DNA from: Candidatus Eiseniibacteriota bacterium
Lineage (GTDB): Bacteria > Eisenbacteria > RBG-16-71-46
Direction: 5' to 3'
Length of the DNA stretch: 52,057 bases
Assembly (NCBI GenBank): GCA_041492985.1
Contig: JBGPXY010000001.1
Span: forward strand, 1 to 52,057
Part shown: positions 1 through 52,057 of the stretch, piece after piece
Layout of the letters: every line of letters begins with the position of its first letter
Position numbering within the stretch: position 1 is the first letter of the stretch
Made by a program: the position numbers and the translations under genes
Notes under the pieces: model-generated
The model's input: the letters and a program-made list of their open reading frames with translations, nothing else
Databases searched by the model: none
What the model was told of the DNA's origin: nothing

Positions 1-2
1 AG

Positions 3-782
3 TCGCGTCAGCAGAGCACCTGGGCTTCCGGCGACTTCGGCCGGATCGGCGTCCTGCTCCAGATCGTCGGCGAAACGCTGTGCGAAGCCGTGGACCTGCG
101 GGCGGGCGACAATGTGCTCGACGTGGCCGCCGGAAACGGCAACGCCTCGCTGGCGGCGGCCCGCCGCTACGCCGACGTGACCTCGACCGACTACGTGCCC
201 GAGCTGCTCGCGCAGGGGCTCCGTCGCGCCGAGGCCGAGGGCCTGCCGATGCTCACGCGCGTCGCCGACGCCGAGAACCTGCCGTTTCGAGACGGCGAGT
301 TCGACGTCGCCCTCTCGACCTTCGGCGTGATGTCCGCCCCCAACCAGGAGCGCGCCGCGGCCGAGCTGCTCCGGGTCGTGCGGCCCGGAGGGCGTATCGG
401 CCTCGCCAACTGGACGCCGGATGGCTTCATCGGCGAACTGTTCCGCGTCGTCGGCCGCTTCGTGCCACCTCCGCCCGGCCTCATGCCCCCGGCGGTGTGG
501 GGCACCGAGACCCGGATCGTCGAGCTGTTCGGGACACAGGCGGCGGACATCCGGACCGAGCGCAAGCAGTTCGTCTTCCGCAACCTGTCGCCGGAGCACT
601 GGATCGATGTGTTCCGGCGCTACTACGGGCCGGTCCTCCGGGCCTTCGAGGCGCTCGATACGGCCCGACAGGAGGAACTCCACGCCGCGCTCGTCGAACT
701 TCTCGAACGGCACAACCGCGGCGGGCATGAGGCGCTGATCGTGCCCGGCGACTACCTCGAAGTCGTCGTCCGGCGCGCGTGA
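3..782 (+). CDS. Class I SAM-dependent methyltransferase (Methyltransf_11-like), 5' end cut by window edge
   Basis: The frame is open from nt 3 (SRQQSTWASGDFGRIGVLLQIVGETLCEAVDLRAGDNVLDVAAGNGN...). It has the motif I VLDVAAGNG and PGGRIGLANW. The ORF track lists 90..782. Confidence 0.8.
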   Translation, partial: SRQQSTWASGDFGRIGVLLQIVGETLCEAVDLRAGDNVLDVAAGNGNASLAAARRYADVTSTDYVPELLAQGLRRAEAEGLPMLTRVADAENLPFRDGEFDVALSTFGVMSAPNQERAAAELLRVVRPGGRIGLANWTPDGFIGELFRVVGRFVPPPPGLMPPAVWGTETRIVELFGTQAADIRTERKQFVFRNLSPEHWIDVFRRYYGPVLRAFEALDTARQEELHAALVELLERHNRGGHEALIVPGDYLEVVVRRA

Positions 783-825
783 TGGCTGCGCCGCGTTCAT
801 TGCCACAGAACAAGGGAGGCAGGTC

Positions 826-2211
826 ATGACGCACTTGCAAACCATGAGGATCGAGGAGCTGAGGCGTGGCTTCACGGGCGAGATGCTTCTTCCGGGCGAC
901 GACTCCTACGAAAGCTCGCGCAGGATCTGGAACGCGATGATCGACAAGCGCCCCGCGGTCATCGCTCGCTGCGCCACGACCACGGACGTCGTCCGCGCGG
1001 TGAACTTCGCGAGGGACAACGGGCTCCTGCTCGCCATCCGCGGCGGCGGGCACAACATCTCCGGCAATGCCGTGTGCGACGACGGCATCGTCATTGACCT
1101 CGGGCAGATGAAAGCCGCCCGCGTCGACCCCGACACCCGCCGGGTCACGATCGAAGGAGGTGCCACGCTCGCGGACCTCGACGCCGCCACCCAGGCCCAC
1201 GGCCTCGCCACTCCGGTTGGCATCAACTCCACCACCGGCGTCGCCGGACTGACGCTCGGCGGGGGCTTCGGCTGGCTCAGCCGCAGGCACGGCATGACGG
1301 TCGACAACCTCGAGTCGGCCGAAGTCGTGACTGCGACCGGCGAGCTCGTGCACGCCAGCGCGACCGAGCACCCCGACCTCTTCTGGGCACTCCGGGGCGG
1401 CGGCGGCAACTTCGGCGTGGTCACCCGCTTCGAGTTCCGACTCCACCCGGTCGGACCGGACGTCCTGAGCGGACTCATCGTGTACCCGATCTCCGCGGCG
1501 AAGTCGGTGCTTCGGCAGTACCGCGATTTCCTCGCCTGGGCACCGGAGGCGCTTTCGGTGTGGTCGGTTCTGCGCCTGGCGCCGCCACTGCCGTTCCTCC
1601 CGGAGAATGTCCACGGTCAGGGGATCATCGCGCTCGCGGTGATCTATGCGGGCGACCCCAAGCAGGGGGAGCCGCTGATCGAGCCGTTGCGCAAGTTCGG
1701 CACCCCCCTGGGCGAACACGTCGGCGTCCAGCCTTATGTCGCTTGGCAGCAGGCCTTCGACCCGCTGCTCACCCCCGGCGCCCGCAACTATTGGAAGTCT
1801 CACAATTTCTCGACGCTCGAGGACGGACTGTTCGACGCCGTCGTCGAGTCCATCGGGAAGCTTCCGTCTCCCCAATGTGAGATCTTCTTCGGCGCCATCG
1901 GCGGTGCCACCACAAGGCCGGCCCCGGATTCCGCGGCTTACCCCCACCGGGACGCCAAGTTCGTCGTGAACGTCCACGGCCGCTGGGAGGACCCGGCCGA
2001 CGACAAACGCTGCATCGGCTGGGCCCGCGACTTCTTCAATGCCTCCGCGCCCTTCGCCAGCGGTGGCGTCTACGTCAACTTCCTCACCGCCGACGAAGGC
2101 GATCGCGTGCGCTCCGCCTACGGCCCGAACTACGATCGACTTGCCCAGGTGAAGCGCAAATACGATCCGAGCAACCTGTTTCGCATGAACCAGAATATCG
2201 AGCCCGCTTAA
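826..2211 (+). CDS. FAD-binding oxidoreductase (FAD_binding_4 plus BBE-like C-terminus)
   Basis: 461-aa ORF with RBS GGGAGG 7 nt upstream. Motifs: RGGGHN, GGGFGW, LRGGGGNFGVVT, and the C-terminal YVNF...NYDRL..VKRKYDPSNLFRMNQNI typical of berberine-bridge-like oxidases. Confidence 0.85.
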   Translation: MTHLQTMRIEELRRGFTGEMLLPGDDSYESSRRIWNAMIDKRPAVIARCATTTDVVRAVNFARDNGLLLAIRGGGHNISGNAVCDDGIVIDLGQMKAARVDPDTRRVTIEGGATLADLDAATQAHGLATPVGINSTTGVAGLTLGGGFGWLSRRHGMTVDNLESAEVVTATGELVHASATEHPDLFWALRGGGGNFGVVTRFEFRLHPVGPDVLSGLIVYPISAAKSVLRQYRDFLAWAPEALSVWSVLRLAPPLPFLPENVHGQGIIALAVIYAGDPKQGEPLIEPLRKFGTPLGEHVGVQPYVAWQQAFDPLLTPGARNYWKSHNFSTLEDGLFDAVVESIGKLPSPQCEIFFGAIGGATTRPAPDSAAYPHRDAKFVVNVHGRWEDPADDKRCIGWARDFFNASAPFASGGVYVNFLTADEGDRVRSAYGPNYDRLAQVKRKYDPSNLFRMNQNIEPA

Positions 2212-2252
2212 GAGAAGAATGCTCTTCTTCCAGCTCTCACGGATTTCGAACC

Positions 2253-2697
2253 TGAACCGACCCGGGTTCTTCGGAGAACTTGTTAAGTGAGTGTCGCCAG
2301 CTCGGCCGAGGGCTCGACCGGTGGAACATACCCGATAGGCTCGAGCAGACGGTGGTGGGTGAACCAGGCCACCCATTGGAGCGTCGCGAACTCCACGTCT
2401 TCGAGGTTGCGCCATGGCCCCCGACGCCAGCTCACCTCAGCACGGCTCCCGAACCCGCGATTGCTTCGACGAGCGCCGAGCCGAAGGCAAGACCGACCGC
2501 GAGATCCGCCGCTGGCTAAAGCGCTAGATCGCCCGTGAGCTCTACCGCGTTCTCGGGCACTCCCGTGACAGCCACTAGGAGCGTCCTCTCAAGGAATGGA
2601 GCCTCCGGGAATCCCGGCCCGGTTCAATCGCCAGACGGCTCCCGCCGAACTGGCGGTACTCACGTAACGAGCTCTCCGGAGAACCCGGCGCGATTCA
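2253..2697 (-). mobile_element. Internally deleted IS3-family insertion sequence relic (about 445 bp) with about 45-bp terminal inverted repeats
   Basis: 2253-2298 (TGAACCGACCCGGGTTCTTCGGAGAACTTGTTAAGTGAGTGTCGCC) is an imperfect inverted repeat, about 80% identity, of 2652-2697 (reverse complement TGAATCGCGCCGGGTTCTCCGGAGAGCTCGTTACGTGAGTACCGCC). The ends are TG...CA, and the sequence resembles IS3-group IRs (TGAACCGCCCCGGG...). It encloses a transposase C-terminal fragment. No target-site duplication is seen. Confidence 0.6.
2283..2420 (-). pseudogene. IS3-family transposase (OrfB) C-terminal fragment
   Basis: The minus-strand translation ...GPWRNLEDVEFATLQWVAWFTHHRLLEPIGYVPPVEPSAELATLT* matches the conserved C-terminal tail of IS3 OrfB integrase-like transposases. 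The upstream frame is not transposase-like. Confidence 0.6.
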
Positions 2698-2872
2698 TAA
2701 AATCCGTTGCTTCGTGCTTCCAGACCTCGCGAAGCGAGACTCGCTAGAGCTTGCCAACAGAGACGGCCACCGTTGAACCTCCTCGATCAGGGCGAATCCA
2801 GGCAGGAACCGTCCCCGGCGTCGGAGACTCCGCGAGCGAACGGGCCCTGGGCCGCGAACGACAAGGGGGATC

Positions 2873-2899
2873 TGGAGGCGGCACCCGGATTCGAACCGG
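2873..2899 (-). repeat. 27-nt direct repeat of the 3' end of tRNA-Cys (T-arm 3' part, acceptor and CCA); att-like scar
   Basis: TGGAGGCGGCACCCGGATTCGAACCGG is identical to 4547-4573 inside the intact tRNA-Cys. No matching 5' acceptor strand lies nearby, so this is not a gene. Confidence 0.75.
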
Positions 2900-3122
2900 C
2901 GTGCAGGGGGCAATTGGAGAATCTCGAGGTCCTACCGGCGGGTCCGATGCCACGGCTGGGTAGCCCTTGATTCGCCGGGCGTGTGAGGGGCAATTGCGGG
3001 ATCGTGCCACCGCCCCACGGAGCTGTTTCCGTCGCCTCCCTAGCGCGCAACTAGTCGCCGCCACGAACTCGCGAAGCTCTAGCAGCTTCAAGGCCGTGTC
3101 GCCGGCACCGGAGCCGGATCGT

Positions 3123-3476
3123 TCATGGGTACTGAGAATGTCCGCACCGAAAACAGATCTTCGCCTGGGGCGTGCGGAGGATTCGAGCGCATTCTGGGCA
3201 ACGATTGATGAATACCTCGACCTTGTGATCCGCCAGGATGCGCCGAACCACGCCATCTAGGAATGCGATTCTCTCCTCGGACGTGGGCGGCTTGTACGAG
3301 AGCGGTACGTTCTGGAAGGCAGGAACCTTTCGGCGGCGCTCTTCTGCGAGAACTAGGCTCCTTCTCTCCCACCGAGCTCTTTCTTCAGCCGTCCCCGTGC
3401 GCTCAGCATCGGTCATCAAATGGCTGAAGTAACACAGCACATACCCTCTGAGTTCGTCGGTCTCGTCGCGTTCCAT
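3123..3476 (-). CDS. Hypothetical protein with C-terminal zinc-ribbon (CPEC...CFRCGH)
   Basis: 117-aa ORF starting at MERDETDELRGYVL. GC content is visibly lower than the surrounding genes. No family was recognised. The start was chosen at an internal ATG of ORF 3123..3638. Confidence 0.45.
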   Translation of the reverse strand: MERDETDELRGYVLCYFSHLMTDAERTGTAEERARWERRSLVLAEERRRKVPAFQNVPLSYKPPTSEERIAFLDGVVRRILADHKVEVFINRCPECARILRTPQAKICFRCGHSQYP

Positions 3477-3765
3477 GTGCGTCACGCTAAGGGAATCGCC
3501 CTGTGCGCGCCATAGGAAGGTCGGCGGCCAGCTCGGCGCCCTGAGAGCTACCCCACGCGGCGCTTGTCGGCCACGACGGGAGACCTCCGTGCGCGTCCCA
3601 TGGCGAGGCGGCCTATGAGCGGGAAACCGCGCCGTCAAGGATTGGTGTCACACCGATCTTCACCGTCCACCAAACCGAAGCGACTCCGCACCGATCGCTC
3701 TCGGGGGACTTGGAACGGCGCTGTCCGCAGTAGCCGCGACATACAAGTTCTGATATCATGCGAGC

Positions 3766-4101
3766 ATGTCGGAACGGCCACTCGCCTGGCTCGGCTCCTC
3801 TCTCACGGACCTGCGGGCGTTCCCTGCCGACGCGCGCGGAGCCGCTGGCTATCAGCTGAGGCGAGTCCAATCCGGCTTGATGCCCAGCGACTGGAAGGCC
3901 GTGTCCTCCGTCGGGCCGGGGGGGTACGAGATCCGCGTGCACACGGGAGTCGAGCATCGGGTCTTCTACGTGGCCAAGTTCAGCGAGGCGATTTACGTGC
4001 TGCACGCCTTCGAGAAGAAGTCGCGGCAGACCCGTTCGGACGAGATCGAGGTTGGTCGACGCCGCTATGCAAGACTCGAGGCCCAGCGAAGAGGAGCCTG
4101 A
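3766..4101 (+). CDS. Type II toxin, RelE/HigB superfamily (phage Gp49-like)
   Basis: 111 aa with LTDLRAFPADARGAAGYQL..VQSG..P.DWK....GPGGYEIRV....EHRVFYVAKFSEAIYVLHAFEKKSRQT, the typical Gp49/HigB-like pattern. An HTH antitoxin follows 10 nt downstream. Confidence 0.8.
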   Translation: MSERPLAWLGSSLTDLRAFPADARGAAGYQLRRVQSGLMPSDWKAVSSVGPGGYEIRVHTGVEHRVFYVAKFSEAIYVLHAFEKKSRQTRSDEIEVGRRRYARLEAQRRGA

Positions 4102-4111
4102 GGAGGAAGCG

Positions 4112-4411
4112 ATGGCCACCCGAATTCGACAGTCATCCGGAAACGTTTTCCGAGACCTGGGATTTCCCCGCGAGGAGGCGGAGCACCTGAGAATCCGCTC
4201 CGAACTCATGATCCGGCTCACCAAGCTCATCGAGGGAAGGCGTCTTACCCAGGCTCAGGCCGCGCGGCTGCTCGGCGTCACTCAACCGAGGATAAGCGAT
4301 CTTGTACGCGGCAAGATCGATCGCTTCAGCGTGGATAGCCTGATCGAGATGCTGGGCCGGACGGGCGCCCGGATCGCGGTCGTGGTGAAGCCGCGGAGGC
4401 GAGTGGCCTGA
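4112..4411 (+). CDS. XRE-family HTH antitoxin (HigA-like)
   Basis: 99 aa with RBS GAGGAGGAAG. The sequence GNVFRDLGF...LTQAQAARLLGVTQPRISDLVRGKIDRFSVDSLIEML is typical of HTH_37/HigA antitoxins. Confidence 0.8.
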   Translation: MATRIRQSSGNVFRDLGFPREEAEHLRIRSELMIRLTKLIEGRRLTQAQAARLLGVTQPRISDLVRGKIDRFSVDSLIEMLGRTGARIAVVVKPRRRVA

Positions 4412-4435
4412 TCGTCGGCGCTGCCGGACGAACTC

Positions 4436-4462
4436 GTGAACGTTGAGGGGGCTCAACTTCAC
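4436..4462. terminator. Stem-loop between the TA operon end and the tRNA-Cys 3' end (possible bidirectional terminator)
   Basis: GTGAA-C-GTTGAG GGGG CTCAAC TTCAC forms an 11-bp stem with one bulge. It is followed by GCTCGCTTTGG on the plus strand. Confidence 0.35.
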
Positions 4463-4546
4463 GCTCGCTTTGGCGACGGTCGTATTCAACGCTCCCCCGG
4501 TTCAATCAAGGGTTTTGCCAATGAAGGCTTGGGCCCTGCAGGGAGT

Positions 4547-4621
4547 TGGAGGCGGCACCCGGATTCGAACCGGGGAATAAGGGTTTTGCAGACCCTCGCC
4601 TTACCACTTGGCTATGCCGCC
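4547..4621 (-). tRNA. tRNA-Cys (anticodon GCA), CCA encoded
   Basis: The minus strand reads GGCGGCA TA GCC AAGTGGTAA GGC G AGGGT CTGCAAA ACCCT TATTC CCCGG TTCGAAT CCGGG TGCCGCC T CCA. This folds as a cloverleaf with a GCA anticodon and the U73 discriminator characteristic of tRNA-Cys. Confidence 0.95.
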
Positions 4622-4685
4622 CCAACGGGCCGAGCACTCTAGCATCGTAGCGGCAGCTCTTGCCAGCGGTGGACATCACTCAACG

Positions 4686-4925
4686 AATCCCCCCGCCCCC
4701 CGCGCCCTTCTCTCCTCGGTGCACCTCGGTGATTCGGCTCGGCTCGAACTCTCTGACGTGATGGGACGCAGGGTGGCGATGAGAGATTGGGCTTCGCTCG
4801 AGGGCGGCGCACACACGGTTCCGTTGGCCGACGAGACCAGGTTCAGCCCTGGCGTGTGCGGCGTTCGGCTCACGCTCGCGATCCGGCACCGTCGCGACGA
4901 GCGGCGTAATTCTCTCGCCCTGATC
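4686..4925 (+). pseudogene. Relic of a FlgD-Ig/T9SS-type C-terminal sorting domain with no N-terminal body
   Basis: NPPAPRALLSSVHLGDSARLELSDVMGRRVAMRDWASLEGGAHTVPLADETRFSPGVCGVRLTLA...RRNSLALI aligns block-for-block with the C-terminal domains at 25480-25717 and 33770-34002 (NP...L.L.VYDV.GRRV......G.H.V.W......GVYF.R......R.L...). Upstream, the frame runs straight into the tRNA-Cys gene. Confidence 0.45.
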
Positions 4926-4948
4926 TCGAATCTATCTCGACCCGTCGG

Positions 4949-6388
4949 TCAGAGCTTTCGGAACTCCGCGGTTTCGCCCTGCGCGCCAGGATTGCCGCGG
5001 GAGAATCCACCTGGCCCGGCCGATCCCACCACGGTCTGATTCCCAGTTCGCGTGAAAGAACTGGCCGCGTCCTCGAGAATCGCGATGCTCGGGCCGCCGC
5101 CGCCGCCGCCGCCGGCACCGCCACGGCCGCCGGTACCGCCACGGCCGCCGTTTCCGCTTAGGCCCGTACGGCCTCCCAGGAAGTCGGACGCCTGGGCTCC
5201 GGGCTCGCCGCCGACGCCGAAGGTGCCGCCGGCGCCGCCGTCTCCGCCTGGGCCACCGCTGCCGCCATTGGCCGCAACGATGACGTTGTTCAAGAGCGAG
5301 CCGGCTGAGCCCTGCGCGAGCAAGACGCCGAAAGATCCGCCGCCGCCGGCGCCGCCGGCACCACCCTTTCCTCCTCCGCCCCCCGCTCCGCCGCCGCCGC
5401 CGCCCGGGCCGCAAATCAAAAGCGTTCCGACGCCGGCGCCTCCGCCCCCCCCTCCTCCTCCGTTCTGACCGTCGATAGCCTTGTTGCCACCTGCGGGCAC
5501 GTAGCCGCCGCCGACGAAGTTGCCGAAGGACCCGCCCGACGCTCCGTGCGCTCCGTCGCTAACCGGCTGGCCGAAGCCGCCCACGTCGCCGAAATGGGGT
5601 GAGACGAGGACCTGGCCGCCCCTGCCGCCCAAGCCGTAGCCGGGGCCAGAGCCCGGTCGGCCACTAGCACCATCGCCCAGGGTTCCATAGCCGCCGTCTC
5701 CACCACTGCTACCGATCGTGGAACTCTGGCCCGCCCCTCCATCGTTGGGGCATTCGCCGCCGTCGGCGCCCCTCGCCCCGGCGCCCGTCGCGTCGAGTCC
5801 AGCCGCGCCGGGGGGACCCGTCGTCCCCGCCTTGCCCCGGCCCGCGTAGATCCGGTTGTCCGCGATCACGACGCCCTGACTCCCGTTCAGGAGATGGACG
5901 CCGATCGAACTGCCGCCCGAGGCCGTGGCGTCGGCGCTGCGAATGGAGAAGCCGTCGATCAGGAGCGAATCGGCGTTGCTCCCTGACATCGCCGTCGGCC
6001 CGCCCGAGATGACGGTGGAGTCGGTCGCGAGATCGCGGACCCAGGTCGCGCCGCTGTAGCCGCCGTGGAGGCTCATTCTCGAGCGGAGCGTGATGCTGCC
6101 GGCATACGTTCCATAGGCGACGTAGATGTCGGCGCGCGTGTTCCCGGTGGCCGCGACGTCGATCGCCTTCTGAATGGTCTTGAATGGCGCCGGTTGGGTC
6201 CCAACATTCGCATCGTCGCCCGTCGCGGCGCTGACGAAGTAGTTTCCTGGCACGTTCGGGACCCCCGGCGGGCCCGGGTTATTCGGCGCGGTAGGAGATT
6301 GCTTGCTGCAGCCAGTCGCAACCCCCAGAGCGAGCAACGTCACGAACGCCAGGGCCAGCCTGGTGGCCTGATGGATTCTATGATTCAT
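4949..6388 (-). CDS. Lipoprotein with DUF1565/right-handed beta-helix-like N-domain and a long Gly-rich low-complexity C-terminal half
   Basis: RBS GAGGAGG. Signal plus lipobox MNHRIHQATRLALAFVTLLALGVATGC. NYFVSAATGDDANVGTQPAPFKTIQKAIDVA..ADIYVAYGTYAG is DUF1565-like. The C-terminal roughly 200 aa are dominated by GGxGG runs. Confidence 0.7.
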   Translation of the reverse strand: MNHRIHQATRLALAFVTLLALGVATGCSKQSPTAPNNPGPPGVPNVPGNYFVSAATGDDANVGTQPAPFKTIQKAIDVAATGNTRADIYVAYGTYAGSITLRSRMSLHGGYSGATWVRDLATDSTVISGGPTAMSGSNADSLLIDGFSIRSADATASGGSSIGVHLLNGSQGVVIADNRIYAGRGKAGTTGPPGAAGLDATGAGARGADGGECPNDGGAGQSSTIGSSGGDGGYGTLGDGASGRPGSGPGYGLGGRGGQVLVSPHFGDVGGFGQPVSDGAHGASGGSFGNFVGGGYVPAGGNKAIDGQNGGGGGGGGAGVGTLLICGPGGGGGGAGGGGGKGGAGGAGGGGSFGVLLAQGSAGSLLNNVIVAANGGSGGPGGDGGAGGTFGVGGEPGAQASDFLGGRTGLSGNGGRGGTGGRGGAGGGGGGGPSIAILEDAASSFTRTGNQTVVGSAGPGGFSRGNPGAQGETAEFRKL

Positions 6389-6489
6389 GGTTCTGCCTCC
6401 TCGCAGACGCCGAGGACTACTGCTCGCCGCCCTGACGAGCTCTCTACAAGTGAATGCGCAGATTGTAGTCCGAGTGCGCAGCGGGGGGT

Positions 6490-6590
6490 GCTTCGTTCCC
6501 CCTCCAGTCCTCTCAAACGACATCACCCCAGCGAGAACAGGTCGCTGGGGCGATTGGCTATCGGTCTGAGGCGATGTCGGTTGCGTGACT
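6490..6590 (+). repeat. Intergenic module, short variant (copy A')
   Basis: Hairpin CCCCAGCGA-GAACAGG-TCGCTGGGG (6526-6550), followed by CGATTGGCTATCGGTCTGAGGCGAT and GTGACTTTGGC. Shares the hairpin-proximal blocks with 16583-16636 and 40402-40450. Confidence 0.55.
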
Positions 6591-6740
6591 TTGGCACGGG
6601 TCCGGTGTAGAGCGAATTCAAAGCCGCAGCAACCTCTGGCGCCATGTGCGGCTCGAGGTCTCGAGCCGCGCGAAGAAGAGATCGCCGCCGCCGGTTCTCC
6701 CAACCCCGTCGCGTCCTCGCCACGGATCTCGTCTCCGACC

Positions 6741-6941
6741 CTGCTACCGTTTGCTACCGTCTCAGAGTCCCAACGAGTCCTCTCGTGTCCCCTCCTGTCC
6801 CCGCAAATGATATCGCCCCAGCGAGGCAACTCGTTGGGGCGATGGGGGGAATCACTTGGGGCGATGCGGCTTGCGCGCTCTCGTTGAAAAACAAGCCTCC
6901 AGGTTTTGCAGACCCTCGCCTTACCACTTGGCTATGCCGCC
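6741..6941 (+). repeat. Intergenic module, full-length copy B, ending in a 40-nt tRNA-Cys 5'-half copy
   Basis: Collinear with 16508-16694. Contains decamers CTGCTACCGT/TTGCTACCGT, GAGTCCTCTCGTGTCCC, decamers CGTGTCCCCT/CCTGTCCCCG, hairpin 1 at 6816-6839, two GGGGCGAT boxes, hairpin 2 at 6868-6897 and TTTGCAGACCCTCGCCTTACC... Confidence 0.7.
6902..6941 (-). pseudogene. tRNA-Cys 5'-half fragment (positions 1-41: acceptor 5' strand, D-arm, anticodon stem-loop); not a functional tRNA
   Basis: 40/40 identity to 4582-4621. Identity breaks inside the 3' strand of the anticodon stem. No T-arm or 3' acceptor strand follows. Confidence 0.8.
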
Positions 6942-7224
6942 TCGGAAGTGTCGCGGGGCGCGGAAGGTAGCACGCCGAAAGAGGGAGCAACAACCTGAGT
7001 GGCCCGGAGGAGTGTGGGTTCAACAAGCGTCCAAGAGCAAGGTTCTCTACGACAGCGGGTCAACCCCACTTCCAGGTAGGCATGGGCGCCGTGAGGGCAT
7101 CATGCGCCGCGTTCGATTCCCCTGGGCCGAGCACGAGAGTTTCCGGGTGCCGGGCGCGCATCGTCCGGAATCGGCTGGCGTCGATCTCTCGCGAGATACG
7201 GGCCAACCGCGTTGCCGATGGGCA

Positions 7225-7707
7225 TCAGGGCTGACGAGGCTCCGCCACGAAGAGCGTCCGCAGGTAGTCCACCACATTCTGGATCTGCCGTTCATTGAGC
7301 GTGCGCCCCCACGGCGGCATCCCCGTCGAGAGCCCGACCGCGCCGCCACCCGAGCGGATCGCGGTCACAAGATCGACATCGGAGTGCCGTGCCTGGAAGC
7401 TAGAATCGGCCAGTGAGCGCGGCCGTGGATCGAGGTTGTAGGCGTTGAACCCGTCGCCCTTCCCTGTTTCTCCGTGGCAGTTCAGGCAATAGTGGCGATA
7501 GAGCGCCCGGCCTTCGCGCGCGTTGTATCCGAGTTCTGGGATCGGCAACGTCGAGGCGGAGTAGATCGCGCTGACCCTGTCGACCGCCGTCGATTCGGCG
7601 GCTCCCGGGATCCGCGACGCGCGCTGGGCGGCCGTGCCCCGGCAGCCACCGGCCCAGGCCAGCACGGCAGCCATCACCACACTCGATGCGCGGAGGCCGC
7701 GCCTCAT
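7225..7707 (-). CDS. Monoheme class-I c-type cytochrome, probable lipoprotein
   Basis: 160 aa with lipobox-like LAWAGGC, the single heme motif CLNCHG and a distal MPPWG Met ligand motif. The ATGA overlap with the upstream gene indicates coupling. Confidence 0.8.
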   Translation of the reverse strand: MRRGLRASSVVMAAVLAWAGGCRGTAAQRASRIPGAAESTAVDRVSAIYSASTLPIPELGYNAREGRALYRHYCLNCHGETGKGDGFNAYNLDPRPRSLADSSFQARHSDVDLVTAIRSGGGAVGLSTGMPPWGRTLNERQIQNVVDYLRTLFVAEPRQP

Positions 7708-9782
7708 GGCCGCTTCCCTCCCGGATTCCCGGCCGACTTCGCGGACGAGGCCGCACCGTGCGCCGCAGTGAGTGACGGGAGCGACGCCACGTACGCGGTC
7801 AGTGCACGGGCATCGACGTCATCGAGACCATAGTCGGGCTCGCGTGCGTCCGGCCTCCAGCGCTGCGGGCCTTTCAGCCAAGAATAGATCCAACCCGTCT
7901 TCAACCGCTGGCCGGCACCGTCGAGCAGCGGACCGTAGAAGCCCCCCTTCCCACCGATCATGTGGCAGGCCTGGCAGCCGTAGCGTTCGTGGAAGAGCTT
8001 CCGTCCCCGCTCGACCTCCTCGGCCGCCGGCGCGGTCGCAAAGATCTCGCCGGGAATGCGATCGTCGCGCAAGACGTTCTCGGCAATGCTGGCGATGAAG
8101 GCCCGTTCCTCATCGGGCATCTGGAGCTGGATCATCCGTTCTTCGAGGATCGGTCTCACCGTGGTCGGCAGCTTGAGATAGCCGGCCAGCCAGCTCTCGC
8201 GTACCTTGCTCCCCTCGGCCGTGAGCGGCGCGGTGGAGATGTCGCCACCGGCTCCGCCGATCTGGTGACAGGACATGCAGCGATACTTGCGCACCAGCTC
8301 CCCGAACCGACCCGGAGGCGTGTAGGCCGTCTCGCGAGCCGGCACCTGATACGCCACCGGCACCGGCGCGCGCCCCATCGAGAGGAGCGCCGTCGTCAGC
8401 GCTTCCGTCTCGTGCTGGGTGAAGCCGAAGCGGGGCATCTTGAGCCCGTCGCGGAACGATCGCGGGTTCGTGACTTTGGCCGCGAGCCAGTCGGGCAGCG
8501 CGCGGGGCAGATCGTTCCGCCGCCCGAAATCGAGCCGGCCGACCGGCTTGTCCCCGATCCCGGTCAGCTCCGGGCCGATCGCCGCACCTTGGGCTTGGCC
8601 GCCGATCTGATGGCAGCCGTTGCAGCCCGAGCGGCGGAAGATGGTTTCCCCCGCCTGCACCACGCGATCGGCGGAGTGGAGGCCGGGCGCCGGGGCCGGC
8701 GCTGACGCATCCGTGAACTCGTCCATCATGTAGTCGGCGAGGTCGGCCACGTCCCGCGCACTGAAGTGATAGCGCGGCATCCGGGTGTCGGGATAGAACC
8801 GCTGGGGATCGGCGAGGAAGGCGAGGAGCCAGCGACGCGTCACTTTGGATCCCATCCCCGAGAGCTCCGGCGCGCTTCCATTCCCCCGCCCTTCGATGCT
8901 GTGGCACGAGATGCAGCGCGAGGTCGAAAACAGAAGCTTGCCATGCTCGGGATCACCCGGCGCGACCACGGCGGGCAAGTCAGCGTCCAGATCGACGCGC
9001 GGCGGGCGGCTCCACAGGAACGCAACCACCGAATCGATCTCCCCCGCCGAGAGCTTGAACTCCGGCATCCAGGTCGCCGGCCGCAGGGACCTGGGCGACT
9101 GGATCCACGCCGCGAGCCACGCCGGATTGGTCTTCTGCGACAGGCCGGCCAGATCGGGGGCTTCGCTCTTCCAGCCCTCGTGACCCGCGACCTTGTGGCA
9201 TCCGAAGCAGCCGACCCGCGTCATCAAGGCCCGTCCCTCCGAGAGCAGCGATGCTTCGGGCACGGCGTCGGCGAGATGGCAGCGGCCGCACGCCGCCTCG
9301 GTGTAGCGCACCGGCAGGATCGGGGAACTCCAGTCGCGCACCTGGCCGTGCGCCTCGGCCATGGTGGTCGCGCGCCCCTGCCCCAGGTGACAGGCGACGC
9401 ATCCGAACCGACCGATATCTCCCGGCGTGTGCGGCGTGCGTGGGTGCTGGCGGAACGGTTCGGGGGCCCCGGCCATGCGGGGCTCCTCGACGCCCAGGTG
9501 GCAGCTGACGCAGCGATCGACGTGGTCGTCGAGCGCCGGTAGCCAGATCTGCTGAACCCCCACCACGCGCGCGCGGGCCTGCTTCAACTCCTTGAGGGAG
9601 GCTGCGGAGCGAAGCAGCCGCTGGCGGTACTCGTTCTGGTAGCGACGGTACTCGCGGAAGTAGTCCTTGATCGGCGACACCGCCAGCACGACGAGAAAGG
9701 CCACGCTGGAGACGCCGAACCAGAACCAGAGCCGGTCGGACGACGGCCCGGGCGGGGTCACAGGTGCACGCCTCCCTGCCAT
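7704..9782 (-). CDS. Membrane-anchored octaheme c-type cytochrome
   Basis: 692 aa from [11 protein letters not shown], with an N-terminal TM helix LWFWFGVSSVAFLVVLAV. Eight CxxCH motifs: CVSCH, CVACH, CGRCH, CFGCH, CISCH, CNGCH, CMSCH, CQACH. The longer ORF-track start (10625) overlaps the cytochrome b genes in another frame, so I rejected it. Confidence 0.8.
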   Translation of the reverse strand: MAGRRAPVTPPGPSSDRLWFWFGVSSVAFLVVLAVSPIKDYFREYRRYQNEYRQRLLRSAASLKELKQARARVVGVQQIWLPALDDHVDRCVSCHLGVEEPRMAGAPEPFRQHPRTPHTPGDIGRFGCVACHLGQGRATTMAEAHGQVRDWSSPILPVRYTEAACGRCHLADAVPEASLLSEGRALMTRVGCFGCHKVAGHEGWKSEAPDLAGLSQKTNPAWLAAWIQSPRSLRPATWMPEFKLSAGEIDSVVAFLWSRPPRVDLDADLPAVVAPGDPEHGKLLFSTSRCISCHSIEGRGNGSAPELSGMGSKVTRRWLLAFLADPQRFYPDTRMPRYHFSARDVADLADYMMDEFTDASAPAPAPGLHSADRVVQAGETIFRRSGCNGCHQIGGQAQGAAIGPELTGIGDKPVGRLDFGRRNDLPRALPDWLAAKVTNPRSFRDGLKMPRFGFTQHETEALTTALLSMGRAPVPVAYQVPARETAYTPPGRFGELVRKYRCMSCHQIGGAGGDISTAPLTAEGSKVRESWLAGYLKLPTTVRPILEERMIQLQMPDEERAFIASIAENVLRDDRIPGEIFATAPAAEEVERGRKLFHERYGCQACHMIGGKGGFYGPLLDGAGQRLKTGWIYSWLKGPQRWRPDAREPDYGLDDVDARALTAYVASLPSLTAAHGAASSAKSAGNPGGKRP

Positions 9783-10459
9783 GGCCAGATCCACTTCCAC
9801 CCGGGACCGCGGAAGAAGGTGCCGATCACCGTAAGGATGACCGCCACGACGACGAACCAGGTCATGATCCAGTCGCTGAGCGTCACGCGGACGAGCCACC
9901 GCCGCCACGAAGCCGGACAGAGCGGCAGCGAGGGCATCACCATCGCCGCATAGAGCAGGACCGTCGGGACGAGCACCGGCCACACGCGCCAGGCCGCGAG
10001 GAAGGCCACGAGCGCCGCCACCACGGTGGTCAGCCACGACAGCCGGCGCCGCGCGGAGGCCTCGAGGAAGCCCCGGTCCTCCAGGTTCGTTCGGAAGTAC
10101 GGGATCACGACCATCGCGACCACAACCAGCCCGGGGATCAGCACGCCGGCGACGACCGGCGGGAAGTAGTGGAGCAACTCTTGAAGTCCGAGGAAGTACC
10201 AGGGCGCCTTTGCCGGGTTGGGCGTGTTGGTCGGATCGGCGATGCCTTCCAGCGGGGAGTCGAAGAACAGCGAGAGCAGCGCCATGGCGATCACGCACAC
10301 CTGCACCAGGATGATTTCGCGCAGGATCAGGTGTGGCGCGGTCATCACCGTCTCCTCGCGATCGACGAGGACGCGGGCCGCGGTGTCCGGGCGCAGGATC
10401 GCGAGCCGCTTGGGCGTCGCCGTCGCGTCGCTGCTCGGCTCGATTCGGTACTCGGTCAT
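9758..10459 (-). CDS. Cytochrome b C-terminal part / subunit IV-like (PetD-like), extended
   Basis: 233 aa from MTEYRIEPS. The PEWY-equivalent motif is [12 protein letters not shown]. It has several TM helices. The ATGA overlap joins it to the upstream cytochrome b gene. Confidence 0.8.
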
Positions 10460-11202
10460 GCGTCCTCCCCGCTTGGGCGAGCCGTGCGGCGCGAGCCAGC
10501 CAGGCCGCCATCCTTGCGGACCCGCCAGAGATGGAGCCCGACCAGGAGCACCAGGGCCAGCGGCAGGATGACGCAGTGGAGGACGTAGAAGCGCAGGAGG
10601 GCGTTCTCGCCGACGATGTTCCCACCCAGCAGCAGATAGCGGAACGGCGGCCCGAGGACCGGCATCGCCTTCACCATGTTCGTGCCGACCGAGACCGCCC
10701 AGATGGCGAGCTGATCCCACGGTAGCAGGTAGCCGGTGTAGCTCAGCAGCAGCGTGAGGAGCAGCAGAACCACGCCGATCACCCAGTTGAACTCGCGCGG
10801 CGGACGGTAGGCCTTGTGATAGAAGACGCGCAGCATGTGCAGGAAGACAATGAACACCATCGCGTGCGCGGGCCAGCGGTGCAGATTGCGAAGGAACATC
10901 CCGTTGCTCACGGTGAACTGCAGCTCCTTCATGTCGTGGTAAGCCTGCGGCACCGAGGGATGGTAGTAGAGCATCAGCAGCAGCCCTGTGGCGGTCAGGA
11001 TGGCGAACAGGATGAGGCCGATGGCGCCCAGGTAGTACGTGCTCGAGCTTTCGAGGCTGCGCCGCCGCACCTTCGCAGGGTGCAGATGCAGGAGGAGACT
11101 CTCCATCACCACCATGACCCGGTTGCGATTCGTAGCCCGGATCCCGTGGCGGACGATGGAGTGCCACACGCGGCTCTCGGTGATCGACGTCGGCAGCCTC
11201 AT
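10456..11202 (-). CDS. Cytochrome b6-like (N-terminal four-helix, heme-binding part of cytochrome b)
   Basis: 248 aa with [25 protein letters not shown] and [26 protein letters not shown], the paired His ligands on helices B and D. The [15 protein letters not shown] motif is present. Confidence 0.9.
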
Positions 11203-11212
11203 CTGGTCCTCA

Positions 11213-11692
11213 TCAGAATCGGTACGTGGTGCCGGCCGGAACCTCCACCGCCGTGTCCACGATCAGCTCTCCCTTTTCGGAGAGGCTCATCTGCAGCCAG
11301 CGGAGAGGGCGTGGCGCGGGACCGGCCACGACGTCGCCGGCGAGCGTGAACTGGCTGCCATGGCAGGGGCAGGCGATGATGTTCCGGTCTGGCTGGAAGC
11401 GCGTGATGCATCCGAGATGTGTGCACACGGCCGACAGCGCGCGAAATCCTTCCGTAAGCCGGATGACGTAGACGCGCTGTTCGACGTTGGTCACCACCGA
11501 CCCGACCTCGATCGCGTCGGGTGGCCCGGCGGAGAACGCCGTCGGCGGCTCGAACAGCACGCGCGGCCGCAGGAAATCGACCAGCACCACGCCGGCGCCT
11601 GCGGCCGCCGCTGCGCACGCCGCCAGCCCGGCGGCGACGCAGAAATCGCGGCGCGTGATCCCCGGTGCCTTGGCGGCGTCGGCATCAGACAT
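11213..11692 (-). CDS. Rieske [2Fe-2S] protein with Tat signal
   Basis: Twin-arginine [11 protein letters not shown]. Cluster boxes CTHLGC and CPCHGS. The start at MSDADAAK overlaps the stop of the upstream flavoprotein gene by 8 nt. Confidence 0.9.
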
Positions 11693-13559
11693 GTGCCGGC
11701 TCGAGCAGCTGGAACTGCTCCATGGTGATGGTCCCCGCCGGGCAGCGCTCGGCACACAGCCCACAGCGGATGCAGATCGTCTCGTCTTTGATCAGCGCCG
11801 TGCCCGCGCCGCCTCCCTGCGCGAGCAGCGCCGCCGCGGCCTCCCCGTGTTCGGCGCGCACGGCGTCCCCCATCGCCGGATCGGCGACGATCTCGGACAG
11901 GGGCACGAAGGTGATGCAGTTCTCCGGGCACACGTCGGCGCAGCCGCCGCACAGGATGCACTCCGTGCCCTGTTCCGGGTCTTCGTGGAACACGGTGTTG
12001 ACCCAGCAGTGGAGGCAGCGCGATGCCTCGAGCCGGGCCGACACCTCGGTGAAGCAGTGCTCGATCTCGGCGATGCCGACACGCCGCTCGATCGGCAGGA
12101 CGGGCGGTCGCTGGCGCGGCACGCCCTCGAAATCCAGCGCCCGCCGGTAACCCGGCAGCGGTTCGATGAACACCTCTACCGGCGGACCCGGGGTCGCGAC
12201 GCCACGCAGAAAGCCGTCAATCGATGCCGCGGCCCTCTTCCCGTCCGCAACGGCCTCGATCGCAATGCGTGGTCCGAACGCGGCGTCACCCCCGGCGTAG
12301 ATGCCGGGGGCCGTGGTGGCGAGGGTCGTCGGATCCACCTGGAGCGTGCCGCGCGGTGTGACCGCAACTCCGTCCTTCGGTCGCAGGAATGACAGATCAC
12401 AGGCCTGACCGATCGCAAGCACGATGGTGTCGGCTGCGATCGCCAGCTCGGTGCCTGGGACAAAGGTCGGGTTGAAGCGCCGCTGGCCATCGAAGACTGC
12501 GGAGCACTCGATGGTTTCGAGGCCTGTCACGCGACCCGCCTCGCCGAGGATGCGCTGCGGCCCGCGCCCGGCATGGATGACGATGCCCTCCCGCTGCGCC
12601 TCATGGATCTCGTCGCGGTCGGCCGGCATGGCCTCGAGAGATTCGAGACACACGATGTGGACCTCCTTGGCACCGAAGCGGATGGCCGAGCGTGCGACGT
12701 CGAACGCCGTGACGATGTTGAGGCCCGGATGGATGACCTCGTCCCGAAGGGGTGTCCGCAGGGCGGAGCGCGCCACGTCTACGGCCACGTTTCCACCGCC
12801 CACGACGAGCACGCGCCGGCCGAGCTCGACGCGGTAGCCCATGTTGACGTTGAGCAGGAAGTCGACGCCCTTGAGCACCCCGTCCAGGTCGGCGCCGGCG
12901 ATCTCGAGGTCGCGGCTGCGCTGCGCGCCCGGGGCGAGGAACACCGACCGAAAACCCTGCTCGCGCAGATCCGACAGGAGGAAATCGCGGCCCAGGCGCA
13001 TCCCCACCTTGAGCTCGACGCCGAGGTTCAGGATCGCGTTGATCTCGAGCTTGATCAGCTCGCGCGGCAGTCGATACTCTGGGATGCCGAGACGCAGCAT
13101 CCCCCCCGGCACCGCCTGGGCCTCGAAGATGGTCACCGGATATCCGAACAGCGCCAGGTCGTGGGCGGCCGCGAGCCCTGCCGGGCCCGCGCCGATGATC
13201 GCCACGCGGTCCTGCGGGTGGCGCAGCAGGCGCTCGCCGTAGATCTCCCGGAGCAGATCCACGTCCATCATGCTCTCGACGCCGAAACGCTCGGTGACGA
13301 AGCGTTTCAGCGCCCGGATGGCAATCGGCTCGTCGAGCGCCCCACGGCGGCATGCCGCCTCGCAGGGCGCGGCGCAGATCCGGCCGCAGATGGATGCGAG
13401 CGGATTCGGTCGTCGCGCCACGGCGTAGGCCTCGCGGTACTTCCCCTCCGCGATCAGCGCCACGTAGCGCCCGGCCTCGGTGCCGACTGGGCAAGCCTTG
13501 CAGCAGGGGAAGTTGCTCTCCAGCCAGGCCCGGTCGACCCGGCGATCAGACGTTGACAC
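11685..13559 (-). CDS. GltD-like (glutamate synthase small-subunit family) NAD(P)-dependent FAD/Fe-S oxidoreductase with C-terminal 2x[4Fe-4S] ferredoxin domain
   Basis: 624 aa. N-terminal Cys cluster CCKACP...CGRICAAPCEAAC. Dinucleotide folds IIGAGPAGLAAA and VVGGGNVAVDVA. C-terminal CILCGGCADVCP and CIRCGLCAERCP. GTG start. Confidence 0.85.
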   Translation of the reverse strand: MSTSDRRVDRAWLESNFPCCKACPVGTEAGRYVALIAEGKYREAYAVARRPNPLASICGRICAAPCEAACRRGALDEPIAIRALKRFVTERFGVESMMDVDLLREIYGERLLRHPQDRVAIIGAGPAGLAAAHDLALFGYPVTIFEAQAVPGGMLRLGIPEYRLPRELIKLEINAILNLGVELKVGMRLGRDFLLSDLREQGFRSVFLAPGAQRSRDLEIAGADLDGVLKGVDFLLNVNMGYRVELGRRVLVVGGGNVAVDVARSALRTPLRDEVIHPGLNIVTAFDVARSAIRFGAKEVHIVCLESLEAMPADRDEIHEAQREGIVIHAGRGPQRILGEAGRVTGLETIECSAVFDGQRRFNPTFVPGTELAIAADTIVLAIGQACDLSFLRPKDGVAVTPRGTLQVDPTTLATTAPGIYAGGDAAFGPRIAIEAVADGKRAAASIDGFLRGVATPGPPVEVFIEPLPGYRRALDFEGVPRQRPPVLPIERRVGIAEIEHCFTEVSARLEASRCLHCWVNTVFHEDPEQGTECILCGGCADVCPENCITFVPLSEIVADPAMGDAVRAEHGEAAAALLAQGGGAGTALIKDETICIRCGLCAERCPAGTITMEQFQLLEPAHV

Positions 13560-13566
13560 CGGGCGC

Positions 13567-14157
13567 CTACTTCTTCATCGCGAAGTCGGCCGTCGTGATC
13601 CCGGCGACCGTCACCGGTCTGGCAGCCTCCGCCTTGAACTTCGGGTGCCACACCTTCACTGTGTAGGCACCGTCCGGCAGATTCTTGATGGAGTAGGCGC
13701 CGGTCTTCTCGGTGACTGCGAACCAAGGGGTCGGCAGCGCGATGATGAAGCCCTCCATCTCGGCGTGCACCTTGCACAGGAGCGTGGCGTTGCACCGCGT
13801 CTTGAAGGTGTAGCTGCGAGTCTGACCTTGCGGCCAGCTTCCCAGATTGAACTGCTCGCAGCACTTGTCCGGCGAAAAGACGTTGTGGAGAACCTGGTCG
13901 CCATTGAGGAAGTCGACCGTGGTTCCCTGCTGGACCGGCAGGACGTGCGGCGTGAACACCAGGTTCTGCTGGTTCATCCTCGCGTGGGCCGTCGGGGCCG
14001 GGAACGTCCTCCCGGGAATCGCGTCGATGTAGACCACCGCGTCCCCATTGGTCTTCGCGCCCATGACCGTGACGACGCCCTTCAACTCGCCCGCCGGGGC
14101 GGCCGAAGCCGCCGCCAGCAGGATCACGGCGCATCCCACGCCAGATAGAACTCGCAT
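13567..14157 (-). CDS. Secreted cupredoxin (type-1 blue copper) fused to a CarboxypepD_reg-like beta-sandwich
   Basis: Carries a signal peptide. Putative copper ligands are H in VLHNVF and CKVHAEM (C-x2-H-x2-M). The C-terminus has TGAYSIKNLPDGAYTVKVWHPKF. Confidence 0.8.
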   Translation of the reverse strand: MRVLSGVGCAVILLAAASAAPAGELKGVVTVMGAKTNGDAVVYIDAIPGRTFPAPTAHARMNQQNLVFTPHVLPVQQGTTVDFLNGDQVLHNVFSPDKCCEQFNLGSWPQGQTRSYTFKTRCNATLLCKVHAEMEGFIIALPTPWFAVTEKTGAYSIKNLPDGAYTVKVWHPKFKAEAARPVTVAGITTADFAMKK

Positions 14158-14191
14158 ACCGTTTCCTTTCGTGAGTCGGCCGGTGACGAAA

Positions 14192-15514
14192 TCAGAACCC
14201 GATGATGACGCCGAGCGTGCCTCCCTCGTTCGTGAATTTGCCCCCCGGCTCCTTCACCCATGAGCTGGCGAGGAACGACTTGACGTTGGCACGGGCGAGG
14301 CCGTTGACGGTCAAGGACACCCGGTCGGTCTGCTCGTCGGTGATCTTGAACGACTCCCACCGCCCGGCCGGGATCAGCCACGGATATGCCACCCAGGACA
14401 GTTCCGCGAACTGGCTCTTGATCGAGACGTCGACGATCGTCGGATCGGCCACGAACAGCCGGTCGTCCTTGCGGTCCGTATACCCAGCGCGGGCCATCAC
14501 GTCGTGGTAGTTCACGGCCACGTCACCCCCGGCCATCCGAAATGGATCCTGTGAGTTGGGATCCAGCGGATCTCCTCCCTCGAGCAGGCCCTTGCCCTTG
14601 TAAATGAAGCCGGAGAGCGAGAGGGAGGTTTCGCTCCAGGGCTGCGGGTTGGCGGGCAGCGCCGCCTCGGCGGCGCCGCTGGGAGCTCCGTCGAACGGCA
14701 GCCCCCCGAACTTGTAGGCCAGGCGGGCGTACACATCCTTCGAATGGTCGCCCAGGCTTCCCGACCCCTCGACCAGACCGGCGTTGTAGAGGACGCGGTG
14801 CTGGAGCATCCCGTAGGCCTCGAGGCCCTGCTGGAAGCCGTCCGGGGCCCAGGGGTTGTCGCCGACGGGCTGTGTTAGGACCAGCGGTTCCTGGTTCAGG
14901 ATGGAGCGATGCGAGGACACCAGCATGATCCCCGGTTCGAAAGAGCCGACCTTGAACTGCAGCGCGGGCGAATCGAGAGGGCGTACCAGGAGGTTGACCC
15001 GCTCCATCTCGGTGGCGATCTCGCCCCCGTCGCGGGCAAACACAACCGATCCCCAGAAGGAGAAATGCTCGTCGAGGGTCCCGGCGCCCAGAATCTCGAG
15101 CTCGCCGCCCATGCCGCCGAAGGTGACGGTCTTGGTCGTGGGATCGTAGTCGACCGTGCTCGTATAGAGGACGGCGACGGGCGGCATTCCGGGGATCTCT
15201 CCCGGCCATACCGCGTGCGGCCAGAGCTTCTTGTAGCCTTCCGCGCCCAGAGAGACGGGCGGGATCTTGGTCATCGCCGCATCGTTGCCGGCCGGGAACC
15301 GATAGCCGTTCTGCCGGAACGCTTCACCGAAGGGAGTCAGGGCGGGGATCGCAACGTGGCAGGTTTGACAGCTCGTCTGGTATTTCCGCGCGAATGCCGG
15401 AATCGTATAGGCGTTCCGCGGCGCGAGGAGCGCCGCCGAAAACAGCACGATCAACGCGAGCGCGAACACCGTGCGCACGTCGAAAACCACCCGCTTCGAT
15501 CCTTCTCGTGACAT
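14192..15514 (-). CDS. Outer-membrane beta-barrel-like protein with an N-terminal single c-heme motif (fused cytochrome-porin architecture, Cyc2-like in organisation)
   Basis: RBS GAGGAGGGG. Has an N-terminal hydrophobic signal and one CxxCH (FARKYQTSCQTCH) about 50 aa in. About 380 aa of alternating beta-strand-like sequence follow. The C-terminus is ...GVIIGF, and a terminal Phe is the OMP beta-signal. Confidence 0.65.
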   Translation of the reverse strand: MSREGSKRVVFDVRTVFALALIVLFSAALLAPRNAYTIPAFARKYQTSCQTCHVAIPALTPFGEAFRQNGYRFPAGNDAAMTKIPPVSLGAEGYKKLWPHAVWPGEIPGMPPVAVLYTSTVDYDPTTKTVTFGGMGGELEILGAGTLDEHFSFWGSVVFARDGGEIATEMERVNLLVRPLDSPALQFKVGSFEPGIMLVSSHRSILNQEPLVLTQPVGDNPWAPDGFQQGLEAYGMLQHRVLYNAGLVEGSGSLGDHSKDVYARLAYKFGGLPFDGAPSGAAEAALPANPQPWSETSLSLSGFIYKGKGLLEGGDPLDPNSQDPFRMAGGDVAVNYHDVMARAGYTDRKDDRLFVADPTIVDVSIKSQFAELSWVAYPWLIPAGRWESFKITDEQTDRVSLTVNGLARANVKSFLASSWVKEPGGKFTNEGGTLGVIIGF

Positions 15515-15553
15515 AGCCCCTCCTCGTTTCAGTGGGACAATCGAACGAGGACG

Positions 15554-15582
15554 AGCCTAGAAGGACGCCGCGGGCGTCACAA
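15554..15582 (-). promoter_or_regulatory. Candidate sigma70-type promoter of the respiratory operon
   Basis: The minus strand reads TTGTGA-N17-TAGGCT, about 40 nt upstream of the ATG at 15514, in a locally AT-richer stretch. Confidence 0.3.
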
Positions 15583-15604
15583 TCAGCGGAATGAATCATT
15601 TCTT

Positions 15605-15622
15605 CTGATGCAGATGCATCAG
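15605..15622. promoter_or_regulatory. 18-bp palindrome CTGATGCA-GA-TGCATCAG, a candidate HTH-dimer (LuxR-type) operator or the terminator of the regulator gene
   Basis: The half-sites are perfect 8-bp inverted repeats, flanked by ATCAT/ATGAT. This is the most AT-rich patch of the region. It is centred about 35 nt upstream of the putative -35 and lies 30 nt downstream of the PAS-LuxR stop. Confidence 0.35.
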
Positions 15623-15651
15623 ATGATCGCCCAGTCGGGGAAGGGGGCAGG

Positions 15652-16302
15652 CTAGAGGAGATGTGTGCGGAGCGCCAGCGAGACCGCTTCGAGCTTGCTG
15701 TGAACGTCGAGCTTGCGGAGGATGTTCTGGACGTGGTTGCGCGTCGTGGCGACACTGATGAAAAGTGAGTCGGCGATGCCCTGAGTGCTGGCGCCCTCAG
15801 CCAGGAGCCGCAGGATCTGGATCTCTCGCGAGGTCAGGGCCGGGGATGTCGCCGACGGCGCATCACCGGTCACGGGTCGGGACACCGGCGGCGTGGGCTG
15901 ATCGGTCAGGATCCGACGGATCAGCGCGCTGGCCTCGCGCTGGCGGTCGACTTTCGCGAGGAAGTGGACGAGCGTGTACTGGCGTGGGCGCGGCCCCGGC
16001 AACACCACGATCGAGAAGTGGGCCGGTATGAGCTCGCCCGACTCGGTACGGACGTCGAGTTCGAAGCGCCGCGCCGTTTCGTGCCGTTCGACCATGAACG
16101 TCAGGGAGCACTGGCGGTCGCAGAAGCGGTTGCCAAAGACATCACGACCACAGATGATCTCGTGGCAGGACTTGCCGAGCACCTGGGAGGCGTGGTAGCC
16201 GAGCAACTCCTGGGCACCCTTGTTCCAGATGGCGATGCGCCCCTTCTCGTCAGTCGCAAAAGCGGCGCCGCCAGCGCGGGCGACCACATCCAGTGGGTCC
16301 AC
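15652..16302 (-). CDS. PAS-domain LuxR/GerE-family transcriptional regulator
   Basis: 216 aa with a GTG start. N-terminal PAS (GRIAIWNKGAQELLGY...) carries a Cys cluster CHEIIC...C..QC. The C-terminus has LTSREIQILRLLAEGASTQGIADSLFISVATTRNHVQNILRKL. Confidence 0.85.
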   Translation of the reverse strand: MDPLDVVARAGGAAFATDEKGRIAIWNKGAQELLGYHASQVLGKSCHEIICGRDVFGNRFCDRQCSLTFMVERHETARRFELDVRTESGELIPAHFSIVVLPGPRPRQYTLVHFLAKVDRQREASALIRRILTDQPTPPVSRPVTGDAPSATSPALTSREIQILRLLAEGASTQGIADSLFISVATTRNHVQNILRKLDVHSKLEAVSLALRTHLL

Positions 16303-16507
16303 GGTCAGCTCGCCCTCTCACCTCTGCGTTCGAATGAGTCTCCCGCTGCGGTTCGCCCAGCGGTAGCGCGCACCAGAGCCGATCGTCCCACATCGTCCCG
16401 CGAGACGACAGCGGGATCGTTGGGCCCGGGCCCGTCGGGGAGCGCATGCGCTCGTCCTCTGAGCCAAGGCGCCGCAGACAGACTTGACTCCATCCTAGTC
16501 CCCCCAC

Positions 16508-16694
16508 TTGCTACAATTTGCTACCGTCTCAACTTCCTCATGAGTCCTCTCGTGTCCCTTCGTGTCCCCTCGAAGGATATCTCCCCAGCGAAGGCAACTC
16601 GCTGGGGCGATTGGGCTATCGGTCTGGGGCGATATCGCTCGCGGGCTCGGCGTTGAAGAAAATCGCGCCGAAATTTGCAGACCCTCGCCTTACC
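16508..16694 (+). repeat. Intergenic module, full-length copy C, ending in a 21-nt tRNA-Cys fragment
   Basis: Collinear with 6741-6941. Decamers at 16508-16527 and 16551-16570. Hairpin 1 at 16583-16607, hairpin 2 at 16647-16671, and TTTGCAGACCCTCGCCTTACC at 16674-16694. Confidence 0.7.
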
Positions 16695-16830
16695 TGTGGC
16701 GAATACGCAGATCAGCGCCTTGCGGAACCATGGCCTGCGTCACCAGGAATGCCCGATCATGGCTCCGAGGGTGCCACCCTCTGGGGACGGGATGCCGGCT
16801 ACGCCCGCGCCAGCCTTGGGAGCAAGCGAA

Positions 16831-18014
16831 TCAGACCTCCATCACCGCGGCCGTAATGACGTTGATGAACAGGTCTCCACCCCAGTGCGGTGACCCCACC
16901 CTCGCCCCTTGGTAGCTTTGAACCGAGAAATAGCACCCGACGATCTCATGAACCGGGTCCACCCATAAGGACATGCCGCCGGAGCCGCCATGGCAGAACG
17001 AGGCTGGCGAGTAAAGCGATCCGTCTCGCAGACCTCTCTTGGTCCCATGGATGTCCCAACCGAGACCCCACCCCGCCTCGGGGAACAGCTCGTCGCCGTC
17101 CCTTGCCGGGATCCCGGGAATCTGGTTTCGCGTCATCTCGGTAACGGACGCAGGGCTCAAGATCCTGACATCGCCGCGGCAGCCGCGATCGAGAAACATC
17201 TGGGCGAAGATCGCCATATCCATCGCAGTCGAGTACGCGGCGCCGTTGGCCCAGGGGGTGTGCTGAAATGTCGGGGTTTCGAGCCCGGGCTCTGAACCGA
17301 GGCTCACGGCCCACCCCGCCTCCATCCGGCGACGCACCAGTCGGGATCGCGAAGACTCGCGTACGCCGAATGACGTGTCGATCATGCGCAGTGGCTCAAA
17401 GATTCTCTTCGCTGCGAACTCCGACACGGATTGCCCGCTCACCCGGCGCACGATCTCGCCCAGCAGGCGATAGCCATAGTCGCAGTAGGACATCTCTACA
17501 CCCGGCGGCTTCGACAATGGCGCCTGATAGCGCAACCCCAACCACTCGTGCATGTAGGGGGGCTGGTCGCCCACGGGGGGAGGAGCGGCGAGCGTGCCGC
17601 GATTCTGCTTCACATACGTTTCGAGCTGCTCATCGTTGAACCCCGAGGTGTGCGTCAGGAGATGGTGGACCATGACGGAGCTCTTGCCTTCGCCCTGGAA
17701 CTCCGGGATGTATTCGGCCACCGGTCGGTTGAGTCCCAGCAACCCGTCTTCCACCAGAATCATGACCGCGGTGGCCGCAATCGGCTTGGTGATGGAAGCC
17801 AGGGGGAAGATCGTGTCCCTCTCGACCCGTGGAGCACCGGGCTCGGGCGTCAGGTGCCCGTGTGCCTCGTGAAGGACAACGATGCCGCGTCGCGCGGCAA
17901 GAACCACCAGCGCTGGCGTGCGCTCTTGCGCTACCAGTCGCGCCGCCAGATCTGCGGCGACACGCACGCGATCGGGCGACATCCCGACCTCTTCGGGGGT
18001 TCCCGTGCGCAGGC

Positions 18015-18018
<4 letters not shown>
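16831..18018 (-). CDS. Serine hydrolase, beta-lactamase/transpeptidase-like fold (class C / EstB-like)
   Basis: 395 aa with the SxxK motif ASITKP. The TTG start overlaps the kinase stop as TTGA. The N-terminus MSLRTGTPEEVGMSPDRVR parallels the paralog MKLRDGDPEEAGMSAERIR. Confidence 0.85.
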
Positions 18019-21662
<3,644 letters not shown>

Positions 21663-21896
21663 CCCTGAACCTCCTGCACCAGCCGGCGTTCTTCAGGATC
21701 CGACGCGCGATGCGACGAGGCTCGCACATGGAGCGGGACGTCGCAATGCGAGACACCGACACGCGCTGGTGCCGATGCCGGTGGGCGCTGGGGCATCGGA
21801 CCGGAGCCCGGCGCTGCGTTCGGAGTCGGGGAACGGAGCATTCGCCACTCGGGCGGGTCCCCGCTACGCTACGATCGTCTGACGCGGAGGTGGCTG

Positions 21897-23078
21897 ATGA
21901 AGCTGCGCGATGGCGATCCGGAAGAAGCTGGGATGTCCGCGGAGCGGATCCGTCGACTGAGCGGGCTTGCGAAAGGCTGGGTGGATCAGGGAATGACACC
22001 TTCCCTGGTCGTTCTCGTCGCCCGAAAGGGCGTTGTCGTTCTCCACGAAGCGTTCGGCAAGCTGACTCCCGAGCCGGGCGCGCCGCCGCTTCCGAAGGAT
22101 GCGATCTACCCGATCGCCTCGATCAGCAAGCTGTTCACCGCGACGGCGGCCATGATTCTCGTCGACGACGGCCTGCTCGGGTTGCATCGGCCAGTCCAGG
22201 AGTACATGCCCGAGTTTGTGGGCCAAGGCAAGGACGCGGTCATGGTCCACCACCTGCTCACCCATACGTCGGGTTTGCGGGGCGAAGACCTGGATGAGCT
22301 CGTTCGGCGCAAGCTCGGCTCTGGCGAGATCCAGCCTTCTCCAGATGCAGTTCATCCCGGGCTCAACGAGTTCCCAGCGCTTCAGTATTTCTCCCAGACG
22401 CACGATGCTCCGCTCAGCTACCGACCGGGTGCCGAGATGTCGTATTGCGGCTATGGCTACCGACTGCTTGCCGAGATCATCGCGCGAGTGAGCGGAAGCA
22501 GCCTTGCCGAATTCGCGCAGGCGCGAATCCTCGGTCCACTCGGATTGGGCGATACCTTCTACGGTCTGCCAGACGGCCGGCGGGCTCGGCAGGTGCGCCG
22601 CGGACCCGAGGCTCCTCTTGCGCTTCTCGATGATCCCACCACCGCGCCATGCTTTGCCGGGATGGCCGGCATGTTCTCGACCGCTCGCGACCTCGCGGCG
22701 TTCGGGCGGATGATCTTGAATCGGGGCCAGTACGGTGCGGCGAGGATCGTCAGCGCCGCGTCAGTCGCCGAGATGACTCGAAACCAGGTTCCGGGCGTCC
22801 CCGGATCCTACCGGGGAGAGGTATTCCCGGAATCGTCCTGGGGGCTTGGCTGGGACGTCCACGGCACCAAGCGGAGCCTCCGGGAGGCATCGCTCTTCTC
22901 ACCCCGAGCGGTGAGAATGGGCGGCGGTGGCGGCACCAACTTCTGGGTCGATCCGGAGCATGAGCTGGTCGGCGCCTACTTGTCGGTCCAGGTGCATCCG
23001 GGGAGCAAGGAATCCTCTCCCGGGTGGCGGGCGGACGTGTTCGTCGACGCCGCGACGGCGGCGATCGTCGAGCCATGA
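21897..23078 (+). CDS. Serine hydrolase, beta-lactamase-like fold (paralog of 16831..18018)
   Basis: 393 aa with the SxxK motif ASISKL. It is collinear with the other copy along its whole length by eye. Transcribed divergently from the kinase gene. Confidence 0.85.
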   Translation: MKLRDGDPEEAGMSAERIRRLSGLAKGWVDQGMTPSLVVLVARKGVVVLHEAFGKLTPEPGAPPLPKDAIYPIASISKLFTATAAMILVDDGLLGLHRPVQEYMPEFVGQGKDAVMVHHLLTHTSGLRGEDLDELVRRKLGSGEIQPSPDAVHPGLNEFPALQYFSQTHDAPLSYRPGAEMSYCGYGYRLLAEIIARVSGSSLAEFAQARILGPLGLGDTFYGLPDGRRARQVRRGPEAPLALLDDPTTAPCFAGMAGMFSTARDLAAFGRMILNRGQYGAARIVSAASVAEMTRNQVPGVPGSYRGEVFPESSWGLGWDVHGTKRSLREASLFSPRAVRMGGGGGTNFWVDPEHELVGAYLSVQVHPGSKESSPGWRADVFVDAATAAIVEP

Positions 23079-23311
23079 ATCCTCAGCCAGCGCGACTACC
23101 GCCCCGGCCCACCCACGCGCAGGCCAACACATGCCGCGTCGTTTGAACGTGGAACCGTTCGACGCCTGAGCGTTTGCGCGCCATTCGCGTGCGGCGGCGC
23201 CGGCGTTCGCGACCCGATCCCGCGCAATGGCCGCGAGGAACCCATAAACGCCGGCGGACCTCGCCCGACAGGGAGTGTGGCAGTCCCCGCACCCTTTCGT
23301 GGAGGCTCGTC

Positions 23312-25720
23312 ATGCGTCGCACCCGTATTGCCGCCGTGGTTCTGCTCGCCACCTTGGCCGCCGTCGCCAGCGCTCGATACGCCCGCGCCGACGATGCGGC
23401 GGGCTCGTTCTCCGCCACCAACAATCCGTTCGGCCGCTGGAGCTACGGCTACACGAGCGACCGCGGCGGCACTTTCACGCTGTTCGACACGCACGCCCCG
23501 GACGGGGCGGGGCTCGACGTGTGGAAGAAGGTCGGGACGCAGGCGCAGGTCGCCCACAACGGGACGGGCGCACCCAAGCTGGTCGGCGGCACGGTGTACA
23601 CGCTGAACGGCGGGCTGAATCTGACGCCGGGCGCCAACTCCGAGTGGTCTGTCGCGCGGTGGACGGCGGCCGCGGCGGGGAGCTATGCCATCAACGCTCA
23701 CTTCTTCCCCCGGGCGCTGGCCAACGCGAGCGGAGGCGCCGCCGAAGTGGCGGTGCTGCTCAACGGCGCGGTCGTGTTCGATCGGTGGATCCAGTTTCAG
23801 CTCGGGATCAGCACCGCATCCCTCGCGACCACGCTGCCCCTGAACCCGGGAGACAAGCTCGACTTCACGGTCGGCAACGCGGGTGACGGGAACAATCTCG
23901 ACGTGATCGGGCTCGACGCCACCGTGAACGCGATCGCTCCCGACCCGGGACCGGCGGGGCTCGTCTTCTCGTTCGGAGGCCAGCGTTACGTCGGTTGCAA
24001 ATGGGGCTCGTGCTTCGAGTCGATCGCGTTCGATCCGGTCAACCGCCGGCTCGCCTCGAAGAACTTCATCCGCGACCTGTGCGGCAACCAGGTTTCGGCC
24101 GGACCCGACGAGCAGCCGGGCCTGTCGTGGGACTCGAAGACCGGGACGTACTGGCAGGTCACGAATGACCGCACCATTCGGCGCTGGAGCAGCGCGGGCG
24201 TGCTGGTGGACACCGTGTTCACGATCCCGCTCACCTTCACGGTGCCGACCACCGGACCGGACACGCTGGAGGCGGTGAAAGGGATCGCGACCGATTCCAG
24301 CTTCGTCTACCTGGTGGACGCGGGCCCGGTGCCCGGCGCCATCCCGTCGTGCGAGTGGTTCAAGTTCAGCCGTACCGGCACGCCGGTGAAGTCGTCGAAG
24401 GGCACGAACTTCAATGCCAACCTCGGGCCTGGTCCCGACGCGACGGTGGACGACATCTGCTACGTGCCGTTCTCGTCACCGGTGCTGCCGGGCCGGCTGG
24501 TGGTCGCGATCGAGCACACCGGGCTGCAGGTGATCGACACCAATGGCAACTTCGTCTCGAGCTTCCGCTGGACCGATCAGGGATACGCGACCCGACCGCT
24601 CGCCGCACTCGCCGGTCTCGCGATCGATCCTCTGACGGGCAACTTCTATCTCGGCGACAACGACAAAGGCGCTGCGCTGGTGTTCACGCGCATCGTGCCT
24701 CAAGGCGCGGCCTCGTATACCGTCGGTGGCATCGACGGTTCGGGCGCGCTCGGGGCGGACCTCAAGAACCCGACTCCGGGTTGCGATCTTCCGCTGTGGT
24801 CGCCGTATGGGGTGCCGGCGAACAGCAGCGGCAACTTCTTCGGTCTCGCCTATCGGACCGTTGACCGATCCGCCTACACGCTGGACTTCGGCACCCCGGC
24901 CGATCTGTGGCGCTTCGATCCGCGCATCGGCTCCGGAGCGCGCGTCGGGCCGACCGGCATCGACGGCTCGTGGAGCCTCGCCTACGACAGCGAGCGCGAC
25001 GTGCTCTACGGTGCTGTCGGATTCCCCGCCTCACGGGTCGTGACCATCGACCCGGCGAGCGGTAGCACCGTTTCGCTGCCAAATCCATCCGGGTACTCGT
25101 TCGGGTCCAGCACCGACCTGGCCTGGAACTCGATCGACAAGAAGCTCTACGCGGTCGACGCCTCGGTGAGCCCTCGCCACCTGCTCCGCATCGATCGCGA
25201 CACGGGTATCGGCGTGGTGGTGGGCAACACGACCGCGCGCAACGGCGGGCTCGATTTCGACGCCTCGACCGGGAAGCTCCAGGCCTACGACGGGACGACC
25301 GGCAACCTGGTTTCGATCGATCCCGCGACCGGAACTACCACCCCCCTGAACACGCTGCAGCGACAGGCAGGCTTCGAGGGCCTGGCGGTGGTGCCGGTCC
25401 CCTCAGCCCCGGCCGTCGCCGTGTTCGAGCTGCCTCCGCCAACGATGTCGGAGGCCATGGTCGCGGTCCCCAACCCGACCTCCGGCGCCACGCGCCTCGA
25501 CTTCTCGCTGCCGGCGGCCGAGACCGTGACGATCGGCGTCTACGACGTCGCGGGCCGGCGCGTCCGCGAAGTGGCATCGGGCCGTTATGAGGCGGGGCCG
25601 CATCGGGTGAGCTGGGATGGTCGCGACGGCGACGGCCGTCCGGCGCCGAGCGGGGTCTACTTCGCGCGAGTTGACATGGGCACGCGGACCCGCGTCGCGC
25701 GCCTGGTCGTCTCTCGGTGA
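23312..25720 (+). CDS. Secreted repeat/beta-propeller-like protein with FlgD-Ig/T9SS-type C-terminal sorting domain
   Basis: RBS GGAGG. Signal peptide MRRTRIAAVVLLATLAAVASARYARA. The C-terminal 80 aa are PNPTSGATRLDFSLPAAETVTIGVYDVAGRRVREV...SGVYFARVDMGTRTRVARLVVSR. Confidence 0.75.
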   Translation: MRRTRIAAVVLLATLAAVASARYARADDAAGSFSATNNPFGRWSYGYTSDRGGTFTLFDTHAPDGAGLDVWKKVGTQAQVAHNGTGAPKLVGGTVYTLNGGLNLTPGANSEWSVARWTAAAAGSYAINAHFFPRALANASGGAAEVAVLLNGAVVFDRWIQFQLGISTASLATTLPLNPGDKLDFTVGNAGDGNNLDVIGLDATVNAIAPDPGPAGLVFSFGGQRYVGCKWGSCFESIAFDPVNRRLASKNFIRDLCGNQVSAGPDEQPGLSWDSKTGTYWQVTNDRTIRRWSSAGVLVDTVFTIPLTFTVPTTGPDTLEAVKGIATDSSFVYLVDAGPVPGAIPSCEWFKFSRTGTPVKSSKGTNFNANLGPGPDATVDDICYVPFSSPVLPGRLVVAIEHTGLQVIDTNGNFVSSFRWTDQGYATRPLAALAGLAIDPLTGNFYLGDNDKGAALVFTRIVPQGAASYTVGGIDGSGALGADLKNPTPGCDLPLWSPYGVPANSSGNFFGLAYRTVDRSAYTLDFGTPADLWRFDPRIGSGARVGPTGIDGSWSLAYDSERDVLYGAVGFPASRVVTIDPASGSTVSLPNPSGYSFGSSTDLAWNSIDKKLYAVDASVSPRHLLRIDRDTGIGVVVGNTTARNGGLDFDASTGKLQAYDGTTGNLVSIDPATGTTTPLNTLQRQAGFEGLAVVPVPSAPAVAVFELPPPTMSEAMVAVPNPTSGATRLDFSLPAAETVTIGVYDVAGRRVREVASGRYEAGPHRVSWDGRDGDGRPAPSGVYFARVDMGTRTRVARLVVSR

Positions 25721-25952
25721 TGTGGAACGACCCAGGGCCAAGGCACTGACTCACTCCGGGGAGTCACCCTCTGGGTGGCTGAGGGTCTTGCGGTGCGATT
25801 GACCGGGTACGCGCAGGCGACGCTGCGCCTGGAAATCGACGAGCCGGAGTCGGATCAGGCGCCGACCGCGCGGGCGCCCGTTCGCGCCATCACTGTCTTG
25901 CAGGGCAGGGAGCCATGGCGCACTTCTGGGCGCGAAAACAGAGGGGCGATCG

Positions 25953-26171
25953 TCATGACCACACCGGGCGCATCACGTCTTCGAAGCGGGGATCTCGGCG
26001 CACCATGTCCCAGAAGGACGTGACGCGCGACCACAGGATGAGCGGATCGCGCTCGACCACCGCCCGCTCCACCCGGTGGATGGGTTCGTCGGGGAGTCCG
26101 GCCGCCGCGGGCGGCAGCGCCCAGTCGGGTTCGCGCTCGAGGTTTCTCGCGAGCAAGGTGCTCCGGCCCAC
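25953..26171 (-). pseudogene. Possible relic of a TPR-type C-terminal tail (ERDPLILW....DMVRRDPRFEDVMR)
   Basis: 72-aa ORF immediately downstream of the kinase-TolB gene. It resembles the ...ERDP.L.WL..DP.FD.LR.DPRF..LLRR tails common in kinase/cyclase-TPR proteins. It could also be a spurious ORF. Confidence 0.3.
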
Positions 26172-26264
26172 CCCGGGATGGGCACCGCTAGCTTCTCCAG
26201 ATCCCCGCCAGCGGGACGACCGCTCTCCTGCTCCCGCTCGATGCCGAACGAGGCGGAACCAGAG

Positions 26265-28982
26265 TCACTTCCGCTCTCCCTGCCTCTCGCCCATTCGCGC
26301 CTTCAGCCGCTTCGCCCAGCCCAGCGACAGCGCGATCTCGCGCCGCTCGGCCACGCCACGCGGCGGGCGGGTGAACAGGAACCGGTCGCTGATCGGATCG
26401 TAGTCGTAGTCGCGGAACGCGATCTCGGTGGCCGCCGGGGGGACCTCGAACAGCGCTTCGGGCTGTCCGATCGCAGGGCCGCCGCCGCGCGCGTCAATGG
26501 GCACGCGCATCAGGATCTCACCGCTGACTTCGAACAGCTCACGCCCCGCCCGACCCCAGCGTATGGCGCCGGCCCCGCCGGTCGAGAGTTGCCAACTCCC
26601 TGCGCTCCCGTCCAGCCGGCGCAGGCAGACCTCCTCGCGTCGGGTCTTGTTCGTGACGTAGGCCAGCCACCCGCCGTCGGGAGACACCCTGCCGGCCAAC
26701 TCGTAGCCGTCGCCCTCGATGCGGATCTCCCGGGACGGGACGTCGCCGTCCGCCGCGGCAATGTGGATGCGGCCCGTGCGCTGCCCGTAGTCACAGTAGA
26801 CGACTCCGCGGCCGTCAGGGGTGACGTCGGTCACGATCAGCGGGTGCGGGGCGCGCGCCCGCTCGCGCTCGCCACCCGCGCCGTCCAGGCGGCGCACCAC
26901 CACCACCTCGCTTCCTGCGGAATCCCTCCTGGTGTACGCGATCCGCACACCGTCGGGAAACCAGGCTCCGGGACCGCTGCGGCCGCCGTAGGTGAGGCGG
27001 TTGATCGCGCCGCTGCGGAGATCGGCGAGCCACAGGTCGGTCGCCCCGCCCCCGGGGCCCGCCGCGATCAGGGCGCGCGCGCCATCGGGTGAGATGCGCA
27101 GCTGGGTATAGGGCCCGGCGGGGATCGCGGTCGGTGTCCAGCGACCCGACCGGTCCATCCACCCCACCTCGCGCGTCACCTCGCGTTCTCCGCCGGGGAG
27201 CCAAGCGATCGTCCCGTCGTCGGCGATGCCGAAGAATGATGCTCCGCTCGACGCGTCGCCGCTCACCCCGGCGAGCACCGGCACCGGATCCTGCGTGATG
27301 CGGGGGTCGCGGGGGTCGATGCGGGCGGCATAGAGGTCGGTGCCCCGGGCCAGGAGGACATACCCGCCAGGGGCCCAGGCGGCGCGCCGCGCGCCCTTGT
27401 AGAGATGACGGCGCTCCCCGGTGCGCACGTTGACTGCGTCGATGCCGGCGTCGTCGTAGCCTCCGGGGCTGTCCACGGTCTGCACGGTGAACACCACCCA
27501 CGGCCCGCCGTCGAGCGCGCATGGGAACCGGTGCGTCCGCTCCCGCCTCGTGGTGTCGAGGGCGGTGATGGCGACCGGCGTGCCTCCGCTCTCCGGGATC
27601 CGGTAGAGCGGCTCCGTGGTCTCGCGCGAATACACGATCGTGCCGTCGTCGAGCCACGTGCCGAGCCTGTCCTGAAGCGCGTCGGCGAGCTCGACCGGGG
27701 TGCCGCCGCGAACCGAGACCTTGCACATCTTGCGGGTGTCGAAGAACCCGATCCATTGGCCGTCGCGCGAGAAGAACATGTTGCGCGCCCCGTCGGCGCC
27801 CGGGATCTCAATGTCTTCGCGCGCATCCAGCCGGCGCAGGCGCAGTTTCAGCACGCCCCCGATGCGCACCGTGTAGGCGATCGCCCGGCCGTCGGGAGCG
27901 ATGGCCATGGGGTGATAGCTGATGTCCTCGGCCACGCGCTGCCCCCCGGCGGGCACGATGCTCAACTCGGTCGCGGAGGGCGCGGGCGGCGGCATGCGCC
28001 ACAGCGAGACGGCGAGGGCGACCACGGCGGCCGCGGCGAGAAGCCAGGGAATGAGCGCGGCGCGACGCGCGGGTGCCGGCCCCGTCGCGGCGCCCGCCTC
28101 GGGCAGGGTGTCCCCGGGGTTGGCCGCCAGGTCCTCGAGCGCGATGCGCGCCTCACCGATCGCCTGCAGGCGCCGCCGCGGGTCCTTGGCCAGGCAGCGC
28201 ACGAGCAGCCGTCGCCAGCGCGGGGAGAGTCCGGACGGTAGCGCCGACCAGTCGGGCTCGTCGCGCATCACCGAGGCGAGCGTGTCGGAAATGGTGTCGC
28301 CCACGAAGGCGTGGCGCCCGGTGAGCATCTCGTAGACGACGGCGCCGAATGCCCACACGTCGGCGCGGCGGTCGGCCTCGCGCCCGCGCGCCTGCTCAGG
28401 CGACATATAGGCGGCGGTCCCCAGGATCACTCCCTCGTGGGTCATCCGCTGGGTGAGGGTCGGCGATTGGCTGAGCTCGGCGGTCGAGCCGCTCGCATCG
28501 GTCGCAAGTGCGCGGGCGAGACCGAAGTCCAGTACCTTGACCGTGCCGTCGGGCCGGAGCTTCACGTTGGCGGGCTTGAGGTCCCGGTGCACGATGCCGC
28601 GCTCGTGCGCGTACTCGAGCGCCTCGGCCAGCTGCCGCGCGATGGGCAGGGCGTCGGCGGTGGCGAGCGCCCCCGAATGGATGCGCTCGGCGAGCGTTTG
28701 CCCTTCCACCAACTCCATGACGAGCGCGTGCGAGCCGCCTGCCTCCTCGACCCCGAAGATCGATGCGATCCCGGCGTGGCTCAAGGCCGCCAGCAGCCGG
28801 GCCTCGCGCTCGAAGCGGGCGAGGCGCTCGGCGTCGCCCGCCAGGGCATCGGGCAGCACCTTGATCGCCACCTCGCGCCCGAGGCGCGGGTCGCGCGCGC
28901 GGTACACCTCCCCCATCCCGCCCGCGCCGAGCGGGGCGACGATCTCGTAGGGGCCGAGGCGAGTGCCGGGGGTGAGTGGCAT
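26265..28982 (-). CDS. Ser/Thr protein kinase with one TM helix and a periplasmic TolB-like/WD40-like beta-propeller region
   Basis: 905 aa. Kinase motifs GAGGMGEVY, HRDLKPAN, DFG, SPEQ. A TM helix lies around ALIPWLLAAAAVVALAV. Repeated SPDG/APDG...Y propeller blades. Confidence 0.9.
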   Translation of the reverse strand: MPLTPGTRLGPYEIVAPLGAGGMGEVYRARDPRLGREVAIKVLPDALAGDAERLARFEREARLLAALSHAGIASIFGVEEAGGSHALVMELVEGQTLAERIHSGALATADALPIARQLAEALEYAHERGIVHRDLKPANVKLRPDGTVKVLDFGLARALATDASGSTAELSQSPTLTQRMTHEGVILGTAAYMSPEQARGREADRRADVWAFGAVVYEMLTGRHAFVGDTISDTLASVMRDEPDWSALPSGLSPRWRRLLVRCLAKDPRRRLQAIGEARIALEDLAANPGDTLPEAGAATGPAPARRAALIPWLLAAAAVVALAVSLWRMPPPAPSATELSIVPAGGQRVAEDISYHPMAIAPDGRAIAYTVRIGGVLKLRLRRLDAREDIEIPGADGARNMFFSRDGQWIGFFDTRKMCKVSVRGGTPVELADALQDRLGTWLDDGTIVYSRETTEPLYRIPESGGTPVAITALDTTRRERTHRFPCALDGGPWVVFTVQTVDSPGGYDDAGIDAVNVRTGERRHLYKGARRAAWAPGGYVLLARGTDLYAARIDPRDPRITQDPVPVLAGVSGDASSGASFFGIADDGTIAWLPGGEREVTREVGWMDRSGRWTPTAIPAGPYTQLRISPDGARALIAAGPGGGATDLWLADLRSGAINRLTYGGRSGPGAWFPDGVRIAYTRRDSAGSEVVVVRRLDGAGGERERARAPHPLIVTDVTPDGRGVVYCDYGQRTGRIHIAAADGDVPSREIRIEGDGYELAGRVSPDGGWLAYVTNKTRREEVCLRRLDGSAGSWQLSTGGAGAIRWGRAGRELFEVSGEILMRVPIDARGGGPAIGQPEALFEVPPAATEIAFRDYDYDPISDRFLFTRPPRGVAERREIALSLGWAKRLKARMGERQGERK

Positions 28983-29065
28983 CGGTGGAATCTACAGCAT
29001 GACCGTCCTTTCCTCCGATGAAGCGCCGGCTGCGTTCTGGCCGAGGTTCAGCTGGCTAATGCCTC

Positions 29066-29217
29066 CCATCGGTGGCCACCGTTGGCCACCCTTGAGACGA
29101 CGCCCCAGAGGACTCAACCCTCTGGGGCGTCGCGCATTGTATTGCCGCGGACCTGCTTGCAGACTCGGTCTCGTAAGTGACGTGTTTTCGAGGTCCCGCG
29201 TTTGCAGACCCTCGCCT
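29066..29217 (+). repeat. Intergenic module, diverged copy D, ending in a 17-nt tRNA-Cys fragment
   Basis: Same geometry as copies B and C. Decamers CGGTGGCCAC/CGTTGGCCAC at 29070-29089. Hairpin 1 CCCCAGAGG-ACTCAAC-CCTCTGGGG at 29103-29127. Hairpin 2 at 29149-29196. TTTGCAGACCCTCGCCT at 29201-29217. Confidence 0.55.
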
Positions 29218-29265
29218 GACCACACGAGGGACGAGGCCGGCGCGCCTGGAGGCGAAGGGCCCGAG

Positions 29266-29481
29266 CTACGCGCGACGCTTCGTAGGTGTTTGGGTCGACC
29301 AGCCGAAGCGACGGTAGACCGGGCAATGTCCGTTGTGCGAAGTGACGACCATCATCGTCGCGATCGACATTGGGATGAAGGCCCAGAGTCCCTTCGCCAG
29401 CCCGAGCGCCACAATCCAGAACATCGCCGAGGCGATCGACAGGCGCAACATGCGATCCATGGAGCCAAGGTTCGTCATCAT
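29266..29481 (-). CDS. DUF2892 (YgaP-like) small membrane protein
   Basis: 71 aa from MMTNLGSMDRMLR with RBS AAGGAGGG. Two TM helices and the C-terminal GHCPVYRRFGWST motif typical of DUF2892. Confidence 0.7.
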   Translation of the reverse strand: MMTNLGSMDRMLRLSIASAMFWIVALGLAKGLWAFIPMSIATMMVVTSHNGHCPVYRRFGWSTQTPTKRRA

Positions 29482-29678
29482 GAGCCCCTCCTTGGGTCTC
29501 TTCGGTCCCCCCGCCTGGCGGACCCATCGAGACCGTCGCCCCCGGCCTATTGCATGGCCCAGGCCGAAAGGGTCAGTCTTCGTCGTACTCCTTGAGGCGC
29601 AGCAGGTTGGCGACCCAGGATCGGGGCAGAATGAAAGACCGGATCGCCTGCGAGGCGTCAATTTTCTCGCCGCTACCC

Positions 29679-30047
29679 CTACGCACGGACCGGTTCACGA
29701 CCCACTAGTTGCGGAACCCTTGCTCCCATGACGGCAAGCCAGATGACGATCACGTAGCTCATCCACGTGCCGAGCGGTATCGCCAGGGCCACGCCCAGCA
29801 CCTGCAGCGTCCAGCGCGCGAGCCACCGGGGCAATCGCTTCGGCCATGGCTCGAACAGGCCGAACGCCAGCATCACGAAGAGACCGGTGAACACCGTGCG
29901 GGTGGGCAAGGACAGCAGCCCGGACTCCCAGCCGAAGCTGATCATCAGGCCGAAGACAATCGCATTGGACGGCGTGAACCGCACGCGCCCCCAGCCCAGC
30001 ATCAACGCCATGCCACGCGGCTTTGAAGGAACGGCGGTTGCGCTCAT
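29679..30047 (-). CDS. Hypothetical polytopic membrane protein (possibly the truncated N-terminal sensor part of a larger protein)
   Basis: 122 aa with 3-4 hydrophobic helices. No catalytic motif was recognised. Confidence 0.4.
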   Translation of the reverse strand: MSATAVPSKPRGMALMLGWGRVRFTPSNAIVFGLMISFGWESGLLSLPTRTVFTGLFVMLAFGLFEPWPKRLPRWLARWTLQVLGVALAIPLGTWMSYVIVIWLAVMGARVPQLVGREPVRA

Positions 30048-30281
30048 GGCATGAGGATGATCCAGCCGGGCGGCGGGCGCGGCGAGAGCTGGACGACTTC
30101 ACGACGGATCGGTCGAGCGGGCTCGATCGCAGGCTAGCGGCGGGCCAGTGAATCGCTCGCTGGCTACCCCTTCAGAAATGCATCGGCCGCCAAGCGCGTG
30201 GCGATCGATGCTTGAGTATCCTGACTATCGTGGCTAACCTGCCCCCGGGATTCAGGCGTCCACCAGGGCAGCCAACCGACC

Positions 30282-31007
30282 ATGATCCTACGTTTCGCAT
30301 GCGCGCTGGCGGTGATGTCCGCCGCGACGGTGCTGGCCGCCGGCTGCCGGGAGGGGCGTGATGCCGCTCAACTGGAGAGCGGAGGTCAGGCCTTTCTCGC
30401 CCAGTGTGCCGTGTGTCACGGTGTGCGAGGCGCGGGCGACGGACCGCTGGCCTCCTCCATTGCCGCCGAGGGCAAGACCACGCCAGCGGTGCTCGACAGC
30501 GCGCGAGTGGCTTTGCTCGGCCGGGCGGGCGTGCGGCGGGCGATCGAGACCGGAGCCCACGAACTCCCCGGCTCGCCGATGCCCGTCTGGGGACCTCACC
30601 TGGGCCCCGAGTGGATGGATCGCATCGCCGACTACGTGGTCGCCATGCCGCCGGCCGGCGAGGTCGGCCGGGACATGATCGAGCGCTACCTGGCTGCGCC
30701 CGCGGGATCGCCGCCGTCCGGTCGGCAGGTCTATGTGACGTACTGCTCGAGCTGCCACGGGCCGTACGGCGGTGGCGATGGGTTCTTCTCGTCCGCGCTC
30801 GCATCGAAGCTCAAGCCGCCCGGCCTGCGCGGTGCGGCGCTCTCCGGGCTCGACGACGCCGAGCTCTCACGCCTGATCAGCATCGGCGGCGCACACGCCC
30901 CGTACGCGGTGACCATGCCGGGCTGGCTATACACGCTCTCGCCGGCCAACCGTCGGGCGCTTGTGGGGTACCTGCGCGCTCTCGCGGGGGCGGCCGAACG
31001 CGATTGA
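30282..31007 (+). CDS. Diheme class-I c-type cytochrome (c4-like), lipoprotein
   Basis: Lipobox VLAAGC. Two heme motifs, CAVCHG and CSSCHG, each followed by GDG and a distal Met region (MPVWG, MPGW). Confidence 0.8.
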   Translation: MILRFACALAVMSAATVLAAGCREGRDAAQLESGGQAFLAQCAVCHGVRGAGDGPLASSIAAEGKTTPAVLDSARVALLGRAGVRRAIETGAHELPGSPMPVWGPHLGPEWMDRIADYVVAMPPAGEVGRDMIERYLAAPAGSPPSGRQVYVTYCSSCHGPYGGGDGFFSSALASKLKPPGLRGAALSGLDDAELSRLISIGGAHAPYAVTMPGWLYTLSPANRRALVGYLRALAGAAERD

Positions 31008-31266
31008 GCCATTGAGATCGTCCTGGCACAGACCAGGAGGACGATTGTGCGACGACAAGCTCGCATCCTGCCCCCAGCTGGCCTCAACCTGTTCCTGGCC
31101 TCCTCGCGGTTCAACAAGCCACTGCCGCAGCTCTACCGCCATGGCCGAGAGTAGAAAGTCGCTGGGCGGAGCCTCCCGAGCGAGGTAGCCTTGATGATGA
31201 AACGAGGTCGCGGCTAGGCTGCCGCGTCCGCCGCCACCCGGCTCGAACGCACGATGGAAGAGGCTC

Positions 31267-34005
31267 ATGAGAAGCGTACGTTGGACGCGCGCAACGCTCC
31301 TGTTCCTTATGGGCCTCCTGGCCCTGATTCCCCCGTTGGCTGAGTCGCACCGTGACGCCTTGAGGGCCCATCCATCGGGAAGGATCCCGGCTTCGCTCGG
31401 CACCGAAGACGATCCGGACGCCCAGGCCGAGATGGAATTCTCGATGCTCCGCGATCCGAGAACCAATGCGATTCCTCTGGACATCCGCAGGCGGGAGGCG
31501 GTCTTCGCGCGAAGCCTTCCGGATCGGAGGGCGCTGAACCTCCAGAACGAAGGGGAAGGCGCGACCAGCACCGAGGCGCTCACCTGGACCGAGCGGGGCC
31601 CGAACAACGTGGGTGGGCGCACGCGGGCCTTCGCCATCGATGTGGCCAACTCGAGGACGCTGCTCGCCGGCAGCGTGGCCGGTGGCATCTGGAAATCGAT
31701 CGATGACGGTGGCTCCTGGTCACTCCGAACCGCCCCGGCGCAGCTTCACGGGACGACCTGCATCACCCAGGACAAGCGGACCGGGAAGACCAACCTCTGG
31801 TATGTCGGCACGGGCGAGATCCGTGGCTCGACCACCAACGACACCCGATGGGGATCGCTCTACCGGGGCGATGGCGTCTTCAAGTCCATCGACAACGGAG
31901 ACTCGTGGACCCTTCTGCCCTCGACCTCCTCCGGCACTCCGCAGACGACGGATGACTTCGACTTCGTGATCGACGTGGCGACCAATCCGGCCAATGCGAT
32001 CCAGGACGAAGTGTTCGCGGCGACCCACAATGGCATCTACCGAACCCTTGACGGCGGGAACACGTGGACGAAACCACTGCCCTCCGACTCGGGGTTCACC
32101 GACGTGGCGGTCACCTCCACCGGTGTCACCTACGCATGCACCAGGACGGGCGTTCTCCCCCGGATCTGGCGATCCCCCGACGGTGTGACCTGGACGAACA
32201 TCCTTCCCGCCACCTTCCCCACCACCGCGAACCGGATCGTCATCGCCCTGGCGCCGTCCAATCCCAACGCCCTCTATTTCTTCGTGCAGGGCGCGAACAA
32301 CACTCCGGGCATCGCGGGCCATCAGATCTGGAAGTACAACTACGTCTCCGGAAGCGGCGCCGGGGCCGGCGGGACCTGGGTAAACCGAGGCGGCAACCTG
32401 CCGTCGGACATCAACACGCAGACCGGCTACGACATGATCGCTCACGTCAAGCCGGACGACGAGAACTTCGTCGTGATCGGGGGCACAAACCTCTACCGCT
32501 CGACCGACGGCTTCGCGACCAGCGCGGCCACCACGACGATCGGCGGCTATCCCTTCTATCCGGACTTGAATCATCATCCCGATCTGCATGCCGCTGCGTT
32601 CGTGAGCTCCGCCCCGAGCGTGTACTACTCGGCAGGCGACGGCGGCATTGCCAAGGCTGCGGACATCACGATCGCGAGCATGGTATGGACGAGCCTGAAC
32701 CACGGTTACAACGTGACCCAGTTCTATTCGGTGTCGATCGCCCCTGAGAGCGGCAGCGACCTGATCATGGCGGGCGCTCAGGACAACGGCACGCGGTTGG
32801 GCAACGCGCCGGGCGCCTCCGATTGGATCATGGCTTTCGGCGGGGACGGCACGGTGGTGAAGGTGGCGCCGGTCGCGGACGACCGGCTCTACACGCAGTA
32901 CCAGGGCGGCCAGATGCAGCGGCAGAACCGGGACGGCTCGAATCTCCTGGACATCACTCCCTCGGGCGCCATGAACCAGCTGTTCGTGACCCCGATCGTC
33001 CTGGACCCCAACAACTCGGCGCTGCTCTACTACCCGGCCGGAATCTCCGCATCCACCAGCAGGATCTGGCGCAATGACTCGGCACCGAACGCGACGACGA
33101 CGACCGGATGGACATCGCTAGCCGCGACCGAGGTGGGCGCGGGCACGGGCTACGTCCGGCGGATCACCGCGCTCGGGATCTCGACTGCGGGCGGTCCGAG
33201 CGTGCTGTATTACGGAACGGTCGACGGGCTGGTGATGCGGGCCGACAACGCCAACACGGCGACCCCGACTGTGACGAACATCACCCCGCCCGGACTGCTC
33301 GGGGGCACGGCCTCGGGAGGGTTCGTCCGGTGCATCGCCGTGGACCCGACGAACTCGAACAAGGCGCTGGTGGCGTTCGGGAATTACAACTTCCCGAGCC
33401 TCTGGTACACCACCAATGGCGGCGCGAGCTGGACGGACGTGGAAGGCAATCTGGCTGGACCGTCGGGGCCGTCCGTACGTTGGGCTTCGATGTTCTACGT
33501 CGGCGGGACGCTGCAGGTGTTCCTGGGCACGAGCATCGGCGTCCTCTCGACGACGGCGCTTGCAGGGGGCGCGACCGTCTGGGTTCAGGAGGGCGGCACG
33601 ACGATCGGCAACATCATCGTCGGATACATGGACTATCGTCCAACGGACAGGACGCTCGCGATCGGGACTCATGCGAGGGGCGTGTTCACGACCTCGTTCC
33701 TCTCGCCGGTGGCAGTGGGCGATGGGAGCACCGTCCGTCACGAGCGTGTGGCGCTGAGCCAGAGCTACCCGAATCCCACGCACCGGGCGGCGACCATCGC
33801 CTACGAACTTCCCCGTGCGGATCACGTCTCGCTGAGGGTGTACGACGTGAGCGGCAGGGAGGTGGCGACGCTGGTGAATGAGCGACAGGGTCGCGGCCGG
33901 CACGAGGCGCGCTTCACCGCGGGGCGCCTGCCGGGCGGCCTGTACTACTACGTGCTGAAGTCGGGTGGCGCCACCGAGACGAGGAAGCTGTCGTTGGTGA
34001 GGTAG
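31267..34005 (+). CDS. Secreted BNR/Asp-box (sortilin-Vps10 / glycoside-hydrolase-like) repeat protein with FlgD-Ig/T9SS-type C-terminal domain
   Basis: Carries a signal peptide. Repeated S/T-x-D-x-G-x-(T/S)-W boxes: SIDDGGSW, SIDNGDSW, TLDGGNTW, SPDGVTW, TTNGGASW. C-terminus PNPTHRAATIAYEL...VYDVSGREVATL...GLYYYVLKSGGATETRKLSLVR. Confidence 0.8.
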   Translation: MRSVRWTRATLLFLMGLLALIPPLAESHRDALRAHPSGRIPASLGTEDDPDAQAEMEFSMLRDPRTNAIPLDIRRREAVFARSLPDRRALNLQNEGEGATSTEALTWTERGPNNVGGRTRAFAIDVANSRTLLAGSVAGGIWKSIDDGGSWSLRTAPAQLHGTTCITQDKRTGKTNLWYVGTGEIRGSTTNDTRWGSLYRGDGVFKSIDNGDSWTLLPSTSSGTPQTTDDFDFVIDVATNPANAIQDEVFAATHNGIYRTLDGGNTWTKPLPSDSGFTDVAVTSTGVTYACTRTGVLPRIWRSPDGVTWTNILPATFPTTANRIVIALAPSNPNALYFFVQGANNTPGIAGHQIWKYNYVSGSGAGAGGTWVNRGGNLPSDINTQTGYDMIAHVKPDDENFVVIGGTNLYRSTDGFATSAATTTIGGYPFYPDLNHHPDLHAAAFVSSAPSVYYSAGDGGIAKAADITIASMVWTSLNHGYNVTQFYSVSIAPESGSDLIMAGAQDNGTRLGNAPGASDWIMAFGGDGTVVKVAPVADDRLYTQYQGGQMQRQNRDGSNLLDITPSGAMNQLFVTPIVLDPNNSALLYYPAGISASTSRIWRNDSAPNATTTTGWTSLAATEVGAGTGYVRRITALGISTAGGPSVLYYGTVDGLVMRADNANTATPTVTNITPPGLLGGTASGGFVRCIAVDPTNSNKALVAFGNYNFPSLWYTTNGGASWTDVEGNLAGPSGPSVRWASMFYVGGTLQVFLGTSIGVLSTTALAGGATVWVQEGGTTIGNIIVGYMDYRPTDRTLAIGTHARGVFTTSFLSPVAVGDGSTVRHERVALSQSYPNPTHRAATIAYELPRADHVSLRVYDVSGREVATLVNERQGRGRHEARFTAGRLPGGLYYYVLKSGGATETRKLSLVR

Positions 34006-34015
34006 GTGGCGGGTT

Positions 34016-34061
34016 GGGGCGGCGCGCCGGCCGGGTGTGAGAGCACCCTTCACGCCGCCCC
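34016..34061. terminator. Nested GC-rich stem-loop between convergent genes (possible bidirectional terminator)
   Basis: Outer stem GGGGCGGCG (34016-34024) pairs with CGCCGCCCC (34053-34061). Inner stem GGGTG (34033-34037) pairs with CACCC (34044-34048). There is no U-tract. Confidence 0.25.
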
Positions 34062-34084
34062 CCCCCGATCTCGGGGCCCACCGG

Positions 34085-37000
34085 TCAAGCCGCTGCGGTG
34101 ACCGCCTCCACGCGCGGCGCGATCAGCTTGTACACGACCGGCGTGACGATGCGCGCGAGCAGGGTGCTCGACACCAGCCCACCGATGATCACCCACGCCA
34201 GCGGCGCGTACATGGCGCTGCCCTGGAGCGCGATCGGCAACAGCCCACCGATCGCGGTGAGGCTGGTGAGCACGATCGGCAGGAAGCGCACCTCGCCGGC
34301 CTTGCGGATCGCGTCCTCCAGTCCCATCCCCTGGGCACGCAGCTGGTTCGTCAGATCCACGAGCAGGATGGACGTCTTGATCTCGATGCCGATCAGGGCG
34401 GCGAAGCCGATGGTCGCGGTGAACGACAGCGTCTGCCCGGCAAGGAGCAGCGCGACGACCCCGCCGCCAATGCCGAGCGGGATCACCGACGCCACGATCA
34501 GCGTCGAGCGGAAGGTGCGGAACTCGAGCACCAGGATTGCGAGGATGCCGAAGACCGCGACCAGGATGGCGCCGCCGATGCCGCCGAAGCTCTCCTTGCG
34601 GCTGGCGATCTCGCCGGCGGGCACGATGTGATATCCGGCCGGCAGGGGCAGTCGACCGATGCGGTCCAGCGCGCGGCGGGTGACACGGTCGGTGTTGTGG
34701 CCGGTGCGCACGTTCGCCGTCACCGTCACGCTGCGGGTGCGGTCGTAGCGCTGCATCTCGGGCACCGCGCGCTCGAATCGCAGATCCGCGACCTGGGCCA
34801 GAGGCGTGAGCCCCCCGCTCATCGCGCTCACGTAGACGCGCTCGAGATCGGCCGGGCTGGGCCGCCCGGCACGGGCGAGCCTCACCACCACCGGACGTTC
34901 GTCGCCGTTCGTCTCGCGCAGGCTGCCCGCCTCGAGCCCGGCCAGTCCGAGCCTCACGGTGCGGTCGATCTCCAGCGTCGGGATGCCGAGCAGCCCGGCC
35001 TTGGCCCGATCGATCTCCACGCGCAGGTCGCTGCGCTTGAGCCGCACCGGGTTGTTCACGTACTGCGTGCCGGCCGTGGCCTCGAGTGCCTCCTCGACAT
35101 GCGCGGCGATGGCATCGAGCGAATCGAGCGAGGTCCCCTCGATGCGCAGGGCGATCGGGGCGTCCACCGGAGGGCCGTTCTCGAACTCCCGCAGGGCCAG
35201 CTCGACGCCCGGATACATCGCCAGCTCGGCTCGCAGCGAGTCGAGCAGCGGCGGCGTACGGCGCTGGTCATAGTGATCGAGCAGCACGAGGAGCTGCCCG
35301 ACCCGCGGATCATCGACCCGCGAGGTGACGTTGTAGTAGACGGGTGGGTTGTCGTGGCCGACCGAGGTGTAGATGGTCCTGATGCCCGCCCGGCGGGCGA
35401 TCACGCGCTCGGCGAACCGCGCGGCCGAGTCGGTGACGGCGATGCTGGCGCCCTCGGGGGCGGTGATGTCGACACGGAACTGCGGCGTCTCGGCCTTGGG
35501 GAAGAGCGAGAACCCGACCACCGGTACCAGCGCTAGGGTAGCGACCACGAAGGCCGCTGCGATCGCCAGCGCCCTCCCCGGCCGCCTGAGCGCGCGGTCG
35601 AGGAGCGGCGAATACGTGGCATGGATGACTCGGTCGAACGCGCGCAGGGCTCGGTTCCCGCCGGGACCCTGGTCGCCACCCGGCAGCAGGCTCACCAGCC
35701 AGGGGATGATCGTGAGCGCGACGAACAGCGACCCCAGCACCGAGAAGACCACCGCCATGGGCAATGAACGGATGTAACGCCCGGGCGCTCCGGGCAGGAA
35801 GAGCATCGGCAGGAATGCGAACAGCAGCGTGGCGGTGGCGCCGAGCACCGCGACCCAGATCTGGTGGGTGGCGAGGATCGCCGCCTCGCGCCGCCCGTGC
35901 CCGGCGCGGCGGAAATGACTGATGTTCTCGACCACGACGATCGAATCGTCCACCAGCAGACCGAGCGCGATCACCATGCCGACGATGGTGAGCTGGTTGA
36001 GGGTGAATCCGGTCCAGTTCAGCGCCGCGAGGCCGATGGCCAGCGAGAGCGGGATCGAGATCATCACCACCAGCGCCGCCCGCAGGCCGAGCGGCAGCAG
36101 AGTCAGCAACACCAGGCCGATGGCGATCAGGAAGTCCTCGCCCAGGCGCGCCAGCCGGTTCGACACGTTGGCCGCCTGATCGAAGCCGCGGCCCAGCGTC
36201 ACGCCGGGCGGCAGCTCGCGCTCGAATCGGTCGAGCTCGGCGTAAATGCGGTCGCGCACGGTCTGGGCGCTGATGCCGCCCTGCTGACCCGCGGTCACGA
36301 ACACGGCGCGGCGCCCGTTGAAGCGCGCGCGATAGGTCGAGTCTGCGTAGCCCCACTCTACCGTGGCGACGTCGCGCACGCGCACCACCTGAGCCCCGTC
36401 GCCGCGGATCACCGTGGACCGGACCTGGTCCAGGTCTTCGTAGCTTCCCGAGGAGCGCACGCCGAAGCTACGCCGCCCGGCCTCGACGCTGCCGGCGGGG
36501 ATGTCGGCGCTCTCGCCACCGATGGCCGCCAGCACCTGCCCGACCGGCAGGCGCAGCTGCGCGAGACGGCCGAGGTCGAGCTCCACGTGGACCTCACGCG
36601 CAGGCGCTCCCCAGCGCTCCGCTTTGCGCACGCCACCTATGGCGCTGAAGCGGTCTTCGAGCGCCTCGGCGAGGGAATCGAGCGTGCGGTAGCTGGCGGC
36701 GTCGGCAACCAGCGCCACCTGGACGATGTTCACGTCGAGGGTGGTGCCGCGCCGAACCTCAAGCCGCGTCAGCTCGGCCGGCAGCGACGGGCGAAGCGCG
36801 TTCACCTCACGCACCACCTCGTCGTACTTGCGGGCGGCGTCCTGGTTGGCCTCGAACTCGACGCGGACCGTCGCCACGCCGGGATGGATGCGGCTGTCCA
36901 GGCTCTTCAGATCGTCCAGCTTGTGCAGTCGGTCCTCGATCGGCTTGATCACCAGCCGTTCGAGGTCCTTGGGGCTCGCGCCGGGATAGACGGCGACCAC

Positions 37001-37138
37001 CGCGTAGAGCGGAAAATCGAGCGGCGGATCCTCGAGCCGCGGGATGGCCGACCACGAGGTCACCCCGAGGAGGGCCAGCATCGCGAACAGCACGACCGTG
37101 AACTGCCAGTTCTTGACCGAGAACTCCGTGAGCTTCAT
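34085..37138 (-). CDS. RND-family efflux transporter permease (AcrB/CzcA superfamily)
   Basis: 1017 aa. Has 12-TM topology with two large periplasmic loops and a typical N-terminus MKLTEFSVKNWQFTVVLFAMLALLG. Its start overlaps the adaptor gene stop. Confidence 0.95.
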   Translation of the reverse strand: MKLTEFSVKNWQFTVVLFAMLALLGVTSWSAIPRLEDPPLDFPLYAVVAVYPGASPKDLERLVIKPIEDRLHKLDDLKSLDSRIHPGVATVRVEFEANQDAARKYDEVVREVNALRPSLPAELTRLEVRRGTTLDVNIVQVALVADAASYRTLDSLAEALEDRFSAIGGVRKAERWGAPAREVHVELDLGRLAQLRLPVGQVLAAIGGESADIPAGSVEAGRRSFGVRSSGSYEDLDQVRSTVIRGDGAQVVRVRDVATVEWGYADSTYRARFNGRRAVFVTAGQQGGISAQTVRDRIYAELDRFERELPPGVTLGRGFDQAANVSNRLARLGEDFLIAIGLVLLTLLPLGLRAALVVMISIPLSLAIGLAALNWTGFTLNQLTIVGMVIALGLLVDDSIVVVENISHFRRAGHGRREAAILATHQIWVAVLGATATLLFAFLPMLFLPGAPGRYIRSLPMAVVFSVLGSLFVALTIIPWLVSLLPGGDQGPGGNRALRAFDRVIHATYSPLLDRALRRPGRALAIAAAFVVATLALVPVVGFSLFPKAETPQFRVDITAPEGASIAVTDSAARFAERVIARRAGIRTIYTSVGHDNPPVYYNVTSRVDDPRVGQLLVLLDHYDQRRTPPLLDSLRAELAMYPGVELALREFENGPPVDAPIALRIEGTSLDSLDAIAAHVEEALEATAGTQYVNNPVRLKRSDLRVEIDRAKAGLLGIPTLEIDRTVRLGLAGLEAGSLRETNGDERPVVVRLARAGRPSPADLERVYVSAMSGGLTPLAQVADLRFERAVPEMQRYDRTRSVTVTANVRTGHNTDRVTRRALDRIGRLPLPAGYHIVPAGEIASRKESFGGIGGAILVAVFGILAILVLEFRTFRSTLIVASVIPLGIGGGVVALLLAGQTLSFTATIGFAALIGIEIKTSILLVDLTNQLRAQGMGLEDAIRKAGEVRFLPIVLTSLTAIGGLLPIALQGSAMYAPLAWVIIGGLVSSTLLARIVTPVVYKLIAPRVEAVTAAA

Positions 37139-38178
37139 GGCCTCACCTCCACCGCGCGCCCGTCCCGCAGGAACGCGGCGCCGTCGGTGATGACTAACCG
37201 CACCCCGTCGAGGCCGCCGGCGACCGCGGCCTGGTCACCGGAGACGAACGCGAGCGTGACCGGGCGGCGCTCCGCGCGCCCGCCGTCGGGGCTCAGCACG
37301 AACACGGTGGCGCCCGCACCGTCGGCCTCGAGGACCGACTCGATCGGCACCATGATCAAGGAGCGCGAGGCGGCGGGACGGATCTCCACGGTCCCGACCA
37401 GCCCGCTGGAGAGCCCCAGCGCGCCGGGCAGCGACACCTCGACGCGGTAGGTGCCGGTCACTGGGTCGGCGGCCGCGGCGATCTCGCTGACCGTGCCCGC
37501 GAACTCGCGGCCGGGAAGCGCGCTGAAGCGGACCACGGCGCCGTCGCCGCGCTGGATGCGCACCACGTCGCGATCGGCGAGCCCGACGCGCAACACCTGC
37601 CCGCGCGAGCGGCTGCCCAGCCTGAGGATCGGCGCGCCGGCCTGAACCAGCTCCCCCGGCTCGGCGCGGCGCTCGAGGATCACCCCCGCCGAGGGCGCCA
37701 CGATCACCGCGTGGCGGCGGTTGAAGGTGACGCTCTGCAGCTCGGCGCGTGCCACGTCGCGCCCGGTCTCTGCGTCCTCCACCTGCTCGAGCGTGGCGAC
37801 GCTGTCGGCGTAGAGGCGGCGCGCCCGCACCAGATCGCGCTCGGCCTTCTCGGCCACGCTCTGAGCCCGGGCGACCCCGGGGTCGATCTCGCCCAGGTCG
37901 AGGGCGGCCAGCTCCTGCCCCGCGACCACGGTCCGGCCCGCGTCCACCAGCACGCGGGCGATGACCCCACCGATCTTGAAGCTGAGGGTCACCTCCTCCT
38001 TGGGACCGAGGGTGCCACTGGCCGTCACCGGCAGCGCGACGCGCCGCATGGTCACCGGCGCCACGCGCACCGCGACCGGGGTCGCGGCGGGGTGGTCGGC
38101 GGCGTCCCCCCGGGTGCAGGATTCGAGCGCAAGCGGCAGGAGGAGGGGTAGTGCGAGCGTGATCAGCGCGCGTCTCAT
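37135..38178 (-). CDS. RND efflux periplasmic adaptor (membrane fusion protein), lipoprotein
   Basis: 347 aa with lipobox LALESC, coiled-coil hairpin and barrel-sandwich motifs (VVAGQELAALD..., AGVILERRAEPGELV). Confidence 0.9.
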   Translation of the reverse strand: MRRALITLALPLLLPLALESCTRGDAADHPAATPVAVRVAPVTMRRVALPVTASGTLGPKEEVTLSFKIGGVIARVLVDAGRTVVAGQELAALDLGEIDPGVARAQSVAEKAERDLVRARRLYADSVATLEQVEDAETGRDVARAELQSVTFNRRHAVIVAPSAGVILERRAEPGELVQAGAPILRLGSRSRGQVLRVGLADRDVVRIQRGDGAVVRFSALPGREFAGTVSEIAAAADPVTGTYRVEVSLPGALGLSSGLVGTVEIRPAASRSLIMVPIESVLEADGAGATVFVLSPDGGRAERRPVTLAFVSGDQAAVAGGLDGVRLVITDGAAFLRDGRAVEVRP

Positions 38179-38192
38179 GGCGGTTCTCCTTT

Positions 38193-39554
38193 CTAGAGTG
38201 GCAGGTCGCGGAGCGCGGCGGCACGCTCCAGATCGACCCAGCGGATGGCGTATCGGTAGGCGGTGAGGATGCGGTTGAGCTCCGCGCCCGTCATCGCGGC
38301 GCGGGCGTCCACCAGCTCGAACGGACTGGCGGCGCCCTCTTCGAAGCGGCGTCTCACCAAGGTGTAGGTGCGGCGCGCCGCGTCCAGCCGGGTGTCAGCC
38401 GTCGCAATCGCCGCGTGGGCCACCGTGGCGGCCTCGTGAGCGTCGCGGACTTCGAGCGTGATGCGTTCGGCGAGATCGCGCCGCAGCGCAAGGGCCCGAT
38501 CGGCCTCGTAGCCGGCGGCGGCCCGACGCGCGGCGTCTCGGCCACCGTCAAAGAGGTTCCACGACACGACCAGCGACGCCGTCCAGTAGTCCTCATCGCT
38601 GCCGAACGAGAGCCGCGGGCCCTGAAAGCCATACTCGAGCGCCACGGCGGCGCTGGGGATGTACCCCGCCGTGGCCACCCGCTTCGCCGCCCGCGCCGCG
38701 CCCACGCCGGCGTCGGCCTGACGCAGCTCCTCGCGCCCGGCGAGCGCGCTCGCCACCGAGGCATCGGCGGTGATGTCGAGCGGCAGGTCGAAGGCGCTGT
38801 CGGGGATCACCTCGACCGGAGCTTCGAGCGGTCGCTGAAGCACGTGATTGAACGCCCGCGCCGCAGCCGTCCGGTGCTCGCGCGCCTCGGCGAGCTGCTG
38901 CTCGACCTCGGCGCATTCGGCGCGGGCGCGCTGCAGCGCCTCGGGCGTGGCGCGCCCGGCCGCGAGCAGGCGGCCCGCGACGCGCTCGCTCTCGCGCACC
39001 AGCGCCAGCGTCGCTTCGTACGTCTCGGTCACGCGCTGCGCCGACGCCTGCACGAGATACGCGACCTGTACGTCGGCGGCGAGCCGCCGCGCGGCCGCCG
39101 CGAGCTGCAGGCGCTGGCCATCGCGGCGCGCGTGCGCCAGCGTGAAGTTGGCCCGGATCGCCTCGTTGAAGAGCGGCTGAGTGAGGCGCACGGTGGACTG
39201 GTGCCGCTGCGGCAGGGAGAAGTTGAGGTCGGTCGGGAAGCTCTGGGTGCCGGTGATCTGGTTGAGCGCCGCGTACGCAGGGTTCACCAAGTCGCCGAGG
39301 TTCGGCACGCCGCTCGCGCGCGTGCCGCGCGATTCGAGGCTTACCGATGGGAGCAGGAGAGCGCGTGCCTCGCCCACCTCGGCCTCGGCGCGGCGTGCGG
39401 CCAACCGCTCCTGCTCGAGATCGAGGTTGGACTTCAGGGCCTGCGACACGAGGGCGCCGAGCGGATCCGGTCGCTGGGCGGCGGCCGGGCGTGCGAGGGT
39501 GACCGCGGCTGCGGCGACCAGAATCAGATGTATGGGCCGAGAATGGCTAAACAT
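38193..39554 (-). CDS. TolC-family outer-membrane efflux protein
   Basis: 453 aa from MFSHSRPIHLILVAAAAVTLARPAAAQ with RBS GGAGAG. Two-fold internal repeat of long helical segments typical of OEP/TolC. Confidence 0.85.
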   Translation of the reverse strand: MFSHSRPIHLILVAAAAVTLARPAAAQRPDPLGALVSQALKSNLDLEQERLAARRAEAEVGEARALLLPSVSLESRGTRASGVPNLGDLVNPAYAALNQITGTQSFPTDLNFSLPQRHQSTVRLTQPLFNEAIRANFTLAHARRDGQRLQLAAAARRLAADVQVAYLVQASAQRVTETYEATLALVRESERVAGRLLAAGRATPEALQRARAECAEVEQQLAEAREHRTAAARAFNHVLQRPLEAPVEVIPDSAFDLPLDITADASVASALAGREELRQADAGVGAARAAKRVATAGYIPSAAVALEYGFQGPRLSFGSDEDYWTASLVVSWNLFDGGRDAARRAAAGYEADRALALRRDLAERITLEVRDAHEAATVAHAAIATADTRLDAARRTYTLVRRRFEEGAASPFELVDARAAMTGAELNRILTAYRYAIRWVDLERAAALRDLPL

Positions 39555-39564
39555 GGGTAACTCT

Positions 39565-39580
39565 CCTAACGGCGTTAAGG
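39565..39580. promoter_or_regulatory. Second copy of the TetR operator-like palindrome, overlapping the tolC-like RBS
   Basis: CCTAACGGCGTTAAGG has a perfect 11-nt core palindrome, TAACGGCGTTA. It is nearly identical to the site in the tetR promoter at 40280-40296. Confidence 0.5.
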
Positions 39581-39596
39581 GCCAGGTCAAAAAAAA

Positions 39597-40244
39597 TCAT
39601 GACGCCCTCCCCCGTGCCGCCGGCTCGCGAAGGAAGCCGTGCAGCAGGACCTGCATCGACGCCTCCACCGTGGCGCGCAAATCGCCCCACGGAAACCCGT
39701 CTCCTTCGTAGTACTTCACCATCCGCAGCGAGATGAGACCGTGCACGGCGCCCCAGAGGATCTGCGCCAGCTGGTCCGGGTCCTTCACCTCTGGGCGAAT
39801 CCGGCCCTGCTCGATCGCCTGCCGGCACGCCTCGCGCAGGAACATGTAGGCGTCCTTCTCGGGATCGCCGTGCACCCACTTGGAGTCGAAGATCCTCGGC
39901 AGGAAGGTCATGAACATGAAGCGGTACTGGCTCGGGTATTCCACGGCGAAGCGCAGGTAGGCGCGGCCCACGGCGAGGATGCGCTCCACGGGATCAGCCG
40001 CCGCAGCCTGGCCGCTGAAGTGACGCGCGAGCGATTCGAAGTCGCACTGGCAGAGCTCGGTGAGGAGCGACTGCTTGTTGCGGAAGTGGTGATAGAGCGC
40101 GGTCGGTGTGTACTCGACGCGCTCGGCGATGGCCCGCATCGTCACCGCGTCGTAGCCCTCGTCGGCGAACATCTCGCGAGCGGCCGCGAGGATCTTGTCA
40201 CGCGTCTCGAGCTTCTCCCGATCACGCCGTTCTTTCGTTCCCAC
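39597..40244 (-). CDS. TetR/AcrR-family transcriptional repressor
   Basis: 215 aa with a GTG start and RBS AAGGAGGAGG. N-terminal HTH: ILAAAREMFADEGYDAVTMRAIAERVEYTPTALYHHFRNKQSLL. Confidence 0.9.
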   Translation of the reverse strand: MGTKERRDREKLETRDKILAAAREMFADEGYDAVTMRAIAERVEYTPTALYHHFRNKQSLLTELCQCDFESLARHFSGQAAAADPVERILAVGRAYLRFAVEYPSQYRFMFMTFLPRIFDSKWVHGDPEKDAYMFLREACRQAIEQGRIRPEVKDPDQLAQILWGAVHGLISLRMVKYYEGDGFPWGDLRATVEASMQVLLHGFLREPAARGRAS

Positions 40245-40274
40245 CGCGGACCTCCTCCTTGCCTGACCGCCGTT

Positions 40275-40303
40275 ACGATACCTAACGGCGTTAGGTCAGT
40301 CAA
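40275..40303 (-). promoter_or_regulatory. tetR promoter (TTGACT-N17-TATCGT) with a 17-bp perfect palindromic operator filling the spacer
   Basis: The minus strand reads TTGACT GACCTAACGCCGTTAGG TATCGT. The palindrome ACCTAACGGCGTTAGGT lies at 40280-40296. An extra half-site, CGCCGTTAC, lies at 40267-40275. Confidence 0.55.
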
Positions 40304-40380
40304 GCGGTAAGATGCCGGACCCCTTCTGGCAGGTCCACGGAGAGTTCGAAGGTGGCCCCGGCGCACCCGGCGCGGGCCCC

Positions 40381-40450
40381 AGGTCCCTCCGATGGAATCA
40401 GCCCCGGCGAGAATAACTCGCTGGGGCGATTGGCTATTGGTCCGGAGCCT
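40381..40450 (+). repeat. Intergenic module, short variant (copy E)
   Basis: Hairpin CCCCGGCGAG-AATAA-CTCGCTGGGG (40402-40426, one G-U pair when read on the plus strand). It is followed by CGATTGGCTATTGGTCCGGAGC and GTGACTGTGGC, as in copy A'. Confidence 0.5.
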
Positions 40451-40507
40451 CAGAAGTGTGACTGTGGCTGGTGAAGCGTCGTGACGGGGGGCGAAGGCCC
40501 GAGCGCG

Positions 40508-41371
40508 TCATGCGACCCGGGCCGCGAGATCGCGCAGGAAATCCCCGGGCTCGAAGCCGTAGTCCTGTCGCGCCGGGCGGATATCGTAGCCCTTGGCCAC
40601 GACCAGCCGGTCCAACTGATCCGGATTGAATGGGACGGGCAGGCGACAGCGCACCGCGGCCCGCAGGAGTCCGATCGGCACGGGGACACACCTCACCCGC
40701 ATGCCCGCGCGTCTCAGGGCGTTCGCCATGTCGGGCGCCGTACACGGTTGTTCGGCGCACAGCGTGTAGACGGCCCGCGAGCGCACGAAGCGATTCACGA
40801 CATCGAGAAGGAACTGCGTGACCCGCTCCGCCGACACGGGGGCGTACCGCACCGGACCGTTGTCGCGGAAATCCACCATGATGCGCGTGCGCAGTGCGAG
40901 TCCGACCAGGACGTCGATCCCCTCCGCCGACTCGAGGCCGTAGATCTCGGCCGGTCGCACGATGACCCAGTCCAGACCGCTCGCGCGCACCGCTTCCTCG
41001 GCGCGCAGCTTGGATGCCCCGTAGGCCCCCGCATCGGGATGTGCGCAGATGGTGCTCATGTGGATCAGCCGCTGGCCCGGCCGCGCGCTGTCCAGCAGCC
41101 GGCGCGTGAGGACGTGGTTCACGTGCTCATAGCGCGACCCATCGTCGCTATGTGTCACCGCGGCCAGGTGGACGATGATGTCGGCCTCGCCGATGCGCGC
41201 GGCGTGACCCTGGCACCGCTCGAGCCCGTCCGGCAGCAGCTCCACGCGCCCACCGCGGTCGTCCACCGGCTGCCGGTGCACCGTGGCGAGGATCCGGTGG
41301 GTGGGCAGCAGGCCGTCGATGAGTGCCCGGCCCAGTGCGGAGCTCGCACCCGTCACCAGCACGGTGCTCAT
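40508..41371 (-). CDS. NAD-dependent epimerase/dehydratase-family (SDR) protein
   Basis: 287 aa. N-terminal Rossmann VLVTGASSALG. Catalytic YGASK. ATGA overlap with the upstream GT2 gene. Confidence 0.8.
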   Translation of the reverse strand: MSTVLVTGASSALGRALIDGLLPTHRILATVHRQPVDDRGGRVELLPDGLERCQGHAARIGEADIIVHLAAVTHSDDGSRYEHVNHVLTRRLLDSARPGQRLIHMSTICAHPDAGAYGASKLRAEEAVRASGLDWVIVRPAEIYGLESAEGIDVLVGLALRTRIMVDFRDNGPVRYAPVSAERVTQFLLDVVNRFVRSRAVYTLCAEQPCTAPDMANALRRAGMRVRCVPVPIGLLRAAVRCRLPVPFNPDQLDRLVVAKGYDIRPARQDYGFEPGDFLRDLAARVA

Positions 41372-42144
41372 GCGCCGGTCCGGTGCCGCTGGTAGCGCGG
41401 CCCGAAGCGGTACGCCAGCAGGTGACGCAGGAACTCGAACACCGCCCCCGGCCTCACGAACGACTTGCGACCACCCAGGCTCTGGAACTTGACGGGGATC
41501 TCGTACATGCGCAGGCGCAGGGCCAGGCAATTGAGCATGATCTCCGCGTCGACGAACCAGTCGTCGCTGAGCAGCTCCATGCGCTGGAAGGCCTCCCGCT
41601 TCATGATCTTCGGCTTCGAGTTGACGTCCGAGAAGCCGCGGTAGGCGGGGAACAGCAGATTGAACAGTCGTTGATAGATGAAGGAGATGAAGTTGCGGTA
41701 GAGCCCATCGGCACGCACGACCCGGTAGGTCTTGATGAAGTCGTAGTCCTCGCTCCTGATCTTCGCGAAGCAGGAGAAGATGGCTTCGACCGGGAACTGC
41801 CCGTCGCCGTCGATCACCCCGATGTAACGCCCGCGGCAGGCCTCCAGGCCCTTGCGCATGTCCCAGCCCATGGCCCCCTGCTTGGGCTCGGCGATGCACC
41901 GCACGTGGAGGAGCCTCGCGGCCAGGCTCTGACACACCTCGGGCGTGCGATCCCCCGTTCCGGGCCAGAAGTTCGCGACCAGCACCAGCTCCCATTCGAT
42001 GCGGAACATCGACATGATCCGGTGCAGGTTCTCGACGAACGGGATGATGGACTCACCTGCGCGATAGCACAGGATGGCCATCGAGAATTCCACCGGCGGG
42101 TCCTGCGACTGACTCTCCATCGGGCGCCGAGGATAACCCGTCAC
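41368..42144 (-). CDS. Family-2 glycosyltransferase, polyprenol-phosphate sugar synthase type (ArnC/GtrB/DPM1-like)
   Basis: 258 aa with SMAILCYRAGE (start of the GT-A fold), the IDGDGQFP DxD motif and a C-terminal amphipathic/TM segment. Confidence 0.85.
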   Translation of the reverse strand: MTGYPRRPMESQSQDPPVEFSMAILCYRAGESIIPFVENLHRIMSMFRIEWELVLVANFWPGTGDRTPEVCQSLAARLLHVRCIAEPKQGAMGWDMRKGLEACRGRYIGVIDGDGQFPVEAIFSCFAKIRSEDYDFIKTYRVVRADGLYRNFISFIYQRLFNLLFPAYRGFSDVNSKPKIMKREAFQRMELLSDDWFVDAEIMLNCLALRLRMYEIPVKFQSLGGRKSFVRPGAVFEFLRHLLAYRFGPRYQRHRTGA

Positions 42145-42199
42145 GCGGGCATGTCTAGAATGGCCGCCGAGCGCGCAGCGCGCGCTGGGGCTCGCGGGC

Positions 42200-44224
42200 T
42201 CAGCGCCAGGCCAACCTCACGGCCTCCGCCTCCTGGGCGAGCGCCGCGGCGCGATTCTCCGCTTGCCGTGCATCCGGTCCGCGCGATGCGGCGTCATAGA
42301 ACCCGGCCAGGACCTGCTGGATCATGATCCGGCACCCACGCATCTCCTGGGCGCCCTTCCCCCGGGGTTGCAGTCGTGCAAGGCGTTCAGCTTCCTGCTC
42401 CAGGTAGGCGATGGCGCTCTCGCCGAAGGGCGGTCCGCCGGCCAGCCCACTCAGAAGTTGATACGCCTGCGGTGTGGGCTCGGCCAGATTGGCCCGCCGC
42501 ACCGCCGCCAGGATGCTGGCGGGATCGGGTGATGGCAGACCCGTCAGCATGGCGGTCGCGAGGCTGAGCGCCCGCGTCATCTCCGAGGGGTACTTCAACT
42601 GGCCCGCCACCGCCCGCGGCACGAGCGAGGCCGTCGGTTCGGACCGGGCGTCTGCGAGCACCACCATGCGGCCATCGTTGTAGATGCTCGCCCACTGGCG
42701 CGTCGCCGTCAGTCGCGACAGGAGGGGACTGAAGCGGGGCGATGAGGGAACGATCACCAGATGCACCTGGTTGTCTCTCAGCAGCTGTGGGCCCTGGTCG
42801 GTCGTCTGGATGCGAGTCCACAAGTCCAGCACGCCGGGCGGATAGATCTGCTGGGCCCTCCCGCCCATGAGCAATCGCGTGTCGGGATGGACCCACCGCA
42901 GATAGCCTTCCCATTCCCAGGCCGCCAGCGCGTTGCCCGAGAGCCGGTTGTCGCCGAGGAACTGGCCGGCCGACACCGGGAAGACGTCGGACACGGAGTG
43001 CATGCGATCGAAGATCGTGCTTCCGGTTCGGATGGGGTGGTCCGGGCGATACGCCTGGAAGTTTCGCCACCCCAGCGTGAGCAGTGGCACGATGACGCCG
43101 AGGCACGCCGCGATCGTGACCCACCGGCCCTTGCGAAGCGCCAGCCATCCCAGCAGCCTCGCCAGTGGGGGCGCCGTCGCGAGCACCGCGAGCGGGACGA
43201 ATCTCCGCGACTGGAAGGCCATGAGCGTCGCCGCGCCGAGCAGCACGTATTCGAAGGCCACGGGTCCGAATGCCGCCCGTCGATCAGGTGGAAGAGTCTG
43301 CCGGGTCGACCGCGCGGGGACCTTGCTCAGCAGGCGGGCAAGACCCAGGGCCAGCACCAGCCCGAGGACGACGAACAGCTCCCACGGAAACGGCATCCGA
43401 TCGTTCGACAGGAGCGGCAGCCACTCGGGCACCTGTCTCCAGCCCGGGCTCGAAGCGACCACGAGCGGCTCCTCGAGGTTGACCAGCCCGAAGGGGCTCA
43501 GCGCGCACGCGACCACGCACGCCGCCAGGCAAGCGGGGAGCCGCCAGTGCTTGCGAATGTTCGCGCGCCCATGCGTGCGCCAGTCCTCGATCAGAGCGCA
43601 CGACACCCAGAGACCCACCATCCCCAGGCCGAATACGAACGCGCCGTGCAGATTGGCCCAGACTGCCATGAGCGGGACGGTCCACCAGATGCGACGGTGG
43701 TCCTCGAACGAGCGGAACATCACCAGCATGCTGAGTGGAACGAGCACCAGAGTCATTAGATTTGGGCGCAGCAGGACGAAGCGGAAACACGCCAGCACGA
43801 TTCCCGCCGACAGCAGGGCCGCTGTCGGCGCATGGCCGCCGCGGCGGCGTGCGACCAGGAAGAGGAGCGCCGACATCACGGCCAGCAGGCCCGCTTTCAA
43901 CACCAGGAGACCCGCGTCCCTGCCCCAGAGCCAGGTCGAGTAAATGAGGAGGTGGGACAGCCAGTTCTGGTTGATCCACACCCGGCCACCGGTGGTGAAG
44001 GACCAATCGTCCGGGCTGCCGAGCTTGCCCTGGACCACATCGCGCCCGCCGGCCAGGGCCATGAAGAGATCGGCGGCCGATTCCGAAGTGGCCCAGGTGA
44101 CGAGCACCGCCGCCGCCGAGAGCAGCACAAGTCCCACCACGACGGCGACGGGTGTCTTCGCTCGCGGTTCGACACGCGGCCTCGCCCCTTCGGAACGCGC
44201 GAGCGGTTGGAGTTTCCTTGCCAT
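42200..44224 (-). CDS. Large polytopic membrane protein, putative GT-C-type (ArnT/PMT-like) glycosyltransferase with soluble C-terminal domain
   Basis: 674 aa. The first 400 aa contain about 10 or more TM helices and a WANLHGAF motif. It sits in an operon with a polyprenol-P sugar synthase. The family assignment is not certain. Confidence 0.55.
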   Translation of the reverse strand: MARKLQPLARSEGARPRVEPRAKTPVAVVVGLVLLSAAAVLVTWATSESAADLFMALAGGRDVVQGKLGSPDDWSFTTGGRVWINQNWLSHLLIYSTWLWGRDAGLLVLKAGLLAVMSALLFLVARRRGGHAPTAALLSAGIVLACFRFVLLRPNLMTLVLVPLSMLVMFRSFEDHRRIWWTVPLMAVWANLHGAFVFGLGMVGLWVSCALIEDWRTHGRANIRKHWRLPACLAACVVACALSPFGLVNLEEPLVVASSPGWRQVPEWLPLLSNDRMPFPWELFVVLGLVLALGLARLLSKVPARSTRQTLPPDRRAAFGPVAFEYVLLGAATLMAFQSRRFVPLAVLATAPPLARLLGWLALRKGRWVTIAACLGVIVPLLTLGWRNFQAYRPDHPIRTGSTIFDRMHSVSDVFPVSAGQFLGDNRLSGNALAAWEWEGYLRWVHPDTRLLMGGRAQQIYPPGVLDLWTRIQTTDQGPQLLRDNQVHLVIVPSSPRFSPLLSRLTATRQWASIYNDGRMVVLADARSEPTASLVPRAVAGQLKYPSEMTRALSLATAMLTGLPSPDPASILAAVRRANLAEPTPQAYQLLSGLAGGPPFGESAIAYLEQEAERLARLQPRGKGAQEMRGCRIMIQQVLAGFYDAASRGPDARQAENRAAALAQEAEAVRLAWR

Positions 44225-44281
44225 GGGGCCCGGATTAGCACAGCCGACGACGACAACGCAACAATCCGCGGACGACCTCGA

Positions 44282-45229
44282 TCAGCCCAACTCCCTTCGG
44301 GCGAGCCACAGTCCGGGCGCAAGGGGCAGCAGCAGGGTGAATCCCCGGAACAGGAGCGTCACTCCGAGACTCGCCTCGATGGGCACGCCCGAGAGGTGAA
44401 GCATCGCGACGCAGGTGCCGTCGAAGGTCCCGATCCCGCCCGGGATCAGGGTGAACGTCGCCACCATCGAGGCGGTCACGTAGCTGAGGAACACCACCGC
44501 GGGACTCGCGCGGATCCCCATCGCCGCCAGCGCGGCCGCGAGCGTGGCGGCATCGAGGAGGACGATCGCCAGCTGGAATGCACCGGCCTCGAGGAGCGCC
44601 TTGCGCCGGGCGCCCCCCGCGCCTCGCGCGCTGCGCAGGGCCCGTGTGGCGTGGATGAACGGCGGCGCTCGGCGGAGCCACCGGGGCAGCCTCGCCGCGC
44701 CGCGCTTTCGCAGCCACAGGCCGGCGATCGGGACGACGAAGATCAGGACGAGCACCGGCGTCGCGAGCCATGCGAGCGCGCGGCGCGAGTCGCGCATGAG
44801 CAGCCCGACCACAAGGGCGGCCAGGACCGCCGCCACCGAGGCGAAGTAGTAGCCGACCAGACTGATGACGACCGCGCCGGTGGCGGTCCGGCGCGATACC
44901 CCACGACGCCCGAGTCCGCGCACGACCAGGAGGGTCCCGCTCAACCCCGCCGAGGGGATCGCCTGGTCGGTGAAGAGCTTCGCGAGGCCGAGGGGCAGGA
45001 GATTCACCAGCGAGCGCCTCGTGCCAAGGCCGACGAGACTGCGCTGCCAGATCGCCGCCGCGCACACGTAGGTCGCGGCCTGCAGCACGAGCGCCACGGC
45101 CAGCCACTCCGGACGCACGTGCCGAACGAGCTCCGAGAAGCGCTCGACTTCGCCGACGTGCGCCACCACGAGGACGAGACCGAGCAGGACGAGCAGGCCC
45201 GTCGTCCAGACCGCGAGCCGCCGGCTCAT
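44282..45229 (-). CDS. UPF0104 / lysylphosphatidylglycerol-synthase-TM-region-like (flippase-like) membrane protein
   Basis: 315 aa from MSRRLAVW with about 8 TM helices. Conserved ...LIPGGIGTFDG... motif. ATGA overlap with mgtA. Confidence 0.8.
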   Translation of the reverse strand: MSRRLAVWTTGLLVLLGLVLVVAHVGEVERFSELVRHVRPEWLAVALVLQAATYVCAAAIWQRSLVGLGTRRSLVNLLPLGLAKLFTDQAIPSAGLSGTLLVVRGLGRRGVSRRTATGAVVISLVGYYFASVAAVLAALVVGLLMRDSRRALAWLATPVLVLIFVVPIAGLWLRKRGAARLPRWLRRAPPFIHATRALRSARGAGGARRKALLEAGAFQLAIVLLDAATLAAALAAMGIRASPAVVFLSYVTASMVATFTLIPGGIGTFDGTCVAMLHLSGVPIEASLGVTLLFRGFTLLLPLAPGLWLARRELG

Positions 45230-47850
45230 GCTCTGGCGAGGCGCCGGTAGAACCACCGTTTCACCAGGTCGACCGTGACGAGATAGAGGACGACGATCCC
45301 CCCGAGGATCGCGAGGAACCTCAGGGGGATGGGGACGAATCCGAGTCGCGCTCCCAGCGTCGTGAAGGGCAGCATCGTCGCGGCGGCGATCACCACGAAG
45401 GCCGTGACCAGGAGCAGCGTGCTCGGCCACGAACGGAAAGGACCGCGCCGGCTTCGGATCACGAAGATGACCAGCACCTGCGTGGCGAGGGATTCGACGA
45501 ACCAGCCCGTGTGGAACCCCGCCTCGCCGAGACGGAACAGGCGCAGCATCACGTAGAAGGTCAGGAAGTCGAACAGCGAGCTGACCGGTCCGATCGCGAG
45601 CATGAAGTCGCGGATGAACGTCATGCTCCACCGGTGCGGCCGGGCGATGAACTCATCATCGACGCGGTCCATCGGGATCGGGATCTCCGAGATGTCGTAG
45701 AGGAGGTTGTTCACCAGGATCTGCACCGGGAGCAGGGGAAGGAAAGGCAGGATCAGCGTGCCGCCCGCCATGCTGAACATGTTCCCGAAGTTGGAGCTGG
45801 TGCCCATCATCAGGTACTTGAGGATGTTGCCGAACGTCCGGCGCCCTTCCAGCACGCCGCGGTGGACCACGCTCAGGTCGTGGTCGAGCAGGATCATGTC
45901 CGCGGCCTCGCGGGCCACGTCCACGGCCCCGTCGACCGAGAGACCGACGTCCGCCGAGTGGAGCGAGGGCGCGTCGTTGATGCCGTCTCCCAGGTATCCC
46001 ACGACATGTCCGCGGCTCCGGAGCGCCTGGATCACGCGGAGCTTCTGAGGTGGCGTCACGCGGCAGAAGAGGCTGACATTCTCGGCCCGGTCCGCGAGCG
46101 CCGCGTCGCTCATGGCCTCGAGCTCACGACCGGACAGGACTCCCCCGACGGGCAGCGCGAGCTCTCGGCACAGATGCTGGGTCACCAGCTCGTTGTCGCC
46201 GGTGACGATCTTGACGGTGACTCCGCTCGCCTCGAGGGCGTGTACCGCCTCCGACGCGCCGGCCTTGGGAGGGTCCTCGAACGTGGCGAATCCGGCGAAG
46301 AACAGCTCCGTCTCATCGTCGAGGATGGCATGCACGTGGTCGGGAGCCGTCTCCTTCCACGCGACCCCCAGCACTCGGAATCCTTCTCGCCCGAAGGTCT
46401 CGAATCGCTCGTTCACCTGGCGCCTCGCCGCGTCGTCGAGCGGCAGGAGTCGCTCCGGACCGCCGTCTTCGTATCGCGTCGCATGCAGGAGCACGTCTTC
46501 GAATGCGCCCTTGAGCACGAGCAGGCGCTGCCGCCCGTCGTCGGCGAGCACCGAGACCCGCCGCCGCTCGAAATCGAACGGCATCTCGTCGATCTTGCGC
46601 CAGCCGCTTACGTCCACGTCGGTGCGACGCAGGATCGCCTCGTCCAGCGGCGTCTTCAGTCCGCTCTCGAAGTAGCTGTTCAGGTAGGCGAGGTGAAGGA
46701 CGCGCGGGCTCTCGCGGCCCTGGGGATCCAGGTGCCTCGAGAGGCGGATCACGGCCTCGGTGAGGGTGCCGGTCTTGTCGGTGCACAGCACGTCCATGCT
46801 GCCCAGGTCATGCACCGAGGCCAATCGCTTCACGATCACCCGCTCCTTCGCCATCCGCAGCGCGCCACGCGAGAGCGTGACGGTGACGATCATGGGCAGC
46901 AACTCAGGCGTGAGCCCCACGGCGAGTGCCACCGCGAACATGAACGACTCGATCCACGGGCGATGGAAGCTGGCGTTGACCAGCAGGACGAACAGGATCA
47001 TGAGCACTGCGTTCCCGACGATGAACCGACCGAAATCGCGGATGCCCCGTTCGAAGGCGGTGGCTGGGGGCCGGGCCAGCAGGCTCTCGCCGATCTCGCC
47101 GAGCGCGGTGGCGACACCGGTGCGGCAGACGAGCACGCTCGCGGTCCCGCTGACCACGGAGGTACCCATGAACACCGCGTTCGAGGCGGAGGCCGGATCG
47201 GTTGCGGGCTCGGAAAGGTCGCCCGCGTGCTTCTCGACCGGGAACGGCTCACCGGTGATGAGCGCTTGATTGAGGAAGAAATCCCGGGCCCCGACCACGC
47301 GGCCGTCCGCGGGGACGAGCCTCCCGGGCGAGAGCTCGACCAGGTCTCCCGGGACGATGTGGTCGCGGAGCAGCTCCAGGCGGTGGCCCCCTCGCACCAC
47401 GGTCACCTGGACCGCCACCGAGTGCTGCAACCTTTCGGCGGCGCGCCCGGCGCGATGCTCCTGCACCGCGTCCAGCGTGACGCTCAGCCCGACGACCGCC
47501 GCGATGATGAAGAAGCTCGCGGTCTGTCCGGTGAAGAACGAGATCAGCCCCGCGGCAAGCAGCAGCAGGACCAGCGGGTTGCCGAGTCGCGTGAGGAGTT
47601 GGAGCGCGAATGTCTTCGTGCGGCGGGGCTGGATCCGGTTCGGACCGTACTTCAGGAGTCGACGCTCGGCTTCGGCCGGTTCGAGCCCTGTGCCATCCGT
47701 GCCCAGCTCGGCCAGGATCGAAGTCCATGGGCGCGGCCAGAAAGGTCCGCCCTGGCCGGTGACGGACGCGCTCGTGTGTGCGCTCATGGGAAGGAGGCCG
47801 AGCCTACTCCCCGCTCCCGCTCCCGGCCAGGCGGGTCCCGGTCGGTCCAT
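45226..47850 (-). CDS. mgtA: Mg2+-importing P-type ATPase (MgtA type); start uncertain (47850 or, more likely, 47787)
   Basis: Motifs DKTGTLT, TGDN, GDGINDAP. The MgtA-specific TM region reads LPFLPLLPVQILVNNLLYDISEIPIPMDRVDDEFIARPHRW. Confidence 0.9.
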   Translation of the reverse strand: MDRPGPAWPGAGAGSRLGLLPMSAHTSASVTGQGGPFWPRPWTSILAELGTDGTGLEPAEAERRLLKYGPNRIQPRRTKTFALQLLTRLGNPLVLLLLAAGLISFFTGQTASFFIIAAVVGLSVTLDAVQEHRAGRAAERLQHSVAVQVTVVRGGHRLELLRDHIVPGDLVELSPGRLVPADGRVVGARDFFLNQALITGEPFPVEKHAGDLSEPATDPASASNAVFMGTSVVSGTASVLVCRTGVATALGEIGESLLARPPATAFERGIRDFGRFIVGNAVLMILFVLLVNASFHRPWIESFMFAVALAVGLTPELLPMIVTVTLSRGALRMAKERVIVKRLASVHDLGSMDVLCTDKTGTLTEAVIRLSRHLDPQGRESPRVLHLAYLNSYFESGLKTPLDEAILRRTDVDVSGWRKIDEMPFDFERRRVSVLADDGRQRLLVLKGAFEDVLLHATRYEDGGPERLLPLDDAARRQVNERFETFGREGFRVLGVAWKETAPDHVHAILDDETELFFAGFATFEDPPKAGASEAVHALEASGVTVKIVTGDNELVTQHLCRELALPVGGVLSGRELEAMSDAALADRAENVSLFCRVTPPQKLRVIQALRSRGHVVGYLGDGINDAPSLHSADVGLSVDGAVDVAREAADMILLDHDLSVVHRGVLEGRRTFGNILKYLMMGTSSNFGNMFSMAGGTLILPFLPLLPVQILVNNLLYDISEIPIPMDRVDDEFIARPHRWSMTFIRDFMLAIGPVSSLFDFLTFYVMLRLFRLGEAGFHTGWFVESLATQVLVIFVIRSRRGPFRSWPSTLLLVTAFVVIAAATMLPFTTLGARLGFVPIPLRFLAILGGIVVLYLVTVDLVKRWFYRRLARA

Positions 47851-47888
47851 TTTGGGTCGCGTTGCCGATACGGTAGATTCCCCCGCTC

Positions 47889-50564
47889 ATGACCCTGACC
47901 GCTGGCACCCGGCTCGGACCCTACGAGGTGCTCGCCCCACTCGGCGCGGGGGGCATGGGCGAGGTGTACAAGGCGCGAGACACGCGCCTGGAGCGCACCG
48001 TGGCGATCAAGGTGCTGCCCGAGCACCTGTCGGCGACGCCCGACCTGCGGACACGCTTCGAGCGCGAGGCGCGCGCGGTCTCCTCCCTCAACCACCCCCA
48101 CATCTGCACCCTCTACGACATCGGTCACCAGGACGGAGTGGACTACCTGGTGATGGAGCACATCGAGGGGGAGACGCTGGCGGCACGACTGGAACGAGGG
48201 CCGCTGCCCACCGCGGACGTGCTGAGGTACGCGGCGGAGATCGCGGACGCGCTGGACAAGGCGCACCGGCAGGGGATGGTGCACCGGGATTTGAAGCCCT
48301 CGAACGTCATGCTCACCAAGAGCGGCTCCAAGCTCCTGGACTTCGGCCTGGCACGGGTGATGGGGCCCGGTGGACCGGCGGCGGGTGGCGGGAGCGGCAG
48401 CGGGCCGGCGGTGCTGAGCCAGACGCCGACGATGAGCCAGCCGCTCACGGCGGCGGGGATGATCGTCGGGACGTTCCAGTACATGGCGCCGGAGCAGCTC
48501 GAGGGCAAGGAGGCGGATGCGCGCAGCGACATCTGGGCGTTCGGGGCGACGGTGTACGAGATGGCGACTGCGAAGCATGCGTTCGAGGGAAGCAGCCAGG
48601 CGTCGCTGATCGCGTCGATCCTCAAGGAATCGCCCCGCCCGATCGCGGAGCTCCAGCCGCTGACGCCGCCCGGGCTGGACCGGGTGGTGGAGCGCTGTCT
48701 GGCGAAGGATCCCGACGATCGCTGGCAGTCCGCGCGGGACCTGGCGCACGAGCTGCAGTGGATCGCGCAGGCCGGCTCGAAGGCCGGCGTGGCGGCTCCT
48801 GTTGCGGCCCGCCGCAGGAGCCGCGGGCGCCTGATCGCCGCGCTCGCACTCGTCTCGACGCTCGGGATGATCGCGTTCGCCGTGCTCTACATGCTTCGCG
48901 CGCCGGCGCCGCCCAAGACCGTGCGTTTCGAGATCCGCACCGCCACGGCGGTCCAGTCGCAGGACGCGCCCCGCATCTCCCCCGACGGCCGAACGCTGGC
49001 CTGGACCGCCGTGGACTCAACGGGGACGTCGCGGATCTGGGTGCGCGCGCTGGCGGCCACATCGGCGCAGCCGCTCCCCGGGACCGAGGGCATCGTCCAG
49101 CGCCCCTTCTGGTCTCCGGACAGTCGGTTCCTCGGCTTCTTCGCCGGCGGCAAGCTCAAGAAGATCCCGGTCACGGGCGGTCCGGCGGCCACGATCTGCG
49201 ACGCTCCGAACGGGTCCGACGGCGCGTGGAGCCCCCGAGGCGTGATCCTCTACGACGGCGGCAGCACCGATCCCATCCGGCGGGTGTCGGCGGGTGGTGG
49301 CGTGCCCGTGACCGCCGTCCCGCTCGACAGTGTCAACAACATCGGCGTCGGATGGCCGTTCTTCCTGCCCGATGGACGTCACTTCCTCTACATGATCCTG
49401 GGCACGCGACAGGCCCTGTGCGTCGGCACGCTGGATTCCAAGGAGTCGCGCGAGCTGGGGCCCTGCGACTCCCGAGCCGAGTACGCGCCGCCCGGGTACG
49501 TGCTGTTCGCGCGCGGGGGGGCGCTGGTGGCGCAGCCCTTCGACCTCCGGGGTCTCAAGTTCAAGGGCGACCCGGCGCCGATCACCGAGTCGATCCGGAC
49601 CCAGCCCTTCGGGGGCGCGGACTTCTCGGTGTCCCAGGACGGTGTCCTCACCTACGCGTCGGGTTCACTCCAGAGCGGGCGGCTGATCTGGGTGGATCGG
49701 CAGGGCCGCGAGCTCGAGACCGTTCCCACCACGAGCCTGGTCAACGTGCTCAACCTCGCGCTCTCCCCCGACGGCAGGAAGGTCGCGGTTCGAACGCTGG
49801 AGGCCCAGAGCCGGAACCGGGATGTCTGGGTGATCGACCTCGTCCGCTCGGTCTCCTCGCGTTTCACGTTCGACGCGGGAAACGAGAACCACCCGCTCTG
49901 GTCGCCGGACGGGACGAAGATCCTCTACTGGTCCGACAACCCGAACGCCTCCGGCATGATCCTCAAGAACGCGAGCGGCGCGGGCGAGGCCGACACGTTG
50001 CTGCGCTCCAAGGAAGAGACGATCGTCACCGACTGGTCCAGAGACGGCCGATTCATCGTCTACAGTCAGACCCATGGGACCGGCAACTCGGAGCTGAACT
50101 ATCTGCCCATGACCGGAGATCGAAAGCCACAGGTCTTCCAGCGCGGGCAGTTCAACTATGGGAGCGGAGTGCTCTCGTCCGACAGCCGGTGGCTCGCCTA
50201 TGTCTCGGACGAATCGGGCAAGCCCGAAGTCTACGTGCAGACGTTTCCGGACCACGGCGGCAAGTGGCAGATCTCGACCGACGGCGGCGTGGAGCCGAGG
50301 TGGTCGGCCAACGGGAAGGAGCTGTTCTTCCTGTCCGCCGACCAACGGATGATGTCCGCGACCGTCCGGACGTCGCCGGGGTTCGAGGCCGACGTTCCCA
50401 AGACGCTGTTCGCGGCGCGCGTGCTCTTCCCGGGGAGGGTCGTTCGCGCCCACTACGGGGTCTCGGCGGATGGCTCGCGCTTCCTGCTGGTCGCGCCCCT
50501 GGTCAACGAGGCGGCGGCCACGCAGGTCGTGCTCAACTGGGCGGCGGACCTGGACCGCAAGTAG
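47889..50564 (+). CDS. Ser/Thr protein kinase with TM helix and TolB-like beta-propeller region (paralog of 26265..28982)
   Basis: 891 aa. The N-terminus MTLTAGTRLGPYEVLAPLGAGGMGEVYKARD is nearly identical to that of the paralog. Also HRDLKPSN, DFG, and SPDG-type blades. Confidence 0.9.
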   Translation: MTLTAGTRLGPYEVLAPLGAGGMGEVYKARDTRLERTVAIKVLPEHLSATPDLRTRFEREARAVSSLNHPHICTLYDIGHQDGVDYLVMEHIEGETLAARLERGPLPTADVLRYAAEIADALDKAHRQGMVHRDLKPSNVMLTKSGSKLLDFGLARVMGPGGPAAGGGSGSGPAVLSQTPTMSQPLTAAGMIVGTFQYMAPEQLEGKEADARSDIWAFGATVYEMATAKHAFEGSSQASLIASILKESPRPIAELQPLTPPGLDRVVERCLAKDPDDRWQSARDLAHELQWIAQAGSKAGVAAPVAARRRSRGRLIAALALVSTLGMIAFAVLYMLRAPAPPKTVRFEIRTATAVQSQDAPRISPDGRTLAWTAVDSTGTSRIWVRALAATSAQPLPGTEGIVQRPFWSPDSRFLGFFAGGKLKKIPVTGGPAATICDAPNGSDGAWSPRGVILYDGGSTDPIRRVSAGGGVPVTAVPLDSVNNIGVGWPFFLPDGRHFLYMILGTRQALCVGTLDSKESRELGPCDSRAEYAPPGYVLFARGGALVAQPFDLRGLKFKGDPAPITESIRTQPFGGADFSVSQDGVLTYASGSLQSGRLIWVDRQGRELETVPTTSLVNVLNLALSPDGRKVAVRTLEAQSRNRDVWVIDLVRSVSSRFTFDAGNENHPLWSPDGTKILYWSDNPNASGMILKNASGAGEADTLLRSKEETIVTDWSRDGRFIVYSQTHGTGNSELNYLPMTGDRKPQVFQRGQFNYGSGVLSSDSRWLAYVSDESGKPEVYVQTFPDHGGKWQISTDGGVEPRWSANGKELFFLSADQRMMSATVRTSPGFEADVPKTLFAARVLFPGRVVRAHYGVSADGSRFLLVAPLVNEAAATQVVLNWAADLDRK

Positions 50565-50720
50565 CCCCGCCTCGTCCGGCGCCCGCGCGTCCTCCGCTGC
50601 GCGCGGTGGTGATGCTCACCCCTCCGCGCGCGGGTTGAACGCGTCCTCGGTCGTGCGATATCGTCGGGCCATCGAACCTGACGAGAACACAGTGACGAGA
50701 CCTCCAGAGGGAGTGCGTGC

Positions 50721-51857
50721 TTGAGCGCCATCCTGAACGGCATGCGCCTCGACGGCATGTCCGCGTATGTGCCGGATGAGGTGTGGAGCAACAGCCGGGT
50801 CGCGGCCCGGCTGCGACTCGAACGCATGCGCTTGCGCGGCAACGGGAGTCGCTCGCTCACTCGCGAAGAGGCCAAGCTGTTCGAGACCGGTGACCGCTGG
50901 GTGCGCCGATTCATCGGCTTCAGCGAGCGGCGCTTCTGCCGCGAGGGCGAGGGCACCATCGACCTGGCGGCCCGCGCGGCCCGCCAGCTCTTCCAACGCT
51001 CCGGTCTGGCCCCCAACGACATCGATGGGATCGTGGTCGCCAGTGTCACGCCCTCCTACCTCTATAGCCCTCCAGACGCGGCACTGCTCCAGCACGAGCT
51101 GGGCATCCCGGTCTGGCAGGGACCGGCTCCGCGCGAGATCGTGGGCGCCGACCTCTCGCTGGCCTGCAGCAGCTGGGTCACGTCGCTGATGTTCTGCTAT
51201 GCGCTGATCCGCGCGGGACTCGCGCGACGCATCGTGCTGATCGGCGCCGACCGCATGAGTGCGGCGATCAACTGGCGCGACCGTAGCTTTGCCACCGTCC
51301 TCGGCGACGCGGGCACGGCCACCCTGTGCACGGCGGTCCCGGAGTCCGAAGACTGGTTCTCGCCGTCACAGTTCTGGAGCTGGATGGACGGCAGCCATGC
51401 GGATGTCATTCTGACGCCCGCCGGGGGATCGAGAAACCCCGCCCCCGCCCCGCAGGAGATCGCGGCCGGGAAGCATCGGCTGGCGATGGATGGCGCCGCA
51501 GTTCGGAAGATCCTCGTGCCATTCGTCGGTGGACCGGCGATCGACGCGGCTCTGGCCAAAGCCGGGTGGGGCCTCGAAGACCTCGACCTCGTCACGCTGC
51601 ATGAGGCCAACCTCGCTCTCAACGAGTCGATCGTGAAGATGTGGCGCGAGCGTGGGCTTCGCGCTCGCGTGCTCAACGCCGGAGGCCGGTTCGGCAATAC
51701 CACCAGCGCCTCGATCCCGCTGGCCCTGGCGCTGAATCCCGCCGAACTGTCGGTGGGCAGGAAGTTCGGCCTGTTCGGATTCGGGGGCGGCCTGTCCGCG
51801 TGCTTCGCCTTCGGCACCATCCGTCACCCGGTACAGGCCTGGAGCAACGTGGCCTGA
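50721..51857 (+). CDS. Beta-ketoacyl-ACP synthase III-like (FabH / type III condensing enzyme family)
   Basis: 378 aa. Putative TTG start 7 nt after GAGGGAG (alternative ATG at 50742). Catalytic triad context: LACSSW (Cys), LHEAN (His), GNTTSASIPLAL (Asn). Confidence 0.85.
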   Translation: MSAILNGMRLDGMSAYVPDEVWSNSRVAARLRLERMRLRGNGSRSLTREEAKLFETGDRWVRRFIGFSERRFCREGEGTIDLAARAARQLFQRSGLAPNDIDGIVVASVTPSYLYSPPDAALLQHELGIPVWQGPAPREIVGADLSLACSSWVTSLMFCYALIRAGLARRIVLIGADRMSAAINWRDRSFATVLGDAGTATLCTAVPESEDWFSPSQFWSWMDGSHADVILTPAGGSRNPAPAPQEIAAGKHRLAMDGAAVRKILVPFVGGPAIDAALAKAGWGLEDLDLVTLHEANLALNESIVKMWRERGLRARVLNAGGRFGNTTSASIPLALALNPAELSVGRKFGLFGFGGGLSACFAFGTIRHPVQAWSNVA

Positions 51858-51944
51858 GCCGGACGGCGTCAGCCGACACCGAGCGTGCGGAAGGCGTGCC
51901 CCCCGGAGAGGGCACGCCCGCGCGGGATCCGATTCTCCTACGTG

Positions 51945-52057
51945 TCAGCGTCCGGCGGCCTGGCGCCGCGCATCTTCCTGCAGGGTCGCGCTCGCGTAGA
52001 TCGCAAGCTCGATGCGGCGGTTCTGCTGGCGGCCGGCTTCCGTCGTGTTCGACGCGA
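51945..52057 (-). CDS. OmpA/MotB-family peptidoglycan-binding protein, C-terminal end only (continues beyond the window)
   Basis: The minus-strand translation is ...SNTTEAGRQQNRRIELAIYASATLQEDARRQAAGR*. NRR(V/I)EL is the OmpA_C signature. Confidence 0.7.
   Translation of the reverse strand, partial: ASNTTEAGRQQNRRIELAIYASATLQEDARRQAAGR

What the first reader, a model, noticed from the sequence alone, without database searches (positions are those of the whole stretch)
2873..40450. tRNA-Cys-derived fragment attached to the module shortens with distance from the tRNA (40, 21, 17, 0 nt), suggesting serial accretion
Module copies run outward from the 5' end of tRNA-Cys at 4621:
- Copy B, 2.3 kb away, carries 40 nt of tRNA sequence.
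- Copy C, 12 kb away, carries 21 nt (16674-16694).
- Copy D, 24.6 kb away, carries 17 nt (29201-29217), plus a degenerate second TTGCAGACTCGGTC at 29157-29170. Its module is the most diverged.
- Copy E, 35.8 kb away, carries none.

All fragments have the same polarity as the tRNA. This is the pattern expected if successive segments were inserted at the tRNA, each pushing the older junction outward where it decays. On the other side of the tRNA there is a classical 27-nt 3'-end repeat at 2873-2899.

If this is right, the respiratory operon, the kinase/hydrolase block and the RND efflux operon would each be an old cargo segment.

Against this, no integrase, excisionase or mobility gene remains in any segment, and I see no obvious compositional break outside 2900-4546.
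Basis: inference. Interest (0 to 1): 0.6.

Follow-up and report, generated by a model that had tools for sequence, protein, structure and literature searches.

The report
Insertion scars stacked before tRNA-Cys
The repeated tRNA-Cys pieces are real scars left by mobile elements that inserted one after another into the front half of a cysteine tRNA gene in an uncultured Eisenbacteria bacterium; this mirror-image route to a gene island is rare but already documented.

Summary
Four same-strand copies of the tRNA-Cys anticodon-arm sequence occur in the window (0.01 expected by chance). Every fragment ends at tRNA position 37, the last base of the anticodon loop, and is fused there to the "module".

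Relatives explain the module. It is the far arm (P') of the attachment site of a tyrosine-integrase clade common in Candidatus Eisenbacteria. It has a hairpin about 65 nt in and tandem CGGTAGCA-type sites about 150 nt in. The integrase gene sits 50-120 nt upstream of the tRNA and reads the same way. The element therefore supplies the promoter and 5' half, and the old 5' half is displaced outward. Intact examples at tRNA-Cys exist in other genomes.

The window holds five junction remnants from three element lineages, and one integrase stub at 23110-23298. Serial accretion is supported.

The "shortening with distance" gradient is not:
- copy A, nearest the tRNA, has no fragment;
- D's fragment (23 nt) is longer than C's (21 nt);
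- the truncations are sharp breakpoints, not gradual decay;
- D is a different module type, not a diverged copy.

Cargo status is plausible for the respiratory operon and unproven for the other segments. The scan has met reversed tRNA arrays before in other genomes. This is a new member of a known kind.

The parts
2873..2899 (-). 27-nt copy of the tRNA-Cys 3' end (positions 49-75). It is the scar of a standard-orientation islet downstream of the tRNA.
   Evidence: 27/27 identity. The same junction sequence lies next to 3' fragments in G004:C276 and on G000:C78.
2900..4546 (.). Small downstream islet carrying a HigB-like (Gp49) toxin at 3766-4101 (+) and an HTH_37 antitoxin at 4113-4411 (+). 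It has no integrase.
   Evidence: Pfam hits. 83% nt identity to the islet next to tRNA-Cys in G004:C276.
4547..4621 (-). Intact tRNA-Cys(GCA). The anticodon loop CUGCAAA spans positions 31-37.
   Evidence: ARAGORN; Rfam tRNA at 69 bits.
4622..4700 (-). Promoter-like leader now serving the tRNA. It is unrelated to the leader upstream of fragment B. In G004:C276, homology with the window stops exactly at tRNA +1.
4949..6388 (-). Only gene of the innermost segment: a lipoprotein-type signal (LALGVATGC), a beta-helix-like N-terminal part and a Gly-rich tail.
   Evidence: Translation. No Pfam hit.
6490..6590 (-). Partial module A (subtype 1b): the hairpin plus about 60 nt. It has no tRNA piece and no decamers.
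6728..6901 (-). Module B (subtype 1a), a P' arm. Read in tRNA sense, it has a GC hairpin about 63 nt after the junction, GGGGACA repeats, and tandem ACGGTAGCAA / ACGGTAGCAG about 140 nt in.
   Evidence: Closest copy is G017:C68, at 78% over 175 nt.
6902..6941 (-). Fragment B: tRNA positions 1-40. A promoter-like leader follows at 6942-6985.
   Evidence: 40/40 identity. Leader comparison.
7222..16307 (-). PAS-LuxR regulator plus an 8-gene respiratory operon (heme-porin-like protein, cupredoxin, GltD-like flavoprotein, Rieske, cytochrome b, multihaem cytochrome c).
   Evidence: Pfam. 82.7% nt over 9.1 kb to G023:C31 and 83.8% over 8.5 kb to G010:C133. Not found in seven same-genus genomes.
16495..16673 (-). 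Module C (subtype 1b), a P' arm.
   Evidence: 84% identical to G017:C52, 82% to G005:C410, and only 73% to module B.
16674..16694 (-). Fragment C: tRNA positions 17-37, cut off sharply on its 5' side.
   Evidence: 21/21 identity. Flanks shown.
16831..23078 (.). Two beta-lactamase-fold genes flanking a kinase-AAA_16-TPR gene. The block lies between the integrase stub and fragment C. Its GC3 is 0.76-0.78, against 0.83-0.94 for most of the window's genes.
23110..23298 (-). Integrase stub covering clade-profile positions 208-282 and including the H-x-x-R-H box. It reads in the same sense as the tRNA. Its 3' end is cut by the hydrolase gene that ends at 23078.
   Evidence: hmmsearch E 6.5e-10 against the window and 2.9e-8 against the whole genome. 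BLASTP 16/25, E 9e-9.
23300..28982 (.). A secreted protein with an FlgD_ig C-terminal domain (+ strand, ends 25720) and a Ser/Thr kinase with PD40 repeats (26265-28982, minus). Both lie between module D and the integrase stub.
   Evidence: Pfam.
29025..29200 (-). Module D (type 2), a P' arm of a second element lineage. It has its own hairpin and tandem GGTGGCCA repeats. Its GTAGCCA-type sites are degenerate here.
29201..29223 (-). Fragment D: tRNA positions 15-37 with one mismatch, cut off on its 5' side.
   Evidence: 22/23 identity.
40381..40450 (-). Partial module E (subtype 1b-like): the hairpin plus about 25 nt. It has no tRNA piece.

Best explanation
The stretch upstream of tRNA-Cys is a tandem array of decayed integrative elements that entered by site-specific recombination in the anticodon loop, with the usual target orientation reversed.

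How it works:
- In this tyrosine-integrase clade the circular element carries, in order: int, a P arm with tandem GTAGC sites, a tRNA promoter, tRNA positions 1-37, and a P' arm (the "module").
- The P' arm has a GC hairpin about 65 nt in, GGACA repeats, and tandem CGGTAGCA-type arm sites about 150 nt in.
- Crossover in the loop joins the element's promoter and 5' half to the resident 3' half, so the tRNA stays intact.
- The resident promoter and 5' half are left fused at position 37 to the P' arm, at the far end of the element.
- Each new arrival repeats this, so older junctions move outward.

In the window, five junction remnants survive from three lineages. From outermost to innermost they are E(1b), D(2), C(1b), B(1a) and A(1b). 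Later deletions and insertions removed the integrases (one stub is left), cut fragments C and D on their outer side, and removed the fragments of A and E. A separate, standard-orientation islet sits on the 3' side of the tRNA.

What is shown and what is inferred:
- Shown: the junction anatomy; its recurrence in relatives; the integrase family and its position next to tRNAs.
- Inferred: the recombination chemistry; the order of arrival; the hairpin acting as a terminator for the displaced promoter; how much of each segment came in as cargo. My estimates for cargo status are: innermost lipoprotein segment likely, respiratory operon about 0.55, C-D segment in part, D-E segment unknown.
For: 1. 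Four same-strand copies of the anticodon-arm 17-mer occur, against 0.01 expected. Every fragment ends at position 37, the last base of the anticodon loop.
2. Fragment-plus-module junctions recur in G017, G005, G022, G004 and G007, usually with the full 37 nt and a conserved tRNA promoter upstream.
3. G042:C119 has a 5' fragment, a module, cargo, an integrase and then tRNA-Cys within 4.6 kb. G004:C276 (same genus) has the integrase 80 nt upstream of tRNA-Cys and the same downstream HigBA islet.
4. The integrase clade was found in 28 of 61 relatives. Among 78 public loci: 35 have int followed by a co-directional full tRNA (Ser-CGA, Ser-UGA, Arg-CCU, Cys, Lys); 13 have int followed by a 5' fragment ending near position 39-46; 4 are convergent; 7 have int followed by a 3' part.
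5. Junctions at tRNA-Ser and tRNA-Arg show the same module architecture: hairpin at +68/69 and tandem CGGTAGCA at +153. The P arms next to int carry matching tandem GTAGC sites.
6. Modules B and C are 73% identical to each other, but 78-84% identical to copies in other genomes.
7. An integrase stub lies at 23110-23298, in tRNA sense, inside the C-D segment.
8. The operon block between module C and fragment B is 83% identical over 9 kb to two other genera. Ordinary genes are 68-76% identical at that distance, and the block was not found in seven same-genus genomes.
Against: - There is no intact integrase in the window or in the 70%-complete assembly.
- None of the three fragments has an integrase gene directly upstream, as the model predicts for displaced elements.
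- The kinase at 26265-28982 lies on the element side of module D. Its 75% ortholog in G004:C221 lies on the chromosome side of the same type of junction.
- The respiratory operon occurs in G023 with no att scars.
- Gene order around tRNA-Cys is poorly conserved overall, and genes beyond module E are equally patchy. Presence or absence alone therefore cannot prove cargo status.
Confidence: 0.78

Rival explanations
1. The junctions are genuine att scars, but the large blocks between them (respiratory operon, kinase/hydrolase block, RND operon) were never element cargo. On this view they are ancestral chromosome or later independent insertions. Scars ended up among them through deletions, permutation of composite elements, or recombination with foreign DNA.
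For: - Kinase synteny conflict with G004:C221.
- The operon sits without scars in G023.
- The hydrolase-kinase block has a different GC3 and cuts both the integrase stub and fragment C, so it looks like a later insertion.
- Intact or small elements in relatives are only 3.8-4.5 kb.
- Genes outside the array are also patchy.
Against: - The operon block is bracketed exactly as predicted: a P' arm at the far end, and a promoter plus 5' half at the near end.
- It is more similar across genera than ordinary genes.
- Arrays in relatives also enclose ordinary-looking cargo, such as KaiBC plus a histidine kinase, or MatE.
Confidence: 0.3
2. The module is a dispersed, MITE-like repeat that merely contains a tRNA-derived piece.
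For: - Copies share one orientation.
- They lie between genes.
- They have hairpins.
- Most arrays have no integrase.
Against: - No copy lies anywhere else in the assembly.
- In relatives, every full copy follows a tRNA-Cys 5' half that ends at the anticodon loop.
- There are no terminal inverted repeats or target duplications.
- The same architecture follows Ser and Arg tRNA halves next to integrase genes.
Confidence: 0.03
3. Local segmental duplication of the tRNA leader region, kept as a regulatory unit (promoter, 5' half, terminator hairpin) in front of operons, with no integrase involved.
For: - Modules are better conserved than non-coding scars should be: 81-92% between genomes.
- The hairpin is followed by a U-rich tail in several copies.
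Against: - B and C are closer to copies in other genera than to each other.
- C and D lack the promoter and the first 14-16 nt of the tRNA.
- The tandem arm-type sites match those beside integrase genes.
Confidence: 0.05
4. Assembly artefact: the contig is a chimera joined at repeated tRNA or module sequence from several strains.
For: - The genome is a metagenome-assembled genome of 219 contigs.
- Relatives' contigs often break at these junctions (G017:C68, G010:C133).
Against: - The repeats are at most 40 nt identical, and modules are only 73% alike. That is too little to mis-join contigs.
- Comparable arrays occur in independent assemblies, and one is duplicated in a separate metagenome contig.
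Confidence: 0.03

Closest known systems
Integrative element with reversed target-gene orientation (Zhao & Williams 2002, J Bacteriol 184:859; cited in PMC6563490 and PMC1635311)
   Same: - The element recombines with the 5' part of a tRNA gene.
- It lies upstream of the gene and must supply the 5' portion and a promoter.
- The displaced fragment is a 5' fragment.
   Different: - Here it is a whole integrase clade in Candidatus Eisenbacteria, using Ser, Arg, Cys and Lys tRNAs, not a single element.
- The original paper was not held in the library and could not be read. Its details rest on how others cite it and on my memory.
Anticodon-loop sublocation of tRNA-targeting tyrosine integrases (Williams 2002, Nucleic Acids Res 30:866; cited in PMC1635311)
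   Same: The crossover is placed at the 7-nt anticodon loop, with the stem halves flanking it. All fragments end at position 37.
   Different: The homology retained in attP lies on the 5' side of the loop instead of the 3' side.
Tandem accretion of integrative elements and integrase-less derivatives (ICE/CIME accretion in Streptococcus thermophilus, Pavlovic et al. 2004, from my own knowledge; arrays formed by re-use of one att site, noted in PMC6563490)
   Same: - Several att-bounded segments are stacked at one site.
- Most lack a recombinase.
- They come from different element lineages.
   Different: - There is no conjugation module here.
- Mobilisation in trans is untested.
- Polarity is reversed.
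Additive flexible genomic islands at tRNA genes (Alteromonas, PMC4898812)
   Same: - The hotspot collects cassettes marked by partial tRNA repeats.
- Cassettes are shared between distant relatives at higher identity than the core genome.
   Different: In those islands the repeats are 3' pieces lying downstream of the tRNA.
Lambda-type attP organisation (core flanked by arms that carry arm-type integrase sites; textbook knowledge)
   Same: Tandem 8-10-nt direct repeats lie on both arms at fixed distances from the core, and they vary together with the integrase lineage.
   Different: Binding is not tested. The arm also holds a conserved GC hairpin at +63 to +69.

Membership tests
tRNA-targeting tyrosine-integrase integrative elements (genomic islands) | [quoted passage not shown] | tested here: met
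   Fragments B, C and D share the tRNA's polarity; 4 matches against 0.01 expected.
tRNA-targeting tyrosine-integrase integrative elements (genomic islands) | Crossover at a canonical sublocation (anticodon loop, T loop or 3' end) | tested here: met
   All 5' fragments, here and in relatives, end at position 37, the end of the anticodon loop. The 3' repeat starts at position 49, in the T arm.
tRNA-targeting tyrosine-integrase integrative elements (genomic islands) | Tyrosine integrase gene at one end of the element, next to att | tested here: inconclusive
   The window has only a stub of about 63 codons at 23110-23298. The feature is met in relatives G042:C119 and G004:C276.
tRNA-targeting tyrosine-integrase integrative elements (genomic islands) | Sporadic presence among related genomes, with an empty site in some | tested here: inconclusive
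   The operon block was found in 2 of 60 relatives. Several relatives have tRNA-Cys with a native-type promoter and no fragments. However, flanks are not syntenic enough to define an empty site.
Reversed-orientation tRNA elements (Zhao & Williams type) | The displaced fragment is the 5' part, and the inserted DNA lies upstream of the intact tRNA | tested here: met
Reversed-orientation tRNA elements (Zhao & Williams type) | The element supplies its own promoter and 5' half; int lies upstream of the tRNA and reads the same way | tested here: met
   This was seen in relatives: int lies 50-120 nt upstream of a full tRNA in 35 of 78 loci. Promoter-like leaders sit upstream of every full-length fragment. 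In the window, the leaders of the tRNA and of fragment B differ. Promoter activity was not tested.
Accretion arrays / integrase-less att-bounded elements (CIME-like, additive islands) | Two or more att-bounded segments in tandem at one site, from separate arrivals | tested here: met
   Five junction remnants of three module types. B and C are 73% identical to each other but 78-84% identical to copies in other genomes.
Accretion arrays / integrase-less att-bounded elements (CIME-like, additive islands) | Segments can be excised or moved by an integrase supplied in trans | not testable with these tools
   No clade integrase is present in the assembly.
MITE-like dispersed repeat | Many copies scattered over the genome, with terminal inverted repeats and target duplications | tested here: not met
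   No copy lies outside this contig. Copies in relatives are tied to tRNA-Cys halves.
Integron cassette array (attC sites) | An IntI integrase with attI, and short cassettes each ending in an attC hairpin | tested here: not met
   There is no IntI. Segments are 2-12 kb multi-gene blocks, and the repeats contain tRNA sequence.

The most novel reading that the evidence does not exclude
Candidatus Eisenbacteria harbour an integrase clade whose default mode is the reversed one (promoter plus tRNA 5' half carried in attP). Its att-bounded, integrase-less segments act as a cassette platform in front of Ser, Arg, Cys and Lys tRNA genes. These segments could be moved in trans, and could shuttle units as large as a 9-kb respiratory operon between genera. 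The conserved P' arm would double as a terminator that insulates cargo from the displaced tRNA promoter.
Probability: 0.3. Interest if true: 0.6.

Novelty: new member of a known kind. Interest (0 to 1): 0.36.

Why it matters
- It explains an apparently orphan "structured module" as an attachment-site arm.
- It shows that a respiratory operon in an uncultured phylum sits in an integration hotspot and may be horizontally mobile.
- It adds a well-populated integrase clade to the short list of elements that replace the front of a tRNA gene rather than the back. About 48 of 78 loci show the reversed arrangement.
- This matters for island-finding software that looks only for 3' tRNA fragments and requires a resident integrase. 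Such software would miss every array described here.

Tried and rejected
- Rfam scan of the window found only the tRNA, so the module is not a known RNA family.
- Pfam on about 40 window ORFs found no integrase, excisionase or transposase. Only a clade-specific profile found the stub.
- The Pfam PF00589 search across relatives was too crowded with XerC/D-type hits to be useful.
- Synteny tests were mostly uninformative. DNA and protein searches of the segments in same-genus genomes showed that gene order around tRNA-Cys and around the 912-aa gene is not conserved, so "independent presence or absence of segments" could be judged only for the operon block.
- The leader of fragment B is not homologous to the tRNA-Cys leader of G010 beyond motif level, so the operon did not arrive together with G010-like tRNA flanks.
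- A metagenome scan for the type-2 junction returned only a duplicate of G017:C68.
- The sigma-70 promoter and terminator consensus scan found nothing at the modules, whose U tails are weak in this window.
- Zhao & Williams 2002 is not held in the library.
- Integron and Tn7/CAST-like readings were considered and dropped: there are no such genes, and the repeats are tRNA halves ending at the anticodon loop.


Full report
**What is in the sequence.**
The window is a whole 52-kb contig of a 2.54-Mb, 70%-complete metagenome-assembled genome. Public records of its same-genus relatives are titled Candidatus Eisenbacteria.

tRNA-Cys(GCA) lies at 4547-4621 on the minus strand. Numbering the tRNA from its 5' end at 4621, the anticodon loop CUGCAAA spans positions 31-37.

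- 2873-2899 equals positions 49-75 (27/27).
- 6902-6941 equals positions 1-40 (40/40).
- 16674-16694 equals positions 17-37 (21/21).
- 29201-29223 equals positions 15-37 (22/23, of which 17 are consecutive exact matches).

A 17-mer common to all copies occurs four times, always on the + strand, against 0.01 expected. No module or 5' fragment occurs elsewhere in the assembly.

All three 5' fragments stop at position 37 on the side that touches the module. That is the last base of the anticodon loop, a classical crossover site for tRNA-targeting tyrosine integrases (Williams 2002, as cited in PMC1635311).

**What the module is.**
A search of 60 relatives found the same fragment-plus-module junction in four other genomes, and 37-nt 5' halves of tRNA-Cys in many more. 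Read in tRNA sense, every junction has the same layout:
- a conserved promoter-like leader (…TATAACTCTCTGCGCCGCAA…);
- tRNA positions 1-37;
- about 65 nt of spacer;
- a GC-rich hairpin (CGCCCCAG…CTGGGGCG);
- GGACA-type repeats;
- a tandem pair of about 10-nt repeats.

Two unrelated sequence types exist. Type 1 comprises window copies B and C, plus partial copies A and E. Type 2 is window copy D. Type 2 is 81% identical over 175 nt, and 87-92% over its core, to copies in G004, G007 and G017, each of which follows a full 37-nt fragment. Copy D is therefore a different arm, not a decayed copy of the same module.

Within type 1, B (subtype 1a) and C (subtype 1b) are 73% identical. B is 78% identical to a G017 copy, and C is 82-84% identical to G017 and G005 copies. 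B and C therefore arrived separately and did not arise by local duplication.

**The integrase.**
G042:C119 carries, within 4.6 kb, a 5' fragment, a module, two cargo genes, a Phage_integrase gene and then the intact tRNA-Cys 44 nt downstream.

A 52%-identical integrase sits 80 nt upstream of tRNA-Cys in the same-genus genome G004:C276. That genome also shares the downstream HigBA islet at 83% identity. Its homology with the window ends exactly at tRNA +1.

The family occurs in 28 of 61 relatives. A profile scan of one genome per species returned 78 loci, nearly all from Eisenbacteria. Their arrangement is as follows:

| Arrangement | Loci |
|---|---|
| int followed within 50-700 nt (mostly 50-120) by a co-directional full tRNA (Ser-CGA, Ser-UGA, Arg-CCU, Cys, Lys) | 35 |
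| int followed by a 5' fragment ending at position 31-46 | 13 |
| convergent int and tRNA | 4 |
| int followed by a 3' part, the standard arrangement | 7 |

An integrase followed by a 5' fragment is what the model predicts for an older element displaced by a newer one.

Junctions at tRNA-Ser and tRNA-Arg have the same arm architecture: hairpin at +68/69 and tandem TCGGTAGCA at +153, with a clear U-rich tail after the hairpin in several copies. The spacer between int and the tRNA carries matching tandem GTAGC sites.

The module is therefore the P' arm of attP, and the decamers are probable arm-type integrase sites. The hairpin may terminate transcripts from the displaced tRNA promoter. That last point is inference only.

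**History of the window.**
From the outside in, the order is E (1b, partial), D (type 2), C (1b), B (1a), A (1b, partial), then the tRNA.

A clade-specific profile finds an integrase stub at 23110-23298 on the tRNA strand, inside the C-D segment. It scores E 6.5e-10 against the window and 2.9e-8 against the whole genome, and BLASTP gives 16/25 identities across the H-x-x-R-H box. Its 3' end is cut by a block of two hydrolase genes and a kinase-AAA gene (16831-23078). That block has a lower GC3 (0.76-0.78, against 0.83-0.94 for most of the window's genes), and its other edge lies next to the sharp 5' truncation of fragment C. A single later insertion or deletion there would explain three things at once: the loss of the integrase 3' end, the loss of its promoter, and the loss of tRNA positions 1-16.

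Fragment B keeps a promoter-like leader that differs from the one now serving the tRNA.

The innermost segment holds one lipoprotein gene.

**Why the gradient fails.**
With copy A included, the fragment lengths by distance are 0, 40, 21, 23 and 0 nt. In relatives, fragments are 37 nt wherever they sit in an array. The short fragments have abrupt ends. Length therefore records individual deletions, not age.

**Are the segments cargo?**
The block 7222-16307 (LuxR plus the respiratory operon) aligns at 82.7% over 9.1 kb to G023 and at 83.8% over 8.5 kb to G010, both from other genera. Its first gene was not found in seven same-genus genomes or in 51 other relatives.

The baseline from the recA region is as follows:

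| Comparison | recA | Neighbouring genes |
|---|---|---|
| Same genus | 89% | 74-82% |
| G023, G010, G013 | 85-88% | 68-76% |

The block is thus about ten points more similar than ordinary genes at that distance. It also sits exactly between a P' arm and a promoter plus 5' half. This fits cargo, or at least horizontal arrival.

Four points argue against a general cargo claim:
- G023 carries the operon with no att scar.
- A P-type ATPase beyond module E is just as patchy.
- Gene order is poorly conserved everywhere tested.
- The kinase at 26265-28982, which lies on the element side of module D, has its 75% ortholog on the chromosome side of a type-2 junction in G004:C221, and a 71% relative 6 kb upstream of tRNA-Cys in the complete genome G020.

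The kinase conflict is unresolved. Permutation of a composite element, or recombination with foreign DNA, could produce it. RND and MFP are 85-87% identical in protein to G013, but nothing ties them to an element.

**Comparison with what is known.**
- Recombination with the 5' part of a tRNA gene is described as considerably less frequent than with the 3' part, but it is documented (PMC6563490, citing Zhao & Williams 2002 and archaeal cases).
- Arrays formed by re-use of one att site are known (same paper).
- tRNA-linked additive islands whose cassettes are shared across species at high identity are known (PMC4898812).
- Earlier notes of this scan report reversed arrays at tRNA-Trp, tRNA-Arg and tRNA-Lys in other phyla.

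The window is therefore a new member of a known kind. The clade-level bias toward the reversed mode (about 48 of 78 loci) and the shared arm architecture are the parts most worth following.

**Limits.**
- No recombination was observed.
- Promoter, terminator and arm-site functions are inferred.
- The assembly is incomplete.

Noticed in passing
L083-L160 (loci); for example L122:3186-3470 and L134:599-11063: One integrase clade uses both polarities with the same geometry, with int reading toward the core about 50-120 nt away. Reversed: Ser-CGA, Ser-UGA, Arg-CCU, Cys, Lys. Standard, with int next to the displaced 3' part: Glu-CUC, Lys, Ser. Convergent: Trp, Glu-UUC, Pro.
   Followed up: partly
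L026 (G036:C10) 6306-19755: A 13-kb prophage-like insert (large terminase, HNH endonuclease, DNA methylase) lies upstream of tRNA-Cys. It is bounded by a 53-nt 5' fragment (positions 1-53). This is a reversed-orientation insertion with a different crossover, in the T arm.
   Followed up: no
L025 (G004:C221) 1489-4528; L023 (G005:C410) 4167-10253: Segments in the tRNA-Cys arrays of relatives carry an AEP-TOTE primase fused to, or followed by, a helicase. They also carry NYN and PRiA4_ORF3 proteins. This looks like defence-type cargo.
   Followed up: no
L021 (G017:C52) 440-8366: Three 5' fragments occur within 8 kb. One att-bounded segment encodes KaiC, KaiB and a PAS histidine kinase/response regulator, so a clock-like module sits in an integration array. 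With contig C68, this genome holds at least five fragments and no assembled intact tRNA-Cys.
   Followed up: no
window 7222-16307: The respiratory operon plus its LuxR regulator is about 83% identical in DNA over 8.5-9.1 kb to two genomes of other genera. It was not found in seven same-genus genomes. This is likely inter-genus transfer.
   Followed up: partly
window 34085-38178: The RND pump and its membrane-fusion protein are 87% and 85% identical in protein (87% in DNA) to G013:C200, from another genus. That is above the usual inter-genus level.
   Followed up: no
G000:C78:2835-3139: A second copy of the 3'-type junction (TTGCCCCCTGCACG plus tRNA-Cys positions 49-75) lies on another contig of the same genome. 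It is preceded by a weak integrase C-terminal remnant (E 0.005).
   Followed up: partly
L056 (G004:C276) 3327-7100: The same-genus relative has two tandem 3'-side islets behind tRNA-Cys, with 3' repeats at 3327 and 5261, as well as the upstream integrase. The tRNA is thus a hotspot on both sides.
   Followed up: partly
window 31267-34005 (+): The real gene here is a 912-aa secreted protein on the + strand (Por_Secre_tail, weak sortilin repeats), 70-82% identical in same-genus genomes. The minus-strand ORFs are not genes. 30282-31007 (+) encodes a dihaem cytochrome c.
   Followed up: partly
window 28773-28982 and 47889-48098: The 210-nt inverted repeat at 74% is simply the N-terminal kinase-domain coding sequence of two paralogous Ser/Thr kinases on opposite strands. 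This kinase family has many copies in every genome of the family.
   Followed up: partly

What the first reader, a model, noticed from the sequence alone, without database searches (positions are those of the whole stretch)
6741..6941. Module copy B ends in a perfect 40-nt copy of the 5' half of tRNA-Cys, 2.3 kb upstream of the real gene
Positions 6902-6941 are identical to 4582-4621. On the minus strand this covers tRNA positions 1-41: the acceptor 5' strand, D-arm, and anticodon stem and loop. Identity ends inside the 3' strand of the anticodon stem, and nothing tRNA-like follows.

Elements that integrate into tRNA genes normally duplicate the 3' part of the gene, so a duplicated 5' half is unusual. 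The break point next to the anticodon loop is where one class of tyrosine integrases crosses over.

If the module is transcribed on the plus strand, its 3' end would be perfectly antisense to the D-arm and anticodon stem-loop of tRNA-Cys.
Basis: partly seen in the sequence, partly recalled or inferred. Interest (0 to 1): 0.6.

Follow-up and report, generated by a model that had tools for sequence, protein, structure and literature searches.

The report
Integration scar beside tRNA-Cys gene
The 40-base copy of the first half of the tRNA-Cys gene is the scar left when a mobile DNA island inserted into that gene and brought its own first half and promoter; this reversed way of inserting is rare but known, and it is the usual way for one integrase family in Candidatus Eisenbacteria.

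Summary
Positions 6902-6941 equal 4582-4621 (40/40), which is tRNA-Cys(GCA) positions 1-41, and only one real tRNA gene is present (4547-4621, minus strand).

The integration reading is supported. In relatives, 35-56-nt copies of the same 5' half lie 4-13 kb upstream of intact tRNA-Cys genes, and in all but one pair identity stops at the anticodon loop. The DNA between the copies differs from genome to genome.

In G042 and G004, a tyrosine integrase sits directly upstream of the intact tRNA-Cys, in the same orientation. This integrase family has 49 loci, nearly all in Candidatus Eisenbacteria MAGs. In 22 of them it lies just upstream of a co-oriented tRNA gene (Cys, Arg-CCT, Ser, Lys). All four tRNA-Arg genomes checked have 5'-half repeats 12-55 kb upstream.

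"Module B" is the element-side arm of the junction. Its tandem GGTAGCA repeats match those found next to the integrase genes.

The window's 2.3-kb island has no integrase, and no intact one of this family was found in the 70%-complete MAG. It is a decayed, probably composite island carrying one lipoprotein gene.

The antisense-RNA idea has no support. This is a new member of a known minority class, and earlier agents in this scan read the sister modules the same way.

The parts
6902..6941 (-). Displaced 5' half of tRNA-Cys (positions 1-41). It is the core of the left junction (attL, B-O-P') and, in the model, the remnant of the earlier gene copy.
   Evidence: 40/40 identity to 4582-4621. It begins exactly at tRNA position 1 and ends 3 nt past the anticodon loop.
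4547..4621 (-). Intact tRNA-Cys(GCA). Its first 40 nt (4582-4621) are the second copy of the repeat and, in the model, were supplied by the island (attR, P-O-B').
   Evidence: ARAGORN and Rfam RF00005, 69.3 bits. It is the only tRNA-Cys in the 2.5-Mb assembly.
6741..6901 (-). Module B, the element-side (P') arm of the junction. It holds tandem repeats TGCTACCGT x2 at 6742-6760 (sense strand ACGGTAGCA x2), a GC-rich hairpin at 6812-6843, and a T-run block at 6883-6892 (sense strand GTTTTTCAAC).
   Evidence: Homologues 74-85% identical abut the same tRNA fragment in G017:C68, G022:C105, G005:C410 and G017:C52. The same GGTAGCA tandem motif, in the same orientation, lies between the integrase stop codon and the tRNA in many loci of the integrase family. 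The hairpin folds at -22.7 kcal/mol, z -2.6.
4622..4760 (-). Non-coding arm next to the intact tRNA-Cys (P-arm side). It includes the putative promoter that now drives the gene and a tandem repeat CCTCGGTG x2 at 4714-4731.
   Evidence: Read from the sequence. It has no similarity to 6942-7010. In G004:C276 identity with the window ends exactly at the tRNA 5' end. No integrase remnant was found by tblastn at E<=10.
4949..6388 (-). The only gene of the 2.3-kb island: a 479-aa glycine-rich predicted lipoprotein (MNHRIHQATRLALAFVTLLALGVATGC...), taken as cargo.
   Evidence: ORF list. No Pfam family; weak NCBIfam hit to a LIC10774-type surface protein, far below cut-off. Only 33-41% homologues in 6 of 36 relatives, and only a weak 35% match (G002) among the 7 same-genus genomes.
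6493..6585 (-). Partial C-type module (copy A) inside the island, without a tRNA piece. It is taken as the remnant of an older junction.
   Evidence: 77-84% identity to modules in window 16550-16643, G005 and G017.
6942..7010 (-). Orphaned upstream region of the displaced 5' half, with a tRNA-promoter-like block (..TTGTTG..N18..TACCTT..).
   Evidence: The motif gctaccttccg.ccccg is shared with the upstream flank of the intact tRNA-Cys of G010. The last 18 nt are shared with G007:C149 and G022. Promoter function is inferred; the consensus scan found none.
2873..2899 (-). 3' fragment of tRNA-Cys (T arm, acceptor strand and CCA, 27/27). It bounds a 1.65-kb island of the ordinary 3' type that carries a Gp49/HigB-HTH_37/HigA pair (3766-4101, 4112-4411).
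   Evidence: The same island, with two tandem 3' fragments, is present in same-genus G004:C276 at 83-89% nt identity.
16509..16694 (-). Module C (16509-16673) plus a 21-nt tRNA-Cys piece (16674-16694, tRNA positions about 18-38). This is a truncated older junction.
   Evidence: 79% identity to module B. Homologues in G005, G017:C52 and G065 carry the full 37-nt half plus a promoter.
29053..29223 (-). Module D (29053-29200) plus a 23-nt tRNA-Cys piece (29201-29223, 22/23). This is a second truncated older junction of another module type, with tandem GGTGGCCA-type repeats at 29071-29090.
   Evidence: 88-92% identity to G004:C221:4859-5027 and G007:C192, which carry the full 37-nt half. The hairpin folds at -33.2 kcal/mol, z -4.5.

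Best explanation
Positions 6902-6941 are the displaced 5' half of tRNA-Cys. [quoted passage not shown]

Elements of this kind carry in their attP a promoter plus tRNA positions 1 to about 38. After integration, the element's promoter and 5' half are fused to the resident 3' half. This gives the working gene at 4547-4621. The resident 5' half, with its promoter, is pushed to the other end of the island, where it abuts the element's P' arm (module B).

The island now present (4622-6901) has lost its integrase. It is probably a composite remnant of more than one insertion: it contains a partial older module (copy A), and its two arms carry different tandem repeats.

Shown:
- the repeat and its boundaries;
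- the same junction architecture in many relatives;
- different cargo between the repeats in different genomes;
- integrase genes directly upstream of intact tRNA genes;
- tandem-repeat motifs shared between the modules and the integrase-proximal arms.

Inferred:
- the exact crossover position (anticodon loop);
- that the tandem repeats are arm-type integrase binding sites;
- promoter function;
- the order of events.
For: 1. The repeat is exact and begins at tRNA position 1.

2. Co-oriented 5'-half copies lie upstream of intact tRNA-Cys in G004:C221 (3.8 kb), G036 (13.3 kb), G042 (4.5 kb) and L078 (4 kb). Arrays of fragments occur in G017, G038, G005 and G065. Except in G036 (position 56), identity with the tRNA ends at positions 38-41.

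3. Cargo between the repeats differs: an AEP-TOTE primase-helicase (G004), terminase/methylase/HNH (G036), integrase plus a T9SS protein (G042), a FlgD_ig protein (G017:C68), and a lipoprotein here.

4. Integrases (PF00589) lie 44-61 nt upstream of intact tRNA-Cys and are co-oriented with it in G042:C119 and G004:C276. The G004 integrase is followed by a Xis-like HTH_17 gene, Replic_Relax and a HerA/TrwB-like ATPase.

5. At the homologous locus of same-genus G004:C276, similarity to the window (83% over 1 kb, toxin-antitoxin island plus tRNA) stops exactly at the tRNA 5' end, where an integrase-bearing element replaces island B.

6. The integrase family has 49 loci, nearly all in Eisenbacteria MAGs. 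In 22 of them it is directly upstream of a co-oriented tRNA. For tRNA-Arg(CCT), 5' fragments (1-39, 1-43, 1-52) lie 12-55 kb upstream in all 4 genomes checked. For tRNA-Ser(CGA), a 1-44 fragment lies 6.2 kb upstream.

7. Tandem repeats of GGTAGCA/GTAGCA or GTGGTCAC between the integrase stop and the tRNA match the tandem repeats of modules B/C and D in motif and orientation.

8. The full 5' fragments examined in same-family relatives have their own tRNA-type promoter-like block upstream. In G042 the repeat extends 42 nt into it.

9. The closest solved structure is HP1 integrase (1aih, E 3e-17), followed by 5c6k. From my own knowledge, HP1 is an anticodon-region tRNA integrator and 5c6k is a P2-like integrase.

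10. The class is documented: 159 of 3919 Islander islands have a 5' tDNA fragment (PMC4383910), and pTN3-like archaeal integrases use the 5' half (PMC8371274).
Against: - No integrase of this family is intact in this 70%-complete MAG, and none lies in the island. Only short remnants exist, on C78 and weakly at 23089-23184.
- No module copy of B, C or D type was found on the same contig as an integrase. The link rests on position and shared motifs.
- No clean empty site was found. Synteny around tRNA-Cys is poor even within the genus, and a metagenome scan for the junction gave nothing.
- The island's two arms carry different tandem repeats (ACGGTAGCA and CACCGAGG on the tRNA-sense strand), so it is not one intact element.
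- Read support could not be checked.
Confidence: 0.85

Rival explanations
1. The fragment, with or without the module, has a function of its own as RNA. One version is the reader's plus-strand transcript antisense to tRNA-Cys. The other is a minus-strand 'tRNA half plus module' small RNA driven by the orphaned tRNA promoter and ended at the module hairpin. In either version the junction would be kept for that function and not only as a scar.
For: - The 40 nt are perfectly conserved, while the module is only about 80% identical to its relatives.
- A tRNA-type promoter-like block lies upstream on the minus strand.
- A stable hairpin follows, and it is kept in B/C and D module types with different stem sequences.
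- The 21-23-nt anticodon-arm pieces at 16674 and 29201 are kept even though the rest of the half is gone.
Against: - There is no Rfam match.
- The fold z-scores of the whole unit are only about -2 on either strand.
- No consensus promoter or terminator was found.
- The architecture (core, hairpin, tandem repeats about 150 nt away) is what an att arm looks like.
- No expression data could be obtained.
- This would at most be a by-product of integration, not an alternative origin.
Confidence: 0.06
2. A partial tRNA-Cys pseudogene made without an integrase, by segmental duplication, replication slippage or illegitimate recombination. The neighbouring module would then be an unrelated intergenic repeat.
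For: No integrase lies in or next to the 2.3-kb segment. The copies at 16674 and 29201 are truncated in ways that site-specific recombination does not predict.
Against: - The same boundary (position 38-41) recurs across genera and across three module types.
- The fragment always starts at or before tRNA position 1 and is co-oriented and upstream.
- Integrases lie beside the intact gene in relatives, with matching tandem repeats.
- Cargo differs between the repeats.
Confidence: 0.04
3. An assembly artefact: the MAG contig was joined wrongly through the 40-nt repeat, or strain variants were collapsed.
For: Related assemblies do break at this repeat: G065:C168 ends inside the tRNA and G017:C68 starts inside a fragment. 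The bin is 70% complete in 219 contigs.
Against: A 40-nt repeat is shorter than the k-mers named in related assemblies (k127, k141). Both junctions of fragment B are reproduced in the independent MAG G022, and the module|fragment junction in four others.
Confidence: 0.04

Closest known systems
tDNA-integrated genomic islands with a displaced 5' tDNA fragment (Islander catalogue, PMC4383910: 159 of 3919 islands; anticodon-centred attP class 'A')
   Same: An intact tRNA gene has a co-oriented end fragment of its 5' part upstream, with the island in between and the boundary at the anticodon loop. Tandem arrays occur.
   Different: The island in the window has no integrase, so it would fail Islander's integrase filter. 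Here the 5' configuration is the usual one for a whole integrase family in one phylum, not a sporadic exception.
pTN3-like archaeal integrases (Thermococcus; reviewed in PMC8371274)
   Same: attB is the 5' half of a tRNA gene, and after integration the tRNA is expressed from an element-borne promoter.
   Different: In pTN3 the integrase gene spans attP and is split on integration ('suicidal'). In the Eisenbacteria elements the integrase gene stays whole, ends 44-146 nt before the tRNA in nearly all co-oriented loci, and a separate tRNA-type promoter-like block lies between them. The hosts are bacterial and there is no detectable close relationship; the best PDB hits are HP1 integrase and 5c6k, the latter P2-like by my own knowledge.
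Phage HP1 / P2-type tyrosine integrases and lambda-type attP architecture (core flanked by arm-type sites)
   Same: HP1 integrase is the closest solved catalytic domain (1aih, E 3e-17). From my own knowledge HP1 also integrates at the anticodon region of a tRNA gene. Tandem direct repeats lie on both arms about 100-160 nt from the core, as with arm-type sites.
   Different: HP1 duplicates the 3' part of its tRNA target (my own knowledge). Here the 5' part plus the promoter is duplicated. Binding of the repeats by the integrase is not shown.
CIMEs (cis-mobilizable elements: islands flanked by att sites but lacking recombination and transfer genes; described in streptococcal ICE accretion, my own knowledge)
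   Same: The island is bounded by both att-type junctions (perfect 40-nt core repeat, P' arm with repeats), carries cargo only, and sits in a locus with signs of serial accretion.
   Different: Mobilisation in trans is untested, and no cognate integrase was found in this MAG. The two arms carry different repeat motifs, which argues against a still-functional pair.

Membership tests
tDNA-integrated genomic island, 5'-fragment configuration (Islander criteria) | An intact tRNA gene plus a cognate fragment in the same orientation on the same replicon | tested here: met
   tRNA-Cys at 4547-4621(-) and the fragment at 6902-6941(-), 40/40.
tDNA-integrated genomic island, 5'-fragment configuration (Islander criteria) | The fragment is an end fragment (not internal), and a 5' fragment lies upstream of the gene | tested here: met
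   The fragment starts at tRNA position 1 and lies 2.3 kb upstream on the tRNA's strand.
tDNA-integrated genomic island, 5'-fragment configuration (Islander criteria) | A tyrosine integrase gene lies within the candidate island | tested here: not met
   No PF00589 hit and no tblastn hit of the family in 4622-6901. The feature is met in relatives: G042:C119 and G004:C276.
tDNA-integrated genomic island, 5'-fragment configuration (Islander criteria) | Length of 2-200 kb | tested here: met
   2280 bp lie between the repeats; spacing is 2320 bp.
tDNA-integrated genomic island, 5'-fragment configuration (Islander criteria) | Presence/absence or content polymorphism at the site among relatives | tested here: met
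   Cargo differs between the same repeats in G004, G036, G042 and G017. At the homologous locus of G004:C276 an integrase element replaces island B. A clean empty site was not found.
Lambda-type att site with arm-type integrase binding sites | Repeated short motifs on the arms, distinct from the core and shared between the P and P' arms of elements with the same integrase | tested here: inconclusive
   Tandem GGTAGCA-type repeats occur in modules B/C and beside many integrase genes of the family. However, the two arms of island B differ (ACGGTAGCA and CACCGAGG on the tRNA-sense strand), and protein binding cannot be tested here.
pTN3-like ('suicidal') 5'-half integrases | attP lies inside the integrase gene, which is split on integration | tested here: not met
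   The integrase ORFs in G042 (338 aa) and G004:C276 (331 aa) are whole and end 44-61 nt before the tRNA.
CIME (cis-mobilizable element) | Flanked by functional att sites, without integrase, excisionase or transfer genes, and mobilised by a related element | not testable with these tools
   The structural part is met: junctions are present and there are no mobility genes. Mobilisation cannot be tested.
Structured non-coding RNA family (Rfam) | A match to a curated covariance model other than tRNA | tested here: not met
   Only RF00005, at the real gene, in 1-12000 at E<=1.

The most novel reading that the evidence does not exclude
In Candidatus Eisenbacteria, one integrase family may have turned the 5' side of tRNA genes into a cassette-accretion site. 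Each insertion brings a new promoter plus 5' half and pushes older islands outward. Integrase-less units bounded by conserved P' arms and promoter-bearing tRNA halves would stay mobilisable in trans. Whole metabolic operons could be recruited this way: here the Cyc2/Rieske-b iron-oxidation operon at 7225-15556 lies between two scars and was not found in 7 same-genus genomes. The orphaned tRNA promoters might in addition produce 'tRNA-half plus module' RNAs with a role of their own.
Probability: 0.15. Interest if true: 0.55.

Novelty: new member of a known kind. Interest (0 to 1): 0.3.

Why it matters
The result explains an odd-looking half tRNA as an ordinary consequence of site-specific integration, so it need not be pursued as a new RNA or a new mechanism.

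The useful by-product is a defined integrase family, found nearly always in an uncultured phylum, that routinely uses the rare reversed configuration: the element supplies the promoter and 5' half of the tRNA. Candidate arm-site motifs (tandem GGTAGCA) and at least four target tRNAs can be read from the sequences. This gives island-finding tools a clear test set for 5'-type islands. Tools that demand an integrase inside each island, or that look only for 3' fragments, will miss decayed islands like this one.

It also marks the DNA upstream of tRNA-Cys in this genome, including an iron-oxidation operon, as likely horizontally acquired.

Tried and rejected
- **Empty site.** The 10-kb flanks of tRNA-Cys in 12 relatives share almost no synteny with the window. 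The 18-nt match of G007:C149 to 6942-6959 is a generally conserved stretch just upstream of the tRNA start, not proof of an empty site. An exact-pattern scan of metagenome contigs for the fragment|flank junction found nothing.
- **Direct link between a module and an integrase on one contig.** A pattern scan of genome contigs gave only 3 loci. The new one (G065) has its integrase on another contig, away from any tRNA.
- **Integrase remnant in 4622-4948 or 6942-7224.** None was found at tblastn E<=10.
- **Group I intron or split tRNA.** Rejected: no 3' half follows the fragment, and Rfam finds nothing.
- **IS110-like remnant at about 2430-2560.** This was my reading by eye. It has no Pfam support and is listed only as unverified.
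- **Serial-accretion model for copies C and D.** The model fits in outline, but both copies lack tRNA positions 1-17 and the promoter. The replacing sequence is unrelated, not decayed. I have no explanation for two truncations at nearly the same point.

Full report
**Observation**

The window is the whole contig C188 of a 2.5-Mb, 70%-complete MAG. Record titles of close relatives name the organism as Candidatus Eisenbacteria.

Positions 6902-6941 are identical to 4582-4621, 40/40, with a spacing of 2320 nt. ARAGORN and Rfam find a single tRNA in the window, tRNA-Cys(GCA) at 4547-4621 on the minus strand. It is the only tRNA-Cys in the assembly.

On the minus strand the repeat reads GGCGGCATAGCCAAGTGGTAAGGCGAGGGTCTGCAAAACC. 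That is tRNA positions 1-41, ending 3 nt past the anticodon loop. Nothing tRNA-like follows it.

**More pieces of the same tRNA**

- A 27-nt 3' fragment at 2873-2899 bounds a 1.65-kb island with a Gp49/HigB-HTH_37/HigA pair. The same island is present in same-genus G004:C276 at 83-89% identity.
- Shorter pieces of the anticodon arm lie at 16674-16694 (21/21) and 29201-29223 (22/23). Each follows a copy of a "module".
- A further 3' fragment lies on contig C78, next to a 30-aa integrase remnant.

**What relatives show**

Among 60 relatives, at least eight genomes have two or more copies of the 5' half.

Where an intact gene is on the same contig, the fragment is co-oriented and upstream:

| Genome / locus | Distance upstream of intact gene | Fragment length |
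|---|---|---|
| G004:C221 | 3.8 kb | 37 nt |
| G036:C10 | 13.3 kb | 56 nt |
| G042:C119 | 4.5 kb | 43 nt |
| L078 | 4 kb | 35 nt |

Arrays of two or three fragments occur in G017, G038, G005 and G065.

Lined up in tRNA orientation, identity with the tRNA ends right after the anticodon loop (CTGCAAA, position 38, up to position 41) in every case except G036.

The full fragments in same-family relatives have a tRNA-type promoter-like block upstream (for example cttggc-N18-tataac). In G042 the repeat runs 42 nt into that block. So these elements carry a promoter plus the 5' half.

The DNA between the repeats differs from genome to genome:

- an AEP-TOTE primase-helicase in G004:C221;
- terminase, methylase and HNH genes in G036;
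- an integrase plus a T9SS-sorted protein in G042;
- a FlgD_ig protein in G017:C68;
- a glycine-rich lipoprotein in the window.

At the homologous locus of same-genus G004:C276, similarity to the window stops exactly at the tRNA 5' end. That similarity is 83% over 1 kb and covers the toxin-antitoxin island and the tRNA. An element with an integrase, a Xis-like HTH_17 protein, Replic_Relax and a HerA/TrwB-like ATPase replaces island B there.

**The integrase**

PF00589 integrases lie directly upstream of the intact tRNA-Cys, co-oriented with it, in two relatives:

- G042:C119, 338 aa, stop codon 44 nt before the tRNA;
- G004:C276, 331 aa, match ending 61 nt before the tRNA.

They are 52% identical to each other.

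With the G004 protein as query, 49 loci were found, nearly all in Eisenbacteria MAGs. In 22 of them the integrase is immediately upstream of a co-oriented tRNA: Cys, Arg-CCT, Ser-TGA, Ser-CGA or Lys. In 5 it converges on a tRNA, which is the ordinary arrangement.

For tRNA-Arg(CCT), whole-genome searches found co-oriented 5' fragments (1-39, 1-43, 1-52, and a tandem set) 12-55 kb upstream in all four genomes checked. For tRNA-Ser(CGA), a 1-44 fragment lies 6.2 kb upstream.

The closest solved structure is the HP1 integrase catalytic domain (1aih, E 3e-17).

**What the module is**

Module B (6741-6901) directly abuts the displaced half. B-type and C-type homologues abut the same fragment in G017, G022, G005 and G065 (74-85% identity where scored against module B). 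D-type homologues of the 29053-29200 copy do the same in G004:C221, G007:C192 and G017:C68.

All types share one plan. Reading away from the core there is a T-run block, then a GC-rich hairpin, then a tandem direct repeat about 150 nt out. In the tRNA-sense direction the repeat is ACGGTAGCA x2 in B and C, and GGTGGCCA x2 in D.

The stretch between the integrase stop codon and the tRNA in most integrase-to-tRNA loci carries a tandem repeat with a period of about 12 nt. The motif is most often GGTAGCA/GTAGCA, or GTGGTCAC in two loci, in the same orientation.

From this I infer that the modules are the P' arms of elements of this integrase family, and that the repeats are arm-type binding sites. 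No module and integrase were found together on one contig.

**The island in the window**

Region 4622-6901 holds one gene, the lipoprotein at 4949-6388. It has no orthologue in the genus.

The region also holds a partial C-type module (6493-6585). There is no integrase or remnant of one.

The arm next to the intact tRNA has a different tandem repeat (CCTCGGTG x2, 4714-4731) from module B. So the island is probably what is left of two or more insertions after internal deletion.

No intact integrase of this family was found in the MAG.

**Rivals**

- *A functional RNA, antisense or tRNA-half chimera.* This cannot be excluded as a by-product, but it has no support. There is no Rfam hit, fold z-scores are near -2, and there is no consensus promoter or terminator.
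- *Duplication without an integrase.* This does not explain the recurrent boundary, the orientation rule or the integrase linkage.
- *An assembly artefact.* This is unlikely because both junctions recur in independent MAGs.

**Comparison with what is known**

Islands with a 5' tDNA fragment are a documented minority: 159 of 3919 in Islander (PMC4383910). A review of archaeal recombinases describes pTN3-like integrases whose attB is the 5' half, with the tRNA then expressed from an element promoter. It calls this "seldomly encountered in bacteria" (PMC8371274).

The Eisenbacteria integrase gene is not split on integration, unlike pTN3.

No paper mentioning both Eisenbacteria and integrases was found.

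The finding is therefore a new member of a known kind. The family-wide use of the reversed configuration is the modestly new part.

Earlier agents of this scan reached the same att-scar reading for the sister modules at 16508-16694 and 29066-29217. I tested that reading independently and added the integrase link.

**Unexplained**

The copies at 16674 and 29201 both lack tRNA positions 1-17 and the promoter. The sequence in their place is unrelated, not decayed. Two truncations at nearly the same point are not predicted by simple serial integration.

Noticed in passing
window 2873-4546: An ordinary 3'-type island lies on the other side of the same tRNA. A 27-nt 3' fragment (2873-2899) bounds a Gp49/HigB (3766-4101) and HTH_37/HigA (4112-4411) pair. 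The island is conserved in same-genus G004:C276, which has two tandem 3' fragments. tRNA-Cys is thus used as an integration site at both ends.
   Followed up: partly
G000 contig C78:3015-3140: A 30-aa remnant of an integrase of the same family (FHVHMLRHTFARA*VDRGGSLAAL, with one stop codon) is followed by GCCCCCTGCACG plus the 27-nt tRNA-Cys 3' part. The same 39-nt junction occurs at window 2873-2911 (reverse strand). There is no intact tRNA-Cys on C78.
   Followed up: partly
window 6942-16673: The Cyc2 / multihaem / Rieske-cytochrome b operon (7225-15556) and a LuxR-PAS gene lie between fragment B and module C. The 973-aa cytochrome and Cyc2 were not found in 7 same-genus genomes (65-94% complete). 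A close Cyc2 orthologue (74%) was seen only in G010. The operon may be cargo of an old tRNA-Cys island.
   Followed up: partly
window 16674-16694 and 29201-29223: Both older junctions keep only the D-loop-to-anticodon-loop part of the tRNA (positions about 16/18-38). Beyond it lies unrelated sequence, whereas their homologues in other genomes keep the full 37 nt plus a promoter. Two truncations at nearly the same point remain unexplained.
   Followed up: partly
window 23089-23184 (-): A weak match (53% over 32 aa, E 3.8e-5 for this genome) to the box II region of the integrase family lies between a beta-lactamase-family gene and a FlgD_ig/T9SS gene. It may be another integrase remnant.
   Followed up: no
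L022 (G036:C10) 3306-16755: A 13.3-kb prophage-like island (terminase GpA, N6/N4 methylase, HNH) is bounded by a 56-nt 5' fragment of tRNA-Cys. This is a 5'-type insertion whose identity runs to the T arm, so its crossover site differs from that of the anticodon-loop elements.
   Followed up: no
L021 (G004:C221) 1381-3942: The island between tRNA-Cys and its 5' fragment carries an AEP-TOTE primase fused to a ResIII/DEAD helicase (TOTE conflict-system domain, E 1.5e-94) and no integrase.
   Followed up: no
window 2430-2560 (+): By eye, ...RAEGKTDREIRRWLKR* followed by IARELYRVL resembles the C-terminus of IS110-family transposases broken by a stop codon. Pfam gave no hit, so this is unverified.
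   Followed up: partly
loci L037-L080 (integrase family), 60-140 nt upstream of the tRNA: Most loci have a tandem direct repeat between the integrase stop and the tRNA, with a period of about 12 nt. Motifs include GGTAGCA, GGTAGCCA, GTGGTCAC, GGGCACA, ACCGTATCCA and ATCAGGCACA. The motif varies with the locus, which suggests co-varying arm sites and integrase N-terminal domains.
   Followed up: partly

What the first reader, a model, noticed from the sequence alone, without database searches (positions are those of the whole stretch)
7225..15514. Tight 8-gene operon joining a heme-porin, a cupredoxin, a GltD-like flavoprotein, a Rieske/cytochrome b complex and nine further c-hemes
Gene order on the minus strand is:
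1. OM beta-barrel with one CxxCH (14192-15514)
2. cupredoxin (13567-14157)
3. GltD-like NAD(P)/FAD/Fe-S protein (11685-13559)
4. Rieske (11213-11692)
5. cytochrome b6-like (10456-11202)
6. subunit-IV-like (9758-10459)
7. octaheme c (7704-9782)
8. monoheme c (7225-7707)

Gaps are 34, 7 and 10 nt, and four junctions overlap, so co-translation is likely.

In Acidithiobacillus ferrooxidans, an outer-membrane cytochrome (Cyc2), a cupredoxin (rusticyanin) and a bc1 complex running in reverse carry Fe(II) electrons up to NAD+. In anammox Planctomycetes, Rieske/cyt b complexes with extra multiheme subunits and a GltD-like NAD(P) oxidoreductase subunit have been proposed to couple quinol oxidation to NAD(P)+ reduction.

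This operon combines both sets of parts in one transcription unit. That suggests a conduit from an extracellular or periplasmic donor or acceptor to the quinone pool and NAD(P). I am not aware of this combination being described, but I cannot search.
Basis: partly seen in the sequence, partly recalled or inferred. Interest (0 to 1): 0.75.

Follow-up and report, generated by a model that had tools for sequence, protein, structure and literature searches.

The report
Iron-porin operon wired to bc complex
A conserved eight-gene operon found in many uncultured soil and sediment bacteria joins an outer-membrane iron-oxidase-type haem porin and a blue copper protein to an anammox-type Rieske/cytochrome b complex with an NAD(P) flavoprotein, which looks like an undescribed route between outside iron, the quinone pool and NAD(P)H.

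Summary
There are eight minus-strand genes from 15514 to 7225, with gaps of 34, 7 and 10 nt, four overlaps and ten CxxCH motifs.

What each gene encodes:
- **g1:** meets the published sequence definition of the Cyc2 fused cytochrome-porin family and models as a 16-strand barrel.
- **g2:** a type-1 copper cupredoxin with a C-terminal Ig-like domain.
- **g3 to g7:** a Rieske/cytochrome b6/subunit-IV complex with an octahaem c and a GltD/NfnB-like NAD(P) flavoprotein. This is the architecture of the Kuenenia (anammox) complexes. The Qo motif is APWY.
- **g8:** a monohaem c.

The order is not chance. Of 54 related genome loci with enough flank, 33 keep the full cluster, under labels including Eisenbacteria, Acidobacteriota, Bacteroidota, Ignavibacteriota and Calditrichaceae; a contig-truncated Krumholzibacteriia locus keeps g1-g7. 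Ten loci, mostly labelled Myxococcota or Deltaproteobacteria, keep it without the flavoprotein. Three replace the bc module with an ACIII-like module.

The most likely function is an electron conduit between soluble extracellular iron and the menaquinone and NAD(P) pools. I favour uptake from Fe(II), but the direction is unproven.

The parts are known. I found no paper describing this operon. I rate it a new variant of a known kind, of moderately high interest.

The parts
15652..16302 (-). PAS + LuxR/GerE transcription regulator directly upstream of the operon
   Evidence: Pfam PAS_9 and GerE. A homologous regulator sits in the same position in the Eisenbacteria-, Acidobacteriota- and Krumholzibacteriia-labelled loci and the unlabelled metagenome locus L006: L002, L003, L006, L007, L010, L011, L013 and L016.
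14192..15514 (-). g1: Cyc2-family fused monohaem cytochrome-porin (outer membrane)
   Evidence: It has a signal peptide, then (A/T)IPAFARKY-QTS-CQTCH-VAI-PAL, which matches PXFAR[Q/K][T/Y], CXXCH and PXL as defined in PMC8406198. AF2 gives 16 strands with pLDDT about 85-95 in the barrel. Foldseek hits 16-strand porins, including OprP 2o4v and OprO 4rjw. The protein ends in Gly-Phe; the terminal residue is Phe in most homologues but Leu or Met in others.
13567..14157 (-). g2: periplasmic type-1 copper cupredoxin with a C-terminal CarboxypepD_reg (Ig-like) domain
   Evidence: Pfam Copper-bind and CarboxypepD_reg. The ligand set H91, C128-x2-H131-x2-M134 is conserved at 97-100% in 75 homologues. 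The AF2 model (pLDDT 82) matches plastocyanin, amicyanin and pseudoazurin. JGI names the homologues 'plastocyanin'.
11685..13559 (-). g3: cytoplasmic GltD/NfnB-like NAD(P)H-FAD-[4Fe-4S] flavoprotein with an extra C-terminal 2x[4Fe-4S] domain
   Evidence: Pfam and NCBIfam. It has no hydrophobic segment. The best solved relatives are NfnABC/NfnA/Stn (9bov/9bp5, 9n5u, 8oh5) and NfnB; 9bp5 is the template reported for Kuste4570. Its stop overlaps the Rieske start by 8 nt.
11213..11692 (-). g4: Rieske [2Fe-2S] subunit with a Tat leader and a membrane anchor
   Evidence: Pfam Rieske and UCR_Fe-S_N. The CTHLGC and CPCHGS boxes are invariant in 52 homologues. The best PDB hit is the Kuenenia Rieske protein 9rk4 at 106 bits, against 65 bits for the next hit.
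10456..11202 (-). g5: four-helix cytochrome b6-type subunit (two b haems, no haem cN site)
   Evidence: Pfam Cytochrome_B. The best PDB hits are cytochromes b6. Cys35 of b6 aligns to Tyr57 here. The four His ligands are 97-100% conserved. The nearest NCBIfam family is ExtP, at 265 bits against a cut-off of 290.
9758..10459 (-). g6: subunit-IV-like membrane subunit carrying the Qo motif APWY, with extra C-terminal helices
   Evidence: Pfam Cytochrom_B_C. KAPWYFLG is 98-100% conserved in 42 homologues. There are 4-5 hydrophobic segments. APWY defines a cytochrome b clade in PMC4122944.
7704..9782 (-). g7: membrane-anchored periplasmic octahaem cytochrome c (4 c7/NrfB-like haems plus 4 class-I domains)
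   Evidence: 8 CxxCH motifs. It has one N-terminal TM segment. Pfam and NCBIfam support the domain calls; ExtS scores 100.4 bits, but only over residues 279-465.
7225..7707 (-). g8: small monohaem class-I cytochrome c, probably a lipoprotein
   Evidence: Cytochrome_CBB3 and Cytochrom_C. It has one CxxCH motif. Its leader ends in the lipobox-like sequence WAGGC.
6742..6941 (.). Distal copy of a roughly 190-nt direct repeat bracketing the unit; it contains the exact 5' 40 nt of tRNA-Cys (whether it belongs to the system is uncertain)
16509..16694 (.). Proximal copy of the same repeat, 79% identical, containing a 21-nt tRNA-Cys fragment (whether it belongs to the system is uncertain)

Best explanation
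The operon encodes one self-contained electron-transfer chain that spans the whole cell envelope.

**Outer membrane.** A Cyc2-type porin holds a single haem.

**Periplasm.** Three carriers are encoded: a blue-copper cupredoxin, a small monohaem cytochrome c and a membrane-anchored octahaem cytochrome c.

**Inner membrane.** There is a Rieske/cytochrome b6/subunit-IV complex of the APWY, anammox-like type. A soluble NAD(P)H-FAD-FeS protein is predicted to dock on its cytoplasmic face.

**Direction I favour.** Electrons flow inward. Soluble Fe(II), or a similar small reductant, is oxidised at the Cyc2 haem. The electron passes through the cupredoxin and c-haems to the high-potential Rieske centre. 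At the Qo site it reduces menaquinone together with a low-potential electron delivered through the two b haems. That second electron comes from NAD(P)H through the flavoprotein, helped by the membrane potential. In effect this is the anammox-type quinol bifurcation run backwards. The same machine run forwards would make NAD(P)H from quinol while passing the other electron to the cupredoxin and cytochrome pool.

**Shown:** component identities, topology, cofactor motifs, and conservation and modularity of the cluster.

**Inferred:** physical complex formation, iron as the substrate, the direction of flow and the coupling to NAD(P).
For: **Component identities.** These rest.

**Cyc2 motif match.** g1 matches the definition in PMC8406198. 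The only demonstrated activity of that family is Fe(II) oxidation.

**Conserved, co-diverging cluster.**
- 33 of 54 loci keep the full cluster. Ten keep the bc module without the flavoprotein. The g1-g2 pair is adjacent in 51 of 54 loci.
- Identity of g1 across loci tracks that of g2 to g8, with rho between 0.63 and 0.85.

**Module swap.** In L001, L055 and L083 the Rieske/cyt b/flavoprotein block is replaced by a pentahaem, molybdopterin-like, FeS and NrfD (ACIII-like) block. In L001 and L055, Cyc2, the cupredoxin, the octahaem and the monohaem are all retained. This points to a job of connecting the outer-membrane and periplasmic wire to the quinone pool.

**Qo motif.** The APWY motif is 98-100% conserved. 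[quoted passage not shown] The reverse-running bc1 of A. ferrooxidans also has Pro at that position.

**Rieske tuning.** The Rieske second-sphere residues are Ser and Phe or Tyr, as in the Kuenenia proteins measured at +303 and +335 mV. That fits a high-potential copper and class-I haem chain.

**Precedents.** The A. ferrooxidans Cyc2, rusticyanin and bc1 uphill pathway and the anammox NAD(P)-linked Rieske/cyt b proposal.
Against: - There are no expression, biochemical or physiological data. All carriers of the cluster are uncultured MAGs, mostly of heterotrophic lineages.
- The function of divergent Cyc2 homologues is explicitly called uncertain in PMC8406198.
- The nearest curated families for cytochrome b, subunit IV and part of the octahaem are the Geobacter ExtP, ExtQ and ExtS families. 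Geobacter transfers electrons outward.
- The anammox complexes of the same architecture are proposed to run forward, from quinol to NAD(P)H.
- The energetic benefit of spending NAD(P)H to lift Fe(II) electrons into the quinone pool is unclear (my own reasoning).
- Ten loci, mostly labelled Myxococcota or Deltaproteobacteria, lack the flavoprotein, so it is not essential to the conduit.
- Docking of g3 onto cytochrome b was not tested.
Confidence: 0.5

Rival explanations
1. Electrons flow outward, with anammox-style bifurcation. Menaquinol from heterotrophic metabolism is oxidised at Qo. The high-potential electron leaves through the Rieske centre, the c-haems, the cupredoxin and Cyc2 to a soluble extracellular oxidant such as chelated Fe(III) or Mn(III). 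The low-potential electron goes through the b haems and FeS clusters to FAD and reduces NAD(P)+.
For: The architecture is the same as the Kuenenia complexes for which exactly this bifurcation is proposed. With menaquinone, a Rieske centre near +300 mV makes the low-potential branch reducing enough for NAD(P)+ (argument in PMC12954380). The cytochrome b, subunit IV and cytochrome c subunits are most similar to the ExtP, ExtQ and ExtS families of Geobacter, an outward electron-transferring organism whose ext cluster also contains a porin. The host lineages are mostly heterotrophs.
Against: No Cyc2-family protein has been shown to act as a reductase. A single haem inside a narrow porin can reach only soluble species. 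Most Fe(III) forms at neutral pH have too low a potential to pull a chain sitting near +300 mV (my reasoning). The APWY motif has been linked to reverse operation. The variants without the flavoprotein show that NAD(P) coupling is dispensable.
Confidence: 0.27
2. The conduit handles a redox-active solute other than iron, for example Mn(II)/Mn(III), humic quinones, or a sulfur, selenium or arsenic species. The Cyc2-like porin has been recruited as a general outer-membrane redox gate.
For: Cyc2 homologues are very divergent (17-30% identity between clusters) and their function outside the verified clades is uncertain. The related Geobacter cluster has been tied to selenite and tellurite reduction. 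g1 has an unusually long and very conserved stretch after the haem motif.
Against: All diagnostic Cyc2 motifs are retained. No enzyme specific for another substrate is encoded in the operon or is conserved next to it.
Confidence: 0.13
3. Two functionally separate units, a Cyc2-cupredoxin pair and a respiratory Rieske/cyt b complex, are merely co-transcribed or co-transferred and do not exchange electrons.
For: The g1-g2 pair occurs alone in about 8 of 54 loci. The unit in the window is bracketed by direct repeats, which hints at mobility.
Against: The order is kept in 43 of 54 loci across several phyla, and in the window the junctions are tight or overlapping. The components co-diverge. In L001 and L055 the quinone module is swapped while the periplasmic haem proteins are kept. 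The periplasmic carriers have no other partner encoded nearby.
Confidence: 0.1

Closest known systems
Cyc2 fused cytochrome-porin iron oxidases (A. ferrooxidans Cyc2, Mariprofundus Cyc2PV-1, Leptospirillum Cyt572)
   Same: g1 shares a signal peptide, a single CXXCH motif, the PXFAR[Q/K][T/Y] motif before the haem site, the PXL motif after it, a length over 365 aa and a 16-strand porin that resembles OprO and OprP.
   Different: g1 sits in an operon with a Rieske/cyt b complex and an NAD(P) flavoprotein. It comes from uncultured, mostly heterotrophic phyla. Its cluster assignment (1, 2 or 3) and its activity are untested. It has a long, very conserved post-haem segment.
Kuenenia stuttgartiensis Rieske/cytochrome b complexes Kuste4569-4574 and Kustd1480-1485
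   Same: Both have a b6-like four-helix cytochrome b, a separate subunit IV, a multihaem c in place of cytochrome f, and a cytoplasmic GltD/Nfn-like NAD(P) oxidoreductase with an FeS wire. The window's Rieske protein is most similar to the Kuenenia one (106 bits), and the Ser and Phe/Tyr tuning residues match.
   Different: The window's cytochrome b lacks the CxGG cysteine, so it has no haem cN. There is no HAO-like octahaem. The operon additionally carries Cyc2, a cupredoxin and a monohaem c. The hosts have no anammoxosome.
Acidithiobacillus ferrooxidans rus/pet 'uphill' Fe(II) pathway (Cyc2, rusticyanin, CycA1, bc1, NDH-1)
   Same: The logic is the same: an outer-membrane Cyc2, a periplasmic cupredoxin, c-type cytochromes and a Rieske/cyt b complex with Pro at the second Qo position.
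   Different: In A. ferrooxidans the genes are split between two operons. The cupredoxin here has an amicyanin-like C-x2-H-x2-M loop and an added Ig-like domain, so it is not rusticyanin. The complex here is split b6-type with an octahaem, not bc1 with cytochrome c1. NAD(P) is addressed by a dedicated flavoprotein rather than by complex I. The setting is neutrophilic.
Geobacter extHIJKLMNOPQS cluster
   Same: One cluster combines an outer-membrane porin, multihaem cytochromes, a Rieske protein, a short cytochrome b, a small membrane subunit and a lipoprotein cytochrome c. ExtP, ExtQ and ExtS are the best NCBIfam matches for g5, g6 and g7.
   Different: Scores are below the family cut-offs for ExtP and ExtQ. 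The Geobacter porin ExtI has no haem and is not of Cyc2 type. The Geobacter cluster has no cupredoxin and no flavoprotein, and it does have rhodanese and a selenoprotein cytochrome.
Alternative complex III linked to Cyc2 in neutrophilic iron oxidisers and 'Ca. Tenderia' models
   Same: In relatives L001, L055 and L083 the same Cyc2-cupredoxin front end is followed by an ACIII-like module. This matches models in which ACIII carries Fe(II) or cathode electrons uphill.
   Different: The window itself has the Rieske/cyt b version. In the published models the genes are not in one operon with Cyc2.

Membership tests
Cyc2 fused cytochrome-porin family (definition of Keffer et al. 2021, PMC8406198) | N-terminal signal peptide followed by a single CXXCH motif | tested here: met
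   There is a hydrophobic leader at residues 13-31 and one CxxCH at C49.
Cyc2 fused cytochrome-porin family (definition of Keffer et al. 2021, PMC8406198) | (A)XPXFAR[Q/K][T/Y] motif just upstream of the haem site, and PXL four residues after it | tested here: met
   The sequence is TIPAFARKY-QTS-CQTCH-VAI-PAL. P39, F41, R43, Y45, C49, C52, H53, P57 and L59 are invariant in 27 homologues.
Cyc2 fused cytochrome-porin family (definition of Keffer et al. 2021, PMC8406198) | Length of at least 365 aa with a roughly 16-strand beta-barrel porin fused to the cytochrome domain | tested here: met
   The protein is 440 aa. AF2 gives 16 long strands. Foldseek matches 16-strand porins including OprP and OprO.
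Cyc2 fused cytochrome-porin family (definition of Keffer et al. 2021, PMC8406198) | Score above cut-off with a FeGenie Cyc2 HMM and placement in cluster 1, 2 or 3 | not testable with these tools
The paper's supplements hold no sequences.
Cyc2 fused cytochrome-porin family (definition of Keffer et al. 2021, PMC8406198) | Fe(II) oxidase activity | not testable with these tools
   This needs biochemistry.
Type-1 (blue) copper cupredoxins | His...Cys...His...Met ligand set in a cupredoxin beta-sandwich | tested here: met
   H91, C128, H131 and M134 are 97-100% conserved. Pfam Copper-bind scores above its cut-off. The AF2 model matches plastocyanin, amicyanin and pseudoazurin.
Rusticyanin | Rusticyanin-type sequence and ligand loop (C-x4-H-x4-M, recalled from memory) | tested here: not met
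   The loop here is C-x2-H-x2-M. The only family matches are generic plastocyanin and halocyanin ones.
Anammox-type NAD(P)-linked Rieske/cytochrome b complex (Kuste4569-4574, Kustd1480-1485) | Four-helix b6-like cytochrome b with a separate subunit-IV-like protein and a Rieske subunit | tested here: met
   The Rieske protein's best PDB hit is the Kuenenia protein 9rk4.
Anammox-type NAD(P)-linked Rieske/cytochrome b complex (Kuste4569-4574, Kustd1480-1485) | Hexa- or octahaem cytochrome c in place of cytochrome f or c1 | tested here: met
   g7 has 8 CxxCH motifs and one TM anchor.
Anammox-type NAD(P)-linked Rieske/cytochrome b complex (Kuste4569-4574, Kustd1480-1485) | Operon-encoded cytoplasmic NAD(P) oxidoreductase of GltD/Nfn type with a chain of FeS clusters | tested here: met
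   g3 domains. The best solved relative is 9bov/9bp5, and 9bp5 is the template used for Kuste4570. g3 is soluble and overlaps the Rieske gene.
Anammox-type NAD(P)-linked Rieske/cytochrome b complex (Kuste4569-4574, Kustd1480-1485) | CxGG motif for haem cN in cytochrome b | tested here: not met
   Cys35 of b6 aligns with Tyr57 (YLGA). The single Cys lies next to a helix-D His ligand.
Anammox-type NAD(P)-linked Rieske/cytochrome b complex (Kuste4569-4574, Kustd1480-1485) | Physical association of the flavoprotein with the membrane subunits | not testable with these tools
   No multimer prediction or complexome data were available.
APWY clade of cytochrome b complexes (Kao and Hunte 2014) | Qo motif APWY in place of PEWY or PDWY | tested here: met
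   KAPWYF is 98-100% conserved in 42 homologues. The clade is described. Phylogenetic placement was not done.
Geobacter ExtOPQS module (NCBIfam NF040969, NF040970, NF040971) | Scores above the curated cut-offs | tested here: not met
   ExtP scores 265 against 290. ExtQ scores 52 against 150. ExtS scores 100.4 against 100, but only over residues 279-465 of a 692-aa protein.

The most novel reading that the evidence does not exclude
The operon encodes a single supercomplex that couples oxidation or reduction of extracellular iron directly to quinone-based electron bifurcation or confurcation with NAD(P)(H). That would make it an 'iron:quinone:NAD(P) bifurcating conduit'. It would give widespread heterotrophic soil, peat and groundwater phyla an iron-linked energy metabolism unlike any described Fe(II)-oxidation or metal-reduction pathway. 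It would also put the anammox bifurcation hypothesis in reach of far more tractable organisms.
Probability: 0.2. Interest if true: 0.85.

Novelty: new variant of a known kind. Interest (0 to 1): 0.62.

Why it matters
**Iron cycling.** Cyc2 is used as a marker for neutrophilic iron oxidation. How its electrons reach the quinone and NAD(P) pools is unresolved, and its role in the many non-classical phyla that carry it is unknown. Here the downstream partners are written into the operon itself and are conserved across several phyla. That gives a concrete, testable pathway.

**Anammox bioenergetics.** The result shows that the unusual NAD(P)-linked Rieske/cytochrome b architecture, debated for anammox bacteria, is widespread. 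It also ties that architecture to a defined periplasmic and outer-membrane partner chain, which offers new systems for testing quinol-based bifurcation.

**Modularity.** Exchange of the bc module for an ACIII-like module behind the same Cyc2-cupredoxin front end is direct comparative evidence that the two complex-III types do equivalent jobs in this setting.

Tried and rejected
1. **Genomic island at tRNA-Cys.** The regulator-plus-operon unit is flanked by roughly 190-nt direct repeats that contain tRNA-Cys 5' fragments. No integrase lies between them, and relatives show no tRNA next to the cluster. I kept this as a side observation only.
2. **Extra haem b bridging to the flavoprotein.** The Kuenenia AF3 models predict such a haem. 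His39 and His41 of the window's cytochrome b are conserved whether or not GltD is present, so they do not discriminate. Residues R14, H19 and R28 differ between GltD+ and GltD- sets, but that split coincides with phylogeny.
3. **Direct comparison with reference Cyc2 sequences or FeGenie HMMs.** This was not possible. The supplements of PMC8406198 hold identity tables, not sequences.
4. **Rfam scan of the window.** It found only the tRNA.
5. **Promoter and terminator scans.** They were uninformative, at or below the shuffle expectation.
6. **Pfam annotation of the rest of the window.** It found no oxidase, reductase or carbon-fixation genes that would fix the direction of electron flow.
7. **Literature searches for the combination.** I tried Cyc2 with Rieske, cytochrome b, glutamate synthase, plastocyanin and the relevant phyla. 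No paper described this operon. The library holds only open-access papers and preprints, so absence is not proof.
8. **ORF calling in the 'Cyc2+cupredoxin only' loci.** It was too noisy at this G+C content to name their downstream partners reliably.

Full report
**Observation.** The junctions are 34, 7, -8, 10, -4, -25 and -4 nt. The CxxCH counts are 1 (g1), 8 (g7) and 1 (g8). Pfam and NCBIfam confirm the following:
- a weak but above-threshold Copper-bind domain plus a CarboxypepD_reg domain in g2;
- a GltD-type Fer4_20/Pyr_redox_2 flavoprotein with an extra C-terminal 2x[4Fe-4S] domain (g3);
- a Tat-exported Rieske protein (g4);
- a cytochrome b6-type protein (g5);
- a subunit-IV-like protein (g6);
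- an octahaem made of four c7/NrfB-like haems and four class-I domains (g7);
- a monohaem class-I cytochrome (g8).

g1 matches no curated family. A PAS-LuxR regulator gene lies directly upstream. A simple hydropathy scan puts g1 and g2 behind signal peptides. It shows g3 as fully soluble, g4 with a Tat motif and an anchor, g7 with a single N-terminal anchor, and g8 with a lipobox-like leader. The rest of the 52-kb window encodes unrelated functions: kinases, beta-lactamase-family proteins, an RND efflux system and a P-type ATPase.

**The outer-membrane protein is a Cyc2-family cytochrome-porin.** Keffer et al. (PMC8406198) define Cyc2 by five features: a signal peptide, one CXXCH, an AXPXFAR[Q/K][T/Y] motif just upstream, a PXL motif four residues downstream, and a fused 16-strand porin of at least 365 aa.
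- g1 reads ...TIPAFARKY-QTS-CQTCH-VAI-PAL..., and these residues are invariant in 27 homologues that go down to 37% identity.
- An AlphaFold2 model has a mean pLDDT of 75.5, with most of the barrel at 80-95 and the haem domain low, as expected without the cofactor. It has 16 long strands.
- Foldseek finds 16-strand general porins. These include OprP (2o4v) and OprO (4rjw), the same templates reported for Cyc2 from M. ferrooxydans PV-1.
- A profile of the family finds 4293 representative clusters at E<=1e-3 in 1.84 billion proteins.
- FeGenie-based surveys have already reported Cyc2 homologues in Eisenbacteria, Acidobacteriota, Calditrichota and related MAGs (PMC9769843).

I could not run the FeGenie HMMs or compare g1 with reference Cyc2 sequences.

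**The second protein is a genuine blue-copper protein.** His91, Cys128, His131 and Met134 are 97-100% conserved in 75 homologues. The C-x2-H-x2-M spacing is amicyanin-like; that comparison is from my own knowledge. The AF2 model (pLDDT 82) matches plastocyanin, amicyanin and pseudoazurin over its N-terminal domain. A CarboxypepD_reg Ig-like domain follows. The family has more than 3400 members in the protein collection, many named 'plastocyanin' by JGI.

**The inner-membrane module is an anammox-type, APWY-clade Rieske/cytochrome b complex.**
- *Rieske protein.* Its best solved relative is 9rk4, at 106 bits against 65 bits for the next hit. 9rk4 is a Kuenenia stuttgartiensis Rieske protein; by its HGSKY box and lack of Trp I take it to be Kuste4569. 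The cluster boxes are invariant. The second-sphere positions are Ser (100%) and Phe or Tyr (73% and 27%), as in the two Kuenenia proteins measured at +303 and +335 mV.
- *Cytochrome b.* It aligns best with cytochromes b6. It has Tyr where b6 has the haem-cN cysteine, so this complex differs from the Kuenenia ones in lacking haem cN.
- *Subunit IV.* It carries KAPWYF, 98-100% conserved. Kao and Hunte (PMC4122944) define an 'APWY clade' spanning several phyla, including Planctomycetes. [quoted passage not shown]
- *Flavoprotein.* Its closest solved relatives are the GltD-like NADPH modules of NfnABC (9bov/9bp5), NfnA, Stn and NfnB. 9bp5 is the template that fitted Kuste4570.

PMC12954380 describes the Kuenenia complexes as b6-like cytochrome b, subunit IV, a hexa- or octahaem c and a cytoplasmic NAD(P) oxidoreductase. 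It supports the proposal that they bifurcate quinol electrons to NAD(P)+ and a high-potential acceptor. Dibrova et al. (PMC5600118) had already noted that short cytochromes b of their subfamily G lie next to such oxidoreductase genes 'in many other cases'. The bc-plus-flavoprotein unit is therefore not new in itself.

**Conservation.** The g1 family returns more than 900 hits, all unnamed. A scan of one genome per GTDB species found 486 relatives, and I examined the best 80 loci plus six more from metagenome contigs. tblastn with the window's nine proteins shows the following among the 54 distinct loci with at least 8.5 kb downstream of the Cyc2 gene:
- 33 have Cyc2, cupredoxin, GltD-like protein, Rieske, cytochrome b, subunit IV, octahaem and monohaem in the same order. 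The MAG labels are Eisenbacteria, Acidobacteriota (including Vicinamibacteria), Bacteroidota, Ignavibacteriota and Calditrichaceae. A truncated Krumholzibacteriia locus shows g1-g7.
- 10 have the Rieske/cyt b module and an octahaem homologue (weakly matched in three loci), but no flavoprotein and no monohaem. Most carry Myxococcota or Deltaproteobacteria labels.
- 11 have only the Cyc2-cupredoxin pair within 12 kb.

Truncated loci show the same order as far as they reach. The identity of g1 to the window co-varies with that of every other component, with Spearman rho between 0.63 and 0.85. Flanking genes are not conserved. The cluster therefore behaves as a self-contained module that is probably transferred horizontally.

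**A natural module swap.**
- In L001, whose Cyc2 is 79% identical to g1, the Cyc2 and cupredoxin genes are followed by a pentahaem c7-type cytochrome, a Tat-exported molybdopterin-family protein, an FeS protein, an NrfD-type membrane protein, a small membrane protein and a tetrahaem. This is an ACIII/Qrc-like quinone module. Homologues of the octahaem (38%) and the monohaem (49%) come next.
- L055 repeats the full ACIII-like block. L083 repeats only its first four genes, with no octahaem or monohaem homologue detected. L055 shows the start of a GltD gene after the block.

In L001 and L055, then, the outer-membrane and periplasmic parts (g1, g2, g7, g8) are constant, and the quinone-coupled membrane complex is exchangeable. 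This is the strongest comparative argument that the operon's job is to connect the Cyc2-cupredoxin wire to the quinone pool.

**Mechanism.** What is shown is the identity, topology and cofactor motifs of ten c-haems, one type-1 Cu, one Rieske cluster, two b haems, about four [4Fe-4S] clusters and one FAD/NAD(P) site. [quoted passage not shown] What is inferred is that they form one chain, that iron is the substrate, and which way electrons flow.

I favour inward flow from Fe(II), for four reasons:
- Fe(II) oxidation is the only activity demonstrated for Cyc2-family proteins.
- The chain mirrors the A. ferrooxidans Cyc2, rusticyanin, cytochrome c and bc1 uphill route.
- The APWY motif has been associated with reverse operation.
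- ACIII, the alternative module, is the complex invoked for uphill transfer in neutrophilic iron oxidisers and in 'Ca. Tenderia'.

In that mode the flavoprotein would feed NAD(P)H electrons through the b haems to meet the Rieske electron at Qo, which is the reverse of the anammox bifurcation.

The forward mode is a serious rival. In it, quinol is split between NAD(P)+ and the cupredoxin/Cyc2 branch. That is what is proposed for the homologous Kuenenia complexes. The nearest curated families for g5 to g7 are the Geobacter ExtP, ExtQ and ExtS families, from an organism that exports electrons and whose ext cluster also joins a porin to a Rieske/cyt b unit. The variants without the flavoprotein show that NAD(P) coupling is an add-on, not the core.

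**Novelty.** Each part belongs to a known kind. What I could not find in the searchable literature is their fusion into one conserved operon, the breadth of its distribution, or the bc/ACIII swap behind a constant Cyc2-cupredoxin front end. The library covers only open-access papers and preprints. I therefore rate this a new variant of a known kind, not a categorically new system.

**Side observations.**
- The regulator-plus-operon unit is bracketed by 79%-identical direct repeats of about 190 nt. Each begins with a fragment of the nearby tRNA-Cys gene: 40 nt exact in one copy and 21 nt in the other. Each also contains a REP-like hairpin that occurs twice more in the window.
- No integrase is present, and relatives lack a tRNA next to the cluster. 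Mobility is therefore suggested but not shown.

Noticed in passing
window 6742-6941 and 16509-16694; tRNA-Cys at 4547-4621 (minus strand): Direct repeats of about 190 nt, 79% identical and 9767 nt apart, bracket the regulator plus the 8-gene unit. On the minus strand each starts with a piece of tRNA-Cys(GCA): the exact 5' 40 nt at 6902-6941, and 21 nt at 16674-16694. No integrase lies between them. They could be degenerate att-like sites or a repeat element fused to a tRNA fragment.
   Followed up: partly
window 6493-6585, 6783-6847, 16550-16614, 40383-40448: A REP-like palindromic element (ATCGCCCCAGCGAG...CTCGCTGGGGCGAT) occurs at least four times in intergenic DNA. It has no Rfam match.
   Followed up: partly
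L001 11980-20916; L055 7211-16000; L083 12119-16800: In these relatives the Rieske/cyt b/flavoprotein block is replaced by a pentahaem, molybdopterin-like, FeS and NrfD (ACIII/Qrc-like) block behind the same Cyc2-cupredoxin pair. L001 and L055 keep the octahaem and monohaem homologues; L083 shows neither. L055 appears to start a GltD gene after the block.
   Followed up: partly
L002 (same contig as L012) 11400-13900: In one Eisenbacteria MAG the cupredoxin and GltD-like genes are truncated (55% and 66% coverage). A 220-aa ORF on the opposite strand lies between them. This may be a decaying or rearranged copy of the cluster.
   Followed up: no
L010: A MAG labelled Bacteroidota carries the whole cluster, including the regulator, at 68-88% protein identity to the window (whose other closest relatives are Eisenbacteria-labelled), far closer than other Bacteroidota copies (about 40%). 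This is either recent horizontal transfer or a binning error.
   Followed up: no
L006 1610-3285: Ferritin, AhpC-type peroxiredoxin and Fur genes lie about 7 kb upstream of the cluster in one metagenome contig. This is a possible iron and oxidative-stress link, or a coincidence.
   Followed up: no
L004 15372-15866: A cNMP-binding-domain gene is inserted between the cytochrome b and subunit-IV genes in one relative. That locus uses a histidine kinase and a sigma-54 response regulator in place of the PAS-LuxR regulator.
   Followed up: no
window 10456-11202 (g5), residue 210: The single cysteine of cytochrome b sits directly after the first helix-D haem ligand (His209-Cys210). It is 92-100% conserved across homologues. 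Its role is unknown, and it is not the haem-cN cysteine.
   Followed up: no
window 4949-6829 (minus strand): A large Gly-rich ORF with an internal signal-peptide-like segment has no Pfam match. It lies between the tRNA-Cys gene and the distal repeat copy.
   Followed up: no
window 16831-23078: Two paralogous beta-lactamase-family genes (16831-18018 on the minus strand, 21897-23078 on the plus strand) flank a 1215-aa ORF whose N-terminus reads like a Ser/Thr protein kinase (not run through Pfam). Two further kinase-PD40 genes lie at 26265-28982 and 47889-50564.
   Followed up: no

Follow-up and report, generated by a model that had tools for sequence, protein, structure and literature searches.

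A putative NAD(H)-linked iron-sulfur flavoprotein encoded within a Rieske/cytochrome b operon of Candidatus Eiseniibacteriota

The flavoprotein encoded in the middle of a cytochrome operon of the window (the whole stretch of 52,057 nt that was analysed, from a Candidatus Eiseniibacteriota bacterium) is almost certainly a subunit of a Rieske/cytochrome b complex of the anammox kind (Kuste4569-73, Kustd1480-85). We read it as the cytoplasmic NAD(H)-binding Fe-S component of a b6-type complex of the APWY clade that would work by a quinol-bifurcating mechanism, and give this fuller reading, which is argued from sequence, about an even chance. The operon order is PAS-LuxR, Cyc2 porin-cytochrome, cupredoxin, flavoprotein, Rieske protein, cytochrome b6, 5-TM subunit IV, octahaem cytochrome c and monohaem cytochrome c, with the following elements:

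15652..16302, minus strand: PAS-LuxR (GerE) transcription regulator (Pfam), kept directly upstream of the operon (synteny)
15603..15622, minus strand: perfect palindrome TCTGATGCA-TC-TGCATCAGA, ca. 108 nt upstream of the cyc2 ATG
14192..15514, minus strand: Cyc2-family fused cytochrome-porin, 440 aa (above 365 aa), with the diagnostic motif PAFARKY...CQTCH...PAL
13567..14157, minus strand: secreted protein of 196 aa, a cupredoxin joined to a CarboxypepD_reg beta-sandwich (Pfam)
11685..13559, minus strand: flavoprotein ORF, 624 aa, GTG start at 13559, TGA at 11685-11687
11685..11692, minus strand: flavoprotein stop and Rieske start, 8-nt overlap ATGTCTGA common to both genes
11213..11692, minus strand: Rieske [2Fe-2S] protein, 159 aa (Pfam), with an RRDF signal-anchor of Tat type, the boxes CTHLGC and CPCHGSQF, and a Ser/Phe signature
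10456..11202, minus strand: four-helix cytochrome b6-type subunit, 248 aa (Pfam), haem His108/122/209/224, plus His39
9758..10459, minus strand: subunit IV-like protein, 233 aa (Pfam Cytochrom_B_C), 4-5 TM helices predicted by hydropathy, APWY Qo motif
7704..9782, minus strand: membrane-anchored octahaem cytochrome c, 692 aa (Pfam), ATG at 9782, eight CxxCH, one N-terminal TM helix
7225..7707, minus strand: monohaem class-I cytochrome c, 160 aa, start overlapping the octahaem gene stop (ATGA)

The existence and the length of the flavoprotein ORF hold as originally predicted; its strand is the minus strand, the plus-strand translation of 11685-13559 being riddled with stops. The ORF is far beyond chance since more than 100 database clusters are 70-92% identical to its product and all 16 Fe-S cysteines are conserved at 96-100% across 71 orthologues. 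Pfam (Fer4_20 at residues 16-92, Pyr_redox_2 at 118-440 and a Fer4_7/Fer4 dicluster at 534-612) and conserved motifs agree with the proposed layout of an N-terminal Fe-S domain, two dinucleotide folds and a C-terminal 2x[4Fe-4S] module:

13284..13514, minus strand: N-terminal Fe-S domain, residues 16-92 (Pfam Fer4_20), with Cys19, 23, 58, 62, 66, 70 and Lys85
13176..13193, minus strand: GAGPAG, FAD dinucleotide-binding motif, residues 123-128 (sequence, Pfam, conservation)
12783..12800, minus strand: GGGNVA, NAD(H) dinucleotide-binding motif, residues 254-259 (sequence, conservation)
12675..12758, minus strand: family-specific insertion of ca. 27 aa, residues 268-295, which repeats the helix A(V/F)DVARSA(L/I)R
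12639..12650, minus strand: C-L-E-S, residues 304-307, where the NADPH-specifying YRRT would stand (9bov_A and Kuenenia alignments)
11739..12020, minus strand: 'RCLHC' (Cys515, Cys518) then the 2x[4Fe-4S] ferredoxin domain (Cys534/537/540/544, Cys596/599/602/606, extra Cys548)

The cysteines of the N-terminal domain are invariant across the 71 orthologues, Cys19 of the 'CC' pair being conserved and Cys20 not. Lys85 is also invariant and occupies the position of the NfnB cluster ligand Glu117, an equivalence that relies on the 4ylf_B alignment and the ligand list in PMC7596348. Conservation of the RCLHC and ferredoxin-domain cysteines reaches 96-99%, and the two ferredoxin motifs read CILCGGCADVCP (residues 534-545) and CIRCGLCAERCP (596-607). 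In the insertion, to which HMMER aligned the PDB segment 333-343 twice, both helix copies are kept in orthologues and pLDDT falls below 50 in the AF2 model. A hydropathy scan found neither a hydrophobic segment nor a signal-like N-terminus, and therefore the cytoplasmic location proposed earlier is a reasonable reading.

From its sequence, the flavoprotein is an NfnB/GltD-type core carrying an extra C-terminal dicluster ferredoxin module. Its PDB sequence matches are 9bov_A, 9n5u_A and 8oh5_C, and a Foldseek search with the AF2 model (pLDDT 88) placed NfnABC (9bov_A, 9n5u_A) and StnC (8oh5_C) at the top. By sequence as well as by fold, it comes closest to the NfnB-like modules found in NfnABC (Bfu-type; 9bov/9bp5, 9n5u) and StnABC (StnC, 8oh5), with 4ylf_B and 5jca_L as classical NfnB relatives. 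With this group it has in common both Rossmann domains (FAD and NAD(P)) and the N-terminal C-x3-C-P and C-x3-C-x3-C-x3-C ligands, and with StnC and NfnA an 'RCLxC' element placed after the flavin domains. Unlike them, the window protein ends in a ferredoxin domain, has lost YRR and comes without HydB/HydC-like or NfnA partners and without a formate-dehydrogenase-like extension. The label 'GltD-like' is thus right for the superfamily and not for GltD proper: all GltD/gltA NCBIfam models score far under their cut-offs, and gltB is absent from the window. Flavin-based bifurcation would not be expected, because the flavin has no second electron path.

The cofactor, given before as NAD(P)H, is probably NAD(H) rather than NADP(H), as predicted from the Leu-Glu found in place of YRR (as (C/S)-L-E in 68 of the 71 orthologues). 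The role of YRR as a 2'-phosphate motif has been measured in DsrL, whose specificities were determined with and without it, and is described for NfnB (PMC7596348). By published description, DsrL resembles the window flavoprotein in its two-cluster N-terminal domain, FAD domain with embedded NAD(P) domain, linker and C-terminal 2x[4Fe-4S] domain; its NAD- and NADP-specific subtypes are told apart by YRR, and one subtype has a ca. 32 aa insertion in the NAD(P) domain (PMC7596348). DsrL is however defined by a dsrAB context, with dsr genes not found here, and its partner is the soluble DsrAB instead of a membrane cytochrome.

These soluble relatives raise the alternative that the flavoprotein is an independent, co-transcribed NAD(P)H:ferredoxin/acceptor oxidoreductase (of Nfn, SudA, DsrL or GltD type), only co-regulated with the membrane complex, e.g. 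for redox balancing, and not binding it. The lack of a membrane segment, the solubility of NfnB, GltD, DsrL and DPD and the identical domain order of DsrL (PMC7596348) would all suit such an enzyme, but the partner genes gltB, nfnA, dsrAB and hydB/hydC-like were not found in the window and the GltD/gltA models fail as above. The gene context also stands against it. The 8-nt overlap with the Rieske ORF, ATGTCTGA, is as originally described; the Rieske ATG lies inside ...GCACATGTCTGATGCC... with no Shine-Dalgarno sequence upstream. An overlap is conserved as a prediction in 46 of 76 related loci (exactly -8 in 26), counts that rest on a start-codon heuristic. The flavoprotein is coupled to the Rieske gene genetically and, judging from this junction, probably also translationally.

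Adjacency of the flavoprotein and cytochrome b genes is strict in at least seven phylum-level groups, in two gene orders and in anammox bacteria too. Where loci seeded by the flavoprotein extend 1.5 kb or more downstream, cytochrome b occurs within 3 kb in 70 of 70, and Rieske as well in 69; conversely, all 23 cytochrome b-seeded loci having at least 58% cytochrome b identity and adequate flanks contain the full flavoprotein. The operon is kept in Eisenbacteria, Acidobacteriota (cultured Geothrix included), Bacteroidota and Ignavibacteriota. In remoter cytochrome b relatives the flavoprotein is absent or reduced to its ferredoxin domain, as in Acidimicrobiales where a stand-alone homologue of ca. 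138 aa lies just upstream of cytochrome b; this supports the C-terminal domain as a presumed docking and electron-exit module and is a further point against an independent enzyme. So is the co-migration with their complexes reported for the anammox homologues (de Almeida 2016, as relayed in PMC5600118 and PMC12954380). On balance we regard an independent enzyme as very improbable.

Operons lacking the flavoprotein yet keeping the other genes, named in the original prediction as an argument against its membership, do exist among distant members of the cytochrome b clade (Nitrospinaceae, Poribacteria, Dehalococcoidia and others have Rieske, cytochrome b, subunit IV and multihaem c without it), whereas all close relatives examined carry it. 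It follows that the module is an accessory of one clade and no universal part of such complexes. His39 of cytochrome b is invariant in 80 of 80 cytochrome b-seeded relatives, flavoprotein-less ones included, and thus does not speak for an extra haem specific to the flavoprotein.

Kinship with anammox R/b-associated subunits is borne out by full-length homologues. The complexes R/b-3 (Kuste4569-4574) and R/b-2 (Kustd1480-1485) of Kuenenia stuttgartiensis contain the NAD(P) oxidoreductase subunits Kuste4570 and Kustd1483, and over residues 8-621, C-terminal dicluster domain included, the window flavoprotein shows 34-46% identity with orthologues of Kuste4570. Both have the same best structural relative, NfnABC 9bov/9bp5 (PMC12954380), four Cys groups and a Lys at the NfnB Glu117 position. 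Identities of the other subunits are 50-54% for cytochrome b (Kuenenia 54%), 40-47% for Rieske and 28% for subunit IV. In both systems, cytochrome b is four-helix and b6-like with LHLHPAKV (window His39 corresponding to Kuste4571 His43), subunit IV has ca. 5 TM helices and a multihaem c stands where cytochrome f would be. Against the whole PDB, the window Rieske protein best matches 9rk4_A (Kuste4569; 106 bits, b6f Rieske proteins giving at most 65), its nearest among solved structures, and its Ser/Phe signature also occurs in Kustd1480, measured at +335 mV (PMC12954380).

The two systems nevertheless differ. YRR is found in Kuenenia and Leu-Glu in the window, where the NAD domain also has the insertion of 27 aa that is missing from the Kuenenia protein; gene order is flavoprotein to Rieske instead of Rieske to flavoprotein; the window octahaem has four class-I domains and no HAO-like partner; Cyc2 and a cupredoxin are added; and the hosts lie outside the anammox bacteria and lack an anammoxosome. 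Kuste4570 Arg511, placed near haem propionates in the anammox model, aligns with a Gly. Kuenenia cytochrome b has a CxGG haem c_n site that is absent from window cytochrome b, and no haem c_n cysteine occurs in its family, so that electrons on the n-side must take another route than in the published anammox model. In a rough NJ tree, R/b-linked flavoproteins were not recovered as a single clade, the anammox ones standing apart from the window clade. The Gly, the missing haem c_n cysteine and the NJ tree all count against the quinol-bifurcating subunit reading.

As a subunit, the flavoprotein would dock by its C-terminal dicluster domain on the n-side of the cytochrome b dimer, and electrons would pass between FAD, four Fe-S clusters and the n-side b haem(s); the complex would therefore link three redox pools, namely cytoplasmic NAD(H), membrane menaquinone and, on the periplasmic side, a chain of high potential made up of the Rieske protein, octahaem c, monohaem c, cupredoxin and outer-membrane Cyc2. 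Most likely, quinol oxidation would be bifurcated at Qo, one electron going to the high-potential chain and the second through bL, bH and the Fe-S chain to NAD+. The same mechanism has been proposed for anammox (Kartal 2013, as relayed in PMC12954380).

Quinol/quinone chemistry appears to be retained, because the parts that make up a Qo site have been kept, namely the APWY motif, a disulfide-bearing Rieske cluster and a mobile-head architecture. KAPWYF is conserved in orthologues of subunit IV, whose start overlaps the cytochrome b stop (ATGA), and the APWY clade is as defined in PMC4122944. This bears on another reading in which cytochrome b would be a mere dihaem wire, comparable to the membrane anchor of a formate dehydrogenase or a nitrate reductase, carrying NADH electrons over two b haems to Rieske/c-type haems and Cyc2. 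Ancestral short cytochromes b have been pictured as membrane anchors of cytoplasmic dehydrogenases (Dibrova et al., PMC5600118), and in anammox models the distance from bP to the nearest c-type haem is unusually short (26-28 A; PMC12954380). With the Qo elements kept, and as energy would be lost instead of conserved in such a short circuit, we consider a wire very improbable.

On the periplasmic side, the octahaem protein combines four c7/NapB-like haems with four class-I domains and also matches SoxX-like domains, while the cupredoxin has a type-1 Cu ligand set (His91, Cys128, His131, Met134; 98-100% conserved) and weakly matches plastocyanin and blue-copper entries of the PDB. The Cyc2 AF2 model shows 16 long beta-strands and matches 16-strand porins including OprP and OprO in Foldseek; the Cyc2 haem is said to have been measured at ca. 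+208 mV. The motif and length used for the Cyc2 assignment follow PMC8406198. The palindrome upstream of cyc2, found at the same offset in loci L001, L055 and L006, is a candidate operator.

The membrane subunits are near-family to the ExtMNOPQS Rieske/cytochrome b complex of Geobacter sulfurreducens, inside the extHIJKLMNOPQS cluster (NCBIfam scores: cytochrome b-ExtP 265 bits, cut-off 290; octahaem-ExtS 100.4, cut-off 100; subunit IV-ExtQ 52), yet that cluster lacks flavoprotein, Cyc2 and cupredoxin, ExtI is a haem-less porin-like protein and ExtQ is shorter than the window subunit IV. A further comparison is chloroplast b6f with FNR, also a b6-type complex with a flavoprotein linked to NAD(P) on the n-side (Zhang et al. 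2001, as listed in PMC5600118), although FNR has an unrelated fold and no Fe-S chain, binds peripherally and is not encoded with the complex.

Both systems are relevant to a possible, less likely reading in which the flavoprotein is the electron input of a Q cycle, NADH electrons passing through FAD, Fe-S and n-side haem b to quinone at Qi as with FNR in cyclic electron flow. An ordinary Q cycle would then feed the octahaem and monohaem cytochromes, the cupredoxin and Cyc2, so that the complex would translocate protons as a compact NADH:cytochrome c (or NADH:extracellular acceptor) oxidoreductase. All steps would be downhill with no special energetics, the NAD(H)-type motif suits a catabolic donor (PMC7596348), and the operon has one component per compartment from cytoplasm to outer membrane. 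Proteins of the Geobacter cluster that contains ExtOPQS are reported to be more abundant in Fe(III)-dependent growth (PMC5877670), and carrier lineages such as Geothrix and Ignavibacteriaceae are listed as Fe(III) or humic-substance reducers (PMC6344600). On the other hand, a high-potential periplasmic chain (Ser-containing Rieske, cupredoxin, class-I c, Cyc2) suits Fe(III) oxide reduction poorly, Cyc2 is shown experimentally as an Fe(II) oxidase only (PMC8406198), the window family lacks haem c_n, the Qi cofactor of b6-type complexes, and the Qi sites of anammox homologues are not clearly supported (PMC12954380).

As for the quinol-bifurcating subunit, its reaction would be near equilibrium and therefore reversible; in reverse, NADH and proton-motive force would lift electrons of the high-potential chain into menaquinone, and these could stem from Fe(II) via Cyc2 and cupredoxin. 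APWY-clade Rieske proteins are classed as mid-to-high potential and proposals of APWY complexes running in reverse have been noted (PMC4122944), and an argument for a low-potential bL is given in PMC12954380. By our estimate, bifurcation in the forward direction leaves little thermodynamic margin (ca. 370 mV from menaquinol to Rieske versus ca. 250 mV for NAD+ reduction), its cost also including one electron moved against the membrane potential. These energetics count against the quinol-bifurcating reading, as do the many carriers that are heterotrophs with no obvious need for quinol-derived NADH. The original suggestion of reverse electron flow or bifurcation is kept as a hypothesis, the one also put forward for anammox.

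The rus/petI system of Acidithiobacillus ferrooxidans, in which Cyc2, rusticyanin, CycA1, a reverse bc1 and NDH-1 form the 'uphill' pathway from Fe(II) to NAD+, has broadly the same players: Cyc2 in the outer membrane, a cupredoxin in the periplasm, c-type cytochromes and a Rieske/cytochrome b complex. The petI operon includes an NAD-linked gene, sdrA (PMC10654088), and in both PPWY of A. ferrooxidans and APWY a Pro replaces the Qo-motif Glu (PMC4122944). The window system differs in having all parts in one operon, a split b6-type cytochrome b of another clade and, as NAD module, an apparently complex-bound Fe-S flavoprotein, where A. ferrooxidans uses a separate complex I; its hosts are neutrophilic and mostly heterotrophic, with Fe(II) oxidation only hypothetical. 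An anammox-kind Rieske/cytochrome b complex with a flavoprotein is already known and not understood; the window operon differs from the anammox ones, and, with its outer-membrane Cyc2 iron cytochrome, it occurs in cultured Geothrix species.

The ORF of 624 aa originally predicted at 11685-13559 exists, but on the minus strand, where it runs from a GTG start at 13559 to a TGA stop at 11685-11687, the plus-strand translation of the same interval being interrupted by stops. It belongs to an operon of closely packed genes, all on the minus strand and several of them joined by ATGA overlaps, which are listed here in transcription order.

15652-16302, minus strand: PAS-LuxR regulator
14192-15514, minus strand: 440-aa protein with one CXXCH (Cyc2-family)
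13567-14157, minus strand: secreted cupredoxin fused to a CarboxypepD_reg domain
11685-13559, minus strand: flavoprotein
11213-11692, minus strand: Rieske protein
10456-11202, minus strand: four-helix cytochrome b6-type protein
9758-10459, minus strand: subunit IV-like protein with 4-5 predicted TM helices
7704-9782, minus strand: membrane-anchored octahaem cytochrome c
7225-7707, minus strand: monohaem cytochrome c

The flavoprotein gene runs into the Rieske gene (11213-11692), whose start is the ATG within ...GCACATGTCTGATGCC..., so that the octamer ATGTCTGA belongs to both genes alike and the flavoprotein stop codon falls 8 nt inside the Rieske ORF, as had been proposed. No Shine-Dalgarno sequence was found upstream of this ATG. 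An overlap of stop and start at this junction was seen again in 46 of 76 loci. The domains of the product and its motifs, all of the latter found as first described, are as follows.

Residues 16-92: Fer4_20 (Pfam)
Residues 118-440: Pyr_redox_2 (Pfam)
Residues 123-128: GAGPAG
Residues 254-259: GGGNVA
Residues 534-612: dicluster ferredoxin domain (Pfam)
Residues 534-545: ferredoxin motif CILCGGCADVCP
Residues 596-607: ferredoxin motif CIRCGLCAERCP

Sixteen Fe-S cysteines of the flavoprotein are conserved across 71 orthologues. Conservation is 96-100% for Cys19, 23, 58, 62, 66, 70, 515 and 518, the eight dicluster cysteines and Cys548, and Cys20 is not conserved. The 'RCLxC' element is not N-terminal but follows the flavin domains, as it also does in StnC and NfnA, and by analogy we infer that Cys515 and Cys518 would complete the distal N-terminal cluster, resulting in a putative four-cluster chain from the FAD to the C-terminal domain. 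Lys85 is invariant and aligns with the Lys of 'ALKRFV' in Kuenenia and with Glu117 of Thermotoga maritima NfnB, the non-Cys ligand of the proximal cluster in that enzyme (PMC7596348).

Two further details of the protein were recorded. Cys548 (codon 11916-11918, within 11739-11960) is a ninth cysteine that occurs as CPENC right after the first CxxCxxCxxxCP; it is 99% conserved and has a counterpart, CPWKC, in stand-alone ferredoxins of Acidimicrobiales (see below). An insertion of ~27 aa (window 12675-12758, residues 268-295) directly follows the GGGNVA helix, which it repeats as A(V/F)DVARSA(L/I)R, both copies being kept in the orthologues. It is of low confidence in the AlphaFold2 model, and neither Kuenenia nor any solved homologue has it; an insertion of ~32 aa has been described in the same NAD(P) domain of DsrL-1A (PMC7596348).

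The label 'GltD-like' first given to this protein needs refining. GltD identity was rejected on NCBIfam scores far under the cut-offs (TIGR01317, 193 bits for a cut-off of 448; TIGR01318, 220 for 483; TIGR01316, 291 for 472), and the window ORFs scanned include nothing resembling gltB; among NCBIfam models the highest score went to NF009410, a generic 'NAD(P)-binding protein' (437 bits, cut-off 516). The nearest solved relatives by sequence are NfnB-like modules, namely those of Bfu-type NfnABC (9bov_A, E 2e-94; 9n5u_A) and StnC (8oh5_C), followed by classical NfnB, GltD and DPD. An AlphaFold2 model based on a 68-sequence alignment (pLDDT 88, pTM 0.87) gave the same order of relatives in Foldseek, with 9bov_A, the same protein as 9bp5, as top match. 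NfnB itself has ~470 aa, YRR, Glu117 and an NfnA partner, whereas the flavoprotein has 624 aa including the ferredoxin domain, Leu-Glu and Lys; the NfnA partner provides the NfnB flavin with a second electron path, and nfnA was not found in the window. The domain order is also that of DsrL. The gene context here is an R/b (Rieske/cytochrome b) operon, and no dsr genes occur within the 52-kb window; the published description sets DsrL apart by its domain order together with dsrAB in the genome and no other enzyme context (PMC7596348).

The original 'NAD(P)H' can probably be narrowed as well. In NfnB, the 2'-phosphate of NADPH is bound by Y310-R311-R312, and measurements on DsrL proteins found those with YRR strictly NADP(H)-dependent and those without it NAD(H)-specific (PMC7596348). 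Where the Kuenenia flavoprotein has the NADPH motif YRRT, the window protein reads C-L-E-S, with Leu-Glu at both Arg positions in 68 of the 71 orthologues and YRR or YRG kept in three Chloroflexota only. Because Leu-Glu replaces both YRR arginines, the sequence predicts NAD(H) as cofactor.

The proposed coupling to the Rieske/cytochrome b operon is borne out by the junction overlap and by two samples of loci. The first, seeded by the flavoprotein, comprised 79 loci from GTDB species genomes of Eisenbacteria, Krumholzibacteriia, Acidobacteriota, Bacteroidota, Ignavibacteriota, Gemmatimonas, Wallbacteria and Chloroflexota; among the Acidobacteriota are three cultured species, Geothrix terrae, G. 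campi and G. oryzisoli (Geothrix loci L037, L039 and L054). Judged by its best matches, with 90% identity to locus L001, the window most probably stems from a Candidatus Eisenbacteria genome. Cytochrome b was found within 3 kb in 70 of the 70 loci having at least 1.5 kb downstream, and a Rieske gene also in 69 of these, the single exception stopping at a contig edge. A CXXCH protein and a cupredoxin are both present in 50 of 67 loci with at least 2.5 kb upstream. The nine-gene order is conserved outside Chloroflexota, in which the order is flavoprotein, cytochrome b, subunit IV and Rieske, without the two upstream genes.

The second sample, 80 loci seeded by a cytochrome b alignment, carries no bias as to the flavoprotein. 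Among loci with adequate flanks, a full flavoprotein gene occurs in 23 of 23 with at least 58% cytochrome b identity (mostly Terriglobia, Bryobacterales and Thermoanaerobaculia), whereas more distant loci split into 6 with the flavoprotein, 18 with nothing (including Nitrospinaceae, Poribacteria, Vicinamibacteria-like, Dehalococcoidia, Ktedonobacteria and Thermomicrobiales) and a further 11, from Acidimicrobiales, in which a stand-alone ferredoxin of ~138 aa, encoded directly before cytochrome b, is the sole counterpart. The flavoprotein is thus obligatory in its own clade and accessory across the wider clade defined by the APWY motif. The Acidimicrobiales ferredoxins are of the 2x[4Fe-4S] type, lie upstream of APWY-clade cytochrome b (related loci L179:8502-8915, L216:8449-8862 and L195:4128-4538) and are homologous to flavoprotein residues 532-613, the extra CPxxC cysteine and the long inter-motif insert included. 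This suggests a ferredoxin subunit on the n-side (cytoplasmic side) that does without the flavoprotein, and the ferredoxin domain looks like the part belonging to the cytochrome. A hydropathy scan found neither a TM segment nor a hydrophobic N-terminus in the flavoprotein, which might on that count be an independent soluble enzyme; beside linkage in 70 of 70 and 23 of 23 loci, we consider this very unlikely, and the flavoprotein is very probably a subunit of the R/b complex.

The membrane part of this complex falls in the APWY clade of Kao & Hunte, since subunit IV contains KAPWYF (conservation of at least 95% for A, W and Y and of at least 70% for P) and the Rieske protein has the S-F signature in CPCHGSQF (Ser113 97%, Phe115 93%). 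Rieske proteins of this clade (S-F or S-Y) were predicted to have mid-to-high potential; no member had been characterised at the time of that study, and one was proposed to run in reverse (PMC4122944). Canonical b6f and bc1 complexes have PEWY, cytochrome f or c1 and no NAD-linked subunit, whereas the window has APWY, octahaem and monohaem cytochromes c and the flavoprotein gene. Moreover, b6f has a 3-TM subunit IV and the haem c_n Cys and bc1 an 8-helix cytochrome b, whereas in the window 4-5 TM helices are predicted for subunit IV and CxGG is missing. The membrane subunits score at or just below the NCBIfam cut-offs for Geobacter ExtP, ExtQ and ExtS; the Ext R/b set lies within a cluster of cytochrome and outer-membrane-porin genes, the products of which were reported to be more abundant in Fe(III)-dependent growth (PMC5877670).

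Two R/b complexes of Kuenenia stuttgartiensis, Kuste4569-74 and Kustd1480-85, each include a putative NAD(P) oxidoreductase subunit, and bifurcation of quinol electrons to a high-potential acceptor and NAD(P)+ was proposed for them based on gene content, co-migration, Rieske potentials and AlphaFold models (PMC12954380). The best solved match of the window Rieske protein is 9rk4_A, which is Kuste4569 (106 bits versus at most 65 for b6f Rieske proteins). A search with this chain as query retrieved 68 loci, nearly all of them in Brocadiales. The flavoprotein is 34-46% identical over residues 8-621 to Kuste4570 orthologues in more than 50 Brocadiales loci (tblastn) and 39.6% identical over 563 columns to the Kuenenia sp. 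orthologue (pairwise alignment); identity to the retrieved loci is 50-54% for cytochrome b, 40-47% for the Rieske protein and ca. 28% for subunit IV. Homology between the flavoproteins is full-length, C-terminal ferredoxin domain included, and both have NfnABC as nearest fold, four predicted Fe-S sites and Lys at the Glu117 position; in the anammox protein, the FAD-nearest Fe-S site lacks a fourth Cys and has Lys instead (PMC12954380). Also shared are the WRVRKDGG arginines, a long subunit IV and the cytochrome b motif LHLHPAKV, whose first His (window His39, anammox His43) was modelled by AlphaFold3, for the anammox complex, as ligating an additional haem b between the monomers (PMC12954380). 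The Ser/Phe signature is common to the window Rieske protein and Kustd1480, measured at +335 mV (PMC12954380).

The two systems differ at several points. Kuenenia Arg511 corresponds to Gly in the window flavoprotein, and the CxGG haem c_n site of Kuenenia cytochrome b reads Y/W-x-L-G in the window family, the haem c_n Cys being absent in 70 of 70 orthologues. Two candidate markers were discarded: His39, as a sign of a flavoprotein-specific extra haem, is invariant in 80 of 80 cytochrome b-seeded relatives with or without the flavoprotein, and the 5-TM length of subunit IV fails likewise, as flavoprotein-less relatives align to its C-terminal part too. With no haem c_n and a His39 that is not flavoprotein-specific, the n-side path of the anammox model is not simply transferable to the window family. 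Monophyly of the R/b-linked flavoproteins was not recovered in a neighbour-joining tree of 590 columns (no support values, one mis-placed fragment), in which anammox and Limnocylindria/Chloroflexia flavoproteins lay near the long Bfu-type proteins and apart from the window clade.

Two planctomycete loci were recorded alongside. In a Brocadiales-related Planctomycetota MAG (JACRII01) that also carries a Kuste4569-type locus (L101), a second R/b cluster (L191:1984-8831) has the order Cyc2-like, cupredoxin, Rieske, flavoprotein, cytochrome b (with CLGG), subunit IV and multihaem c, indicating that the Cyc2/cupredoxin association occurs in the anammox lineage too. In Planctomycetes bacterium RIFOXYC2_FULL_41_27, a close relative of the Kuste4569-type cluster (L113:4689-7453) lacks a flavoprotein gene after Rieske, the next genes being those for cytochrome b, subunit IV and multihaem c, and offers a natural 'minus-flavoprotein' comparison.

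Cyc2 is a fused cytochrome-porin shown to oxidise Fe(II), and its published definition calls for a signal peptide, a single CXXCH closely preceded by PXFAR[Q/K][T/Y] and followed four residues on by PXL, a length of at least 365 aa and a 16-strand porin (PMC8406198). The 440-aa protein reads IPAFARKYQTSCQTCHVAIPAL, the Cyc2 motif being invariant in 55 orthologues; its AlphaFold2 model (pLDDT 79) has 16 long beta-strands and matches in Foldseek 16-strand porins including OprP (2o4v) and OprO (4rjw), relatives reported for Cyc2 as well. On its motif and modelled fold the protein is a Cyc2 by the published definition, Fe(II) oxidation being only predicted. In the adjacent cupredoxin the type-1 copper site is kept, its ligands His-Cys-His-Met being spaced C-x2-H-x2-M much as in amicyanin.

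The 137-nt gap between the PAS-LuxR gene and the operon contains a perfect palindrome, TCTGATGCA-TC-TGCATCAGA (window 15603-15622, minus), ~108 nt upstream of the cyc2-like ATG at 15514, and TGATGCA-N2-TGCATCA occurs at identical offset in related loci L001, L055 and L006; the element may be an operator of the neighbouring regulator. A promoter/terminator scan of 6800-16700, uninformative in this high-GC organism, remained at or below shuffle expectation. No further respiratory genes were found outside the operon within the 52-kb window, the rest of which encodes a BBE-type FAD oxidase, two beta-lactamase-family hydrolases, two Ser/Thr kinases, an RND efflux system, a P-type ATPase and T9SS-sorted proteins. 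The paralogous hydrolase (serine hydrolase) genes (16831-18018, minus; 21897-23078, plus) flank a gene for a 1215-aa Ser/Thr kinase-AAA ATPase (18015-21662), the stop of which and the start of the first hydrolase gene overlap. ORF 4949-6829 (minus, putative start), which closely follows the operon, is long and has no Pfam match; its product combines a segment resembling a signal with a C-terminal half that is very rich in Gly and contains GGxGG repeats. Candidate ORFs 42200-44224 (minus, 674 aa) and 47270-50638 (plus, 1122 aa) have no Pfam match at E<=1e-5 in a sequence of 68% GC.

Cofactor motifs, homology, gene linkage and the assignment of the parts to cytoplasm, inner membrane, periplasm or outer membrane are what the data show, and on them a mechanism can be sketched. 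The ferredoxin domain would dock the flavoprotein on the n-side of cytochrome b, and the flavoprotein would pass electrons between NAD(H) and the b haems. Quinol oxidation at Qo would send one electron into the Rieske/c-haem/cupredoxin/Cyc2 chain and the other through bL, bH and the Fe-S chain to NAD+. By estimate, menaquinol to Rieske would yield ca. +370 mV and NAD+ reduction would cost ca. 250 mV, one charge also being moved against the membrane potential, so that the reaction would lie close to equilibrium and could run either way. Run backwards, it would use NADH and the proton-motive force to help raise high-potential electrons, for instance from Fe(II) entering via Cyc2, into menaquinone. 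For the window complex, bifurcation and either direction of electron flow are put forward as unproven hypotheses, and the whole reading, a flavoprotein subunit with an anammox-type bifurcation mechanism, is the one we prefer, though it could equally prove right or wrong. The main rival is that NADH feeds the Qi site in an ordinary Q cycle, making the complex a compact NADH:cytochrome c or NADH:extracellular-acceptor oxidoreductase; we regard this as possible, though rather unlikely. A quinone-free transmembrane wire, beside the Qo motif kept in subunit IV, appears very improbable.

The nine-gene operon might form a self-contained envelope-spanning path leading directly from outer-membrane Cyc2 to cytoplasmic NAD(H) via a single R/b complex, a view that we hold only tentatively and with more doubt than belief. 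It could work in two ways, either as a one-complex 'uphill' route, with Fe(II) electrons and the Qo reaction coupled to NAD+/NADH, which would take the place of the reverse bc1 and the reverse complex I that are separate in Acidithiobacillus, or as a route from NADH to an extracellular acceptor.

Short b6-type cytochromes b associated with NAD(P)-binding Fe-S oxidoreductases have already been reported from planctomycetes, with a passing mention of 'many other cases' (PMC5600118), so that the finding is not categorically new. As far as our literature searches show, the apparently new elements are an NAD(H)-type, haem-c_n-less R/b variant, its fixed combination in one operon with Cyc2 and a cupredoxin, from Acidobacteriota and Eisenbacteria to FCB-group lineages, the stand-alone ferredoxin form in Acidimicrobiales and the occurrence in cultured Geothrix; no prior description of a Cyc2-cupredoxin-flavoprotein-R/b cluster was found in the literature searched.

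Since the anammox proposal, a long-standing question has been whether an R/b complex can send its low-potential electron to NAD(P)+ rather than back to quinone. Anammox bacteria grow slowly and are genetically intractable. The flavoprotein-bearing complex is common beyond them, in Acidobacteriota, Eisenbacteria and several FCB-group lineages, where it is genetically hard-wired to a Cyc2 porin-cytochrome and a cupredoxin, and its presence in cultured Geothrix makes the anammox hypothesis experimentally approachable, as NADH, menaquinone, periplasmic cytochromes and Fe(II)/Fe(III) all offer ways to test it. The operon also hints at a connection with the cycling of iron in the environment, which current gene surveys based on Cyc2 would score as plain 'iron oxidation'. 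If the envelope-spanning path is true, it would represent a widespread energy module linked to iron and so far overlooked, shared by Acidobacteriota, Eisenbacteria, Krumholzibacteria, Zixibacteria, Bacteroidota and Ignavibacteriota, and cultured Geothrix would be the first tractable system for quinol-based bifurcation to NAD+ by an R/b complex; if the complex is instead an NADH input device, it would still be a new compact NADH:cytochrome c respiratory complex.
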